The notes: generated by a model from the sequence alone, not told the origin. 64,000 nt of DNA from an uncultured Gammaproteobacteria bacterium (GCA_963746325.1 CAVVBC010000010.1:5493-69492); one strand, 5' to 3'. Positions 1 through 64,000 are shown, counted from the first letter of the stretch. Translations and numbers: made by a program.

Positions 1-54
1 GTCCTTCCTGTCCTTCCTAGTCACTTCCTGTCCTCTTCCTTGCTCACTTCCTAC
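1..54 (-). other. GGA-rich purine tract starting at the stop codon of the histidine-phosphatase gene. Possible CsrA/RsmA-binding 3' UTR or sRNA, truncated by the window edge.
   Basis: Minus strand 54->1 reads taGGAAGtgagcaAGGAAGAGGAcAGGAAGtgactAGGAAGGAcAGGAAGGAc, with 8 GGA motifs. It begins at the TAG stop (51-53) and runs off the window. Confidence 0.3.
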
Positions 55-725
55 GAGTGCGTGATCGCCTCGCTGCGATCGGCGCGCTCGAGGTGGGCAA
101 TCGAATTGAATGACACCAGCCGGGCGGGCTTGCCGGCAGGGCGGATCACTTCCGTCACGCTGGTATTGCGCGTCTGCAGGTTCAACTGGATGGCCGCGTC
201 GGCGCCGGCCCCGAGCACGTCCGCGGCATAGCGGCCAATCACGCCGCCCGACGTCACCACCAGCACGTTGTCGTCGCGCTCGAGGCCCGCGCACACCGCG
301 GCCAGGCCCGCTTCGATCCGCGCCCCGAACTGCAGCCAGGTCTCGCCGCCGGCGAGGGCGTCGTCGCGACGCGACCACTGCTGCAGGCCGCTGCGAATCG
401 CGGCGAAGTATTCGCGGCGGTCGCCGGACGCCCTGATCGCCTGCAGGCGCTCGCCCGCGAACTCCTGCAACAGCGACTGGTGGTCGTATTCGTTGAAGCG
501 CGCGTCCTGCGCGCTTGCGGCCGGCTCCCTGAGTTCGCGGACGATCAGTTGGCACGTGGCAACCTGCCGCACGAGCGTGCCGGAGACGATGCGCGCGAAG
601 CGCACGCCGCGTGCGGCGTAATGCTCGCCGAGCCAGGTTGATTGACGCTGGCCGAGCGCGGTGATCGAGTCGTAGTTGCCGGCGAAATCGGGCTGGCCGT
701 GGCGGACGAGGTGCAGATAGGGCAT
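51..725 (-). CDS. histidine phosphatase family protein (phosphoglycerate-mutase-like)
   Basis: 224-aa ORF with N-terminal LHLVRHGQ (RHG catalytic motif). The overall sequence is PGAM-like. Confidence 0.85.
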   Translation of the reverse strand: MPYLHLVRHGQPDFAGNYDSITALGQRQSTWLGEHYAARGVRFARIVSGTLVRQVATCQLIVRELREPAASAQDARFNEYDHQSLLQEFAGERLQAIRASGDRREYFAAIRSGLQQWSRRDDALAGGETWLQFGARIEAGLAAVCAGLERDDNVLVVTSGGVIGRYAADVLGAGADAAIQLNLQTRNTSVTEVIRPAGKPARLVSFNSIAHLERADRSEAITHS

Positions 726-799
726 AAGCCACCCAGTCTAAACCGACGCGCGACCGTTGCCGTGCGCCGAGGCCTAGCGCATCGAGGACCGGACCCGTC

Positions 800-1651
800 A
801 TGCCGACTGCTGCCGTCTCAGCCCCTTTCAGTCCTTCGGGCATCGTCACGCTCACGACCGACTTCGGCCTGGTCGATCCTTTTGTCGGCGTGCTCAAGGG
901 CCAGATCCTGCAGCGGTTTCGCGACGCCCGCATCGTGGACCTGACCCACGCCGTGACCGTGCATCGCCCGGCCGAGGCCGGGTTCTGGCTCGGGCGGTCG
1001 TTCGGCTACTTCCCGGCGGGCACCGTGCACGTGGCCGTGGTGGACCCCGGTGTCGGCGGGACGCGGTCCATCGCCGTCGTCGAAGCCGAAGGGCACCTGT
1101 TCCTGGCCCCCGACAACGGCCTGCTGTCCGGGGTGATCGACCGCCTGGCATCGCTGCCGGTGGTCCGCCTGCTCGACCTGGACCTGCTGCCCCGGCTGGG
1201 TCTCGGGCAGCCCAGCAGCACCTTCCATGGGCGCGACATCTTTGCGCCTGTCGCGGCGGAGGTGGCGTCCGGCAGGCTGTTCCCGGACCAGTTAGGGCCT
1301 GCGGGGGCGTCACTGGTGGCCGGTTCCTGGGCCGCGCCGCGGCGGGAGCCGGGGCAGGCAATGGGCGTCGTGATGACGATCGACCATTTCGGCAACCTGT
1401 TGACCAACCTGGACGCCACGCTGCTGGCGGACATCCCGGACCCCGTGGTCCGGGCGGCAGGTCGAGAAATACCCCTGCAGCGGACGTACAGCGACGTCCG
1501 GCCCGGGGAGTACCTTGCCCTGGTCAATTCGTTCGGGGTCCTGGAAATCGCCCGGGCTGAAATGAGCGCGGCCGCCGGGTTGGGCCTGGAGCTGGGCGCC
1601 CCGGTGGTGGTGCAGGGGCGGGGTCGTTGCAGCGCAACACGAAGCGGTTGA
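800..1651 (+). CDS. SAM hydroxide adenosyltransferase family protein (DUF62, chlorinase/fluorinase-like)
   Basis: 283-aa ORF with IVTLTTDFG, VDPGVGG and IDHFGN motifs. Confidence 0.8.
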   Translation: MPTAAVSAPFSPSGIVTLTTDFGLVDPFVGVLKGQILQRFRDARIVDLTHAVTVHRPAEAGFWLGRSFGYFPAGTVHVAVVDPGVGGTRSIAVVEAEGHLFLAPDNGLLSGVIDRLASLPVVRLLDLDLLPRLGLGQPSSTFHGRDIFAPVAAEVASGRLFPDQLGPAGASLVAGSWAAPRREPGQAMGVVMTIDHFGNLLTNLDATLLADIPDPVVRAAGREIPLQRTYSDVRPGEYLALVNSFGVLEIARAEMSAAAGLGLELGAPVVVQGRGRCSATRSG

Positions 1652-1745
1652 GATGCAAGGCGATCCGTGTATAGTTCGCAGCCTTGCGCCTGAGCCTTTG
1701 GTGGCAGCGCATTGATAAATCAGGAATTTCTCTCGGGGCCGCGCA

Positions 1746-1955
1746 ATGGAACGAGACGAGGAACACTTCGACTTGGACGAAGAGTTTGTAGCCGGGGCGG
1801 AGGAAGAAGACTACGACCGCTTCATCGACCGCGTTGACCGGCGGAAGCAGGCGGCTGCCGTAAAAAAGGGCAAGGCTGCGTGGAGCAAGCTCGAAGACGT
1901 GCTCGCCGAGAAGCGCCTGCAGAAAGAGCTCAAGGACTACTACGAAGACAAGTAG
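1746..1955 (+). CDS. small charged hypothetical protein (resembles PA3496-type small envelope-integrity proteins)
   Basis: 69-aa ORF with an acidic N-terminus and a basic/coiled C-terminus (LEDVLAEKRLQKELKDYYED). Codon bias is consistent with coding. Confidence 0.5.
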   Translation: MERDEEHFDLDEEFVAGAEEEDYDRFIDRVDRRKQAAAVKKGKAAWSKLEDVLAEKRLQKELKDYYEDK

Positions 1956-2028
1956 TCCGTCCCGTATCGCACGGGGAACGCAGCACAGCCAACGCCAAGC
2001 GAGCGTTGCACCGGGGCCCGCTCTAGAA

Positions 2029-4618
2029 ATGACCAGCCACAGCGAATCGAACTGGGTCGTCCTCAAGTTTGGCGGCACCAGCGTTTCGAGTGTCAGCAAC
2101 TGGAAGAACGTCGCGGGCGTCGTCAAGGCCCGGCTCGACGAAGGCCTCCAGCCGCTCATCGTGCATTCCGCGCTTTCCGGCATCACGGATCGCCTCGAGC
2201 AATTGCTCGCCACCGCGCTCACGGGTGAGTGGGGTCCGGTCATGGACCAGATCGAGCGACGGCACCTCGATCTCGCGCGCGACCTCGGGCTTGCACATCG
2301 AAGCCGACCTCGATCGCCATTTCACGGATCTGCGGCGCAGCGCCGAGGGCATCCACCTCATCGGCGAAGTCAGCGATCGCCTGCGCGCGCGCGTGATGGC
2401 CAACGGCGAACTGATGGCCACGCGCATCGGCGCAGCCTTCCTGCAGTCGGAAGGCATCGACGCGCAATGGCTCGACGCCCGCACGCTGCTGCACGCCGAA
2501 GAGCGCCAGGGTGCGACGCACCGCGCCAATTACCTGTCCGCCACCTGCAACTTCGAGCCCGATCCCGCCTTCCAGCAGCGGCTCGCGACCGGCGGCAAGG
2601 TGCTGATCACGCAGGGCTTCATCGCCAGCGACGCGCACGGCGACACGGTGCTGCTCGGGCGCGGCGGCTCCGATACGTCGGGCAGTTACTTCGCCGCCAA
2701 GCTGCGGGCGCGCCGGCTCGAGATCTGGACCGACGTCCCCGGCATGTTCACCTCGAATCCCAAGTCGGTGTCGAACGCCCGCCTGCTCAAGTCGCTCGAT
2801 TACGACGAGGCCCAGGAAATCGCGAGCAGCGGCGCGAAGGTGCTGCACCCGCGCTGCATCCTGCCCGTGAAGCAGTACGCGATCCCGCTCACCGTGCATG
2901 CGACGCAGTTGCCCGAACTCGCGGGCACCGTGGTCACCGCGACCGGCGGCGATGGCGGCGCCCGGGTGAAGGCGGTCTGCATCAAGAAGGGCATCACGCT
3001 GCTGTCGCTCGAGACACTCGGCATGTGGCACCAGGTCGGCTTCCTGGCTGACGCGTTTGCGGTGTTCAAGGATCATGGCCTGTCGGTCGACCTGGTCTCG
3101 ACCTCGGAGACCAGCGTCACCGTCTCGCTCGATCCGGCCGCGAACTCCCTCGACAGCCGCGCGCTCGAGGCGCTGGTGACCGCGCTGTCCGGGTTGTGCC
3201 GCGTCGAGGTGATCGGGCCCTGCGCCGCGGTCAGCCTGGTCGGCCGCAGCATTCGCGCCACGCTGCACCGGCTGGGCGATGCGCTCGAGCTGTTCGAAGA
3301 GCAGCGCATCTACCTCGTGTCGCAGGCCGCCAACGATCTCAACATCACGTTCGTGGTCGACGAGGAGCAGGGCGACCGCCTGGTGCGCCGGCTGCACGAC
3401 GTGATCGTCTGGAACGCGCCCTCCGATCACGTGCTCGGGCCCACGTGGGAGCAGATCCACGGCCTCGGCCCGGTGCTGCCGGCCGGCGGCCCGCCCTGGT
3501 GGCAGGACCGGCGCGACGAGTTGCAGCGCATCGCGCACGAGCACGGCAGCGCCTACGTCTACGACCGTGCGACCGTGGACCTGGCCGCGCGGCAACTGCT
3601 CGGCATCCGGGGCGTCGACCGTGTCTTCTACGCGATGAAGGCCAATCCGCATCCGGACCTGCTGCGGGTGTTCGCTGGGCTCGGTCTGTCGTTCGAATGC
3701 GTCTCGCGCGGCGAGTGCGAGCGGGTCATGCAGGTGGTGCCGGGCATCGACCCGTCGCGCATCCTGTTCACGCCGAATTTCGCGCCGCGCAGCGAGTACG
3801 AATGGGCCATCGCGCAGGGCGTCAACCTCACGATCGACAACGTCTACGCGTTGCGCGAGTGGGGCGAGCTGTTCCGCGGTCGCGACGTGCTGCTGCGCAT
3901 CGACACCGGCTTTGGTCGCGGTCATCACGATCACGTGCGGACGGCGGGCGTGCATTCGAAATTCGGCGTGCCGCTGTTCGAGCTCGATGAGGTCGAGCGG
4001 CTGGTGCAGCAGGTCGGCGCGCGCGTCGTGGCCCTGCACGCGCACACGGGCAGCGGCGTCTTCGACGTGCGCAACTGGAAGGAAGTCGGGCTCGTGCTCG
4101 GCAAGCTGGCGCAGCGGTTCCCGCACGTCCGGGCGATCGACCTCGGTGGTGGCCTCGGCGTGCCGGAAAAACCCGGCCAGGTGCCCGTGGACCTCGCGGC
4201 GCTGCAGGCCGTCATCGACGAGATCCACGCGCAGTCACCGCGGCTGCAGCTCTGGCTCGAGCCCGGCCGCTTCCTGGTGGCGCAGGCGGGCGTGCTCGTC
4301 GTCGAAGTGACCCAGCTCAAGGGCAAGGGCGCCGTGCAGTACGTCGGCGTCACCACCGGCATGAACTCGTTGATCCGGCCGGCGCTGTACGGCGCGCATC
4401 ACGACATCGTCAATCTCACGCGCTATGGCGAGCCGGGCACGGAGGTGTACAACGTGGTGGGTCCCATCTGCGAGTCGGCGGACTATCTTGGACACGAGCG
4501 CCTGCTGCCGGCGACCCGCGAGGGGGACGTGCTGTTGATCGCCAACGCGGGCGCCTATGGGCACGCGATGAGTTCGAGGTACAACCTGCGCGAACCGGCG
4601 CGCGAGATCGTCGTTTAA
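2029..4618 (+). pseudogene. lysA: bifunctional aspartate kinase / diaminopimelate decarboxylase (LysC-LysA fusion), one frameshift as given
   Basis: MTSHSESNWVVLKFGGTSV...DLARDLGL is in frame 1 from 2029. HIEADLDRHF... through YAMKANPHP and GGGLGV to the stop at 4618 is in frame 2. The +1 shift is near 2290. Confidence 0.85.
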
Positions 4619-4642
4619 GCGGGTGCAGGCGAGGGTGGCGAC

Positions 4643-5767
4643 GTGAGAGTGGCAATCGTTGGCTGGCGGGGCATGGTGGGCTCGGTGCTCATGGAGCGCA
4701 TGGCGGCCGAGCGTGACCTCGAGCGGGTGGAGCCGGTTTTCTTCAGCACGTCGCAGGCCGGCGGGGCCGGCCCGCTGGTCGGCGGCCGCATGACGGGGCC
4801 GTTGCAGGATGCCAGCGACGTGGCTGCACTGGCGCGCTGCGACGTGGTCGTGACCTGCCAGGGCGGGGATTACACCACCGACGTGCATCCGCGCCTGCGC
4901 GCCGCTGGCTGGGCCGGCTACTGGATCGACGCGGCCTCGACGCTGCGCATGAAGGATGACGCCGTCATCATCCTCGACCCGGTGAACCGCGGCGTGATCG
5001 ACCAGGCGCTCGGCGCCGGCATCCGCGATTACGTCGGCGGCAACTGCACGGTGTCGCTGATGATGATGGCGCTCGGCGGCCTGTTCCGCGCCAACCTCAT
5101 CGAATGGATCACGTCGATGACGTACCAGGCGGCTTCCGGCGCCGGGGCGCAGAACATGCGCGAACTCGTCGAGCAGATGGGCAGCGTGCACGGCGCGGCT
5201 GGCGCGCTGTTGCGCGATCCGGCGAGCGCGATCCTCGACATCGACCGCGTCGTGAGCGAGCGCCTGCGTTCGGCGGACCTGCCCCAGTCGAACTTCGGCG
5301 CCGCGCTCGCGGGCAGCCTCATCCCATGGATCGACAAGGACATGGGCAACGGCGTGAGCCGCGAGGAATGGAAGGGCGGCACGGAAACCAACAAGATCCT
5401 CGGGCGCAGCGAGGCCACCGCGATCCCCGTCGAGGGCATCTGTGTCCGGGTCGGCGCCATGCGCTGCCACAGCCAGGCGATGACCATCAAGCTCAAGCGC
5501 GACCTGCCGCTGGTCGAGATCGAGCGCCTGATCGCAGGCGGCAACGACTGGGTGCGCCTGGTGCCCAATACCCGCGAGGCTTCGATCGCTTCGCTCACGC
5601 CGGCGGCGGTCAGCGGCAAGCTCGACATTCCCATCGGCCGGCTGCGCAAGCTCGCCATCGGTGGCGACTACATCACGGCCTTCACGGTCGGCGACCAGTT
5701 GCTGTGGGGCGCGGCTGAACCCATCCGCCGCATGTTGCGCATTCTCGTCGAGCGCGGCCCGGCCTGA
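4643..5767 (+). CDS. asd: aspartate-semialdehyde dehydrogenase
   Basis: 374-aa ORF beginning [16 protein letters not shown], with the [10 protein letters not shown] active-site region. GTG start. Confidence 0.95.
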
Positions 5768-5776
5768 GTCTGGCCC

Positions 5777-6145
5777 GTGACCCAGCAGCCCGCCCCGCCT
5801 TCACTCGAAGAACTCGCGGCCCGGCTGGCCGAGTTCGCGCGCGAGCGGGACTGGGACCAGTTCCATGCGCCGAAGAACCTGGCCATGGCCCTGGCGGGCG
5901 AAGTGGGCGAACTGCTCGAGCATTTCCAGTGGTTGAGCGAACAGCAGAGCGCGGACCTGCCGCCGGCCACCCGGGACGCGGTCGCACTCGAGCTCGCTGA
6001 CGTGCTGCTCTACCTGGTGCGGCTCGCCGACAAGCTGCAGATCGACCTGGGCGCGGCTGCGCTGCGCAAGATCGAGCTGAACGGCCTGAAGTATCCGGTG
6101 GACCGGTTTCACGGCAGTTCACGCAAGTACGACGAACCGTCCTGA
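5777..6145 (+). CDS. MazG-like nucleotide pyrophosphohydrolase
   Basis: 122-aa ORF with EVGELLEHFQW and ELADVLLYLVRLAD helices. Confidence 0.8.
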   Translation: MTQQPAPPSLEELAARLAEFARERDWDQFHAPKNLAMALAGEVGELLEHFQWLSEQQSADLPPATRDAVALELADVLLYLVRLADKLQIDLGAAALRKIELNGLKYPVDRFHGSSRKYDEPS

Positions 6146-6158
6146 AGGGAGTGCCGCG

Positions 6159-6863
6159 ATGGGCAAGGAAGAAGCGCCGGTCGGCCTCGTCAATCTTCAC
6201 GGCAAGCGGATCCTGATCACGCAGGCCAGTGCCTTCATGGGCCCGGCGCTGTGTGAGACTTTCACCGCGGCGGGTGCGGACGTCGTCGCGGATGATTCCG
6301 ACCTGCGTGACCCCGGCGCTCCGGCAGCGCTTGTTGCAGCCGCGGGACGCATCGACGTGCTGGTCGCCAACCTGGCCCTGCCGGCCCCCGCGACGCGGGT
6401 GCAGGAGGTGGACGACGCCGAGTGGTCGAACGTGTTCTCCCATCTCGTCGATCCGCTGCCCCGGCTGGTGCGCGCTGTGTTGCCACAGATGATCGAGCGC
6501 AAGTCGGGCAAGGTGCTGGTGCTGGGCAGCGCGTCGGCCCTGCGCGGCATGAAGCGCGCGTCGACCTACAGCGCAGCCCGCGGCGCGCAGCTGGCCTACG
6601 TCCAGGCCGTCGGGGTCGAAGTGGCGCCGCACAACGTGCAGGTCAACGCCATCGCGCAGAACTTCGTCGACAACCCGACCTATTTCCCGCCTGCCGTGCA
6701 GGCGCTGCCGGCGTTCCAGGAGCGGCTGCAGCGTGAAGTGCCGCTGGGGCGCCTGGTGGGCGCGCGCGAAGATGCGCTGTTCGCCGCGTATCTCTGCAGC
6801 AGTGCGGCCGACTGTTTCGTCGGCCAGGTGTTCCCGGTGTGCGGGGGCTGGGTCGGGCGTTAG
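6159..6863 (+). CDS. SDR family oxidoreductase (atypical YSAAR in place of YxxxK)
   Basis: 234-aa ORF with a Rossmann-like N-terminus, GSASALRG...STYSAARGA and a typical SDR C-terminus. Confidence 0.65.
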   Translation: MGKEEAPVGLVNLHGKRILITQASAFMGPALCETFTAAGADVVADDSDLRDPGAPAALVAAAGRIDVLVANLALPAPATRVQEVDDAEWSNVFSHLVDPLPRLVRAVLPQMIERKSGKVLVLGSASALRGMKRASTYSAARGAQLAYVQAVGVEVAPHNVQVNAIAQNFVDNPTYFPPAVQALPAFQERLQREVPLGRLVGAREDALFAAYLCSSAADCFVGQVFPVCGGWVGR

Positions 6864-6893
6864 GGACGCTCTGCACAGGTTGACGCGTTGGCT

Positions 6894-6916
6894 GCGCTCG
6901 ATCCGGTGCCTGTCAC
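6894..6916. repeat. orphan copy of the left arm of hairpin B (no loop, no partner nearby)
   Basis: gcgctcgatccggtgcctgtcac is identical to 7099-7121. Confidence 0.8.
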
Positions 6917-6993
6917 CGAGCACTCAAGGTCAGCCGCGCCGGTTTCCAATTCGGCACCGCGTGTCGAACACGCGAGGGCGACCAGTCGCTGGC

Positions 6994-7067
6994 GCGTCCG
7001 ACCCGGGACCGTTCCCCGAGCTTGGAAAGGCAGACACGCGCTCTGGGAACGGTCCCGGATCGGACGC
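6994..7067 (+). repeat. conserved-loop hairpin element, copy A
   Basis: Arms 6994-7016 / 7045-7067 pair at 23 bp with 1 mismatch. Loop 7017-7044 is cGAGCTTGGAAAGGCAGACACGCGCTCt. Confidence 0.9.
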
Positions 7068-7098
7068 TTGCGACATGCCAGCCTGCGACGCTGCCAGA

Positions 7099-7172
7099 GC
7101 GCTCGATCCGGTGCCTGTCACAGAGCGCGTGTCTGCCTTTCCAAGCTCGGTGACAGGCACCGGATCGAGCGC
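7099..7172 (-). repeat. conserved-loop hairpin element, copy B (inverted relative to A)
   Basis: Arms 7099-7121 / 7150-7172 pair 23/23. Loop 7122-7149 is the exact reverse complement of the copy A loop. Confidence 0.9.
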
Positions 7173-7292
7173 ACGCAAACGCGTCACTTGCGGACCTGGG
7201 CAGAGCTTCCATAGGGCGGGCGTCGCAGGCCTGCAACGCAATCCGCCCTCTGCCGCACGCAGGCGAGAGAGGGCGAACTGCAGTGGCGTGGC

Positions 7293-7712
7293 TCAGTCGT
7301 ACAACTCGGCCGGCACGTTGCCGCCGTTCTGCGCGATCTGCCGCAACACTTCCTTGTGCAGCCAGACGTTCATCTTGGCCGAGTCATGCATGAACTCCGC
7401 GGGACAGCCGAGTTCGGTGGCCAGTTCCTTGCGTTCGGTCAGGCTGCTGTCCATGCCCAGCAACTTCATCAGGTCGACGATGGACGTGCGCCAGTTGAGC
7501 TTCTGCGGCGTCTCGGCGGCCCAGCCTTCGAGCATCGCGACCACGTCGACCGCAGCCATCGGCTCCGGCTTCGGCGGCGGCGGCGGCGGAGGTGGCGGTA
7601 CGGGGGCGGCCGGTGCCGCTTGCGGCTGCACGGGCGGCGGCGGCGGAGGTGGCGGCGGGGCTGCTTTCTTCTTGAGCCCCAGCTTTTCGAGCATCGATCC
7701 GAATAGACTCAT
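7293..7712 (-). CDS. DUF3597 domain protein with poly-proline linker
   Basis: MSLFGSMLEKLGLKK, two PPPPPPPPP runs, then the C-terminal NWRTSIVDLMKLLGMDSSL...WLHKEVL domain. The start was chosen at the conserved MSLFG. Confidence 0.8.
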   Translation of the reverse strand: MSLFGSMLEKLGLKKKAAPPPPPPPPPVQPQAAPAAPVPPPPPPPPPKPEPMAAVDVVAMLEGWAAETPQKLNWRTSIVDLMKLLGMDSSLTERKELATELGCPAEFMHDSAKMNVWLHKEVLRQIAQNGGNVPAELYD

Positions 7713-7855
7713 GACGTGTCCTTTCTGGTTGGCCAAACGGCGGGCAGCGCGAGTGCACATGCGCTGCATGAGAGCTTAGAACAGGCGTGACTGAGTTCCT
7801 GCATGAATTTTAGAAGTCATGGACCGGCCCTGCCGCCGGTCAGTACGCCTGCACC

Positions 7856-9035
7856 ATGATCGCGTCGTTTAAATCGGGCTTGCCCCGCACCGTGGTGGTT
7901 CTCGGTGTCGTTTCGTTGCTGAACGACACTTCGAGCGAAATGATCACACCGCTGTTGCCGATCTTTCTCACCGCCACGCTCGGTGCGGGACCGGCCATCG
8001 TGGGCCTGGTCGAGGGACTCGCCGAGGCCACCTCGAGCGTGCTCAAGCTCGTCGCGGGCCGACTGGCCGATCGCGGGGTCGATCCGAAGTCGCTCGTCCT
8101 CGGCGGCTATGGCCTGTCCAATGCAACACGCCCGCTGCTCGGCCTCGCGACGGCCTGGAGTGCCGTGCTGCTGTTACGGTTCCTGGACCGGGTCGGGAAA
8201 GGATTGCGAACCGCGCCACGCGATGCGCTGATCGCTGGCGCCACGCCGGCCGCCGAGCGCGGTCGCGCGTTCGGCTTTCATCGGTCGATGGATCACGCCG
8301 GCGCCGTCATCGGTCCATTGATCGCCTTTGCACTGCTTGCGGCCCAGGTGCCGCTCGAGCACGTCTTTCTCGCGTCGGTCGTGCCCGGCACGCTGGTCCT
8401 GCTGCTGCTCGCCCTGGGTTTGCCGCGCGGACAGCCGTTCGTGGCGCCGCCGCGCGCTGCGTTTGCGTGGGGCTCGTTGCACGGCCGGTTGCGCGCCATG
8501 ATCGTCGCCGCCGGCTGGCTCGCCCTGGCGAGCGTGCCGGAGGTGTTCGTGGTGCTGTGGGCGACGAACGCAGGCCTGGACGTGCAGTGGGTGCCGCTGG
8601 TCTGGGCGGCTGCGAGCCTCGCCAAGATGCTGATCGCGATGCCGGCGGGCATCGTGTCGGACCGGCTCGGACGCGTCCCCGTCCTGCTGGGCGGCTGGAC
8701 GCTGCGAGTCATCGTGCTGCTCGCGCTGGCCGCGCTGGCCAGCGCCCGCGGCCTGGCAGGTGTGGCTGCTGTTCATCGCCTATTCCGCGACCCTTGCAGT
8801 CACCGAACCGGCCGAACGTTCGCTGATCGGCGACCACGCGGCGGCGCACGAGCGCGGCACTGCGTATGGCCTGTATCACCTGGCCAGCGGCTTGCTGGTG
8901 CTGCCAGGCGCCGTCCTGTTCGGCGCGATCTGGCAGTGGTTCGGTTCGAGTGCCGCCTTCGCCGTTGCGGCGCTGGTCACGGCCTGTGGCGCGGCGTGGA
9001 TGTCCTGGCTGGCGCGGGATTCCGCCCCGGCGTGA
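7856..9035 (+). pseudogene. MFS transporter, one frameshift as given
   Basis: The frame-2 ORF from 7856 (LLNDTSSEMITPLLPIFL, multi-TM) continues in frame 3 (QVWLLFIAYSATLAVTEPAERSLIGD...) to the stop at 9035. The shift is near 8755. Confidence 0.75.
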
Positions 9036-9040
9036 GCCGC

Positions 9041-9682
9041 TTAAACGCTGCCCGCGACGCGGGCGCCGTGCCGTGCGGCGAGTTCCTGCACGACCTGTTC
9101 CAGCGTGAGGCTGCGCGCCTTGAGCAGCACGAGCAGGTGGTAGAGCAGGTCGGCGCATTCGCCCACCAGTTCGCCATCGTCGCGCGTCACGGCGGCCAGC
9201 GCGGTTTCGACGCCTTCCTCGCCCACCTTCTGCGCGATGCGACCCACGCCGTCGGCGAAGAGGCGGGCGGTGTAGCTGCCCGTCGGGTTGTCCGCGATGC
9301 GCTGGGCGATCGTCGCCTGCAGGGTCGCGAGAAAAGCGATGGGCACGGCCGCGGGGTCGTGTGCTGCGGCAAAGCAGGTCGGCGTGCCGTTGTGGCAGGT
9401 CGGGCCGTCCGGATGCGCCAGTACCAGGATCGAGTCGTTGTCGCAGTCCGCACTGACGTGCGCGACCCGCAGGAAGTGGCCGGACGTCTCGCCCTTGGTC
9501 CACAGCTGGTTGCGACTGCGGCTGAAGAAGGTGACGCGGCCTTCGGCCAGCGTGCGCCGCAGTGCGGTTTCGTTCATGTACCCGAGCATCAGCACCCGCC
9601 CGTCCAGGGCGTGCTGCACGACGGCGGGCAGCAGCCCGTCACCCTTGGCCCATTCCAGGCGGGCAGGATTCAGCTCGGTCAT
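9041..9682 (-). CDS. hisIE: bifunctional phosphoribosyl-AMP cyclohydrolase / phosphoribosyl-ATP diphosphatase
   Basis: 213 aa. Carries [11 protein letters not shown] and HNGTPTCF (HisI part) plus [10 protein letters not shown] and [11 protein letters not shown] (HisE part). The ATGA overlaps the hisF stop. Confidence 0.95.
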
Positions 9683-10446
9683 GGACGGATCTCCACGCGC
9701 TGCGCGCGCAGGTAGTGCTTGAGGTCGGGAATCGCGATCGCCCCGCTGTGGAAGACGCTGGCGGCGAGCGCGCCATCGACGCCGGTCGCCGTGAACACGG
9801 CGGCGAAATGCTCCGGCAGGCCGGCGCCGCCGGAGGCGATCAGTGGCACGCGACAGAGGGTGCGCACTGCCTGCAACTGGCGCAGGTCATAGCCCTGGCG
9901 CACGCCATCGCTCGCCATGCAGTTGAGGACGATCTCGCCGGCACCGCGCTCCTGCGCCTCGCGCACCCAGTCGAGCGTCCGACGGCGCGTGCTCTGGGCA
10001 CGATCCGGGTCGCCGGTGAACTGGTGCACTTCGAAACCGTCGGCCACGGTCTGGCTGTCGACGCCGACCACGACACACTGTGAACCGAAACGGCGGGCGA
10101 GTGCATCGATGAGGTCGGGATCCGCGAGTGCGGGCGAATTCACGGAGATCTTCTCGGCGCCGGAATTGAGCACTTCCTCCGCGTCGCGCACCGAGCGAAT
10201 GCCGCCGGCGACGCAGAACGGGATGTCGAGCACGCGTGCGACCCGCTCGATCCAGCCGCGGTCGACCGAGCGATTCTCGGGGCTGGCCGTGATGTCGTAG
10301 AAGACGAGTTCGTCCGCGCCTTCCGCGCAATAGCGCGCGGCGAGTTCGAGGATGTCGCCCACGACCTTGTGCTCGCGGAACCGGACACCCTTGACGACCT
10401 GGCCATCGCGGACGTCGAGGCAGGGAATTATGCGCTTGGCAAGAAT
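9679..10446 (-). CDS. hisF: imidazole glycerol phosphate synthase cyclase subunit
   Basis: (I)[20 protein letters not shown]... There is no in-frame ATG/GTG/TTG near the conserved N-terminus. The first plausible codon is ATT (10446-10444), preceded by GGAG. Confidence 0.85.
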
Positions 10447-11171
10447 GGGGCTAGCTCCTCGACCGGAATGCGATCTTCCAGCAGTGCGCGGCCGCTGATC
10501 GCGGCGCTGGCGCCGGCGGCGGCCAGTGCGGCGAGATCGGCGCCGCTGCTGACACCACCCGATGACTGCCATTGGATCGTGGGGAACCGTCGCACGGCCT
10601 CAGCGTACAACTCGAGATTGGGGCCGGCCAGCGCGCCGTCGCGGGCCACGTCGGTGCACAGCACGTGCACGGCCCCGTGCGGCAGGTAGGCCGCTACCGC
10701 GTCCCACAGGCTCGACTCTGTCTGCGCCTCCCAGCCATGCGTCGTGAGCCGCGGCGTACCGGTTGCATCGACGCGCACGTCGAAGGCGAGAACGATGCGG
10801 TCAGGCCCGAAATCACGCAACCACTGCTGGATCTCGGGCGGATGGGTCACGGCCACGCTGCCGACGACGACGCGTCGAACACCCAGGCCGAGCAATTCGG
10901 CCGCCACGGCTCGGGTGCGGACGCCGCCGCCCACCTGGATGCCGGTATCGGCAAACGCGGTGGCGAGACCGGCAATGGCCGCCCGATTGCCCTGCGAGCC
11001 ATCGCGCGCGCCGTCGAGGTCGACGACGTGGACGTAACGCGCGCCCAGGCTGCGGTAGCGCTCCAGGATCACGCGCGGGTCGTTGCCGTAGACGGTCTCG
11101 GCGTCGAAACGGCCCTGCAGCAGTCGCACGCACTGGCCGCCGCGCAGGTCGATGGCAGGGATCAGTTGCAT
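10428..11171 (-). CDS. hisA: 1-(5-phosphoribosyl)-5-[(5-phosphoribosylamino)methylideneamino]imidazole-4-carboxamide isomerase
   Basis: [22 protein letters not shown]... with ATG at 11171. Confidence 0.9.
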
Positions 11172-11172
11172 G

Positions 11173-11771
11173 TCAGGTGAGCTCGAGGAAATTGGCGAGC
11201 ACGCGGTGTCCCGCCTGCGACGAGCGCTCCGGGTGGAACTGGGTGCCCATGAAATTGCGGTGCCGCACCACGGCGGAGAACTCGCCGCCGTAGTCGGTGA
11301 CCGCATCGGTCCAGGCGCCGACCGGCGCGCAGTAGCTGTGCACGAAATAGACGTAGGCCCCGGCGTCGAGGCCGCGCGTCAGCGGCGACTCGGGACGCGG
11401 CTGCAACTGGTTCCAGCCCATGTGCGGCACCGGAAATGCCAGGCGCGTCCGGCAGGCGGGAGACGCGCGCCGGAATGATGCCGAGGCATCCGGTCTCGCC
11501 TTCCTCGCTGGCGACGAAGAGCAGCTGCATCCCGAGGCAGATGCCCAGCACCGGCTGGGTCGAGCGTCGGGATCACGGTGGCGAGGCCAGAGGCCCGCAA
11601 GCGATCCATGGCGTCGGCTGCGGCACCCACCCCGGGCAGGATCACGCGCGGCGCTCGACGAATCTCTGCCGGGTTCGCGGTGACAGCCGACGACGCGCCG
11701 AGCCGGTCGAGCGCGAAGCGCAGCGAGGCGATGTTGGCACCGCCGTTGTCGATGATCGCGACGTCGGTCAT
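11173..11771 (-). pseudogene. hisH: imidazole glycerol phosphate synthase glutaminase subunit, two frameshifts as given
   Basis: [17 protein letters not shown], then VLGICLGMQLLF, then PHMGWNQL...FVHSY...FHPERS lie in three frames. Shifts are near 11558 (gacCCAgcc) and near 11433. Confidence 0.85.
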
Positions 11772-11787
11772 GGCCCGCTGGACTCGC

Positions 11788-12869
11788 TCACAGCACGCCC
11801 TTGCTGCTTGGCAGTTCCGTGCCCTCGATGCGCACGGCCTGGCGCAGGGCGCGTCCGGTGGCCTTGAAGCAGGCTTCGATCATGTGATGAGAGTTGTCGC
11901 CAGTGACCTGCACGTGCACCGCCGCGAGCAGCGCAGTCGGCCAGCGAACGGAAGAAATGCGGCACCAGTTCGGTGGGCAAGCCGCCGACGGCGTCGCGCC
12001 CGAACTGGCCTTCGAACACCGCATACGCGCGGCCCGAGAGGTCGATGGCTACCTGCGCCTGCGCCTCGTCCATCGGCAGCACGAAGCCGAAGCGCGCGAT
12101 GCCGCGCTTGTCGCCGAGCGCCTCGCGCAAAGCCTGGCCCAGCGCCAGCGCGCAGTCCTCGACGGTGTGGTGCTCGTCGATCTCGAGGTCGCCCGTGCAG
12201 GTGAGCTCGAGCGCGAAGCCGCCGTGCCGCGCAACCTGCTCGAGCATGTGGTCGTAGAAGCCGATGCCGGTGGCAATGGCGACGGGGCCCGCGCTGTCGA
12301 GGTTCACCCGCACCCGGATGTCGGTCTCCTTGGTCTTGCGCAAGACGGTTGCGACGCGCGTGCGGGCGGCGCAGCTGCTCGACGATGGCAGCCCACGTCG
12401 CGCCGTCGCGGCCGTCGGCGCGCACGCGCAGTCCCTGCAGCCCCAGGTTGGCGGCCAGCTGCAGGTCGGTATCGCGATCGCCGATGACGTAACTGTGGCG
12501 CGGGTCGAGCGGGTGGTCGCGCAGGTAGTCGGTGAGCAGGCCGGTCTGGGGCTTGCGGCACGCACAGCCATCGGCGGGGCGGTGCGGGCAGAAGAACTCG
12601 GCGTCGAACTCGATGCCTTGCGACGTGAAGAGTGCGCGAATGAAGTCCTGCGTCTCGCGGAAGGCGGGCTCGGGGAACGACGCCGTGCCGAGCCCGTCCT
12701 GGTTGCTGACCAGCACGAAGCGGTAGCCCGCCTGCCGCAGTTCGAGCAGGGCAGGGATGACACCGGGCAGCAGTCGCACCTTGGTCACGCTGTCGACCTG
12801 TTCGTCGGCAGGCTCTTCGACCAGCGTGCCGTCGCGGTCGATGAACAGGATGTGCTGCGCTCCGCTCAT
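11788..12869 (-). pseudogene. hisB: bifunctional histidinol-phosphatase / imidazoleglycerol-phosphate dehydratase, two frameshifts as given
   Basis: HAD part: [39 protein letters not shown] part: [29 protein letters not shown]. Shifts are near 12380 and near 11935. Confidence 0.85.
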
Positions 12870-13924
12870 GCTCGCTCCACCGCGGCCAGCAGCCGCTCGT
12901 TCTGTGCCGGGGTTCCGATCGACACGCGCAGGCACTGCGCCAATCCGGGGTACGACGAGAAGTCGCGCACGATGAGTCCGGCGTCCTTGCCCGCCTCGAA
13001 GAACCGCCGCGCGTCGCGGCATTCGAGCAGCAGGAAGTTGGCGTCCGAAGGGTAGACCCGCGCCACGTTGCCGCAGCGCTCGAGGCGCTCCGCCATCCGC
13101 GCGCGCTCGTCGAGCAGTGTGCGTATGCGCGCCGCGGCAGTCGCTCGCTGCGGTGCCTCGGTGAGCATCAGTACTTCTTCGACGGTCGAGGCCGGGATGG
13201 CGTAGGGCGGAATGATCCGGCGCAACAGGCCGATGATGTCTTCGCTGGCAATGACGGTGCCGAGGCGCGCGCCGGCGAGCGCATACGCCTTCGACAGCGT
13301 GCGCAACAGCACGAGATTGGGAAACTCGGCCGAGTCGCGACACCAGGCTGGGTCGCCCGCAGAATTCGACGTAGGCTTCGTCGACCACGACGAGCGCCTT
13401 GCCGGCGAGCTCGCTGCAGACGCGCAGCATCGCGCCTTCGTCGAGCAGGTTGCCCGTGGGATTGTTGGGTGAGCACAGGAACACGATCTTGGCCTCGCGG
13501 CCCGCCGCAATGACCTGCTCTGTATCGAGGCTGAAACCCGCGCGCAGCAGCGGTACCTCGAGCACGCCCGCACCCTGGATTTTCGCGGCCACCTTGTAGA
13601 AGCCGAACGTGGGCGGGGTGATGACGACGTTGTCCTGCCCGGCGCGGCAGAACGCGCGCACCAGCAGGTCGATGGCTTCGTCGCTGCCGCGCCCCACGAG
13701 CAGCTGCGCGGCAGGTGCGCCGTAGAGCTGCGACATGCGCTCGACCAGGGCCCGCGGCTGCGGTTCCGGGTAGCGGTTGAGGCCGGCCTGCGTGTTGTCG
13801 CCCGTGGCTCGCCACGGCATCTCGTTGGCGTGCATGCGCTCCAGCGTGGGATCCCACGCGGCATGCTGGTAAGGCTGCAACTGCAGGATGTCGGGCCGGG
13901 CCAGTGCCAGGATGGGGTTGGTCA

Positions 13925-13925
<1 letters not shown>
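12866..13925 (-). pseudogene. hisC: histidinol-phosphate aminotransferase, frameshift as given
   Basis: MTNPILALARPDILQLQPY...SPNNPTGN, then FPNLVLLRTLSKAYALAG in another frame. The shift is near 13340. Confidence 0.85.
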
Positions 13926-15247
<1,322 letters not shown>

Positions 15248-15251
<4 letters not shown>

Positions 15252-16147
15252 GCGAGCATCTTCTCCACCGGCAGCACCAGCACGGCGCTGGCGCCGGCCG
15301 CTTTCAGGCTTTCGAGCGTCTCCCAGAAGACGGTTTCACGACAGACCGCGTGCACGGCGACCTTGTCGCCCGTGCCATCGAGCGGAATCACGGTGGGGGA
15401 CTCGCTGCCCGGCAGCAGCTTGGCGATCTGCGGCAGCGCCGAGCGCGGCGCGTGCAGCATGATGTACTTGCTTTCACGCACCTGCTGCACGCCGTCGATG
15501 CGCACCAGCAGGCGGCGCACCCAGTCCGCCTTGACGTCCGGCAGCGCGATCGGGGTGCGGACCAGGCAGACCTGGCTTTCGAGCACGGTGATCACTTCGC
15601 GCAGGTGGTTGGCCCGCAGCGTCGACCCGGTCGAGACGAGGTCGCAGATCAGGTCCGCGCGACCGAGGCGTGGCGCGATTTCCACGGCCCCCGACAGCGT
15701 GACGATTTCGGCCGTGATCGCCTGCTCCTGCAGGAACCGCGCGAGCACGTGCGGGTAGGTGGTGGCGATGCGCTTGCCCGCAATGGACTGCAGCCCGTCA
15801 AACACGTAGTCGTCGGGCACCGCGAGCGCCAGGCGGCAGCGCCCGTAGTCGAGCTTCTGCAGCACCTCGATGCGGGGGGGCGTGCCACGCGCGAGCATCG
15901 CCAGCCGCTTTTCCTCGAGCACGTTGAGCCCGACGAGACCGAGGTCGCAGACGTCCTCCTGGACCAGGTCCGGAATGTCGTCGTCGCGCACGAAGAGCAC
16001 GTCGAGCGGCATGTTCTCGCCGTAGCACATCAGCTGGTCCTTGCCCCGGCTGAACTTGAGCCCGCAGCGGTGGAGCAGGTCGAGCGACTCGTCCGTGAGC
16101 CGGCCGGATTTCTGCACGGCGATGCGCAGGCGTTGCTGGCGATCCAT
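15248..16147 (-). CDS. hisG: ATP phosphoribosyltransferase (long form)
   Basis: 299 aa: MDRQQRLRIAVQKSGRL...DLVSTGSTLRAN. The ATG overlaps the stop of the upstream yerC-like gene (TGATG). Confidence 0.95.
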
Positions 16148-16455
16148 CAGCGTTCTCCGAGGCGGCGGGCCGCCAGTTCGTAGCCACCGTTGCCCGAGCC
16201 CAGGTAGCGGGCGACCCGGCCGATGGTGGTGACGCTCACCCCGGTCTGCTTGGCGATCTCGCGGTACGGCATGCCGGCCTGCAGCAGGCCGACGACCGTC
16301 CAGCGATCGGCCAGGGCCTGCAGCTCGGCGGGCGTGCAGAGGTCGCGCAGGAAGGCGCGGCATTCGTCGACCGTCTTCAGCGTCAACAGTGCCTGGCACA
16401 GCGCGCGTTCGGCGGCCGCTTCCTGGCGCGGCGAAATTCCATGGTGATTCTTCAC
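16147..16455 (-). CDS. YerC/YecD-type TrpR-like DNA-binding protein, first gene of the his operon
   Basis: 102 aa with LCTPAELQALADRWTVVGLL, MPYREIAKQTGVSVTTIGRVAR and GSGNGGY. GTG start. Confidence 0.8.
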   Translation of the reverse strand: MKNHHGISPRQEAAAERALCQALLTLKTVDECRAFLRDLCTPAELQALADRWTVVGLLQAGMPYREIAKQTGVSVTTIGRVARYLGSGNGGYELAARRLGER

Positions 16456-16475
16456 GGGGTCTCGAGTGGCGGGCG

Positions 16476-16503
16476 TGTATTAATGTGATAGCACGTTAAT
16501 ACA
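16476..16503. promoter_or_regulatory. AT-rich inverted repeat just upstream of the yerC-like/his operon start (candidate promoter or operator)
   Basis: TGTATTAA-N12-TTAATACA lies 21-48 nt upstream of the GTG at 16455. It is the only AT-rich patch in this intergenic region. Confidence 0.35.
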
Positions 16504-16577
16504 TTGGAACGGTTTGCGCAACTCGGGGATGGGTTTGCCGGAGTCAGCCGGGCAGCTGCCAGCGCCATCAGGCGCCC

Positions 16578-16677
16578 CCGGTCCGGACGCGTCCCGAAAA
16601 ACGCCGTAAACCCGTCCCTGGGGGCTCCGGCCGCGCCATCCATGGCGCGGACGGTTTTCGGAACGCGTCCGGACCGG
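16578..16677. repeat. long imperfect palindrome (~27-bp arms) with a nested GCGCCATccATGGCGC palindrome
   Basis: ccggtccggacgcgtcccgaaaaacgccgt ... acggttttcggaacgcgtccggaccgg. Unrelated in sequence to the conserved-loop hairpin family. Confidence 0.55.
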
Positions 16678-16784
16678 AGTCGCCGCTGGCGCCGAAATGA
16701 CCTCGTAGCCTGCCGGCGTGCCAACCCCCGAGTTGCACCAGCCGTTCCTTGCGCTAACGTGCTGTGGCACCTAAACTTCCCGCC

Positions 16785-16899
16785 GCTCATCGAGACCGGC
16801 TGAGGGAATGGCCCTTTGAAGCCGGGGCAACCATCGGGCCCAACCTGCCCGAAATGGTGCCAACTCCTCGGGGACCCTTGCGCGTCGCCGGAAGATGAG
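16785..16899 (+). promoter_or_regulatory. SAM-I (S-box) riboswitch
   Basis: gCTCATCgAGAccGGCtGAGGGAatGGCCCtttGAAGCCggGGCAACC...GGTGCCAActCC...gAAGATGAG matches the S-box P1-P4 core. A GC hairpin follows at 16914-16934. It lies upstream of metX. Confidence 0.9.
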
Positions 16900-17064
16900 T
16901 TGCAGCGAGGCTGCCCCGGCCGCTCTGGCCGGGGGTGTTGGTCGCCGCAACCATCCACTTGCGCGCGCAATTTCCTTCGGCGGGTCACACCTCGGGCAGC
17001 AGGCCGGCACGGGCCTCGTTTGTTTCGCGTGCCCGAATGATTCGAGAATCGAGCAGCCGTCGCC

Positions 17065-18172
17065 GTGTCGTCTTCGTCCGTCCCCGTCAATGCCGAATCG
17101 CAGACGTCAGCCACCGCGGCGGATGACGGCGCGGCCGATCCGTCTTCGCTCGATCCGGCGGCTGCGCTGCGTCCCATTTCGTTGCCGCCCGGTTATACCT
17201 GCGACGAGGGCATCCTGGTTCTCGACGGCGAACCGTTCCCGCTGCACTTCGGTGGCACGCTGCCGCGCGTCGAGATCGCCTATCGGCTGGCGGGCGCGGC
17301 TGACGCCCCGGTCGTCGTCGTGCTCGGCGGCATCTCGGCCGGTCGCAACGTATTCAAGGTCCGGGAGGGCGTGGCGGGGTGGTGGGACGAGATCGCAGGG
17401 CCCGGCAAGGCGCTCGATACCGACCGGTTCCGCATTTTGGGCATCGATTTCCTCGGCGGCAGTCATCGCACCACCGGGCCGGGCCATGGCGAGGTGTTTC
17501 CCAGCGTCAGTGCGCACGACCAGGCGGCCTGCCTGCTGGCCGTGATGGATCATCTTGGCATCGAGTGCCTGCACGGCTGCATCGGCGCGTCCTACGGCGG
17601 CATGGTGACGCTGGTGCTCGGCGCCAGGCACGCGGCGCGACTGCGCTATGGCATCGTCGTCAGCGCCGCGCACCGCACTCATCCCATGTCCACGGCGTGG
17701 CGCAGCGTGCAGCGCAATTTCGTGCGCTACGCCATCGGCCACGGCGAAGGCGAGCAGGGCCTCGCGCTTGGCCCGCGCCCTGGCCATGACCACCTACCGC
17801 TCGGTGCGCGAGTTCGAGGACCGCTTTCCCGGCGAGGCGCAGCGCAACGAGGCTGGACAGTTCGTGTTCCCGGTCGAGGCGTACATCGTCGCGCGTGGCG
17901 AGGCCTATGCAAAGACCTATCGGCCGGAGGCGTTCGTCTGCCTGTCGGAATCGATCGACCTGCACCGCATCGAACCCGAGACCATCACGGTCCCGATGAC
18001 GTTCGTCGCCGTGCTCGAAGACCAACTGGTGCCCGCAGCGGACATGCGCGCCCTGCGTGACCGCTTCGGCGGCAACTGCCAGCTGGTCGAGATCAATTCA
18101 ATGTACGGCCACGACGCCTTCTTCAAGGAGTCGGGCGTGCTGGCCGACGTTTTCTATCGCACACTCGCCTGA
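17065..18172 (+). pseudogene. metX: homoserine O-acyltransferase (MetX family), one frameshift as given
   Basis: GGISAGR and GASYGGM are in frame 1. ARALAMTTYRSVREFEDRF...YGHDAFF is in frame 2. The shift is near 17770. Confidence 0.85.
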
Positions 18173-18195
18173 ACGGGGGCCCGCAGCGGATTCTC

Positions 18196-19362
18196 ATGAG
18201 CAAGCAGCAAGACAGCATCCAGACCCGCACCGTGCGGGCGGCCCTCGAGACCGACACGCAGCACGGCGCCGTCGTGCCGCCGATCCACCTGACTTCGACT
18301 TTCGCGTTCGCGGGCTATGGTGAGAAGCGCGAATACGATTACTCCCGCTCCGGCAACCCGACTCGCGACGCCCTCGGGCGCGCGCTAGCCGATCTGGAAG
18401 GGGGCGCGGGCGCGGTGGTCACGGCATCGGGCATGGGCGCCGTCTCGCTGGTGACGCAGTTGTTCAAGCCCGACCAGGTGGCCGTCGTCCCGCACGATTG
18501 CTATGGCGGCACGTATCGCCTGTTCAATGCGCTGAACCTGCGCGGGGCGCTCAAGGTCCAGTTCGTCGACTTCCAGGACGCCAGGGCGCTGCAGGCGGCC
18601 CTCGACGCGCGCCCGGCGCTGGTGTGGATCGAAACCCCCAGCAATCCCCTGCTGCGGATCGTCGACGTGGCGGCCGTCGCAGCCGGGGCGAAGGCGGTGG
18701 GTGCACTGGTCGTCGCCGACAACACATTCCTGTCGCCGGTCTGGCAGCGGCCGCTGGAACTGGGCGCCGATCTCGTCATTCACTCGACCACCAAGTACCT
18801 GAACGGCCACAGCGACGTCGTCGGCGGTGCGGTCATCGCCGCCACGCCGGAGCTGCATGAGCAGGTGCGCTGGTGGGGCAACTGCATCGGCGTGACCGGC
18901 GCGCCGTTCGACAGCTTCCTGACGCTGCGCGGTTTGCGCACGCTGCATGCCCGCATGCGGGCGCATGGCGAGAACGCTCAACGCGTTGCCGAACTGCTGG
19001 TGCGTCATCCTGCGGTCGCGCGGGTGTACTACCCGGGCCTGGCGGATCACCCGGGTCACGCAATCGCGAACCGCCAGCAGCACGGGTTCGGGGCGATGGT
19101 CAGCTTCGAGTTGGCCGGGGGCGTCGCGAACGTGAAGGCGTTCATCGAGCACGTCGAGTTGTTCTCGCTGGCCGAGTCGCTGGGCGGCGTCGAAAGCCTG
19201 GTGGCCCATCCGGCGAGCATGACGCACGCGGCGATGGACGAAGCTGCGCGGGAACGCGCTGGGATTTCCGCGACGTTGATGCGGTTGTCGATCGGTATCG
19301 AGCAGGGTGATGACTTGCTGCGCGACCTGGCGGCGGGGCTCGACGCGGCGGGGCGTGCCTGA
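18196..19362 (+). CDS. metB: cystathionine gamma-synthase / O-succinylhomoserine (thiol)-lyase family PLP enzyme
   Basis: 388 aa with STTKYLNGHSD (PLP-Lys motif) and SLGGVESL. Confidence 0.85.
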   Translation: MSKQQDSIQTRTVRAALETDTQHGAVVPPIHLTSTFAFAGYGEKREYDYSRSGNPTRDALGRALADLEGGAGAVVTASGMGAVSLVTQLFKPDQVAVVPHDCYGGTYRLFNALNLRGALKVQFVDFQDARALQAALDARPALVWIETPSNPLLRIVDVAAVAAGAKAVGALVVADNTFLSPVWQRPLELGADLVIHSTTKYLNGHSDVVGGAVIAATPELHEQVRWWGNCIGVTGAPFDSFLTLRGLRTLHARMRAHGENAQRVAELLVRHPAVARVYYPGLADHPGHAIANRQQHGFGAMVSFELAGGVANVKAFIEHVELFSLAESLGGVESLVAHPASMTHAAMDEAARERAGISATLMRLSIGIEQGDDLLRDLAAGLDAAGRA

Positions 19363-19404
19363 ACCGCGCTTACGCGGGACGCCGGCACAACAAGGCGATC
19401 GCAC

Positions 19405-19437
19405 AAAAAAAGAAGGCCGGCATTGCTGCCGGCCTTC
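19405..19437 (-). terminator. intrinsic terminator of the ilvC-leu operon
   Basis: The minus strand reads GAAGGCCGGCA-gcaa-TGCCGGCCTTC followed by TTTTTTT. Confidence 0.8.
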
Positions 19438-19605
19438 GGGTGGACCCGAGCTGCCTCATTCCATGAGACAAAGACTAACCCGACTCAAGTCCGCACCACT
19501 CGGAGATTCGATCTGAAAACTGGGAGCAGGGGCCTGCAGCCGCCTGCGGACGCGCAGTATAGCGCCGAAAATCCGGTCGGAGTCCACCCCGGCGTGGGCG
19601 ATTTT

Positions 19606-20745
19606 TCAGCCGGCCGCGGGTTCTAAACCTGAGCTTGACAGTTTCTGTGGATAAGTCTCTAAGTAATTGAATTTTAATGGTTTGACATTAGACCGATCGA
19701 CGACGGCTGCCCCCGCCTCCCGGCTGCCTACGGGGGTCTTGCCGGGCAGGGCGATGTCGGTGGTGCGCACGCCCGACGTGAGGGCGGATTCCACGGCCGC
19801 CTCGACCGCCAGCGCCTCGTCCTCCAGTCCGAGCGAATGCCGCAGCAGCAGCGCCGCGCTCAGGATGGTGCCGTACGGATTCGCGATACCGCGACCTGCG
19901 ATGTCCGGCGCCGAGCCGTGGATGGGTTCGTACAGGCCGTTGCTGCCTTCGCCGAGCGACGCCGACGGCAACAGCCCCAGCGAGCCGACGATCATCGAGG
20001 CTTCGTCGGTCAGGATGTCGCCGAACATGTTCTCGGTGAGCAGGACGTCGAACGAGGCGGGCCGGCGGATCAGGTGCATCGCGGCCGCATCGACCAGCAT
20101 GTGTTCGAACTCGACTTGCGGGAATTCCTCGCGCAGCACGCGCTCGGCAACGGATCGCCACAGCCGCGACGTCTCGAGCACGTTGGCCTTGTCGACCGAG
20201 ACGATGCGGCGCCGCCGGCCCAGCGCCAGCCGGCCTGCCATGCGCGTGACGCGCTCCACTTCGGCGGTCGTGTAGGTGCAGACGTCTTCGGCTTCGTGCG
20301 CCGTGCGGCTCTTCCTGCCGAAGTAGATGCCGCCCGTGAGTTCGCGCACGACCATGATGTCGGTGCCCTTGATGATCTCGGGCTTGAGCGGCGAGGCATC
20401 CAGCATCGAGTCCATGGTGCGGACGGGACGCAGGTTGGCGAACACGCCGAGCGTGCGGCGCAATTCCAGCAGGCCTTGCTCAGGCCGCACGCGCGCGGCC
20501 GGGTCGGACCACTGCGGGCCGCCCACCGCGCCGAGCAGCGTCGCGGCACTCTCACGGCACGCGTCGATCGTGCGCGGCGGCAGTGCGGAACCGGAGGCAT
20601 CGATGGCAGCGCCGCCGATCAGGGCTTCGGCGAACTCGAACTCGTGGCCGTGACGGGCTGCGACGGCCTGCAGCACCCGGACGGCCTCGGCCGTGACCTC
20701 GGGGCCGATGCCGTCGCCACCGAGTACTGCAATGCGGGCCTTCAT
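19606..20745 (-). CDS. leuB: 3-isopropylmalate dehydrogenase
   Basis: [17 protein letters not shown] and [10 protein letters not shown]. The last ~25 codons (19606-19680) are AT-rich and atypical, so the true stop is probably near 19680. Confidence 0.9.
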
Positions 20746-21327
20746 GCGCGCTTTTCCCGCGCGCGCTCGTAGCGCTCGATTGCTTCCACCTGGCTCAGCA
20801 GGTAGCCGAGTTCGTCGATGCCGTTCATGCAGGCAATAGCGCGAGAACGACTCGATGGGGAAGCTCACGGCGCGGCCGTCGGGCAGCCGCAGGACGGAGG
20901 CGGGCAGGTCGATCTCGACCTCGGCGCCCGGGTTGGCGAGCAGCCATTCATGCGTGGCGGCGTCGACGACGACCGGCAGCAGGCCGTTCTTCAGGCTGTT
21001 GTTGCGGAAGATGTCGGCGATCTCGGTGCTGATGACCACCCGGATACCGAAGTCGAGCAGGGCCCAGGGCGCGTGTTCGCGCGACGAGCCGCAGCCGATG
21101 TTGCGGCCGGCGACCAGCACCTGGCAGCCCTGCGCGGCAGGCGTGTTCAGCACGAAGTCAGGCTTCGGCTGGCCGTCCTTGTCGTACCGCCAGTCTGCAA
21201 ACAGCGAGACGCCGAGCCCATCGCGCACCGTGGTGGTGAGGAAGCGGGCCGGGATGATCTGGTCGGTGTCGATGTTGGTGGACGGCATGACGACCGTCCG
21301 CGAGCGGATGACTGTGATCGGGTCCAT
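20742..21327 (-). pseudogene. leuD: 3-isopropylmalate dehydratase small subunit, one frameshift as given
   Basis: [30 protein letters not shown]. The C-terminus [21 protein letters not shown] is in another frame, with the shift near 20828. The TGA overlaps the leuB ATG. Confidence 0.9.
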
Positions 21328-21365
21328 GTGGGGCTCTGGTTCGTTGTCTGGTGCGGGGCCCCGGC

Positions 21366-22770
21366 TCAGCCGAGGAACTCGCGCGGGTCGGTGACGCGAC
21401 CGCGCACCGCGGCAGCAGCGGCGGAGGCCGGGCTGGCGAGCAGCGTGCGTGCGCCGACGCCTTGCCGGCCTTCGAAGTTGCGGTTGCTGGTGCTGACGCA
21501 GTACTGCCCGGCGTCGACGAGATCGCCATTCATGCCGAGGCACATCGAGCAGCCCGACTCGCGCCATTCGGCGCCGGCGTCGATGAAGACCTGCGCGAGG
21601 CCCAGCTGCTCGGCTTCCAGCTTGATCTGCTGCGAACCCGGCACGACCAGCGCGCGCACGCCTGCGGCCACCTTGCGACCGCGCATGACGTGGGCGGCCG
21701 CTTCCAGGTCCGAAAGGCGCGCGTTGGTGCAGCTGCCGATGAAGACGACCTGCACCGGCTTGTCGGCCATGCGCTCACCGGCGGTGAGGCCCATGTAGGC
21801 GAGCGACTTGGCAAAGACGGCATCGCCCGGACGTTCCGGCACGTTGCCGCTGATCGTGGTGACCATGCCGGGGTTGGTGCCGAACGTGATCATCGGCTCG
21901 AGCGTGGTGGCGTCGAGCGTCACCGACTGGTCGAACGTAGCGCCCGGATCGCTGCGCAGCGTCTGCCAGTCGGCCACGGCCTGGTCCCAGTCCGCGCCCT
22001 GCGGCGCGAAGGGCCGGCCCTTCAGGTAGTCGAAGGTCGTCGCGTCCGGCGCGATCATGCCGGCACGGGCACCGGCCTCGATCGACATGTTGCAGACCGT
22101 CATGCGCTCGTCCATCGACATCGCCTCGATGGTGGAGCCGCGGAACTCGATGACGTGGCCGGTGCCGCCGTTCACGCCGATCTTGCCGATCACGGCCAGC
22201 ACGACGTCCTTGGCCGACACGCCCGCGCGGCAGCGTGCCGTTGACGACGACTTCGAGCGTCTTCGGCTTGCGCTGCAGCAGGCACTGCGTGGCGAGCACG
22301 TAGCCGACTTCCGTGGTGCCGATGCCGAAGGCGAGGGCGCCGAATGCCCCGTGCGTGCTGGTGTGGCTGTCGCCGCACACGATCGTCTTGCCGGGCTGCG
22401 TGGCGCCCTGTTCCGGACCGATGATGTGGACGATGCCACGGCGCGAATCCTGCAAGCCGATCAGGTTCACGCCGAATTCGGCGCAGTTCACCTCGAGCTG
22501 GCGCACCTGCTTGGCGGCGGACTCGAGCTTGATGGGCAGGCCGCCGAAGATCTGTGCCGTGTCGGTGGGGGTGGAGTGGTCCATCGTCGCGAGCGTGCGA
22601 TCGAGCCGGCGAACCGGCAGCTTGCGTGCGCGCAGCACGTCGAACGCCTGCGGCGAGGTGACTTCGTGAGTCAGGTGCAGGTCGATGTACAGCACGGCCG
22701 GTGTGTCGGCCGTCTCGGGCACGACCACGTGCCGCTCCCAGACTTTTTCGAACAGGCTCTGCGCAGGCAT
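21366..22770 (-). pseudogene. leuC: 3-isopropylmalate dehydratase large subunit, one frameshift as given
   Basis: [14 protein letters not shown]...[13 protein letters not shown], then [17 protein letters not shown]...[11 protein letters not shown] in another frame. The shift is near 22235. Confidence 0.9.
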
Positions 22771-22790
22771 TCGGACTCCGGTCGTAGGCT

Positions 22791-24338
22791 TCAGACCGCC
22801 GCGGCGGGCGGCGTGTCGTTTTCGTGGCTGTCGGCGCCGCGGCGGCGCGAGGACTCGATGGCGTTGATCACTTCGATGAAGGCCCGCACGCCGGACTCGA
22901 CGATGTCGGTCGTGACGCTGGTGCCGCGGTAGCTGCGATTGTTGAACTCGCACGTCACGACGGCCTCGCCCTGGGCGTCCTCGCCGCTCGACACGCTGCG
23001 GACCTCGAACTTGCGCAGCTTGACGAACGTCCCGGTCGCCTGCTCGATCGACTTGAGCGCGGCGTCCACCGGGCCGTCGCCCGTCGATTCCTGGGTGACG
23101 ATGCGGCCGTCGGTGTGGCGCAGCACGACGCGGCCCGACGCGAACCGGCTCGAGTCGCTGACGACGTGCAGGTTCTCGAGGTGCCACGGGCCCGACTCGA
23201 TCTCGTGCTTCAGCACCAGCGCCTCGATGTCGCCGTCGAAGAGTTCCTTTTTCTTGTCGGCCAGCGCCTTGAAGTCGTCGAACACGCGCGACAATTCGGC
23301 GTCCGAGAGCTCGAAGCCCAGTTCCTTGATGCGCTCGCGCAGCGCCGCGCGGCCGCTGTGCTTGCCCAGCACGAGGTTGGTGCGCGACATGCCGACGTCG
23401 TGCGGCCGCATGATCTCGTAGGTGGAATGGTGCTTGAGCATGCCGTGCTGGTGGATGCCCGACTCGTGCGCAAACGCGTTCTCGCCCACGACCGCCTTGT
23501 TGCGCGGGATGGGCATGCCCGTGATGCTCGAGAGCAGGCGGCTGGTCGGGAACAGGCGCTTGGTGTCGATGCCGGTGTGCAGGCCGTAGAGACCCTTGCG
23601 CACGTCGAGCGCCATGGTGATTTCCTCGAGCGAGGCGTTGCCCGCTCGCTCGCCGATGCCGTTGATCGTGCACTCGACCTGGCGCGCGCCGCCGCGGATC
23701 GCGGCGAGGCTGTTGGCCACGGCCATGCCGAGGTCGTTGTGGCAGTGCGCGCTGAAGGTGACGTTGTCCGCGCCGCGCACGTTCTGCTCAGGTACGAGAA
23801 GATCTCGAAGTATTCCTCGGGCGTCGTGTAGCCCACGGTGTCGGGCACGTTGATCGTCGTGGCGCCGGCGGCGATCGCGGCTTCGACCACTTCGCCGAGG
23901 AAGTCGAGTTCGGTGCGCGAGGCGTCCTCGGGCGAGAATTCGACGTCCTCGCACAGGCTGCGCGCGTACTTCACGCCCTCGACGGCCGTGTGCACGATCT
24001 GCTCCTTGGCCATGCCGAGCTTGTGCTCGCGATGGATGGCGCTGGTCGCCAGGAACACGTGGATGCGCGGCCTGCGCGGCGACCTTGACGGCGCTCCAGG
24101 CCTTGTCGATGTCCTCGCGGTTGCAGCGTGCGAGGCCCGCGATGATCGGGCCCCGCACTTCGCGGGCGATTTCATGGACGGCTTCCCAGTCGCCGGGGGA
24201 GGCCACGGGGAAACCCGCTTCGATGACGTCCACGCCCAGTTCGGCCAGGGCCCGGGCCAGCCGCAGCTTCTCGGGCTGCGTCATGCTGCAGCCGGGTGAT
24301 TGCTCACCGTCGCGCAGCGTGGTGTCGAAGATCAACAC
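22791..24338 (-). pseudogene. leuA: 2-isopropylmalate synthase, two frameshifts as given
   Basis: (V)LIFDTTLRDGEQSPG, then [17 protein letters not shown], then [16 protein letters not shown] lie in different frames. Shifts are near 24075 and near 23795. An upstream ATG at 24363 is out of frame. Confidence 0.9.
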
Positions 24339-24413
24339 GCGGTTCGGGTCTCTGGCTTGACATGGTTGTCACCGTTGCGGGGTCGTCGAATGCGGCGGAG
24401 GGTTGCGTCGGCC

Positions 24414-25400
24414 TCAGCCCTGGTTCAGCCAGGGCATGCGGCCACGCAGGCCGGCGCCCACCTTCTCGATGGGATGCGCCAGGTCCTTCTTCATCAGGGC
24501 GTCGTACTTCTTGCGGCCGGTCTTGTTCTCGCGGATCCAGACGCGCGCGAAGCTGCCGTCCTGGATCTCGCCCAGGATCTTCTTCATCTCCTTCTTGGTC
24601 GCCTTGTTGACGACGCGCGGGCCGCGCGTGAGGTCGCCCCACTTGGCGGTGTGCGAGATGTACTTGTGCATCTTGGCGAGGCCGCCTTCGTGCAGCAGGT
24701 CGACGATCAGCTTCAATTCGTGCATGCACTCGTAGTACGCGACCTCGGGCTGGTAGCCGGCTTCGACCAGCGTCTCGTAGCCCTTGAGCACGAGTTCGGT
24801 GGCACCGCCGCACAGCACGGCCTGTTCGCCGAACAGGTCGGTCTCGGTCTCTTCCTTGAACGTCGTCTGGATGACGCCGGCGCGCGTGCCGCCGATGCCG
24901 TCAGCGTAGGCGAGGGCCTTCGCGTGGGCTTTGCCCGAGGCGTCCTGTGCCACTGCGATCAGGCACGGCACGCCGCGGCCTTCCTGGAACTGCCGGCGCA
25001 CGAGGCCGCCCGGTCCCTTCGGTGCGATCAGCACGACGTCGAGGTCCTTGCGCGGCTTGATCTGCTTGAAGTGGATGTTGAAGCCGTGCGCGAACAGCAG
25101 CGTCGCGCCCTTGGCGAGGTTCGGCAGGATTTCCTTGTAGTTCTCGGCCTGGGTCGTGTCCGGCGTCAGCAGCGCGACGAGCGTGGCGCCCTTGACGGCT
25201 GCCGCAGGCACGGCGACCGCGAGGCCGTCTTTCTTGGCCTGCTTCCAGCTGTCGCCCTTGCGCACGCCGATGACGACGTCGAAGCCCGAGTCCTTGAGGT
25301 TCAACGCATGCGCGCGACCCTGGCTGCCGTAGCCCACGACGGCGATCCTGGCGCCCTTCAGTGCTTTCTTGTCGACGTCTTTCTTCGAATACGCACGCAT
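24414..25400 (-). CDS. ilvC: ketol-acid reductoisomerase (class I)
   Basis: 328 aa with [19 protein letters not shown]. Intact. Confidence 0.95.
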
Positions 25401-25446
25401 CTTTGCAATCTCCTCGGGTCCTGAACGTTTTGCCGGTACTGAAACG

Positions 25447-25483
25447 TAAAAAACCCCGCGCCGGCCGGCTCGCCGTGCGGGGT
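25447..25483 (-). terminator. attenuator terminator in the ilvC leader
   Basis: The minus strand reads CCCCGCAC...GCGCGGGG followed by TTTTTT, about 45 nt upstream of the ilvC ATG. Confidence 0.7.
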
Positions 25484-25511
25484 TTCGGTGTCCAATCGCG
25501 CGTGTGCGCTC

Positions 25512-25622
25512 TCAGCCCGTAGCCCCGCACCTCCGCAGGGGAAGCAGGGTAAGGGACGCAAGCAGCAGGCCGGCCAGCAGAGTGACCGGTGTCGAAGGGA
25601 ACGAGTCGAGCGACGACCGCAT
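25512..25622 (-). CDS. candidate Leu-rich leader peptide of the ilvC-leu operon
   Basis: MRSSLDSFPSTPVTLLAGLLLASLTLLPLRRCGATG has 10 Leu in 36 aa. Its last codons (GUGCGGGG) are complementary to the 5' half of the terminator. Confidence 0.45.
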   Translation of the reverse strand: MRSSLDSFPSTPVTLLAGLLLASLTLLPLRRCGATG

Positions 25623-25802
25623 CCAGCGCCTGCGTTTAATGGAGAGCGAAAAAGTAGGGTGCGGATAGCAGCACAGCGCGCCGTCCATTGTCAACCGCAG
25701 TGCAAAAAGAGTGAGTCCATAAGAGTGCGGCGGGATGAGCCGCCGTATCCCGCAGGCGGCGCTGTAAACTAGTCGCAGCCCCCGCACCGGAGCCATTCAC
25801 CC

Positions 25803-27214
25803 GTGGATTTTCTCATCGACAGCGCCGGCGCTGACGCTGCCGCGCCTGCGCTCCCGCTGGCGCTCGTCACGCACGCCGAACTGGCCGCCTGGCTCGCCAA
25901 CCAGGATGCGGCTACCCGGGCGTGGCTGCAGTCCCATCAGTTCAAGGCCGATCGCCACCAGGTCGTGCTGCTGCCTGCCGCGGATGGCCGCGTGCTCGGT
26001 GCCGTCGTCGGCCTGGGTGCACTGGCCGCGCTCGAGGCGCTCGAGCTCTGGCATGCGGCGGGCCTGCCGGAGCGGCTGCCCGCGGCCACCACCTGGCGCG
26101 TCACCAACGAACTCGCGCCGGCAGCCGCAACCGCGTTCGCGTTGGGCTGGGCTTACGGCAGCTACCGCTTCGATGCCTACAAGTCCGCAGCCCGCAGCGC
26201 TGTCGCGCGCGCGCGGCTGGTCGCTGCACCAGGCGTGGACGTTGCACAGGTGGCGCGACAGGCGGCGGCGACAGCGCTGGCTCGCGACCTGGTGAACACG
26301 CCGGCGTGCGACATGACGCCCGAACGCCTGGCAGCCGAGGCGATCCGCATCGCGCGTGAGCACGGCGCCGTGCCGCAGGAAATCATCGGTGACGATCTGC
26401 GGCGCGGCTTCCCCGCGATTCATGCGGTCGGGCAGGCGTCCGTCAGCGCACCGCGTCTCGTGGACTTTGCGTGGGGCGATCCGGCGCATCCCAAGGTGAC
26501 GCTCGTCGGCAAGGGCGTGTGCTTCGACACCGGCGGCCTCGACATCAAGCCCGCCGCGGGCATGGCGTTGATGAAGAAGGACATGGGCGGCGCAGCGTGC
26601 GTGCTGGGCCTGGCGCAGCTGGTGATGGCGTCACGCTTGCCGGTGCGCCTGCGCGTGCTGGTGCCCGCAGTCGAGAACGCGATCGCCGGCAATGCCTATC
26701 GTCCCGGCGACGTGATCCGCACGCGCAAGGGCCTCACCGTCGAAATCGGCAACACGGATGCCGAAGGCCGGCTCGTGCTCTGTGACGCGCTGGCGCTGGC
26801 AGACGACGAGCGACCCGACCTGCTGATCGACCTGGCGACACTGACGGGCGCCGCACGCGTCGCGCTCGGTCCCGAATTGCCGGCGCTGTTCGGTACCCGG
26901 CAGCAGACGATCGACGAACTGCTGCGACACGGCCGCGAGCAAGCCGACCCGTTGTGGCAGATGCCGCTCTGGAGTGGGTACGACGACGATTTCTCGAGCA
27001 AGGTGGCCGACATCAACAACGCCTCGGCGTCGGCTTTCGCCGGCGCCATCATCGGCGCGCTGTACCTGCGCCGGTTCGTCACGCAGACGACCGGACTGGC
27101 TGCACGTCGACCTGTTCGCCTGGAACCCGAAAGAGCGGCCGGGGCGGCCGGTCGGCGCCGAGGCCCACGCGGTGCGCGCGCTGTTCGCGCATGCTGGCCG
27201 CGCGTTATGCGTAA
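25803..27214 (+). pseudogene. M17 leucyl aminopeptidase family protein, two frameshifts near the 3' end as given
   Basis: VGKGVCFDTGGLDIKP and NTDAEGRLVLCDAL. The C-terminus continues as WLHVDLFAWNP and then LAARYA* in other frames. Shifts are near 27095 and near 27190. Confidence 0.8.
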
Positions 27215-27236
27215 GGCAGGTCGAGCACACGGGGCG

Positions 27237-27306
27237 GGTCGGTTCAGTGGCTCGTCCGGAGCGCGTGTCTGCCTTTCCAAGCTCAGGACGAGCCACTGAA
27301 CCGACC
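27237..27306 (-). repeat. conserved-loop hairpin element, copy C
   Basis: Arms 27237-27257 / 27286-27306 pair 21/21. Loop 27258-27285 is gGAGCGCGTGTCTGCCTTTCCAAGCTCa. Confidence 0.9.
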
Positions 27307-27312
27307 TGCCAC

Positions 27313-28625
27313 GTGATCGACCTGCGCTACGAGCGGCGTGCCTGGACGCTGATCTACCTGTGCCTCGGCCTGGTCGAGGGCGGCACGGCCGCGGTGATGG
27401 TGCGCGCGCTGTTCGGCGACCAGGCGCCGCGCGCTCGCGGTCGACCTCGTGGTCGCGCTGTCGTCAGTGCCGCGCCGGCGTGGTCGAACCTCGCGAGCAT
27501 GGCGTATGCGCGACGCGCGCAGGGGCAGCGCAAGATTTCATTCCTGTTTCCGCTGCTGCTCGCGCTGACGGCCTGCGTGGGCGCGCTGGCGCTGGTGCCG
27601 CAAGAGCGGGGCAGGGCTGCTGCTGTTCCTGGCGCTGTACGCAGCGGCCCGGCTGCTGTGGGCCGGCGTCGAAACCGTGCGCTCGGTGCTCTGGAGCGTG
27701 AACTACCCGGCGCGGCTGCGGGCACGCATCACCGGCCGCATCACCGTCAACACGTCGATCGCGCTCGCGATCACGGGCCTCGGCATCGGCTGGCTGCTGG
27801 GCCACGACGGACCGTGGTGGCGACTGGCGATCGTCGCGGGCGCCGGCTGCGGCGTGGCCGGCGCGCTGGCGTTCCGCCAGTTCAAGGTGCGCCGCGAAGA
27901 CGACCTGCTGGCCGCGGAGCGCAGCCCGGCTGGAGGAGGGCGCGTCATTCGGCATCGGCGGCATGCGCGAGTTGCTGGCCCGCGACGAGCCGTTCCGGCG
28001 GTATCAATACGCGATGTCGGTGTTCGGCGCCGGCATGCTGTCGCTGACGCCGCTGATGGTGATCTGCCTCGGCGACGTGCTGGGCCTGCCGGCGCTGTGG
28101 CAGGTGCTGGTCATGACGGCGGTGCCGGTGCTCGTGGTGCCGTTCGCGATCCAGCCCTGGGCGCGTTACCTGGACCTGCAACCGGGTGGTCGCGTTCCGC
28201 TCGGTCCACGGCAAGGTCACGCTGGTCGCGGTCGCACTGCTGGTTGCCGCCGTGCTGTTGCAGGGTGCCGTGGCTGCTGGCGCCCGGGCTCGCTGCTGCT
28301 CGGCACGAGCCTCGCGGCGGGCAATCTCGGCTGGACCCTGGGCCACAACGACTTCGCGCCCCGCGGCGAGGAAACACGCTACATGGCGCTGCATGTGACG
28401 CTGACCGGCATGCGCGGGCTGGTCGCGCCGCCCCTCACGATCGGCTTCTATCACCTGCTCGACCACCTGCGAACCGGACTCGGTCCGGGCGCGCTGCTGC
28501 TGCCGTTGCTGCTCGTGGGCAGCGGCGCGTATCAGTTCCACACGCATGCGCCGCGCGCAGCTCGCGGCAAACGCGGCGTGACCGCTGCGCGGCCAGACCG
28601 CACAATGACCCCGACTGCAACATGA
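27313..28625 (+). pseudogene. MFS-type membrane transporter, at least 5 frameshifts as given
   Basis: Hydrophobic segments are spread over all three frames: VIDLRYERRAWTLIYLCLGLVEGG, GLLLFLALYAAARLLWAGVETVRSVLWSVNYP, GMRELLARDEPFRRYQYAMSVFGAG, VAFRSVHGKVTLVAVALLVAAV and LLLGTSLAAGNLGW. Confidence 0.55.
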
Positions 28626-28638
28626 CCGGAGCCCTGCG

Positions 28639-30602
28639 ATGAGCCGACGCAAAGTAGACACCCGCCCGTATTCCAAGCTCGTGTTCGACGGCGTCAAGCA
28701 GACGGCGAGCCGGGCGATGCTGCGTGCGGTCGGGTTTCGCGCGACCGCGATTTCAAGAAGCCGCAGGTCGGCATCGCCTCGACCTGGAGCATGGTCACGC
28801 CGTGCAACATGCACATCGACAAGCTCGCCGACGCCGCGGCCAAGGGCGCGAACGCGGCCGGCGGCAAGAGCACGATCTTCGGCACCATCACGATCTCCGA
28901 CGGCATCTCGATGGGCACGCGAGGGCATGCAATACTCGCTCGTCTCGCGCGAGGTCATCGCCGACTCGATCGAGACGGTGGTGGGCTGCGAGGGCTTCGA
29001 CGGCCTCGTGGCGATCGGCGGCTGCGACAAGAACATGCCCGGCTGCATGATGGCGATCGCGCGGCTGAATCGTCCCGCGGTCTTCGTCTATGGCGGCACG
29101 ATCCTGCCCGGGCGGTCGCAACGGACAGAAGCGCGACATCGTCTCCGTGTTCGAGGCCGTCGGCGCGCACGCCGCCGGCACGATCAGCGACAAGCAGCTG
29201 CAAGCAGGTCGAGAGCACGGCGATTCCCGGCGCGGGCTCGCTGCGGCGGCATGTACACGGCCAACACGATGGCCTCCGCGATCGAGGCGCTCGGCATGAG
29301 CCTGCCGCAACAGCTCCGCGCAGGACGCGATTTCGCGCCGACAAAGCGCGCCGATGCCGAGCAGGCGGGCGCCGCCGTCGTCGAACCTGATCAAGCGCGG
29401 CATCCGGCCGTGCGACATCCTGACGCGCGAGGCCTTCGAGAACGCCATCACCGTGGTCATCGCGCTCGGCGGCTCGACCAACGCCGTGCTGCACCTGCTC
29501 GCGATCGCGCACGCCGCCGGCGTGACGCTGGCACTCGACGACTTCACCCGCATCGGCAAGCGCGTGCCGGTGCTCGCCGACCTGCAAGCCGAGCGGCCGC
29601 TACTTCGATGTCCGAACTGGTCGCCATCGGCGGCATCCGCCGCTGATGAAGATGCTGCTCGACGCCGGCCTGCTGCACGGCGATTGCCTGACCGTCACCG
29701 GCAAGACGCTGGCCGCAGAACCTGGCGCGCGTGAAGCCGTATCCGAAGCGGCCAGGACATCGATTCGCCCGCTCGACCAACCCGATCAAGAACGACAGCC
29801 ACCTCGTGATGCTGTACGGCAACCTCGCGCCCGACGGCGCGGTGGCCAAGATCACCGGCAAGGAAGGGCTCAAGTTCACCGGCACGGCGCGCGTATTCGA
29901 CGGCGAGGAGGCCTGCGCTGCAGGCGATCCTCGATGGCACGGTGAAGACGGGCGACGTGATCGTCATCCGCTACGAAGGCCCGCGCGGCGGCCCGGGCAT
30001 GCGCGAGATGCTGAGCCCGACCGGCCGCGATCATGGGCAAGGGCCTCGGCGACAAGGTCGCGCTGATCACCGACGGCCGATTCTCGGGCGGCAGCCACGG
30101 CTTCGTCGTCGGCCACGTCACGCCGGAGGCCGCGCTCGGCGGCCCGCTCGCGCTCGTGCACGACGGTGACTCCATCAGCATCGACGCGACGAAGAAAGAA
30201 TTGTCGGTGGACGTCGCGCCGGCCGAGCTCGCGCGCCGGCGTGCGGGCTGGCAACCGCGCGCGCCGTATGCCACGCGCGGCGTGCTCGCAAAATACGCCG
30301 AACTCGTGAGCAGCGCGTCGCTTGGCGCCGTCACGGATCGCGGCTCTGCGGGTCGCAAAGGGGCAGGATTGAAACGCTCCGGCTGCATGGGTGAAGCGAA
30401 GAAGTGTTGTGTTGCGCAACCCGCGTCGGTAAAGTCCGACCGCCGCCAGAAACGCTCCGGCAGCGGTTTGACCGGAACGGCTTTGTTTCGTGTTGCAATG
30501 CAGCATTCGGCGAGAAGAAAGACGGCAATCGCGCTGACCGAATTGCATGGCCCCTCAACGGGCATGCATCGATCTTCGCGGACCAGCATCAGGGGTTGCT
30601 AG
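28639..30602 (+). pseudogene. ilvD: dihydroxy-acid dehydratase, at least 12 frameshifts as given
   Basis: [64 protein letters not shown] and [16 protein letters not shown] are scattered over three frames, with switches between ~28740 and ~30030. Homology ends near 30340 (GAVTD), so the tail to the stop at 30602 looks non-coding. Confidence 0.85.
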
Positions 30603-30691
30603 GGTGGATGGAGGTCTTGTAGTGTCGGCGGTCCCGGGGAGGGCGCGGCCTGAGGCCTGAGATACCTTGCGCCCACATACGTGGAGGGGAA

Positions 30692-31349
30692 GTGGCTTAC
30701 AGTTATTCGATCGACGATCCGGCAAAAAACAGCAAGCGCACGCTGGCGTTCGTCTTGGTCGTCGCCATCCATGCGTTCTTCTTCTGGGTCCTCGCGTCCG
30801 GGCTGGGTGCCAAGATGGTGCAGACCGTCATGGGCCCCGTCGAGACCAAGATCATCGAGGAACTCCCCGATGACAACAAGGAGCCGCCACCCCCGCCGCC
30901 CTGACATCGAGCAGCCGCCGCCTTACGTGCCGCCGCCCGAAGTGTCGGTCGACCTCGCCATCGACACGGGCCCGACCACGGCGATCTCGAACGCGACGTC
31001 GGAACGGCCGGTAGCTGCGCCGCCGCCGGTTGCACCGAAGCCGGTCGAGCGCGCCACCGTCAAGACGCCGCCGTCCACGTCAGGCAAGGGTGCTCGCATC
31101 ACCCAGCCCGAGTACCCGCCGGCCGCACGCCGCGCCGGGGAGGCAGGCACGGTGCAGTTACGCTGCTTTGTCAGTGAATCCGGTCGCTGCAGCGAAGTTT
31201 CCGTCGTGAAAAGCAGTGGTTTCGACAAGCTCGACGAAGCCGCCGTGAAGGAAGTCCAGCGCAACTGGAAGTTCGTCCCGGGCAAGGAAGATGGCAAGCC
31301 TGTGGCGGCATGGCACACGTTTGCCGTTACCTTCCGCCTCACCGATTGA
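30692..31349 (+). pseudogene. tonB: energy transducer TonB, one frameshift in the proline-rich run as given
   Basis: The N-terminal TM segment and EPPPPPP end at a stop at 30904. The Pro-rich spacer and C-terminal domain (PEYPPAARRAGEAGTV...WKFVPG) are in frame 3. The shift is in ccacccccgccgccc near 30895. Confidence 0.85.
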
Positions 31350-31421
31350 TCCGTCTGTATTGACCCGCAACCGCACCTAACGTCGTATTACCAGTAGAAA
31401 CAGTCACAGGAACCGATCTCA

Positions 31422-32150
31422 ATGGCCACCGAAAGCGTAACCGTCGACAACCCTTACGGAATTGGCGCCCTCTGGGCACAGGGCGACTACGTCGCGAAGG
31501 GCGTCTTGGTCCTCCTCGTCCTGATGTCTGCCTATTCCTGGTTCATCATCTTCACCAAGTGGTGGGAACAGCGCCGTCTGCTGTCGCAGGCCCACGAAGC
31601 CGAGAAGAACTTCTGGGCGGCCGACAACATCAAGACCGGCCTCAACAAGCTGTCCGGCAAGGGCAACATCTTCAAGGGCATGGCCGCTGAAGCCATCGAC
31701 GCCGCCGAGCACCATGACGAGCGCCTCACGCAGCAGGTTCCGCTGCACGAGTGGATCGACAACGTGCTGGCCCGCGCCACGGCTCGCATCAACAGCGCGC
31801 TGTCCACCCAGTTGCCGTTCCTGGCCACCACCGGTTCGACCGCGCCGTTCATCGGCCTGTTCGGCACGGTGTGGGGCATCTACCACGCGCTCGTCGCCAT
31901 CGGCGTGGCCGGTCAGGCCTCGATCGACAAGGTGGCAGGTCCGGTCGGCGAGGCGCTGATCATGACGGCCATCGGCCTCGCGGTCGCGGTGCCCGCGGTG
32001 CTCGGTTACAACTTCCTGCTCGGCCGCAACAAGCAGATCATGGAACGCGTCAAGCTCTTCTCGAACGACCTCGAGCAGGTGATCGTCAGCGGTTCGCGCA
32101 TCGAAGGCGCGGGCGCCAAGGTCATCTCCGGCGGTCCGGCCAAGAAGTAA
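31422..32150 (+). CDS. exbB: MotA/TolQ/ExbB proton channel protein
   Basis: 242 aa with LPFLATTGSTAPFIGLFGTVWGI and AGPVGEALIMTAIGL. Confidence 0.9.
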   Translation: MATESVTVDNPYGIGALWAQGDYVAKGVLVLLVLMSAYSWFIIFTKWWEQRRLLSQAHEAEKNFWAADNIKTGLNKLSGKGNIFKGMAAEAIDAAEHHDERLTQQVPLHEWIDNVLARATARINSALSTQLPFLATTGSTAPFIGLFGTVWGIYHALVAIGVAGQASIDKVAGPVGEALIMTAIGLAVAVPAVLGYNFLLGRNKQIMERVKLFSNDLEQVIVSGSRIEGAGAKVISGGPAKK

Positions 32151-32192
32151 CCAGGCGCCAGCCTGTTCCAATAGCGCGGAGACAGACCGACC

Positions 32193-32630
32193 ATGGGCAT
32201 GAACGTATCTGCGGGCGACTCAGAGATCGACGAAAAGCCGATGTCTGAGATCAACACCACGCCCCTCGTGGACGTGATGCTGGTCATGCTCATCATCTTC
32301 CTGATCACCATCCCGGTGATCACGCAGTCGGTGAAGGTCGAGTTGCCGAAGGCGGCCAACATTCCGACGGCGACCAAGCCCGAGAACATCAACATCGCGG
32401 TTGATTCGCAGGGCAACGTCTACTGGAACACGTCGCTGGTGCCCACGCAGGAAGCGCTGCTCGATCGCCTGAAGTCGATCGCGGTGCTCGAGCCGCAGCC
32501 CGAGGTGCACGTCCGTGGCGACCGCGCCACGGCCTACGAGCACATCGGCCGGGTGATGGTGCTGTCCCAGCGGGCCGGCATCCAGAAGATCGGTTTCATC
32601 ACCGAGCCCGACCGCGGCCTCGCACGCTGA
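32193..32630 (+). CDS. exbD: biopolymer transporter ExbD (first copy)
   Basis: 145 aa with INTTPLVDVMLVMLIIFLIT. Confidence 0.9.
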   Translation: MGMNVSAGDSEIDEKPMSEINTTPLVDVMLVMLIIFLITIPVITQSVKVELPKAANIPTATKPENINIAVDSQGNVYWNTSLVPTQEALLDRLKSIAVLEPQPEVHVRGDRATAYEHIGRVMVLSQRAGIQKIGFITEPDRGLAR

Positions 32631-32651
32631 TCGCTGCAGGAGTCTGAAACG

Positions 32652-33068
32652 ATGAGTATGAGTATTGGTGGCGGCGGCGAAGACGAGCCGATGATGGAAA
32701 TGAACATGACGCCGTTGATCGACGTCCTGCTCGTTCTCCTCGTGATGTTCATCATCACCATCCCGGTGATGACGCATGCCGTGAAGCTGGACATGCCCCG
32801 GCCGAACAATGCGCCGAAGCTGTCCGAACCGGTGGTGATCCAGCTCGAGATCGATTTCGACGGTACCGTGCTCTGGAACGGTACGGCAGTCACGGTCGAC
32901 GACCTCGACACGTACTTCCGCCGCGAGGCAGCGAACGACCCGCAGCCCGAACTGCACATCCGCCCGAACAAGCGCGCGTCGTACGACGTCGTCGCGCGCG
33001 TGTTGGCGGCAGCGCAGCGCAATGGCCTGCTGAAGATCGGTTTCGTCGGCAACGAGCAGTTCATGTAA
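32652..33068 (+). CDS. exbD: biopolymer transporter ExbD (second copy)
   Basis: 138 aa with MNMTPLIDVLLVLLVMFIIT. Confidence 0.9.
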   Translation: MSMSIGGGGEDEPMMEMNMTPLIDVLLVLLVMFIITIPVMTHAVKLDMPRPNNAPKLSEPVVIQLEIDFDGTVLWNGTAVTVDDLDTYFRREAANDPQPELHIRPNKRASYDVVARVLAAAQRNGLLKIGFVGNEQFM

Positions 33069-33213
33069 CGGATGCGTTGCCAACACCGGCCTGGCGGCGG
33101 CAGGTGCTGGCATCGGATCATTAAAAAAGGGGGCTGCCGGAGCGAAGAGCTCCGGCGGCTCTTTCCTTGTCAGCGGGGCGCAAACGTCCCAGTGAGGAAT
33201 TCGATGAGCAAGG

Positions 33214-34421
33214 CGAGTTTTGTTCTCACCGGCGCACTCGCAATCGCGGGTTGGGTTGGCGTGGCCGGCACGATGCTGGTGCTGCCGGCTACGGCAGAGG
33301 CACAGCAGAAGGTCAGCCAGAAGGTGGGAGTGCCGCTGAAGGCGGCGCAGGACGCCATCGCCAAGAAGAAGTGGGATGCCGCGCTTGGCAAGATCAAGGA
33401 AGCCGACGCTGCCCCCGGCAAGACGGCCTTCGATCAGTACAAGATCAACGAGATGCTGTGGTACGTCTACCTGCAGCAGGGCCGCAACGCCGACGCGGCG
33501 CGCGTGCTCGAAGGGCAGATCGCGTCCGGCCAGATGCCGGCCGGTGAAAAAGTCCAGCGCACGAAGACGCTGGCGCAGCTGTATGCCCGTGCGGGCAACT
33601 ATGGCAAGGCCGCTGCCACGGCGCAGCAATACCTGAAGTCCGTTCCGGGCGACAAGGACATGCAGTTGCTGGTCGCCAATGCTTACTACCAGCAGAAGGA
33701 CTACAAGGGCGCCATTGCCGCGGCCGAGCGCGTCATGAAAGGCGGCGGCACGCCGAGCCAGGACCTGCTGCAACTGCTGCTGCGTTCCAATTACGAACTC
33801 GGTGACTCGGCGGGGACGGCGAAAGCGCTCGACCAGTTGCTCAAGTACTACCCGTCGACGGACACGTGGGAACGCGTGCTCGACGGCTACATGAAGACGA
33901 CCAAGCACGACCACGCGCTGATGGCGCTCTATCGCCTGGCTGAAGATGTCGGCGCGCTCAAGACGTCGCGCCAGTACACCGACCTGACACAAGCGCTGGT
34001 CATCGGCGGCTTCGGCCAGGAAGCCGAGCGCGTCATGAACAAGGGCATTTCGAACAACGTGTTCGCCGGTGATGAACTGACCCGAGCCAAGCGCACGCTG
34101 GAGGCAGCCAAGCGCCGTGGCGACATCGAGCGCCAGGCCCTGCCGAAAGCAGCGGCAACGCTGGCAGCGGCGAAGACGGGCGACGAGATGGTCAAGGTCG
34201 GCGAGATGTACTTCAGCGCCGGCGACTACACCAACGCCACTGCGGCCTTGCAGAAGGCCATCGCCAAGGGTGGCATCACCGACCTGGACAATGCCGAGAT
34301 GCTGCTGGGCATCGCCTTGAAGCGCAACGGTGACAAGGCGGGTGCCGCGAAGGCGTTCGATCTGGTCCAGGAGCCGAAGTTCGCCGAGATCGCCAAGCTC
34401 TGGAAGATCGCAGCGCGCTGA
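33214..34421 (+). CDS. secreted tetratricopeptide-repeat protein
   Basis: Signal peptide MSKASFVLTGALAIAGWVGVAGTMLVLPATAEA followed by helical TPR-like repeats. It is a paralogue of the gene at 35039-36329. Confidence 0.75.
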
Positions 34422-34466
34422 GGCTGGGTCGGGCCCGTCTTAGAGCGGGCTGGTTGAATCAGAAGT

Positions 34467-34503
34467 AAGGGGCGGGGACGCAAGTCTCCGCCCCTTTTCA
34501 TTT
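34467..34503 (+). terminator. intrinsic terminator after the TPR gene
   Basis: AAGGGGCGGGGA-cgcaag-TCTCCGCCCCTT followed by TTCATTT. Confidence 0.75.
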
Positions 34504-34513
34504 GCGTCTCCTG

Positions 34514-34588
34514 CAGCGGCTCACTCCAATCGCGCAGTCATGGCAGATCACGGCAGCGGCTCACCCCAATGGCTTGTCCGGCGCTTGG
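34514..34588 (+). repeat. two partial tandem copies of the left arm of hairpin D
   Basis: cagcggctcactccaat (34514-34530) and cagcggctcaccccaatggcttgtccggcgcttgg (34554-34588) match 34608-34642. Confidence 0.75.
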
Positions 34589-34611
34589 GTATTTGCAGCA
34601 GTCCTGACAGC

Positions 34612-34683
34612 GGCTCACTCCAGTGGCTTGTCCGGCGCTTGGAAAGGCAGACACGCGCGCCGGACAAGCCATTGGAGTGAGCC
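34612..34683 (+). repeat. conserved-loop hairpin element, copy D
   Basis: Arms 34612-34636 / 34659-34683 pair at 25 bp with 1 mismatch. Loop 34637-34658 is GCTTGGAAAGGCAGACACGCGC. Confidence 0.9.
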
Positions 34684-34821
34684 ACTGCCTGAGGGTGCCG
34701 TTGCAGCTTCCAGATGCCGCACCGCGTGGGCAATGGCGCCGATCCTTGGCACGCGTGAAGTTGGGCTGCGGTCAGGGCGGGTCGTTCGGTGGCGCGCGTG
34801 ACGCCGGGCTGCAATCAAGGC

Positions 34822-34893
34822 GGGGCGTTCCGCCGATTCCCCCGTAGCGCGTGTCTGCCTTTCCAAGCGGAGGGGGAATCGGCGGAATGCCCC
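34822..34893 (-). repeat. conserved-loop hairpin element, copy E
   Basis: Arms 34822-34843 / 34872-34893 pair at 22 bp with 1 mismatch. Loop is gtaGCGCGTGTCTGCCTTTCCAAGCgga. Confidence 0.9.
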
Positions 34894-34963
34894 GCAGCAC
34901 CCGCCCGCAGCACCCGCCACTGCACACGCCCGCAGCCCAAGCCCCGCGCCAATGACCCCGCCC

Positions 34964-35001
34964 AAGAAAAAGGCCCCGCAGGACGCGCCCGCGAGGCCTT
35001 T
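34964..35001 (-). terminator. probable intrinsic terminator after the minus-strand TPR gene
   Basis: The minus strand reads AAAGGCCTCGC-loop-GCGGGGCCTTT followed by TTCTT. Confidence 0.55.
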
Positions 35002-35038
35002 CTGATCCAGCAGAGTCGCCGGACTGGGACGGACGGGC

Positions 35039-36329
35039 TCAGCCGCCCGTGGCAGGCGCAGCCGCTGCCGCCGGAGTCGCCGCCGTGTCGAGCTTCAGCT
35101 TCCACAACCGGGCGACGTCGGTGAGGCCCGGCGCCTTGACGGCGTCGAACGACAGCGCGTGCTTCGGTCAGCTTGCCCAGGCGCGAGTTGGCGATGCCCG
35201 CGATCATGTTCGCGTCATCGATGTCGACGACGCCGCCCTTGGCGATGCCCTTCTGGATTGCGTCGACGGCGTTGGCAAAATCGCCTGCGCTGAAATAGAG
35301 CTTGCCGATGGCCACCATCTGGTTGCCGGTCTTGGCTGCCGCGAGTTGCGCCGCCGCCGTGCTCACTTCCTTGGCGTCCGCCGCGGCGCCCGCACGTGCG
35401 CGCTCGAGCTCGGCCTGGGCACGCGACTTCGACTCGCCCTGGAAGACGTTGGCCGACATGCCGCGCTCCAGGATCGTCTTGGCCTCGTTCGGGAAGCCGC
35501 CGGTGACCAGCGTGCCGCCCATCTCGGCGTATTCCTCGCCCTTGTCGAGCGTCTGGGTGTCGTTCATCAGGCGGTACAGGGAGCGCAGGGCGCGTTCGTC
35601 CTTGGTGCGGTAAAGCTGCGCGTTCAGCAGGTCTTCCCAGTACTTCGGCGCGGGGTAATAGCGCACCAGGCCCTCGAGCGACCGCATGATGCCCGGTTCG
35701 TCCTTCAGTTCGTAATTCGCGCGCAGGGCGAGGAGCAGCGCGGGCTCCGAGGGCTTCGCGCTCGAGGCCACGAGCTGCTCAGCCGCCACCTTGGCGCCGG
35801 CGAAGTCGTCGGACAGGTAGCGTGCCTGGGCCAGGCTCAACGCAATCTCGGCGTCGCCGGGATTGAGCTTCATGTATTCGGTGCCGCTCGTGATGGCCTT
35901 CGCGTATTCCTTGTTCTGCAGGTTCATCTGCGTCAATGCGCGCAGGCGCTGGGCCTTGTCGGCTTCGGGCACCATGCCCGATGCGAGCGAGCGCTCGAGG
36001 ATCTCGGCGGACTTCACGTAGTCCTTCTTCTGCAGGTAGATGTACCAGCCGAGTTCATCGACCATGAACGCGTCATAGGGGGTCTTCGGCTCGACTGCCT
36101 GTGCGACCTGGATCTGCACCAGGGCCTCGTCCCAGTTCTTGGCCGTCATCGCGTTCTGCGCTGCCACCAGCGGCTTCTGCACGGCCGGACTCAGCTTCTG
36201 TTTCGGCGCAGCCTTTTCCTTCTCGGCTGCGACGGCAACCGACACGGGCAGCAAGGTGCCGCCGACGACGCCGGTCAGACCGGCCGCGGCAAGGGCAGCC
36301 ATCAACACGATGTTCGCTTTTTTCATCAT
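35039..36329 (-). pseudogene. secreted tetratricopeptide-repeat protein (paralogue of 33214-34421), one frameshift as given
   Basis: MMKKANIVLMAALAAAGLTGVVGG...LYFSAGDFANAVDAIQKGIAKGG. The C-terminus ALSFDAVKAPGLTDVARLWKLKLD...* is in another frame, with the shift near 35160. Confidence 0.75.
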
Positions 36330-36417
36330 CAGCCTCTCGGGCAACAGGGTCCTGGTGGCGCGCATTGTACCGCCACCCGCGCCCTTCGTGGATTGGAGGC
36401 CGGCCAGCCGCTGGAGT

Positions 36418-37080
36418 TCAGTTGGCCGGCCCGGCGGCGGTCGCCGCCGACAGCCCGGACAGGTAGTGGCCGACGGTTTCCAGGGTGACGACCTCGGCGT
36501 ACTTGGCTTGCAGGTCGAACAGGTTGGCTGCGTGCGGGGCGGGGTGGCGGTCGCCGACAGCCTCGCGGACCACCCACGGAATGAAGCCGTGCTGGCAGGC
36601 ATCGAGCGCCGTGGCGCGGATGCAGCCGCTGGTGCTGACGCCCGCTATCAGCAGGGTGTCGACGCCCAGTGCGGTGAGCGTGGGCGCGAGCGTCGTACCG
36701 AAGAATGCGCTGGCGTACTGCTTGGTGATCACGGTTTCGCCGGCGGCGGGCTCGAGCGCCGGGTCGAAGCGAGCGAGCGCCGGGTCGGCCCCGTCGGCGA
36801 AGCAGGCGAGCGCTGGCAGTTTGCGGAAGAAGACCCCACCGTCGCGACCGCCGGCCTGGAAGCGCACGTTGGTGTGCAGGACGGGAATGCGCGCCGCCCG
36901 GGCCATCTGCAGCAATTGCGCCGCGGAATCGCGGGTCGACTCGACCCCGGCATAGAGTGGCGAACCCGGCTGCAGGTAGGCCATGACGAAATCCACGATG
37001 ATCAGCGCCGGCCGGCGCCCGGGCTCGAGTGCGCGGCCGAAGCCGCCACCCGCGTAGTTGTCCTCGAGGCTCGTCGTCAT
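36418..37080 (-). CDS. isochorismatase-family cysteine hydrolase (N-carbamoylsarcosine-amidase-like)
   Basis: 220 aa with ALIIVDF, TKQYASAFFGT and IAGVSTSGCIRAT (Asp-Lys-Cys triad context). Confidence 0.8.
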   Translation of the reverse strand: MTTSLEDNYAGGGFGRALEPGRRPALIIVDFVMAYLQPGSPLYAGVESTRDSAAQLLQMARAARIPVLHTNVRFQAGGRDGGVFFRKLPALACFADGADPALARFDPALEPAAGETVITKQYASAFFGTTLAPTLTALGVDTLLIAGVSTSGCIRATALDACQHGFIPWVVREAVGDRHPAPHAANLFDLQAKYAEVVTLETVGHYLSGLSAATAAGPAN

Positions 37081-37086
37081 GACGCG

Positions 37087-38289
37087 TCAGATGACCTTGC
37101 GCGATTTGAGTTCGGCATAGCGCTGGGCGGCCAGGCCGAGCACCTTCAGGAATATCTCGTCATTATGCTGGCCCAGGTCCGGGCTGGGCGAGTGCACGCC
37201 GCCGGGAGTCTCCGACAGCTTGGGCGCCACGTTCTGCATCCGCAGGTCGCCGAAATCAGGGTGCGGCACGGTCACGATGGCCTCGCGCGCCTTGAAGTGC
37301 GGATCCTCGAGCATTTCGGGCGCGCGATAGATGAGGCCGGCCGGCACGCCGTGCTGGTCCATGTGGTCGAGCACTTCGCGCGTGGTGAGCGACTGGGTCC
37401 AGCGTTCGACCATGGCGTCCAGTTCCTGCTGGTTCGCGCCGCGCGCGCCGTGCGTGGCGTAGCGCGGATCGGTGGCCAGGCCCGGCTGGCCCATGGCCTC
37501 GGTCAGGCGACCGAAGACGGTGTCCTGGTTGGCGGCGATCAGCACCAGGCCATCACTGGTCTTGTAGACGTTCGACGGCGCCACGTTCGGCAGGATCGCG
37601 CCCGTGCGCTCGCGGATGAAGCCCGCCTTGTCGTATTCGGTGACCAGCGATTCCATCATGTTGAGCACGGCTTCGTAGATCGCCGAGTCGACCACCTGTC
37701 CGCGCCCGGTCTTGTGCCGGTGGTGCAGGGCGGTGAGCGCGCCGATGCAGGCGAACGTCGCGGCCAGCGAATCGCCGATCGAGATTCCCATGCGGGACGG
37801 CGGCGTGGACGGATCGCCGACCACGTAGCGCAGGCCACCCATCGCTTCGCCGATCGCGCCGAAGCCCGCCTGGCGCGAATAAGGCCCGGTCTGGCCGAAC
37901 CCGGAAACGCGGATCATGATCAGCCGGGGATTGATGGCCGACAGTTCGGCCCAGCCGAGACCCCACTTTTCCATCGTGCCGGGGCGGAAGTTTTCGAGCA
38001 GGAAATCGGATTCGGCGACCAGCGACTTGAGCAGGTCCTGGCCCTCGGGCTGGCGCAGGTCGAGCGTGATCGCCTTCTTGTTGCGCGCCACGACCGGCCA
38101 CCACAGCGACTTGCCATTGGCCTTCTCGCGTCCCCACACCCGCATCGGGTCGCCCTGGCCCGGCGGCTCGATCTTGATGACCTCGGCGCCGAAGTCGCCG
38201 AGCAGCTGGCCGCAGAATGGCCCGGCGAGCAGCGTGCCGAGTTCGATGACGCGCAACCCGGCGAGCGGGCCCGATGCGGGACGTGTCAT
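37087..38289 (-). CDS. family III (CaiB/BaiF) CoA-transferase
   Basis: 400 aa with LAGLRVIELGTLLAGPFCGQLLGDFGAEVIKIE and ENFRPGTMEKWGLG. Confidence 0.85.
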   Translation of the reverse strand: MTRPASGPLAGLRVIELGTLLAGPFCGQLLGDFGAEVIKIEPPGQGDPMRVWGREKANGKSLWWPVVARNKKAITLDLRQPEGQDLLKSLVAESDFLLENFRPGTMEKWGLGWAELSAINPRLIMIRVSGFGQTGPYSRQAGFGAIGEAMGGLRYVVGDPSTPPSRMGISIGDSLAATFACIGALTALHHRHKTGRGQVVDSAIYEAVLNMMESLVTEYDKAGFIRERTGAILPNVAPSNVYKTSDGLVLIAANQDTVFGRLTEAMGQPGLATDPRYATHGARGANQQELDAMVERWTQSLTTREVLDHMDQHGVPAGLIYRAPEMLEDPHFKAREAIVTVPHPDFGDLRMQNVAPKLSETPGGVHSPSPDLGQHNDEIFLKVLGLAAQRYAELKSRKVI

Positions 38290-38348
38290 TGCATCACCTT
38301 GTGTTCATGGGGGATGGTTCTTAACCTTGGCCGTGCAGTCCCCGGTCA

Positions 38349-38369
38349 AATGTTATATTAATATACATT
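38349..38369. promoter_or_regulatory. AT-only palindrome in the divergent promoter region (candidate operator)
   Basis: The perfect palindrome TATATTAATATA (38354-38365) is flanked by AATGT/ACATT. It sits in the 110-nt gap between the divergent CoA-transferase and HMGL-like genes. Confidence 0.35.
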
Positions 38370-38399
38370 AGCCAGGTTTCCCCTGCGACCGGAAGACCC

Positions 38400-39317
38400 A
38401 TGAGCGCTCATGTCGACGTCGTCGAAGTCGGTCCACGCGATGGCTTGCAGAGCGAGCCCCAGGCCGTCCCGACCACGGCCAAGATCGAGTTCATTCAGCG
38501 CGCGCTGGCCGCGGGCATCCGTCGTGTCGAAGTCACCAGTTTCGTGAACCCGAAGAAAGTGCCGCAGATGGCGGACGCCGAAGAAGTGCTGCGCGCCCTG
38601 GGGCCGCCGCCGGGCGGAGTTCATTTCATCGGCCTGGTGCTGAACCGCAAGGGGTTCGAACGCGCGGTGGCCGCCGGCTGCAACGAGATCGGCATGGCGG
38701 TGGTGGCCAGCGACACGTTCAACCGGCGCAACCAGGGCGTCTCGACCGCGGAATCGATTGCCGCCTGGCTCGATATCGCGCGCGAGGCCGAGCGTGCCGG
38801 CGTGCGGGCACAGGTCACGGTGTCGGCGGCCTTCGGCTGCCCGTTCGAAGGCGAGATCGCGGTGGACCGTGTCGTCGAAGTCGCGCAGCGTGTCGCAGAA
38901 GCGCGGCCGTTCGAAATCGCGCTGGCGGACACCATCGGCGTCGGCGTGCCGACGCAGGTCGGCGAACTCGTCGCGCGCGTGCGCGAGGCCGTGCCGGGCA
39001 TCCCGCTGCGCTGCCATTTCCACAACACCCGCAACACGGGCTTCGCCAACGTCTACGCCGCGCTGCAGGCGGGCGTGCGCACGTTCGACGCCAGCCTGGG
39101 CGGCATCGGCGGTTGCCCGTTCGCGCCAGCCGCGACCGGCAACATCGCCACCGAAGACCTGCTCTATCTCCTGCATCGCGCCGGTTACTCGACGGGTATA
39201 TCGCTCGACGCGGCGATCGAGACGGCCAAGTGGCTGCAGGAACAACTCGGGCGCACCGTGCCCGGCATGCTGGCCAAGGCCGGCGGATTTCCGCGGCCGA
39301 CGCTGGCGTCGGCCTGA
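38400..39317 (+). CDS. hydroxymethylglutaryl-CoA lyase family protein
   Basis: 305 aa with VEVGPRDGLQSE, EVTSFVNPKKVPQM, HFHNTRNTG and GGCPFAP. Confidence 0.85.
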   Translation: MSAHVDVVEVGPRDGLQSEPQAVPTTAKIEFIQRALAAGIRRVEVTSFVNPKKVPQMADAEEVLRALGPPPGGVHFIGLVLNRKGFERAVAAGCNEIGMAVVASDTFNRRNQGVSTAESIAAWLDIAREAERAGVRAQVTVSAAFGCPFEGEIAVDRVVEVAQRVAEARPFEIALADTIGVGVPTQVGELVARVREAVPGIPLRCHFHNTRNTGFANVYAALQAGVRTFDASLGGIGGCPFAPAATGNIATEDLLYLLHRAGYSTGISLDAAIETAKWLQEQLGRTVPGMLAKAGGFPRPTLASA

Positions 39318-39344
39318 CGATTACGAACTCTACAGGGTGACAGC

Positions 39345-41495
39345 ATGACTTACCGACTGGGCGTCGACGTGGGCGGGACTTTCACCGACCTGTTGCTGGT
39401 GAACGAGAAGACAGGGCAGACGTGGAAAGCCAAGGTTTCCTCCACCCCGCACGACCAGTCGGAGGGCGTGCTGCGCGGCATCGAGCGCGTTTGTGGACTG
39501 GCGCAGGTATCGGCGGAAGATATCGACCACGTCATGCACGGCACGACAGTCGCGACCAACACGGTGCTGACCGGTACCGGCGCCCGTGTCGGCCTGGTCA
39601 CGACCAAAGGCTACCGCCAGGTGCTGCAGATCGCGCGCAGTTTCGTGCCGGGCGGTCTCGGCGGCTGGGTGATCTACAACAAGTCGCTGCCGATGGCGCC
39701 GCTCGCCCTCACCATCGAAGCCGACGAGCGCGTCGGCTCCAAAGGCGACGTGGTCACCACGCTCGACGAGACGAAGCTGCGCGGCGACCTGCTGGCGCTC
39801 GGCGCGAAGAACATCGAGGCGCTCACGGTCTCGCTGATCAATGCGTTCGCCAACGACCGGCACGAGCGCCGCATCAAGGAGATTGCGCAGGAAGTGCTGC
39901 CGGGCATCCCGGTCTCGCTCTCGTCCGAAGTCGTGCCGGAGATGCAGGAGTACGAGCGCACGGTGACCACCGTCGCCAACTCATACGTCCGGCCCCGCGT
40001 GCAGAAGTACGTCAAGAACCTGCAGACCAAGCTCGAAGCCAAGGCGAAGCGCGTCAAGCTGCACATCCTGCGTTCGGACGGCGGCCTCGCTTCGGCGAAG
40101 TCGGCCGAGGATTTCCCCGTCAACCTGCTGATGTCCGGTCCTGCCGGCGGCGTGACCGGCGCCCTCTGGGGCGCAGTGCAGGCGGGCTTCCCGAACCTGC
40201 TCACGGTGGACGTGGGTGGCACGTCGACGGACGTCGCGCTGATCATGAACGGCCAGCCGCGCCTGCGGCGTGAAACCACGGTGGGCGACGTCACGGTGCG
40301 CGCCTCCTCGGTCGACATCCGCACGGTCGGCGCCGGCGGCGGCTCGATCGCGCACGTGCCGGAGCTCACCGGCGCGCTGCGCGTGGGCCCGCAGTCGGCG
40401 GGCGCCGATCCGGGTCCTGCGGCCTACGGCCGGGGCGGCACGGAACCCACGGTGACCGACGCCAACGTCGTGCTCGGTTACCTGCCCGAGATGCAGAAGC
40501 TCGGCGGCGACATGGTGCTCGATCGCAAGCTGGCGCAGCAGTCCGTCGAAAAAGTCGGCAAGGCGCTCGGCAAGACGCCGAAGGATGCCGCGCTCGGCAT
40601 CTACAACATCGTCAATGAGAACATGGTGGGCGCGCTGCGGCTCGTCTCGGTCGAGCAGGGTCACGACCCGCGTGATTACGCGCTGATCGCTTTCGGCGGC
40701 GCCGGTCCGCTGCATGCCAACGCGCTGTCGATCCTGCTCGGCTCGTGGCCGTCGATCATTCCGCCGGGCCCGGGCGTGCTGTGCGCCTTGGGTGACGCCA
40801 CGACGGCAGTCCGCGACGAGTCCTCGCGCACCTACATCCGCAAGTTCTCCGAGACGTCGAAGGACGACATCCTCAAGCAGCTGAAGGCGCTGGCGGCCGA
40901 TGCGGCCAAGGCGCTCGCTGGCGAGAAGGTTGCAGCCAAGGACATGGCGTTCGGTTACCAGGTGGACGTTCGCTACCACGGCCAGGGCCTGCGCCTCACC
41001 GTCGACGTCGACCTGAAGCGTCTCGCGCAAGACGGCCTGGCGGCGATCTCCGGGCCCTTCGATGCAGAACACACCCGCCTGTTCACGTTTGCACTGCCGC
41101 TCGAGCACGAGTTCGTGGCCTTGCGCGCGGTGGTGCAGGGCAAGGGCATCAACGTCAAGCGCCAGGTCATTGCCCGCGGCGGCGCCTCGCCCGTGGCGGC
41201 AGCCGTCGGCAAGCAGAAGGCCTACATGGTCGGCAAGGACTGCGTGGCGACGGTGTACGACCGCGCCAGGCTCAAGGCCGGCAACCGCATCGCCGGTCCC
41301 GCGATCGTGATGGAGATGGACTCCACGTCCGTGATCCTGCCCCGCCACCACGGCCGGGTGGATGCCCACGGCAACATCCTGATCTACCCCGACGATTACC
41401 AGGCGCCCCGGGCGAAGGCGGGCGCAGCAAAGCCGAAGGCGGCTCCCGCGAAGGTCAAGCGCGCGGTCAAGAAGACCGTCCGCAAGGCCAAGTAA
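39345..41495 (+). CDS. hydantoinase/oxoprolinase family protein, A subunit, with Lys/Ala-rich C-terminal tail
   Basis: 716 aa with YRLGVDVGGTFTDL and DVGGTSTDV. The tail is PRAKAGAAKPKAAPAKVKRAVKKTVRKAK. Confidence 0.9.
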   Translation: MTYRLGVDVGGTFTDLLLVNEKTGQTWKAKVSSTPHDQSEGVLRGIERVCGLAQVSAEDIDHVMHGTTVATNTVLTGTGARVGLVTTKGYRQVLQIARSFVPGGLGGWVIYNKSLPMAPLALTIEADERVGSKGDVVTTLDETKLRGDLLALGAKNIEALTVSLINAFANDRHERRIKEIAQEVLPGIPVSLSSEVVPEMQEYERTVTTVANSYVRPRVQKYVKNLQTKLEAKAKRVKLHILRSDGGLASAKSAEDFPVNLLMSGPAGGVTGALWGAVQAGFPNLLTVDVGGTSTDVALIMNGQPRLRRETTVGDVTVRASSVDIRTVGAGGGSIAHVPELTGALRVGPQSAGADPGPAAYGRGGTEPTVTDANVVLGYLPEMQKLGGDMVLDRKLAQQSVEKVGKALGKTPKDAALGIYNIVNENMVGALRLVSVEQGHDPRDYALIAFGGAGPLHANALSILLGSWPSIIPPGPGVLCALGDATTAVRDESSRTYIRKFSETSKDDILKQLKALAADAAKALAGEKVAAKDMAFGYQVDVRYHGQGLRLTVDVDLKRLAQDGLAAISGPFDAEHTRLFTFALPLEHEFVALRAVVQGKGINVKRQVIARGGASPVAAAVGKQKAYMVGKDCVATVYDRARLKAGNRIAGPAIVMEMDSTSVILPRHHGRVDAHGNILIYPDDYQAPRAKAGAAKPKAAPAKVKRAVKKTVRKAK

Positions 41496-41530
41496 CCGCC
41501 CACCGCCCCACGCATTCCGGAGATACGCAC

Positions 41531-43444
41531 ATGCCCGCCAAGATCATCCAGCGCAACAAGAAGCCGATGAAGAAGGTGAAGGTCGATTCAGTCACCATCG
41601 ACATCATCGAGAGCGCACTGCGCAATGCCCGCTACGAAATGGACACCGTGCTGTTCCGCACGGCCATGTCGCCCGGCATCCGCGAGCAGCACGACGAGTT
41701 CCCCATGATCGCGAACCTCGACGGCAAGATGGTCGTCGGCCAGTTCGGCTCGTTCATCTGGGGGTTCATGCAGGGGTACGACGGCACGGTCGAGGAGGGC
41801 GACGTCTTCCTCACCAACGACCCGTACTCGGTCAATGGAGCGATCAGCCACCAGAACGACTGGCTCATGCTGATGCCGGTGTTCAAGGACGGCCGCGTGA
41901 TCGCCTGGTCGGCGATGTTCGGTCACATGACCGACGTCGGCGGCAAGGTGCCGGGCTCACTGCCGACCGATGCCCGCACGATCTATGAAGAAGGCGTGTC
42001 GGTGCCGCCGATCAAGATCATCAAGGGCGGCCAGCTGCAGGACGACCTGCTCAAGGTCATCCTGCACAACTGCCGGCTGCCCACCTGGAATTTCTCCGAC
42101 TTCAACGCCATCGTCGCGGCGCTGCGCACCGCGGCCATCCGCTGCGTCGAGATCTCGACCCGCTTCGGCGACGACGTGTTCTATTCGGCGATGGACGCCA
42201 TGCTCGAGCGCAACAAGCGCGCGATGCGCCAGCTCATCCGCCAGACCGTGCCGGAGAAGAAGCAGTACTTCGAGGACTACATCTGCGACGACGGCCTCAA
42301 CATGGGCCCGTACAAGATCGCCTGCACGATGTGGCGCGAAGGGGACAAGTGCATCTTCGACTTCACGGGCACCGACCCGCAGTCGATCTCCTCGATCAAC
42401 TTCCTGTTGAACGAAGAGATGTTCAAGATGTTCGCGGGCGTTTACATGATCATGGTGTTCGACCCGCAGATCCTCTTCAACGACGGCTTCTACGACCTCA
42501 TGGAAGTGCGCATTCCGCCGGGCACGCTGCTGAAGCCGCTGAAGCCTGCCGCGCTGTCGTGCCGCACGCACGCGCTCGGCCGCATCTTCGACATCCTGGG
42601 CGGCCTGCTGGGCCAGGGCAATCCTGCCTTCATGTGCGCGGCCGGCTTTTCCGACAGCCCGCATTTCATGTACTCGGGGTACAAGAAGAACGGCGAGTGG
42701 TACCAGCTGTACCAGATCACGTTCGGCGGCATCCCGGGCAAGCCGTTCGGCGACGGCCCCGACGGCCATTCGCTGTGGCCCTCGTTCACCAACGTGCCGA
42801 ACGAGTTCCTCGAAAGCTATTTCCCGCTGCGCATCGACATCTACGAGACGATCCCGGACACCGGCGGTGCCGGCAAGAACCGCGGCGGCAATGGCCTGCG
42901 CATCGGCTATCGCTTCCTCGAGCAGGGCGAGATCTCGATCCACGACGATCGCTGGCTCACGTACCCGTGGGGCGTCAACGGCGGCCTGCCCGGCGCGCGC
43001 AGCAAGAAGACGCTGGTGCGCACGGATGGCACCGAGGAACTGCTGCCGTCCAAGATCGACCGCGTCAAGGTCAACGAGGGCGACCTGCTGCTGTCCGATA
43101 CCTGGGGTGGCGGCGGTTGCGGTGACCCGTTCGAGCGCGAAGTGGAAAAAGTGGTGTTCGACGTCCAGGCCGGACTCGTCACGGCCCAGGGCGCGCGCAA
43201 CTATGGCGTCGTGATCAACACAGACCTCACGGCCGACGTGGCCGCCACGGAAAAGCTGCGCGCGAAGCTGCGCGCCGAGCGCGGGCCGGTGGCACTGTTC
43301 GATCGCGGGTTTACCTCGATCGAGTCGCTGAAAGAGCGCTGCAAGGCCGAGACCGGTCACGAGCCGCCGCGGCAGCCGCGCTTTTCCGAACGGGTGCTCA
43401 AGTCAGCCACGGCAGCGACCAGGAAGAAGTCGAAGGTGGCCTGA
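41531..43444 (+). CDS. hydantoinase B/oxoprolinase family protein
   Basis: 637 aa with DSVTIDIIESALRNARYEMD, NDPY and GGAGKNRGGNG. Confidence 0.9.
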   Translation: MPAKIIQRNKKPMKKVKVDSVTIDIIESALRNARYEMDTVLFRTAMSPGIREQHDEFPMIANLDGKMVVGQFGSFIWGFMQGYDGTVEEGDVFLTNDPYSVNGAISHQNDWLMLMPVFKDGRVIAWSAMFGHMTDVGGKVPGSLPTDARTIYEEGVSVPPIKIIKGGQLQDDLLKVILHNCRLPTWNFSDFNAIVAALRTAAIRCVEISTRFGDDVFYSAMDAMLERNKRAMRQLIRQTVPEKKQYFEDYICDDGLNMGPYKIACTMWREGDKCIFDFTGTDPQSISSINFLLNEEMFKMFAGVYMIMVFDPQILFNDGFYDLMEVRIPPGTLLKPLKPAALSCRTHALGRIFDILGGLLGQGNPAFMCAAGFSDSPHFMYSGYKKNGEWYQLYQITFGGIPGKPFGDGPDGHSLWPSFTNVPNEFLESYFPLRIDIYETIPDTGGAGKNRGGNGLRIGYRFLEQGEISIHDDRWLTYPWGVNGGLPGARSKKTLVRTDGTEELLPSKIDRVKVNEGDLLLSDTWGGGGCGDPFEREVEKVVFDVQAGLVTAQGARNYGVVINTDLTADVAATEKLRAKLRAERGPVALFDRGFTSIESLKERCKAETGHEPPRQPRFSERVLKSATAATRKKSKVA

Positions 43445-43445
43445 G

Positions 43446-44081
43446 ATGACCGGCGCAGCCGACACGTACACCACCGTCGGCTACAGCTCGCCGAGCTTCA
43501 GCGCCGGTCAGCGACCGGCGGTGCTGGTCGTCGACTTCCAGCTGGCCTTCACGGACCCGCGCTGGCCGCTCGGCGGACTGCCGCTGATACACGCCGCGCG
43601 TGACCGTACGGCGCACCTGCTCGACCTCGCGCGGGCGAAGAACGTCCCCGTCGCGGCGTGCTACACCGCTTATGGCAGCCTGGCCGACATGCCGTTCTGG
43701 AAGGTGAAGCCGGTGCGCGACGAGTTCTACTACGGGGATCCCTGCACGGCGATGGATCCGAAAATCCACCACGAGAAGAATTTCACTTACTGCAAGAACG
43801 CGCCGTCGATGTTCTTCCAGACCCCGCTGATCACTTTCCTGGTGAAGCAGCAGGTGGATACCGTCATCGTCACTGGCTGCACCACCAGCGGCTGCGTGCG
43901 CGCGACGATCGTGGACGCGTTCTCCTACGGCTTCCGGGTCATCGTGCCGGACGAGTGCTGCGGCGACGCCGAGGAAGCGCCGCACCGGTCGAATCTCGCC
44001 GACGTCGGTCGACGCTATGCGGACGTGACGACCACCGCCGAGGTCGTGAAGTACATCGATGGACTAAGCGCCGCGCGCTGA
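43446..44081 (+). CDS. isochorismatase-family cysteine hydrolase (second copy)
   Basis: 211 aa with AVLVVDFQ, KNAPSMFFQT and VTGCTTSGCVRAT. Confidence 0.8.
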   Translation: MTGAADTYTTVGYSSPSFSAGQRPAVLVVDFQLAFTDPRWPLGGLPLIHAARDRTAHLLDLARAKNVPVAACYTAYGSLADMPFWKVKPVRDEFYYGDPCTAMDPKIHHEKNFTYCKNAPSMFFQTPLITFLVKQQVDTVIVTGCTTSGCVRATIVDAFSYGFRVIVPDECCGDAEEAPHRSNLADVGRRYADVTTTAEVVKYIDGLSAAR

Positions 44082-44105
44082 TCCGACATCGCGCTGTTCC
44101 CGCGA

Positions 44106-44137
44106 TGTCCTGCCGCGCTGGAAAGGCAGACATGCGC
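44106..44137 (+). repeat. conserved-loop hairpin element, truncated/degenerate copy F1 (arm end plus loop, no right arm)
   Basis: tgtcctgCCGCGCTGGAAAGGCAGACATGCGC differs from F2 by one deletion and one substitution. Confidence 0.7.
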
Positions 44138-44143
44138 TAGTTG

Positions 44144-44225
44144 CAGGCGCTCGACCCGGCATTGTCCTGCCGCGCTTGGAAAGGCAGACACGCGCGCGTC
44201 AGGACAATGCCGGGTCGAGCGCCTG
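44144..44225 (+). repeat. conserved-loop hairpin element, copy F2
   Basis: Arms 44144-44169 / 44200-44225 pair 26/26. Loop is ccgcGCTTGGAAAGGCAGACACGCGCgcgt. Confidence 0.9.
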
Positions 44226-44281
44226 ACATCACCGTCCTCCGTATCTTTTCCGAGTGCACGAAAGGCTGAGGCGCTGTTGCA

Positions 44282-44366
44282 ACTGCAGCGGTTGATCCGG
44301 GACCTTCCCCCGAGCGCGTGTCTGCCTTTCCAAGCTCGGGGGAAGGTCCCGGATCGACCGCCTGCA
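44282..44366 (-). repeat. conserved-loop hairpin element, copy G1
   Basis: Arms 44282-44310 / 44337-44366 pair at ~29 bp with 1 indel and 1 mismatch. Loop is GAGCGCGTGTCTGCCTTTCCAAGCTC. Confidence 0.9.
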
Positions 44367-44423
44367 GTGAGCACGTGTCTGCCTTTCCCAGTTCGCGGCA
44401 AGGTCCCGGATCGACCGCCTGCA
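44367..44423 (-). repeat. conserved-loop hairpin element, half copy G2 (loop variant plus second copy of the right arm)
   Basis: tgaGCACGTGTCTGCCTTTCCCAGTTCgc plus ggcaaggtcccggatcgaccgcctgcag. It has no left arm of its own. Confidence 0.8.
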
Positions 44424-44464
44424 GCCAGCGCGGATCTGCTGTCGGCGATTGGGAAAGGACACCC

Positions 44465-45713
44465 TCAGGAGGGCGCGGGCTCCGCGTCGTCGACCAGGGT
44501 CGCGACTGCGACATCGGCCGTCACGTTGCCGATGGTGCGGAAGATGTCCGGAATGATCTCGACCGCGACGAGGATGCCCAGCACCTCGATGGGCAGGCCG
44601 AGCGCAGCACAGATCGGTGCGACGCTCGCGATGAAGGACACCTGGCCAGGCAGTCCCACGGAACCGATGCTCACGGCGATCGCGACGAGGATGGCGCCCG
44701 CCATCTGCAGCACGCTCGGTTCGATTCCATACATCGCCGCAATGAAGAAGCACACGCCCAGGTTGCCGAGCGGACTCGTGTAGCGGAACACGGCGACGGC
44801 AAGCGGCAGCACGAGATGCGCCACGCGCGGGGTCACGCGCAGCCGCTCGCGCGCGCATTCGATCATCGCGGGCAGGGTTGCCAGCGAGCTCTGGGTGCTG
44901 GCGGCAACCACCTGCACGGGCGCGACGGCGACGGCGAACGTCCGCACACCCGCGTTGCTGCGCAAAGCCACCACGACGTAGATCGCAAGGATGGCGATCG
45001 CGATGACGAGGGCCACCGTGACCGCGTACTGCGCCAGCAGGCCGGCGGCGCCAACCCCGGCCTGGCGGCCGACGCCGAGGGCGAGCGCGAACACGCCGAG
45101 CGGCGCCAGCAGCAGCACCCAGTGCACGATGACGACCATCGCCTCGGCCATGGCGCTGAAGAAGTTCGTCAGCACGAGGCGTTGTGCGACGGGCAGGCGG
45201 GTGGCCGCGAAACCGAACAGCGTCGCGAACACGACCAGCGCGAGGATCGCGTTGTCGGCCGCCGCCGCGATGATGTTCGGCGGCAGCAATTGCTGCATCC
45301 ACTGGGACCAGTCGAGTCGTGTCGTCACCTGGGTCGCGTCGCTGCCGACTCCCGCGAGGAAGGCCTGCGCGGCGACCGGGTCGACGGGCCACAGTGCCAG
45401 CAAGGCCTGCGACAGGGTGACGGCGAGCACGCCGGCCAGCAGCAGCAGCGCGCCAAACCAGCCGATCGCCCGGGTGGCGAGTCGTCCGGTGGCCATCGCG
45501 TCCGCGACGCTGGCAACTGCCGAAACGAGCATGGCGAACACCAGCGGGCCCACCGTCATGCGCAGCGCGTTGAGCCAGAGCGTGCCGATCGACTTCGAGG
45601 ACCGTCGCGAGCTGGTGGGCCGTCGCGCCGCCCGCGTGATCGATCCAGGCGCCTAAAGCGATGCCGGCGCCAAGCGCGCCAAGGACCAGCCAGTGACGTA
45701 GGGGTGCCACCAC
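44465..45713 (-). pseudogene. dicarboxylate/amino acid:cation symporter (DAACS family), one frameshift as given
   Basis: VVAPLRHWLVLGALGAGIALGAW...ATVL, then KSIGTLWLNALRMTVGPLVFAMLV...SSLATLPAM in another frame. The shift is near 45597. Confidence 0.8.
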
Positions 45714-45723
45714 GGATCCTGCG

Positions 45724-46527
45724 TCAGTTCGCCGCGAGCCAGTCGAACAAGGTCTGCGCAAACCGGATCTTCTGCTCCTTGCCGGCCACGACGTGCGCGA
45801 CGTCCTCCCACAGCACGCCCTTCGCCCCCGGGATGCCACGCTCGATCGGCAGCGTGGTGCGGGGAGCTGTCACGACGTCCTTGCCTGCGTGGATGATCAG
45901 CGACGGGCAGCGGATCTGCTCGAGCCGGTCGCTCGAGTTGAATCCGACGCAGGCATCGATCAGGCGTGCATGAGCAGCGTAGCGGCCGTTCAGTTCCTTC
46001 CACCCGCCGGCCGGGCCGAGCAGCCGCTGCTTGTGCGCGTTGTAGTATTCGGCGTCGAACGAGAGCAGGGTCACCGCCTCCTGGAATCGCTCGAAGCCGA
46101 GGTCACGATGGATCCAGCGGAACATCTCGAGCTGGTCGCGCAGGAAATCGTCGACCTCGCACCACGCGCCCATGTTGAGCATGCTGCGTGCGAGGTCGGG
46201 CCGGCGGATGGCGATTTCCTGGCACACGCAGGCGCCCATGCCCACCAGGCCCATGAGGTGCACGTTGCCCAGGCCGAGGTGATCGAGCAGGCCGATCGCG
46301 TCGTTCGCGTGCAGCTCCATCGTGGAGGGCACGCTCAGGTCGTCGCCCGATTCGCAGATGCCGCGATAATCGAAGACGATGACCTGGTACCGGTCGACGA
46401 GGCCTCGCGCGAGGTGATGGTGGTTGTCGTGGCAGAACGTGCCCCAGCCGCCCATGCACAGCACCGGGTCGCCCTGGCCCAGCACTTCGTAGTACATGTC
46501 GTGGCCGTTGATGCGGGCGATGGGCAT
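45724..46527 (-). CDS. alpha/beta hydrolase
   Basis: 267 aa with the nucleophile elbow context LMGLVGMGACV. The fold-typical length and HAGKD region fit. Confidence 0.7.
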   Translation of the reverse strand: MPIARINGHDMYYEVLGQGDPVLCMGGWGTFCHDNHHHLARGLVDRYQVIVFDYRGICESGDDLSVPSTMELHANDAIGLLDHLGLGNVHLMGLVGMGACVCQEIAIRRPDLARSMLNMGAWCEVDDFLRDQLEMFRWIHRDLGFERFQEAVTLLSFDAEYYNAHKQRLLGPAGGWKELNGRYAAHARLIDACVGFNSSDRLEQIRCPSLIIHAGKDVVTAPRTTLPIERGIPGAKGVLWEDVAHVVAGKEQKIRFAQTLFDWLAAN

Positions 46528-46705
46528 GCAGGATCACTCTGGCGGGTGCGGCCCGGAATGGGGCCGGCTGGATGATTTCACAGCGTGCGACGGCGGGTAA
46601 AGCTTGCCTCCCCGGGGTGCCTGCCGCCACGCCCGGGGTGGGATCGCTCCAGACGGCTTCCGGACTGGTAAAGTGACGCACTTTTCCTGAATCGCCCCTG
46701 GGGGG

Positions 46706-47779
46706 ATGCCGGTGACTCACGCTGCCATTACGGGCTGGGGCAAGTGCCTGCCGGCCAATGTCCTGACCAATGACGACCTGGCCACCTTCCTCGATACCAA
46801 CGACGAGTGGATCGTCTCGCGCACGGGCATCAAGGAGCGTCGCATCTCGCACGTCTCGCTGGAGGAGATGGCCTATGTCAGCTCGATGCGGGCACTGGCG
46901 GCGGCTGGTCTCGACCCGGCCGACGTCGAACTGATCGTCGTCGGCACCTGCAGCTTCGACGACCAGGTGCCGAACCAGGCGTCAGGCCTGCAGGTGCGGC
47001 TGGGGGCAAAGCGCGCGGCGGCGTACGACGTCAATACCGCGTGTACGAGCTTCCTCTATGCCCTCAGTACGGCCAACGCATTGATCCGCACGGGCGTCGT
47101 CAAGAACGCGGTGGTGGTCGGCGGCGAGTTGATTTCGGCGTTCATGGACTGGCGCAATCGCGGTGTCTGCGTGCTGTTCGGCGACGGCTGTGCAGCCGTC
47201 GTGCTGCAGGCAACCGACAATGTCGAAGGCCTGCTCGGCGAGAAGCTCGGCTGTGACAGCGAGGCCCGGTCGACGCTCGTGGTCGAAGGCATGGGTGGCC
47301 GCTACTGCAATGCCGGGCGGCAGTACGGCGCGACCTCGTGGATCTTCGAGGGTCCAGAGATCTTCAAGCGCGCCGTGCTTGGCATGTCCGGCGCCTGCGC
47401 CGACGTGCTCGAAGCCCAGGGTTACAAGGTCGACGACGTCGACGTCGTGATTCCGCACCAGGCCAACCTGCGCATCATGGATGCAGTGGCGAAGCGTGTC
47501 GGCGCGCCGGCGGACCGGATGTTCGTCAACGTGCACAAGTACGGCAACATGTCAGCGGCGACGGTCGCAGTGGCGTTGGTCGAAGCCATCGAAGAAGGCC
47601 GTGTCAAACCCGGCAGCCTGCTGCTGCTGCCGGCGTTCGGAGCGGGCCTGACGTATTGCGCGCACCTGGTGCGCTGGGGTGCGCGCACGACACCGCTCGG
47701 CACCACCGATGTCGAGCTGCCGCCGAGCGACCGGACAGCACTGGAAATCGTGCAGGGTTACCTGCGGCAGAAACCCTGA
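46706..47779 (+). CDS. 3-oxoacyl-ACP synthase III (FabH-like), stand-alone paralogue with C-terminal extension
   Basis: 357 aa with DEWIVSRTGIKERR, NTACTSFLYAL, PHQANLRI and YGNMSAAT. Confidence 0.8.
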   Translation: MPVTHAAITGWGKCLPANVLTNDDLATFLDTNDEWIVSRTGIKERRISHVSLEEMAYVSSMRALAAAGLDPADVELIVVGTCSFDDQVPNQASGLQVRLGAKRAAAYDVNTACTSFLYALSTANALIRTGVVKNAVVVGGELISAFMDWRNRGVCVLFGDGCAAVVLQATDNVEGLLGEKLGCDSEARSTLVVEGMGGRYCNAGRQYGATSWIFEGPEIFKRAVLGMSGACADVLEAQGYKVDDVDVVIPHQANLRIMDAVAKRVGAPADRMFVNVHKYGNMSAATVAVALVEAIEEGRVKPGSLLLLPAFGAGLTYCAHLVRWGARTTPLGTTDVELPPSDRTALEIVQGYLRQKP

Positions 47780-47818
47780 GGGGGCACCGGCGAAGATCGC
47801 CGGTGCCTTGCCCTGACC

Positions 47819-48688
47819 ATGGCTCCTGCCCGCAAGGCCTTGCTCCAGATCCACCTCTGCGTGGTGATCTGGGGCTTCACCGCGATCCTCGGCAAGCTGA
47901 TCTCGCTGCCAGCGTTTGCGCTCGTGTGGTGGCGCATGTTCCTGGTGGTCGTCGCGCTGGCTTTCATCCCCGCGTTCTGGCGCGGACTGCAGCGCATGAG
48001 CCTGCGAACCGTCGGCATCTTCGCCGGCATCGGCGTCGTCGTCGCGCTGCACTGGGTCACCTTCTACGGCGCGATCAAGCTCGCGAATGCCTCGGTCGCG
48101 GCGGCCTGCATGGGCGTGGCACCCCTCATGATGGCGGTCGTCGAGCCCTGGATCACGCGCAAGCGCTTCGATCCGCGCGAGCTGCTGATCGGCGTGGCCG
48201 CCGTGCCGGGGGTGCTGCTGGTCGTCGGCGGTACGCCGCAGGGCATGCGGCTGGGGATCGCGGCCGGGGTGCTCTCGGCCTTCCTGGTCTCGGTGTTTGG
48301 CTCGCTCAACAAGCGTTACGTCGAACTGGGCGAGCCGATGGCCGTGACCGGGCTCGAGCTTGCAGCGGGCACTGCATTCCTCACGCTGCTGGCCGTGTTG
48401 TTCGGCGGTGAGGCAACGCACCTGCCGCTCCCCGGCGTGCACGATGCCTGGCTGCTGCTGGTGCTGGCGCTCGCGTGCACCCTGTTCCCGTTTGCCTTGT
48501 CACTGGTCGCGCTGCGCAACCTGAGCGCGTTCAGCGCGCAGCTCGCCGTGAGTCTCGAGCCGGTATACGCCGTGTTTCTTGCCATCCTGCTGCTCGGCGA
48601 GCAGCGCGAACTGGGGCTGCAGTTCTATGCCGGGCTGGCAGTCATTCTCGGCAGCGTGTTTGCGCACGCATTGCTGAAACGCGCATGA
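47819..48688 (+). CDS. EamA/DMT family transporter
   Basis: 289 aa with 10 predicted TM-like hydrophobic segments in two EamA-like halves. Confidence 0.75.
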   Translation: MAPARKALLQIHLCVVIWGFTAILGKLISLPAFALVWWRMFLVVVALAFIPAFWRGLQRMSLRTVGIFAGIGVVVALHWVTFYGAIKLANASVAAACMGVAPLMMAVVEPWITRKRFDPRELLIGVAAVPGVLLVVGGTPQGMRLGIAAGVLSAFLVSVFGSLNKRYVELGEPMAVTGLELAAGTAFLTLLAVLFGGEATHLPLPGVHDAWLLLVLALACTLFPFALSLVALRNLSAFSAQLAVSLEPVYAVFLAILLLGEQRELGLQFYAGLAVILGSVFAHALLKRA

Positions 48689-48847
48689 ATCCAATCGCCG
48701 GGCTTGCGCGAGCCTATCATGCAGTCTTTGACGTAGGTCGACGCCTACGGGACAATCCCCGCGCGCACTGCAGCCTCCGGCCGCGTTTTCCCGGACGGCC
48801 TTATTCGTCTTGCACCTCCCCTCAATCGGGTTTCAGGAGATCTCGAA

Positions 48848-50084
48848 ATGGAATGTTTCGGTAGCGGGCGTTCCGCCGCGCTCACGTTGGCAGTTGCATT
48901 GGTCGTCGGTTCTGCCACCGCCGCGCCAGCGTCCGCGGAAGACACCGGCCGCAGCTTCGAGCTGTACGGCTTCGCGCAGGCCGATTTCATCCAGGACTTC
49001 GACGGCCGTCTCGACCCGGACTGGGACGATGCGTTCCGCCCCTCGAAGATCGGCATCGACGAGCAGTTCGGCAGCGACGGGCAGTCGAGCATCAGCGTCA
49101 AGCAGAGCCGCTTCGGCGTCAAAGGCAGCATGCCGACGGGCGAGGGCGGCACGCCGCTCACGCTTCAAGTTCGAGTTCGACCTGTTCGGCACCGGCGCCG
49201 ACGCCGGGCCAGACCACGTTCCGCCTGCGCCACGCCTACGGCGAGTGGGGCCCGCTGCTGGCGGGACAGACCAACACCCTGTTCATGGACGGCGACGTGT
49301 TCCCCAACACGATCGACTACTGGGGCCCGGCGGGCATGGTGTTCTACCGCAACGTGCAGCTCCGCTAGACGCCGTTCAAGTCGGACAACAGCCATTTCTC
49401 GATCGCCGATCGAGCGCCCGGGCAACGACATCGATTCCGGCAACCTGCGCCTGATCGAAGGCTTCGAAAACCTGCAGGTGCAGAACGACGAGACGCTGCC
49501 GGACCTGACCGCGCAGTACCGCTACGGCGGCGACTGGGGTCACGTGCAGGTCGGCGGGCATCCTGCGCAAGGTCGGCTTCGAGGTGCGCGAGTCGTCGGC
49601 CGATCGCTGGCGAAGCGGCAGCGAGACCGGCTGGGGCATCAACCTCGGCTCCTCGATCAACACGATCGGCAGCGACAAGATCCTGCTGCAGGTCGTGTAC
49701 GGCGAGGGCATCGCCAGCTACATGAACGACGGCGGCATGGACCTGGCGCCGACCGCGACGTTCGACGAGAACGCGGTGACCGACGTCGAGGCGGAGGCCA
49801 TCCCGCTCACGGGCGTCGTCGCCTACTACGACCACTACTGGACCCCGAAGTGGTCGAGCTCGATCGGCTACAGCTACACGGAAGTCGACAACACCAACTT
49901 CCAGGCGGCCGACACGTTCAACAAGGGCGAGTACGCCTCGGTGAACCTGCTGCACTTTCCGGGCGAGAACCTGATGCTCGGCGGCGAGTTCCTCTACGGC
50001 CGGCGCACCAACAACGACGGGGCGGACGGCGACGACATGCGCTTCCAGTTCACGGTCAAGTACAACTTCGGCATCAAGCTCTGA
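48848..50084 (+). pseudogene. outer-membrane porin (DcaP-like), about 4 frameshifts and one in-frame TAG as given
   Basis: A signal peptide, then FELYGFAQADFIQDF, FKFEFDLFGTGADAG, TTFRLRHAYGEWGPLLAGQTNTLF...NVQLR*TPFK, IERPGNDIDSGNL and the final 166-aa piece lie in alternating frames. The TAG is at 49366-49368. Confidence 0.6.
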
Positions 50085-50110
50085 TACCGAGCGAATCGAG
50101 GGACACGATC

Positions 50111-51146
50111 ATGAAAACTATCAACAGGAATTCGCTGGCCGCCGGGCTGGTGGCCACGCTGTCTCTCGCGCTGGCGGCGCCTGCATACGCGAAAGGGCCG
50201 CTGCCGGACCCGGCCGTCAAGGACTTCCAGCGCCTGGTCGACGCCGCCTACGCCAAGTACAAGGGGCTGCAGGACGGCAAGAACGCCGACTACATCCCGA
50301 TCCTGACCGAGACGCCGAGCGACCTGTTCGGCGTGGTGATCGTCACCAAGGACGGCAAGGTCTACAGCGCCGGCGACGTCGACTACCAGTTCTCGATCCA
50401 GTCCGTGTCGAAGCCGTTCACGGCCGCGCTGGTGATGACGCAGCAGGGCCCGGCGGTGCTCAAGGAGAAGATCGGCGTCGAGCCCACGGGCATGGCGTTC
50501 AACTCGAAGCTGGCGCTGTCGGTCTACGAGAACTCGGTGAATCCGCTGGTCAACGCCGGTGCGATCGCGGCCGTGAGCCTGGTGCAGGCCAAGTCCGAGG
50601 CGGACCGCTGGAACCAGGTGTCGCAGAACCTGAGCGACTTCGCCGGGCGCCCGCTGACCGTGCTGGAGAAGGTGTACGAGTCTGAATACACCACGGCCTT
50701 CGGCAATCGCGGCATCGCCAACCTGCTGTACAACTGGGGCCGTCTCTACAGCGACCCAGAGGAAGCGCTCGCGGGTGTATACGCGTGAGTGCTCGGTCGG
50801 TGTCAGCGCCAAGGACCTCGGCATGATGGGCGCGACGCTGGCCAACGGCGGCGTCAATCCGCTGACCAAGAAGCAGGTGATGCCGGCCAAGCACGTGCCG
50901 GAGCTGCTGGCGATCATGGCGACGGCCGGGTTCTATGACGAATCGGGCGACTGGATGTACACCGCGGGCTTGCCGGCCAAGACCGGCGTCGGCGGCGGCA
51001 TCGTGGCGGTCGTGCCGGGCCGGTTCGCGATCGCAGCGTTCTCGCCGCGCCTGAACGAGGCGGGCAACAGCGTCCGTTCGCTGAACGCCATCCGCGACAT
51101 CGCGGGTGAACTCGGCGTCGGCGTGTTCGGGGCGAATCCGGAGTGA
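50111..51146 (+). pseudogene. glsA: glutaminase A with signal peptide, one frameshift as given
   Basis: MKTINRNSLAAGLVATLSLALAAPAYA...SIQSVSKPF...NPLVNAGAI, then VYTRECSVGVSAKDLG...AKTGVGGGI in another frame. The shift is near 50775. Confidence 0.85.
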
Positions 51147-52277
51147 GCCGGCCTCGCTTGAGCGGTGCGGTCCTGCTTGCAGCCATCGCCTGCAGCTTCC
51201 CTGCCGTGTCGGCACTGGCGGCGAAGCCAAAGCCGCCCAAGCTGCCAGTGGACACGTGCGTGTTCAACGACGGCCACTTCCACCTCACCAACTACGTGCA
51301 GCAGGGAACGGACGCGGCGAAGTACGTCGACGAGATCATGGGCGACAAGGTCTGTCGCTCGACGCTCTTCGGAATCCCGTTGCAGCAGACCTGGGCCCAT
51401 GGGAATTCGGGCGACTTCGCGCCAACGTATTACCTGCAGACCGACGCGCCGCTCTATTACTACTCGTTCACCGACGCCTACATCGCGCGCGCCTTCCAGC
51501 GGTTGACACCCGCACAGCAGGCGCGACTCGATCCGATGATCACGGGGTTCAATCCCGCGGACATGTATGCCGCCGATCACATTCGACGCGTGCTCGAAAC
51601 GTTTCCGGGCGTGTTCACGGGCATCGGCGAGTTCACGATCCACAAGGAGTTCGTGTCGTCCAAGGTCGCGGGCGAAGTGGCGAGCCTGACCGACCCGGCG
51701 CTGGACCGCATCCTGCGAGTTTGCCGGTGAGGTCGGTCTCGTCGTCATCCTGCACAACGACATCGACATGCCGTTCGCCAAGGCCGGCGCCGAACCCGTC
51801 TATCTCACCCAGATGAAGGACCTGCTGCGTCGACATCCGCGCACGACGATCATCTGGGCGCACACCGGACTCGGCCGCGTCGTCCATCCTGTCCAGCCGC
51901 AGGCCGGCACCGAGGCGGCGGAGCGAAGTCCGAATCACGTCGAGATCCTGCAGGCGATGCTCGAGGATCCGACGCTCGCCCACGTGCACTTCGACATCTC
52001 GTGGGACGAGGTCGCCAAGTACGCAGTTTCGTCGCAGGCGGCCATCGATCGGTTGTCGCAGTTGCTGAACGCGTATCCTGATCGCTTCCTGTTCGGCACC
52101 GACAACGTCGCGCCGAGCGACCAGGCGACGCAGATGCGGGTCTACGACATGTGGCAGCCGATCTGGGCGAAACTGACGCCCGAGGCGAGCCGCAAGGTCC
52201 GGCTGGGTACCTACGAACGCCTGTTCGACGAGGCCCGGGGCAGGGTCCGCGCGTGGGAAGCGGCGAACGTCAAATGA
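51143..52277 (+). pseudogene. secreted amidohydrolase-family metal hydrolase, one frameshift as given
   Basis: Signal peptide, then DGHFHLTNY. The sequence continues EFAGEVGLVVILHNDIDMPFAKAG...WAHTG...FGTDN in another frame. The shift is near 51716. Confidence 0.65.
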
Positions 52278-52298
52278 TCGAACAGGGACCCTGCACGC

Positions 52299-53839
52299 AT
52301 GAACCAGCTCAGGATTGCAGTGGCGGCAGCGCTTGCGCTGTCGCCGGTGATGGTCAGCGCCGCCGACTCCTCGGTCGAGGCTCGGCTCAAGGCCCTCGAG
52401 GAGCGCCAGAACCAGCTGGAGCAGCAACTGGTCGAACGCGATGCGCGTATTCGCGAACTCGAAGCGCAGGCCAAGGCGCCGAACGCGCGTCGCCGGCGTT
52501 GCGCCCACGACCGTCGCGCCCGCGGCCGTCCAGGCTGCGCCTGCGGCAACCCCGCAGGCCCCGCAGGCTGCGACGGTGCGGCCGATGCGGCGGCCGCGGC
52601 CCCTGAGGCGGCGCAGTCCGATCGTGCCCCGCTCGAATCGGCCTGGGGCACCTACGAGGGCGGCAAGGGCCTGGTGCTGGCGAGGACGAGCCAGGGCGAG
52701 GTGGACTTCAGCGCGTTCACCTACCTGCGATACCTGAACCAGCGCGATGCTCGACGACAGCTACACGGACGCCTTTGGCCGGACCAAGGAACTCGACATC
52801 CGCGACGACCTGCAGCTGCAGAAAGTCATGCTCTTCTTCAAGGGCTGGCTCTTCGATCCCGATTTCCGCTACCAGTTCTATACCTGGACCTCGAACACCA
52901 GCCAGGGGCAGGGCGCGCAGGTGGTCGTGGCGGGCAACCTGAGCTACCGCTTCAACGATGCCTTCAGCCTGGCCGGCGGCATCGGCGGCCTGCCGAGCAC
53001 CCGCACCACCAACTACACGTTTCCGAACTGGCTCAAGGTGGATCACCGGACGATCGCCGACGAATTTTTCCGTGCGTCATACACCACCGGCATCTGGGCC
53101 TGGGGCGAGGTCGGCGATGGCGTCAGGTACCGGGTCATGGTCGGCAACAACCTGAGCCAGCTGGGCGTGGACGCCGGAAAGCTCGACAGCGGCCTGAACG
53201 CCTATTCCGGCGCGGTCTGGTGGATGCCGACCACCGGCGAGTACGGTCCCGGCGAAGGGTTTGGCGACTTCGAACATCACACTGAGTTCGCCACGCTGGT
53301 GGGCGCCAACTTGACGCACAGCCGCGAGGACGCGCAGAGCCAGCCAGGCGTGAACGATTTCTGGAACAGCCAGATCCGCCTGTCGGATGGCACGTTGATC
53401 TTCCAGGCCGATCCGTTCGGCACAGGCACGCAGATCAACAAGGCCACCTACCAGATGGCGGCCGTGAACGCCGGGTTCAAGTACCGCGGCTTCTCGCTGG
53501 ACGGCGAGTACTTACTGGCGCACGGTCGACGATTTCCGGGCTACCGGTCCGGTGCCGCGCAACAGCTTCGTCGATGATGGATTCCAGCTGCAGGGGTCGG
53601 CGATGCTGGTGCCGCAGACACTGCAGGCCTACGTCGCCGGCTCGAAGATCAATGGCCAGTACGGTGATCCGTGGGATGTGAGCGTTGGCGCGAACTGGTT
53701 TCCCTTCAAGCGCCGTGAACTCAGGCTCAATACCCAGTTCCTGTACCTCGACGAGTCGCCCGTGGGCAACACGGCGTCGCCGTTCATCGTCGGTGGCAAT
53801 GGCTGGGTGTTCACGACGGACGTGATGCTCAGCTTCTGA
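52299..53839 (+). pseudogene. outer-membrane beta-barrel porin-like protein with N-terminal coiled coil, at least 2 frameshifts as given
   Basis: Signal peptide, coiled coil (LKALEERQNQLEQQL) and barrel segments lie in 3 frames. It ends in the C-terminal VMLSF. Shifts are near 52745 and near 53515, with possibly more in the Ala/Pro linker. Confidence 0.6.
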
Positions 53840-53858
53840 CCGCGGCATTCAGCGGCGG

Positions 53859-54503
53859 TCAAACGGGCTCGCGGGCGGTCGCTGCTACTGCCCGGGCGCC
53901 GGGTCGCTTGCGCCAGCGCCAGATCATCAGCGCGGTGTAGATGGCGATGTACAGCGCAGGCTCGCGCCAGTCGGCCTTGACCAGCCACAGGAAGTGCAGG
54001 GCGCCGAGCAGGGCCGCGACGTAGACGAGCCGGTGCAGCGAGTGCCACCGGCGTCCCAGTCGTCGCATCCAGCGATCGGTGGACGTGACCGCCAGCGGCA
54101 CCAGCAGCAGCAGGGCCGCAAAGCCCACGGTCACGAAGGGCCGCTTGGCAATGTCCGCCACGATGCCGTTCCAGTCGAGTCCGCGGTCGAGCACCAGCCA
54201 GGTGAGGAAGTGCAGCAGCACGTAGGTGAAGGCAAAGAGTCCCACCATGCGGCGCAGGCGCATGAGCCGCGGCTCGCGTAGCACCACCGCTGCCGGGCGC
54301 ACGCACAGCGTGAGCAGCAGCAGGCGCAGTCCCCAGAGCCCCAGGGCATGCAGCAGCGCCTCGACCGGGTTGGGACCCAGTGAGAGCCCCGCCAGGCCGA
54401 ACGCACGCAGCGTGAGCCATGCGAGCGGCGCTGCGCACAACAGGAACACGATGGGTTTGTCGGCCCGGAGACGCCGGGTCGCTGGACGCGCGGACTGGGA
54501 CAC
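53859..54503 (-). CDS. msrQ: protein-methionine-sulfoxide reductase heme-binding subunit
   Basis: 214 aa, YedZ-like, 6 TM segments, with FAFTYVLLHFLTW and LHRLVY (heme His). Confidence 0.85.
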   Translation of the reverse strand: MSQSARPATRRLRADKPIVFLLCAAPLAWLTLRAFGLAGLSLGPNPVEALLHALGLWGLRLLLLTLCVRPAAVVLREPRLMRLRRMVGLFAFTYVLLHFLTWLVLDRGLDWNGIVADIAKRPFVTVGFAALLLLVPLAVTSTDRWMRRLGRRWHSLHRLVYVAALLGALHFLWLVKADWREPALYIAIYTALMIWRWRKRPGARAVAATAREPV

Positions 54504-54512
54504 CGCTGCGGC

Positions 54513-55458
54513 TCAGTAGAACTTGCGCAGGTCCATGCCCCGGTACAGGCCCGCCACCTGCTCGGCATAGCCGTTGAATGGCAGCGTGTCCTGCTTCGAC
54601 GCGAACAGGCTGGCGCCGATGCGCCGCTCCTGCGCCTGGCTCCAGCGCGGATGATCGACGGCCGGGTTTACGTTGGCAAAGAAGCCGTACTCGCCGGGAG
54701 CCGACCGGTTCCACGAGGTCGGCGGCTGCCGCTCCGTGAAGCGGATCTCGACGATCGACTTGATGCCCTTGAAGCCGTACTTCCAGGGCACGACGAGCCG
54801 CAACGGCGCGCCGTTCTGGTTGGGCAGCGTCTGGCCATACAGCCCCACCGCCATGATCGCGAGCGGGTGCATGGCCTCGTCGATGCGCAGGCCTTCGACG
54901 TAGGGCCAGTCGAGAACCGGGAAGCGCTGGCCGGGCATTTCGCTCGGGCGCAGGACGGTCTTGAACGCCACGTACTTCGCCTTCGAGGTCGGCTCGAATC
55001 GCCGCAGCAGGTCGCCCAGCGGAAAGCCGACCCACGGCACCACCATCGACCAGGCCTCGACGCAGCGCAGGCGGTAGACGCGCTCCTCGAGCGCGTGCGG
55101 TTTGAGGATGTCCTCGAGCGTGAAGGTGCCGGTCTTCGCGGCTTCGCCGGAGACCGTGACCGTCCAGGGTTGCGTCTTGAACTTCCCGGAGCGCCGGACC
55201 GGGTCGGCCTTATCTGTACCAAATTCGTAAAAGTTGTTGTAAGTCGTTATATCTTCAAAAGAATTTGGCGCCTCTTTGAGGCTCAGTCGAGCGATTCTTC
55301 GTGGCCTGCAGCGGGGCCGCAGTGCCCGCTTGCGGCAAGCCGACGCCAATGGCTCCGGCGGCCGCGAGTCCGCCGAGCAGCTCGCGCCGGCTGTAGTAGC
55401 GGTCGGGCGGGGTGATTTCGGAGGGGAGCGGCGTGGAATCGGTTCGTTTGCGTTGCAT
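54513..55458 (-). pseudogene. msrP: protein-methionine-sulfoxide reductase catalytic (molybdopterin) subunit, one frameshift as given
   Basis: The Tat-type N-terminus ([18 protein letters not shown]) is in one frame. [22 protein letters not shown]...[11 protein letters not shown]... is in another. The shift is near 55285. Confidence 0.85.
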
Positions 55459-55556
55459 GCGGATGAGACCCGGGAAAACCGGCGCGGTTCGGTGCCGGCC
55501 GTTTTAACATGCTCGCCGCCCTCTGGGGGGCGAGCGCACAGCAGTCCACGGAGCCT

Positions 55557-56552
55557 ATGCCCAATTTCCGCAGCCTCGGTCCTGGCCTGGTCATCGCCGG
55601 GCTCGTCGCACTCGCCGCGTCCTGGTTGGCCGAGCACTACGCAACCCCGGTCATGCTGTTCGCGCTGCTGCTCGGCATCGCCGTCAACTTCCTGTCGCAG
55701 GACGAGCGCTGCAAGCCGGGCCTCGAGTTCGCCTCGCGCAACGTCCTGCGCGTCGGCGTCGCGCTGCTCGGAGCGCGCATCACCTTCGATCAGGTCCAGT
55801 CGCTCGGTGTCGGCGCGATTGCGCTGACCGCCACGGCGGTCATCCTCACGATCCTGTGCGGCATCGCGCTCGCGCGCGCGACCGGCCTGCCGCGCCAGTT
55901 CGGCGTGCTCACCGGCGGCGCGGTGGCGATCTGCGGCGCCTCCGCGGCGCTCGCCATCGCGTCGGTGCTGCCACGCGGACCGGAGCACGAGCGGGACACG
56001 ATCATGACGGTCGTGGCCGTCACGACGCTGTCGACGATCGCCATGGTGCTGTATCCGGTGCTGGCCGCTGCCGATCGGCTTCGACGAGCACACTACAGGC
56101 GTGTTCCTCGGCGCGACCATCCATGACGTAGCCCAGGTCGTCGGCGCGGGCTACAGCGTGTCGACGGTGGCGGGCGACACCGCGACGATCGTCAAGCTGT
56201 TCCGGGTCGCACTGCTGCTGCCGGTGGTGCTGGCGATCTCGTTCGTGCTGCAACGTTCCATGATCCGGGCGACGCCCGGCGCCGAGCACGGCCGCCCTTG
56301 CTGCCCGGGTTCCTGGTGGCGTTTGCCGCGCTGGTCGTGGTGAATTCGCTCGGCTGGCTGCCGGGAGCGGTCACGCACGGCCTGCAGGAGGCGTCGCGCT
56401 GGTGCCTGGTGCTGGCCATTGCGGCACTCGGCACGCGCACGTCACTCGGCGACCTCGCGCAGGTCGGGTGGCGGCCGGTGGCGATCGTCGTCGGCGAGAC
56501 GCTGTTCGTCGGCTTGTTCGTGCTGGCCGGGCTGGCGTTCCTGGGGCGGTAG
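55557..56552 (+). pseudogene. YeiH/UPF0324 family membrane protein, two frameshifts as given
   Basis: [17 protein letters not shown]...[14 protein letters not shown], then [17 protein letters not shown], then LPGFLVAFAALVVVNS... lie in three frames. Shifts are near 56075 and near 56290. Confidence 0.75.
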
Positions 56553-56566
56553 GGGCGTCTTGTAAC

Positions 56567-56644
56567 GACGGTGTTCCGTCCGTTCCTCTTCCGGCGAGCG
56601 GAAAGGCAGACACGCTCGCCGGAAAGAACGGACGGAACACCGTC
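56567..56644 (+). repeat. conserved-loop hairpin element, copy H (shortened core)
   Basis: Arms 56567-56599 / 56614-56644 pair at ~31 bp with a 2-nt bulge. The loop is GGAAAGGCAGACAC. Confidence 0.85.
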
Positions 56645-56670
56645 TCAGCACGTGCACGCTGCCCGACCAG

Positions 56671-57418
56671 TCAGCCGCGCAGCGACTGCAACAACTGCGG
56701 CAATACGTCGCCTGACGGACCGCGCAACGTGAAATCCGCGAGCGGCGTGAGCGCAGTCGGTTCGGTGTTGATTTCGATCACGATCGCGCCGCACTGCCGG
56801 GCATTCGCGGCAAGCCCCGCAGCCGGATAGACGACCGACGCGGTGCCGATCGACATGAAGACGTCGCAAGCAGCCACTGCCTGCATCCGCTGCCACCAGC
56901 GCCCGCGGCGGGATCGCTTCACCGAACCAGACGACGTCAGGCCGCAGCAGCGCGCCGCAGCGTGCGCACTCGGGCAGGCCGGTGACGGAGCGGGTTGAAC
57001 GCTCGGCCAGCGTACCTTCGGCGCAGCAGCGATCGCGCAGGATGTTGCCGTGGTATTCGATGACGCCAGTGCTGCCCGCGCGTTGGTGCAGGCCGTCGAC
57101 GTTCTGCGTGACCAGCGTCAACTTCGGCACCCGTGCGGCCAGTTGCACCAGCGCGAGGTGCCCCGCGTTGGGTTCGACGCCGCGCACGAGTTCGCGGCGC
57201 CATTCGTACCAGTCCCAGATGCGCCTGGGATCGCGCGCGAAGGCCTCGGGTGTCGCCAGGTCCTCAGGGCGGAACTTCGCCCAGAGGCCGGTCTGCGCGT
57301 CGCGAAACGTGGGTACGCCGCTTTCCGCCGAGATGCCCGCACCGGTCAGCACGCAGACCTGCCGTGCTTTTCCTATCGCTGTCGCCGCAGCGAGCAGGTC
57401 CGTGGGGATAGCCGACAT
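56671..57418 (-). pseudogene. cobB: NAD-dependent protein deacylase (Sir2 family), one frameshift as given
   Basis: VLTGAGISAESGVPTFR...QNVDGLH...CARCG, then CDVFMSIGTASVVYPAAGL in another frame. The shift is near 56905. Confidence 0.85.
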
Positions 57419-57450
57419 TTCCGACTATCCCCTAGTCCCTGATCCCTTCC

Positions 57451-60148
<2,698 letters not shown>

Positions 60149-60188
60149 GGAACCTCCGGGACGAAAATCGTGCGCGTTAACCGCGGAA

Positions 60189-61301
60189 TTATAGCGCGGA
60201 TGCGCGTGCCGGTTCGACTGCCGGCGTGGCGGCGCGCTGGGCCGCGATGACCGCGCCGCCCAGGCATTCCTCGCCCCGGTAGAACACGGCGGACTGGCCG
60301 GGGGTCACGGCACGCTGCGGCACGTCGGTACGCACCCGGCAGCGGCCATCCGGCAGGATGTCGACCTCGCAGGCCTGGTCGGCCTGCCGATAGCGGGTCT
60401 TGACTGTGCAGCGAAATTGCTGGCCGGGCGCCGCGCCCGCAATCCAATGGGCCGGTTCGGTGCGGAATTCGTCGCACAGCAGCAGCGGGTGGTCGTGCTG
60501 CTGCACGACCACGAGCGTATTGCGGGCGAGGTCCTTCACCGCGACGTACCAGGGCTTTTCCGCCGCGCCGCGCACGCCGCCGACCTCCAGGCCCTGGCGC
60601 TGCCCCAGCGTGTAGTACATCAGGCCGCGATGCGTGCCCAGGCGCTGGCCAGCCGGTGTTTCGATCGGCCCGGGCTGCGCGGGCAGGTAGTCCGCCAGGA
60701 ACTCGGCGAACGGCCGCTCGCCGATGAAGCAGATCCCCGTGCTGTCGCGCTTGTCGTGCACCGGCAGCGCGTGCTGGTGCGCGAGTCGCCGCACCTCGTC
60801 CTTGGGCAGGTCGCCGACCGGAAACAGCGTGCGGGCGAGCAGCGCACCGGACACGGTGTGCAGAAAGTACGTCTGGTCCTTGCCCTGGTCGAGCCCGCGC
60901 AGCAGGCGACCCTCCTGCATGCGCGCGTAGTGACCGGTGGCGAACCAGTCGGCGCCGAGGCGCAGCGCATGTTCGTAGCAGACGCCGAACTTGATCTCGC
61001 GATTGCAGGCGACGTCGGGGTTCGGGGTGCGCCCTGCCGCGAGTTCGTCGAGGAAATGCTGGAACACGCGGTCGCGGTATTCGGCCGCGAAGGTGACCGC
61101 GTGCAGCGGAATGCCCAGGTCGTCGCAGACGCGGCGCGCGTCCTGCAGGTCGGCGGCGGCCGTGCAGTAGCCGTCCTCGTCCTCGTCCCAGTTGCGCATG
61201 AAGAGCGCGTGCACGTCGTAGCCCGCGCGCTGCAGCAGCACGGCGGCGACGGCCGAATCGACGCCGCCGGAAATGGCGAGCACTACGCGCTGGGACGACA
61301 T
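60189..61301 (-). CDS. mnmA: tRNA 2-thiouridine(34) synthase
   Basis: 370 aa with [22 protein letters not shown] and GHYAR. Intact. Confidence 0.95.
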
Positions 61302-61385
61302 GCGGGGATTTTACAGGCTCCGGGACGTTGCTTGCGCTATGCGATCTTTCCGCGCAGCGCGAGGCATTCGCGGCAGCTCGGGGAC

Positions 61386-61482
61386 GGCATTCACCGAGCG
61401 GCCCCTCTCACGCCTTCCCCCTCGCTTGGAAAGGCAGACACGCGCTCGCGGGAAGGCGTCAGAGGGGCCGCTCGTGAATGCC
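61386..61482 (+). repeat. conserved-loop hairpin element, copy I1
   Basis: Arms of ~33 bp pair with 1 indel and 1 mismatch. The loop is cctcGCTTGGAAAGGCAGACACGCGCtcgc. Confidence 0.9.
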
Positions 61483-61544
61483 TTTCCCTCGCTGGCAGGG
61501 CAGGTGCGCTCGAGGAAAGGCGTCGGAGGTCCCGCTTGCGAATG
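61483..61544 (+). repeat. conserved-loop hairpin element, decayed tandem half copy I2
   Basis: tttccctcgctggcagggcaggtgcgctcgaggaaaggcgtcggaggtcccgcttgcgaatg parallels the inner arm, loop and right arm of I1 with many substitutions. Confidence 0.6.
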
Positions 61545-61599
61545 TCTCGCTAGGGTGCGTTGTCATCTTCAGGTGCGCGGAACTAGCGCGGGCCGGAGC

Positions 61600-61675
61600 G
61601 GGCGGTCTGAGGCCCTTGCCCAGAGCGCGTGTCTGCCTTTCCAAGCTCGGGGCAAGGGCCTCAGAGCGGCCGCCC
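61600..61675 (-). repeat. conserved-loop hairpin element, copy J
   Basis: Arms 61600-61621 / 61650-61675 pair with a 4-nt bulge. Loop 61622-61649 is identical to 7122-7149. Confidence 0.9.
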
Positions 61676-61763
61676 GGACCAGGACCCTCACCCGCGCTGC
61701 GCGCGACCTCTCTCGCAAGCGGGCGAGGTGAGGCAGATCAGCCGCTGGCGGCGACGGACGTGC

Positions 61764-62246
61764 TCAGTTCCAGCGTCGGGTCCACGCTGCGCATGCAGGT
61801 GCGTCAGCAGCTCGAGCGGATAGCGCGCACCGGCGAGGTAGTCGTCGACGCAGCGCGCGACCAGCGGGCTGCGGTGCCGGGCCTCCAGCGTGGCGAGCTG
61901 CGACGCGGTCGAGCCAGCGCGTGCGCAGGATGCCGTGATCGAGCGGGCGGGACGGGTCGTGTCCCTGCAGGCGGCCGCAGAAGGCGACGCGCAGGAAGGT
62001 CCTGGCGTTGTGCTCGGACTGCCAGAGGTAGATGCCGACGACCTGTTGCGGGACGAATGTCCAGCCGGTCTCTTCGAGCGTCTCGCGGGCGACGGCGTCG
62101 TGCAGCGATTCGCCGCGCTCGAGGTGGCCGGCGGGCTGGTTCAGTACGACGCGACCGCCGGAGCGTTCTTCAACGAACAGGAACTGGCCGTCGCGTTCGA
62201 CTACGGCGGCTACGGTGACGTCGGGTTTCCAGACCATGCCCAGCAT
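61764..62246 (-). pseudogene. NUDIX hydrolase, frameshift(s) in the 3' third as given
   Basis: MVWKPDVTVAAVVERDGQFLFVEE...GHLERGESLHDAVARETLEETG (Nudix box). The conserved C-terminus SQLATLEARHRSPLVARCVDDYLAGARYPLELL is in another frame from ~61905. Confidence 0.75.
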
Positions 62247-62712
62247 TATAGCGGGCCGTCAGAAGTCCACCGCTGTCGCGCGCATTTCGGGCTGGATCAG
62301 GCTGCCGGCCCAGACTTCGTCGAAGAAGGTCAGGTAGCGCTTGACGATGGAGACGTCGTCGAACTCGACGATGCCTTCCCACGACGAGGCCTGCTGGCGG
62401 AACGCGATGGCCTTGTCGTCGGCGACGATGAACGAGCAGGGATTGTTGCGGTACTCCGGCGCGACGTTGCGCAGGTCGATGTAGCTGGTGAGCCGGCGCG
62501 CCATCATCATGAAGCGATTGCCTTCGCGCGAGACGCGGCCAGGATTCGAGATCAGCACGCGCAGCCGCGCGTGGCTGCGGGCCAGCACCAGTCGCTTGAC
62601 GGGCTCGAGGAACAGGTCGTGGTCGTAGATCAGCGGTTCGAGGTCGGTGGTGTAGATGGAAAGCGTGCGCTTGGCGCGCGTCGCGATCTCGGCGACCGCG
62701 GCCCGGTATTCG

Positions 62713-64000
<1,288 letters not shown>

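Follow-up and report, generated by a model that had tools for sequence, protein, structure and literature searches.

A clade-restricted family of interspersed hairpin repeats with an invariant loop and covarying arms in Steroidobacteraceae-like bacteria, possibly acting as a folded single DNA strand

Few non-coding features of bacterial chromosomes are as abundant as REP, BIME and REPIN sequences, whose mechanism has been settled for only a few model families. Binding by TnpA-REP is confined to one of the two REP strands, in single-stranded form, and in group 3 REPs it depends on the loop as well (PMC8266576); for REPIN doublets, compensatory changes in the stem have been described (PMC3116915). 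A first-pass annotation of a 64-kb stretch of DNA (64,000 nucleotides; referred to as the window) from an uncultured gammaproteobacterium had set its hairpin repeats apart from REP and MITE families, which were taken to have conserved stems and free loops; in view of these REPIN stem changes and of the loop determinants of some TnpA-REP, this contrast was overstated. The window's host is a Steroidobacteraceae-like soil or sediment bacterium.

The 22-mer GCTTGGAAAGGCAGACACGCGC is present in the window in nine exact copies and one copy with three mismatches (shuffle expectation: 0), and the 13-mer subcore GGAAAGGCAGACA adds the positions 44120(+) and 56600(+), giving 12 core copies at six intergenic loci, beside several decayed copies (Table 1). 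The annotated repeat family with its six loci and real hairpins is confirmed; most of the loci are situated between convergent genes. The hairpins in the window have near-perfect stems of 21–32 bp, folding z-scores between −7.9 and −11.7, and occur in both orientations, as had been noted. The arm pairings quoted originally hold, with extended arms, for 28 nt (7099-7126/7145-7172; 96%), 32 nt (44144-44175/44194-44225; 97%) and 35 nt (27228-27262/27281-27315; 91%), and the three 28-nt stretches at 7017-7044, 7122-7149 and 61622-61649 are indeed identical. These stretches had been regarded as the loop: the core does form the loop of the hairpin, but the true loop comprises 18 nt, TTGGAAAGGCAGACACGC, since the flanking GAGC/GCTC or GCGC/GCGC pair together (a short-loop variant at 56567-56644 has 12–14 nt). 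The unit is thus an approximately 82-nt hairpin with a stem of 28–32 bp and an invariant 18-nt loop. Some genes in the window appear frameshifted, resembling those of error-prone long-read assemblies.

Table 1. Repeat units and associated modules in the window (positions counted from its first nucleotide; arm percentages give complementarity).
Feature	Coordinates	Strand	Details
Composite foldback element (MITE-like), 349 bp	6863..7211	.	Contains 6894..6940, 6994..7067 and 7099..7172; outer inverted ends start GGGA(A/C)GCTCTGC; TA flanks on both sides
Outer decayed unit	6894..6940	+	Arm 6894-6916 equals arm 7099-7121, then degenerate core cgagcACTCAAGGTCAGCCGCGCC; from sequence and alignment
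Full hairpin unit	6994..7067	+	Loop 7022-7039; 28-nt arms, 93%
Full hairpin unit	7099..7172	-	Loop 7127-7144; 28-nt arms, 96%; z = −8.8
Solo hairpin unit	27228..27315	-	Loop 27263-27280; ~95-nt gap between co-directional genes
Two decayed arm+core units, tandem	34511..34607	+	Unit 2: arm 34552-34584, degenerate core TTGGGTATTTGCA
Full hairpin unit	34608..34687	+	Loop 34639-34656; 31-nt arms, 94%
Full hairpin unit	34820..34895	-	Loop 34849-34866; 24-nt arms, 96%
Outer decayed unit	44085..44143	+	X-type arm with 17-nt insertion, degenerate core 44118-44135, linker TAGTTG
Full hairpin unit X	44144..44225	+	Loop 44176-44193; 32-nt arms, 97%; z = −11.7
Composite spacer	44226..44287	.	Imperfect palindrome; conserved in 7 loci
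Full hairpin unit Y	44288..44361	-	Loop 44316-44333; 28-nt arms, 96%
Outer decayed unit	44362..44419	-	57 nt from unit Y; degenerate core 44373-44390 (3 mismatches) and Y-type arm
Solo hairpin, short-loop variant	56567..56644	+	Loop GGAAAGGCAGACAC, 56600-56613; convergent genes; z = −11.0
Full hairpin unit, divergent arms	61388..61477	+	Loop 61426-61443
Decayed partial copy	61480..61545	+	Degenerate core CTGGCAGGGCAGGTGCGC, then arm like the preceding right arm; from sequence reading
Full hairpin unit	61591..61680	-	Loop 61627-61644
Outer extension module	61681..61736	.	Common to copies in other genomes; 110–136 nt matches extend to 61728-61736 in L029, L059, L092 and L074

As external loci were collected by their loop sequence, the invariance of the loop is partly a product of sampling. 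It is nevertheless real: the core lies within the loop in 149 of the 159 long hairpins found in 841 kb surveyed, and nearly every long, well-paired hairpin of the window, which was not selected by loop, carries it there as well. The arms, described at first as hypervariable and unrelated between copies, proved to be a drifting homologous family with the consensus GCGGtCGATCCGGgGCCTTTCCCCGAGC (134 well-paired copies), in which the distal block CGATCCGG and the proximal block CCCCGAGC are conserved, positions 8–15 and 24–25 are variable, and variation proceeds at defined positions by paired Watson-Crick changes. In single-linkage clustering (≤3 differences), a single cloud took in 86 of the 156 copies. 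The first-pass annotation had itself named a small number of arm classes as an outcome that would count against its reading, and this outcome was found in part, as members of a subfamily share their stems and orthologous loci retain them. The shared consensus, together with the lack of mutual complementarity between the outer arms of pairs, led to the rejection of two candidate origins of the arms, i.e. insertion of the core into the middle of palindromes or terminators already present and fold-back copying of the local flank.

More than 22 Steroidobacteraceae-like genomes carry the family, some of them assembled from Illumina reads alone, as do 120 metagenome contigs from JGI, whereas a scan of viral contigs (0 matches) and a blastn search of a plasmid collection gave no match. 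Rfam returned no hairpin match at the gathering threshold (the only passing match of the window was a SAM riboswitch elsewhere) and, at permissive thresholds, solely sub-threshold matches to generic miRNA precursors (long hairpins). A literal literature search for the core string had 0 matches, and a search for Steroidobacter palindromic intergenic repeats yielded nothing relevant. That the core was not recognised earlier from any catalogued family is in agreement with these results: the repeats constitute an uncatalogued, clade-restricted family of the REP/BIME/REPIN/MITE kind of interspersed palindromic repeat. An artefact of assembly or sequencing, as the apparently frameshifted genes might suggest, or a chance occurrence is effectively refuted by the expectation of 0 matches by chance, by the presence in this many independent MAGs and metagenome contigs, and by the conservation of orthologous copies.

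Orthologous hairpins are 92–98% identical at sites where the third codon positions reach 59–79%; no arm turnover was observed at such loci. The hairpin at 27228..27315 recurs with unchanged arms in four further species, and the arms and loop of unit Y are identical in four species (82-nt segment: 96–100%). Units at a given locus persist across species; the high conservation could stem from a host function and not from a mobile-element function. In the stem alignment, 92.8% of the cells were paired, and 32 of 32 pairs had changes on both sides; the covariation score was 0.554 in comparison to 0.179 in shuffles, none of 500 of which reached the observed value. These figures support structural maintenance of the stem. 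Orthologous copies also displayed compensated 1-nt indels in both arms, which suggests some arm-to-arm templating; direct support for fold-back synthesis, as considered originally, was not obtained. Two reports describe that template switching homogenises the arms of inverted repeats (PMC8604942, PMC7202029).

The mismatches remaining in the stems were distributed asymmetrically between the strands. On the core strand as first annotated, A.C mismatches outnumbered G.T by 113 to 29 (37 to 8 after thinning to 40 representatives); the independent metagenome sample gave 97 to 32 on the same strand, with 180 C-containing compared to 40 G-containing mismatches, so that an asymmetry of approximately 4:1 was replicated in the second sample. 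C-containing mismatches on the core strand correspond to the stable G.T, G.A and G.G types on its complement. Folding with DNA parameters favored the complement in 114 of 134 copies, and a T.G wobble of the complement strand was conserved in four species. The best-folding strand is therefore the complement of the annotated core, with the loop 5'-GCGTGTCTGCCTTTCCAA-3', and we infer from this pattern that only one DNA strand would need to fold. Mutational bias was not supported as source of the asymmetry, as decayed loops show no matching bias, and replication direction was rejected, as both orientations are found within one locus; an unrecognised strand-specific mutation or repair bias tied to the polarity of the element could still be reflected in it. 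The originally proposed selection on a displayed single-stranded loop is retained in so far as the stem is kept as a structure, the loop is constrained and the asymmetry fits a single-stranded DNA ligand; the folding strand has to be exchanged for the complement of the core, and RNA is the weaker option for the ligand.

The same mismatch signature is predicted by G.U-tolerant RNA folding on the complement strand. The units might accordingly be RNA elements, i.e. 3' UTR hairpins that serve as mRNA stabilisers, as processing or termination signals, or as protein- or RNA-binding loops. E. coli REPs stabilise upstream mRNA, the stem covariation is strong, and the copies are extragenic, avoid promoters and are situated, as had been noticed in the window, at gene 3' ends, mostly between convergent genes (convergent 84, co-directional 39, divergent 5, according to a crude GC3-based gene caller). 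The orientation of the units, however, argues against transcripts as the functional form: based on the same crude caller, the less stable strand of solo copies was the mRNA-sense strand in 14 versus 5 cases in co-directional gaps and in 20 versus 13 cases relative to the nearest convergent gene, so that the wobble-tolerant strand was more often antisense to the neighbouring gene. A function as intrinsic terminators was rejected because no T-run (U-tract in the RNA) follows the stem and because the units at locus 3 lie beyond the separate terminator-like hairpins of both genes; in the locus-4 element, no promoter-like or terminator-like sites were found. Moreover, a perfect RNA duplex of 28–32 bp would presumably be a substrate of RNase III rather than a stabiliser, and Rfam offered nothing above the generic sub-threshold matches. 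On balance, an RNA element is considered unlikely.

The arrangement of neighbouring units (≤700 nt) was strongly biased: the genomes contained 66 +-, 1 -+, 27 ++ and 14 -- neighbours and the metagenome sample 49, 0, 18 and 22, respectively, i.e. the order loop(+)...loop(-) was observed 115 times and the reversed order once. Same-sense neighbours were spaced by 57–59 nt in the form (arm+loop)n+arm', an array that simple slippage does not produce. Its 57-nt period does not indicate a CRISPR either, since the period equals arm plus loop, what would be "spacers" are arms that hardly differ, and the repeats on the outside have decayed. Units usually occur as inverted pairs, and these represent the compound inverted ends (~80–150 bp) of foldback elements of ~230–420 bp; a second small, conserved hairpin module adjoins each unit on its inner side, and decayed 57-nt arm+loop units are sometimes located outside. 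The spacers within pairs (99–666 nt) are often unique, but some palindromic spacers are conserved: The composite of unit X, spacer and unit Y (X-S-Y) has homologs at two different chromosomal loci. A version of 349–355 bp, which includes the arms of 7020/7125 in unchanged form, occupies at least 8 loci of the MAG CAWJXS with 91–99% identity and is flanked by TA/TA in 4 of 7 copies; it has multiplied recently in this MAG. Apart from CAWJXS, copies within one genome are just 70–88% alike, so that present-day movement is conjectural for the bulk of the family.

TA flanks are a property of Correia elements and IS630-type MITEs, and likewise of this one subfamily. The elements could hence be ordinary MITEs, whose duplex ends are bound by a DDE transposase, with the palindromy being incidental or an aid to synapsis and the "loop" being a duplex site. 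The compound inverted repeats at the ends and the recently multiplied TA-flanked version, which resembles IS630/Tc1-type elements, are in line with this assumption, and terminal inverted repeats would also give the strict +/- arrangement. Duplex recognition, however, explains neither the covariation of the arms around an invariant centre nor the 4:1 asymmetry; the TA-flanked element has extra outer ends (GGGAAGCTCTGC...) outside the hairpins and may merely have captured hairpin units; solo hairpins persist for long at orthologous sites, and neither the hairpin units nor the other composites yielded a target duplication. In the 1.5 Mb of DNA sampled, no autonomous element sharing these ends came to light. 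Ordinary MITEs are rated as unlikely.

A third alternative concerns host-domesticated sites, either cruciform or duplex binding sites for proteins of gyrase, IHF or nucleoid-protein type, roles that have been suggested for BIMEs, or sites of recombination at which the segment enclosed by a +/- pair is inverted or exchanged. The conservation at orthologous loci far above the neutral level is compatible with such sites, as is the inversion of the X-S-Y block at locus 4 between species, where the outer half-units fit a crossover of inverted copies; furthermore, small accessory cassettes, toxin-antitoxin pairs among them, lie between distant +...- pairs. Yet a cruciform or duplex site should lack strand asymmetry, and the inversion can be explained by ordinary homologous recombination between inverted repeats of 60–80 bp. 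The identical cassettes compared (L132 and L225) are orthologous loci and thus no evidence of cassette mobility or transfer, and no invertase or integrase gene was seen near the units in the window or in the distant-pair intervals. This possibility is likewise regarded as unlikely.

What the sequence data appear to favor is a repeat of REP/REPIN type whose functional form would be one folded DNA strand, with its loop read by a putative protein, a proposal that in our estimate is about evenly balanced between right and wrong. The unit would act neither as duplex DNA nor, probably, as RNA; the folding strand would carry the loop 5'-GCGTGTCTGCCTTTCCAA-3', and a sequence-specific protein would read this loop together with the conserved stem blocks and, acting in trans, would mobilise the elements or maintain them. 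Selection on the hairpin of the folding strand would keep the arms complementary, probably assisted by switches of the replication template from one arm to the other, and the compensated indels would be accounted for in this way. A gene for such a protein was searched for: the 64-kb window contains no gene for a transposase (RAYT, Y1 or other) or for a recombinase, and the intervals between distant +/- pairs contained accessory cassettes only, without transposase or recombinase (approximately 1% of each genome sampled). A more far-reaching and doubtful extension of the single-strand proposal is that the loop might be the ligand of a novel enzyme or binding protein specific for single-stranded DNA hairpins (not a GTAG-dependent RAYT), which would mobilise, invert or maintain double-hairpin elements and the cassettes flanked by them, with arms re-templated from each other and only loop and fold inherited faithfully. 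The loop offers a ready bait for the partner protein in this poorly studied, environmentally common clade, and the mismatch signature could serve as a cheap general test of whether palindromic repeats act as duplex, as single strand or as RNA.

In comparison with the described systems, the closest precedent for this proposal would be the Y1/HUH enzymes (TnpA-REP, IS200/IS605 TnpA) that read one strand of a hairpin. Subterminal hairpins of IS200/IS605 are read as a single strand and strand-specifically by a Y1 HUH enzyme, as the present units would be; both end hairpins are located there on one strand, whereas in the present family the stable strand changes from one end to the other and neither tnpA nor tnpB lies between the ends. 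Integron attC sites share imperfect palindromes, structure over sequence, association with small cassettes including toxin-antitoxin pairs and, under the proposal made here, reading as one folded strand; they have a conserved stem base (R/L boxes, GTTRRRY) and a variable centre and form same-orientation arrays beside intI. The family shows the reverse: no R''/R' boxes (GTTRRRY), a conserved centre, alternating orientation, and neither such arrays nor intI. Correia/NEMIS of Neisseria and ERIC/IRU are, like the family, small non-coding intergenic foldback elements with inverted ends, and the terminal inverted repeats of MITEs are matched by the compound ends of 80–150 bp, with further outer repeats in the 349-bp element. 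In Correia/NEMIS and ERIC/IRU, however, the terminal repeats are conserved and the centre is free, whereas the family combines palindromic ends, an invariant centre and a compensated, strand-asymmetric drift of the arms. With the REPINs of Pseudomonas fluorescens (PMC3116915) it has in common inverted units with a self-pairing spacer (+- 115 versus -+ 1, with palindromic spacers and inner modules), compensatory changes, a cloud of variants and long chromosomal persistence; near-identical doublets at unrelated sites are restricted to the 349–355 bp element of MAG CAWJXS (elsewhere 70–88%). In contrast to REPINs, a single unit by itself forms a long hairpin, with an asymmetric loop that is conserved, spacers extend over 99–666 nt, and each end has an inner hairpin module. 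REP/BIME sequences with their RAYT (E. coli, Stenotrophomonas, Marinomonas) are similarly extragenic, high-copy, promoter-avoiding palindromes of alternating orientation, and the abundance at gene 3' ends (six loci in 64 kb) agrees with this. Recognition of one folded strand with single-stranded features, the loop among them, as determinants, as in REP/RAYT (PMC8266576), may by analogy follow the same logic as the mismatch asymmetry of the family. The differences to REPs concern the size (a ~82-nt unit with 28–32 bp stem and 18-nt loop versus 23–40 nt with loops of 3–5 nt; the unit is two to three times longer than known REPs, which are short imperfect palindromes of about 20–40 nt), the GTAG foot, which is replaced by feet of the types TTGCAG/TTGCAA/TCGCGA on both strands that extend the stem, the tandem 57-nt arm+loop arrays, and the absence of a RAYT gene from the sampled DNA. 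Three features set the family apart: its stem mismatches carry a clean and replicated signature of the strand that would have to fold, the usual pattern of conservation is inverted, with an invariant 18-nt loop framed by drifting, compensated arms, and conservation extends to orthologous sites of species with just 59–79% identity at third codon positions.

Nine exact copies of the 22-mer core GCTTGGAAAGGCAGACACGCGC and one with three mismatches were found in the window (none in 100 shuffles), and a 13-mer subcore search added copies at 44120 (+) and 56600 (+), the signs denoting the strand of the core as first reported. Both a reading of the six intergenic loci and an inverted-repeat scan showed each full copy flanked by arms of 24-35 nt with 83-100% complementarity; folded as single strands, these copies were better than shuffles by 8-12 standard deviations, and the core occupied the loop of nearly all long, well-paired hairpins in the window. 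The invariant loop between self-complementary arms proposed in the first-pass annotation was confirmed at the six loci, but the 28-nt loop given there has to be shortened: beside the core, GAGC/GCTC or GCGC/GCGC base-pair together, which leaves the 18-mer TTGGAAAGGCAGACACGC as the true loop (only 12-14 nt in copy 56567-56644). Outside the window, the core was present at at least 107 loci in species-representative genomes (22 MAGs labelled Steroidobacteraceae or uncultured Gammaproteobacteria, and two contigs binned elsewhere) and on 120 further contigs of a metagenome scan; searches of viral contigs and plasmids gave no match to the family. The repeat family is real, uncatalogued and clade-restricted. 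Core contigs L091 and L098 occur in MAGs labelled Thermoanaerobaculia and Burkholderiaceae, which may reflect mis-binning or out-of-clade transfer.

A strong stem was present in 152 of 217 flanked copies, and pairing arms with those of other copies gave a median score of 5. The consensus of 134 well-paired distinct copies was GCaGGCGgcCGATCCGGgGCCTTTCCCCGAGC-loop-GCTCGGGGAAAGGCcCCGGATCGAcCGCTTGc, with a distal (CGATCCGG) and a proximal (CCCCGAGC) conserved stem block and variable stem positions 8-15 and 24-25. The shared consensus and conserved blocks indicate that the arms constitute one homologous family; their earlier description as hypervariable was overstated, since 86 of 156 copies were linked at three or fewer differences into one cloud (second class, n = 12). 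The external copies having been fetched by the loop, some of its invariance comes from the way they were gathered; even so, across 841 kb the core lay in the loop of 149 out of 159 long hairpins. Among 59 thinned copies, 92.8% of cells were paired, changes on both sides occurred at all 32 stem pairs, and the covariation score was 0.554 versus 0.179 for shuffled alignments (neither any of the 500 shuffles nor any slid register came near).

On the strand of the first-reported core, A.C stem mismatches outnumbered G.T by 113 to 29 and pyrimidine-pyrimidine far exceeded purine-purine mismatches. The asymmetry was kept in 40 thinned representatives (A.C 37, G.T 8) and in 130 new metagenome copies (A.C 97, G.T 32; C-containing 180, G-containing 40). 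Read on the complementary strand (loop GCGTGTCTGCCTTTCCAA), these sites become the most stable mismatch types, G.T, G.A and G.G; under DNA parameters this strand folded better in 114 of 134 copies, the gain being 1.95 kcal/mol versus 0.59 in perfect-stem controls. The decayed loops examined held no excess of the substitutions required by a mutational bias. A duplex or cruciform site cannot yield a one-strand mismatch asymmetry; one strand is consequently what is preserved. A palindromic MITE-type element recognized as duplex would agree with the general resemblance of the family to such MITEs and with the TA flanks of one subfamily, but leaves covariation and strand asymmetry unexplained.

With regard to the nature of the preserved strand, groups of copies lay in convergent (84), co-directional (39) and divergent (5) gene contexts, and the less stable strand of solo copies was the mRNA sense in 14 versus 5 cases in co-directional gaps and, with the nearest convergent gene as reference, in 20 versus 13. 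No T-run was present 3' of the stems, and inspection of the locus-4 element for promoter-like and terminator-like sites revealed none; at locus 3, the terminator-like hairpins of both genes are located between stop codon and repeat units (see table). These observations favor single-stranded DNA as the folding molecule, RNA being less probable. Covariation and asymmetry partly uphold the earlier suggestion that a maintained stem displays a single-stranded loop, although the strand concerned is the other one and DNA is the likelier molecule. The asymmetry signature together with the invariant 18-nt loop renders the mechanism directly testable.

Comparison with syntenic loci of other species within the fetched sample revealed almost unchanged arms of the solo hairpin 27228-27315 in five species and identical arms and loop of hairpin Y of locus 4 in four; orthologous hairpins were 92-98% identical versus 59-79% at third codon positions of the neighboring genes. 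Hairpin X of locus 4 existed in three versions (GGCATTGTCC, GGC-CTGTCC and GGCA-TGTCC), each matched almost exactly by its opposite arm; these are compensated one-base indels. The arms are thus stable per locus, unlike between loci, and altered in concert when altered; at locus 3, the three-unit arrays of the window and of L040, a fetched locus, had different arm classes. At locus 4, the X-S-Y block as a whole has opposite orientations in different species; the outer half-units there fit a crossover between inverted copies. Template switching homogenizes inverted-repeat arms and can invert the spacer (PMC8604942, PMC7202029); acting between arms, this known process would suffice to produce the compensated indels in this family.

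Neighbors less than 700 nt apart were ordered loop(+) then loop(-) 66 times and reversed once in the genome loci, and 49 versus 0 times in the metagenome sample. Nearly all same-sense neighbors in genomes, and 33 of 40 same-sense spacings in the metagenome sample, were 57-59 nt apart; the 57-nt period equals arm plus loop, giving arrays of the form (arm loop)n arm' with the intact hairpin innermost and decayed loops in the outer units. Directly inside each hairpin follows another conserved module that is a hairpin in its own right, GCGCCTGAGCG..TTTTCCGC-loop-GCGGAAAA..CGCACGGCGC, so that pair ends are compound inverted repeats of ~150 bp round a variable center; short composite forms have one central palindrome. 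Composites homologous to 44144-44361, spacer included, occupied the same locus in three species; in another three the site was a different one, locus 6 of the window. The 349-bp composite 6863-7211 possesses additional outer inverted ends and TA at both sides; its presence at at least eight sites of one MAG with 91-99% identity is the family's sole clear sign of recent multiplication. Its left TA (6861-6863; right flank 7212-7213) lies within the TAG stop of a short-chain dehydrogenase gene (6159-6863), the element therefore abutting the coding sequence exactly.

With regard to a partner gene, the window genes are all housekeeping. Distant (+)...(-) pairs enclosed small accessory cassettes only (a HigB/HigA-like pair, a RES/Xre-like toxin-antitoxin pair, HTH plus membrane protein, hydrolase), which the hairpins either carry or merely border; the duplicated cassettes compared were orthologous loci.

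Coordinates of repeat-associated and other features (window positions unless a fetched locus is named)
Feature	Position	Remark
Hairpin X	44144-44225	locus 4
Spacer S	44226-44287	locus 4
Hairpin Y	44288-44361	locus 4
Decayed extra loop plus arm	61480-61545	inside hairpin 61388-61477; exception to array rule, extra units elsewhere being outside
GC-rich short direct repeats (gcagcacccgcccgcagcacccgcc...)	34896-34945	directly adjoin hairpin 34820-34895
Terminator-like hairpins with T-runs	34467-34505 (+); ~34965-35003 (-)	locus 3, convergent genes; conserved in L040
loop(+)...loop(-) cassettes	L019 3970-5569; L139 512-2267; L132 417-1451; L225 449-1452; L170 2907-4558	0.9-3 kb apart; lower G+C, 0.60-0.66
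Unrelated hairpin	16571-16684	33-nt arms, 88% complementary, 48-nt center, no core; just upstream of SAM riboswitch; sole long window hairpin without family loop
SAM riboswitch RF00162	16784-16901 (+)	74 bits; sole Rfam match over gathering score in window
Apparent split gene (overlapping ORFs)	48848-51143	glutaminase domain split over 48848-50785 and 50775-51143; long-read assembly frameshift errors or pseudogene
Apparent split gene	55509-56552	three overlapping ORFs, ending with Cons_hypoth698 C-terminus alone; same alternatives
Fused-domain ORF	2069-4615 (+)	amino-acid kinase + ACT + Orn/DAP decarboxylase, usually separate proteins; real fusion or longest-ORF artefact
Fused-domain ORF	19609-21567 (-)	Aconitase_C + isopropylmalate dehydrogenase, usually separate proteins; same alternatives

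The family resembles REP/BIME/REPIN elements in its extragenic, orientation-alternating units, its doublets with pairing spacer and its compensatory changes. The first-pass view of a pattern opposite to that of REPs went too far, as compensatory changes are documented for REPINs (PMC3116915) and there is a precedent in TnpA-REP, which reads one folded strand and for which the loop is a determinant (PMC8266576). The family nevertheless departs from REPs in two features that define them, their size and their GTAG foot, and a RAYT link would be conjectural; it was therefore not filed as REP. With integron attC sites it has the single-strand logic in common, whereas their conservation pattern is opposite to that of the family.
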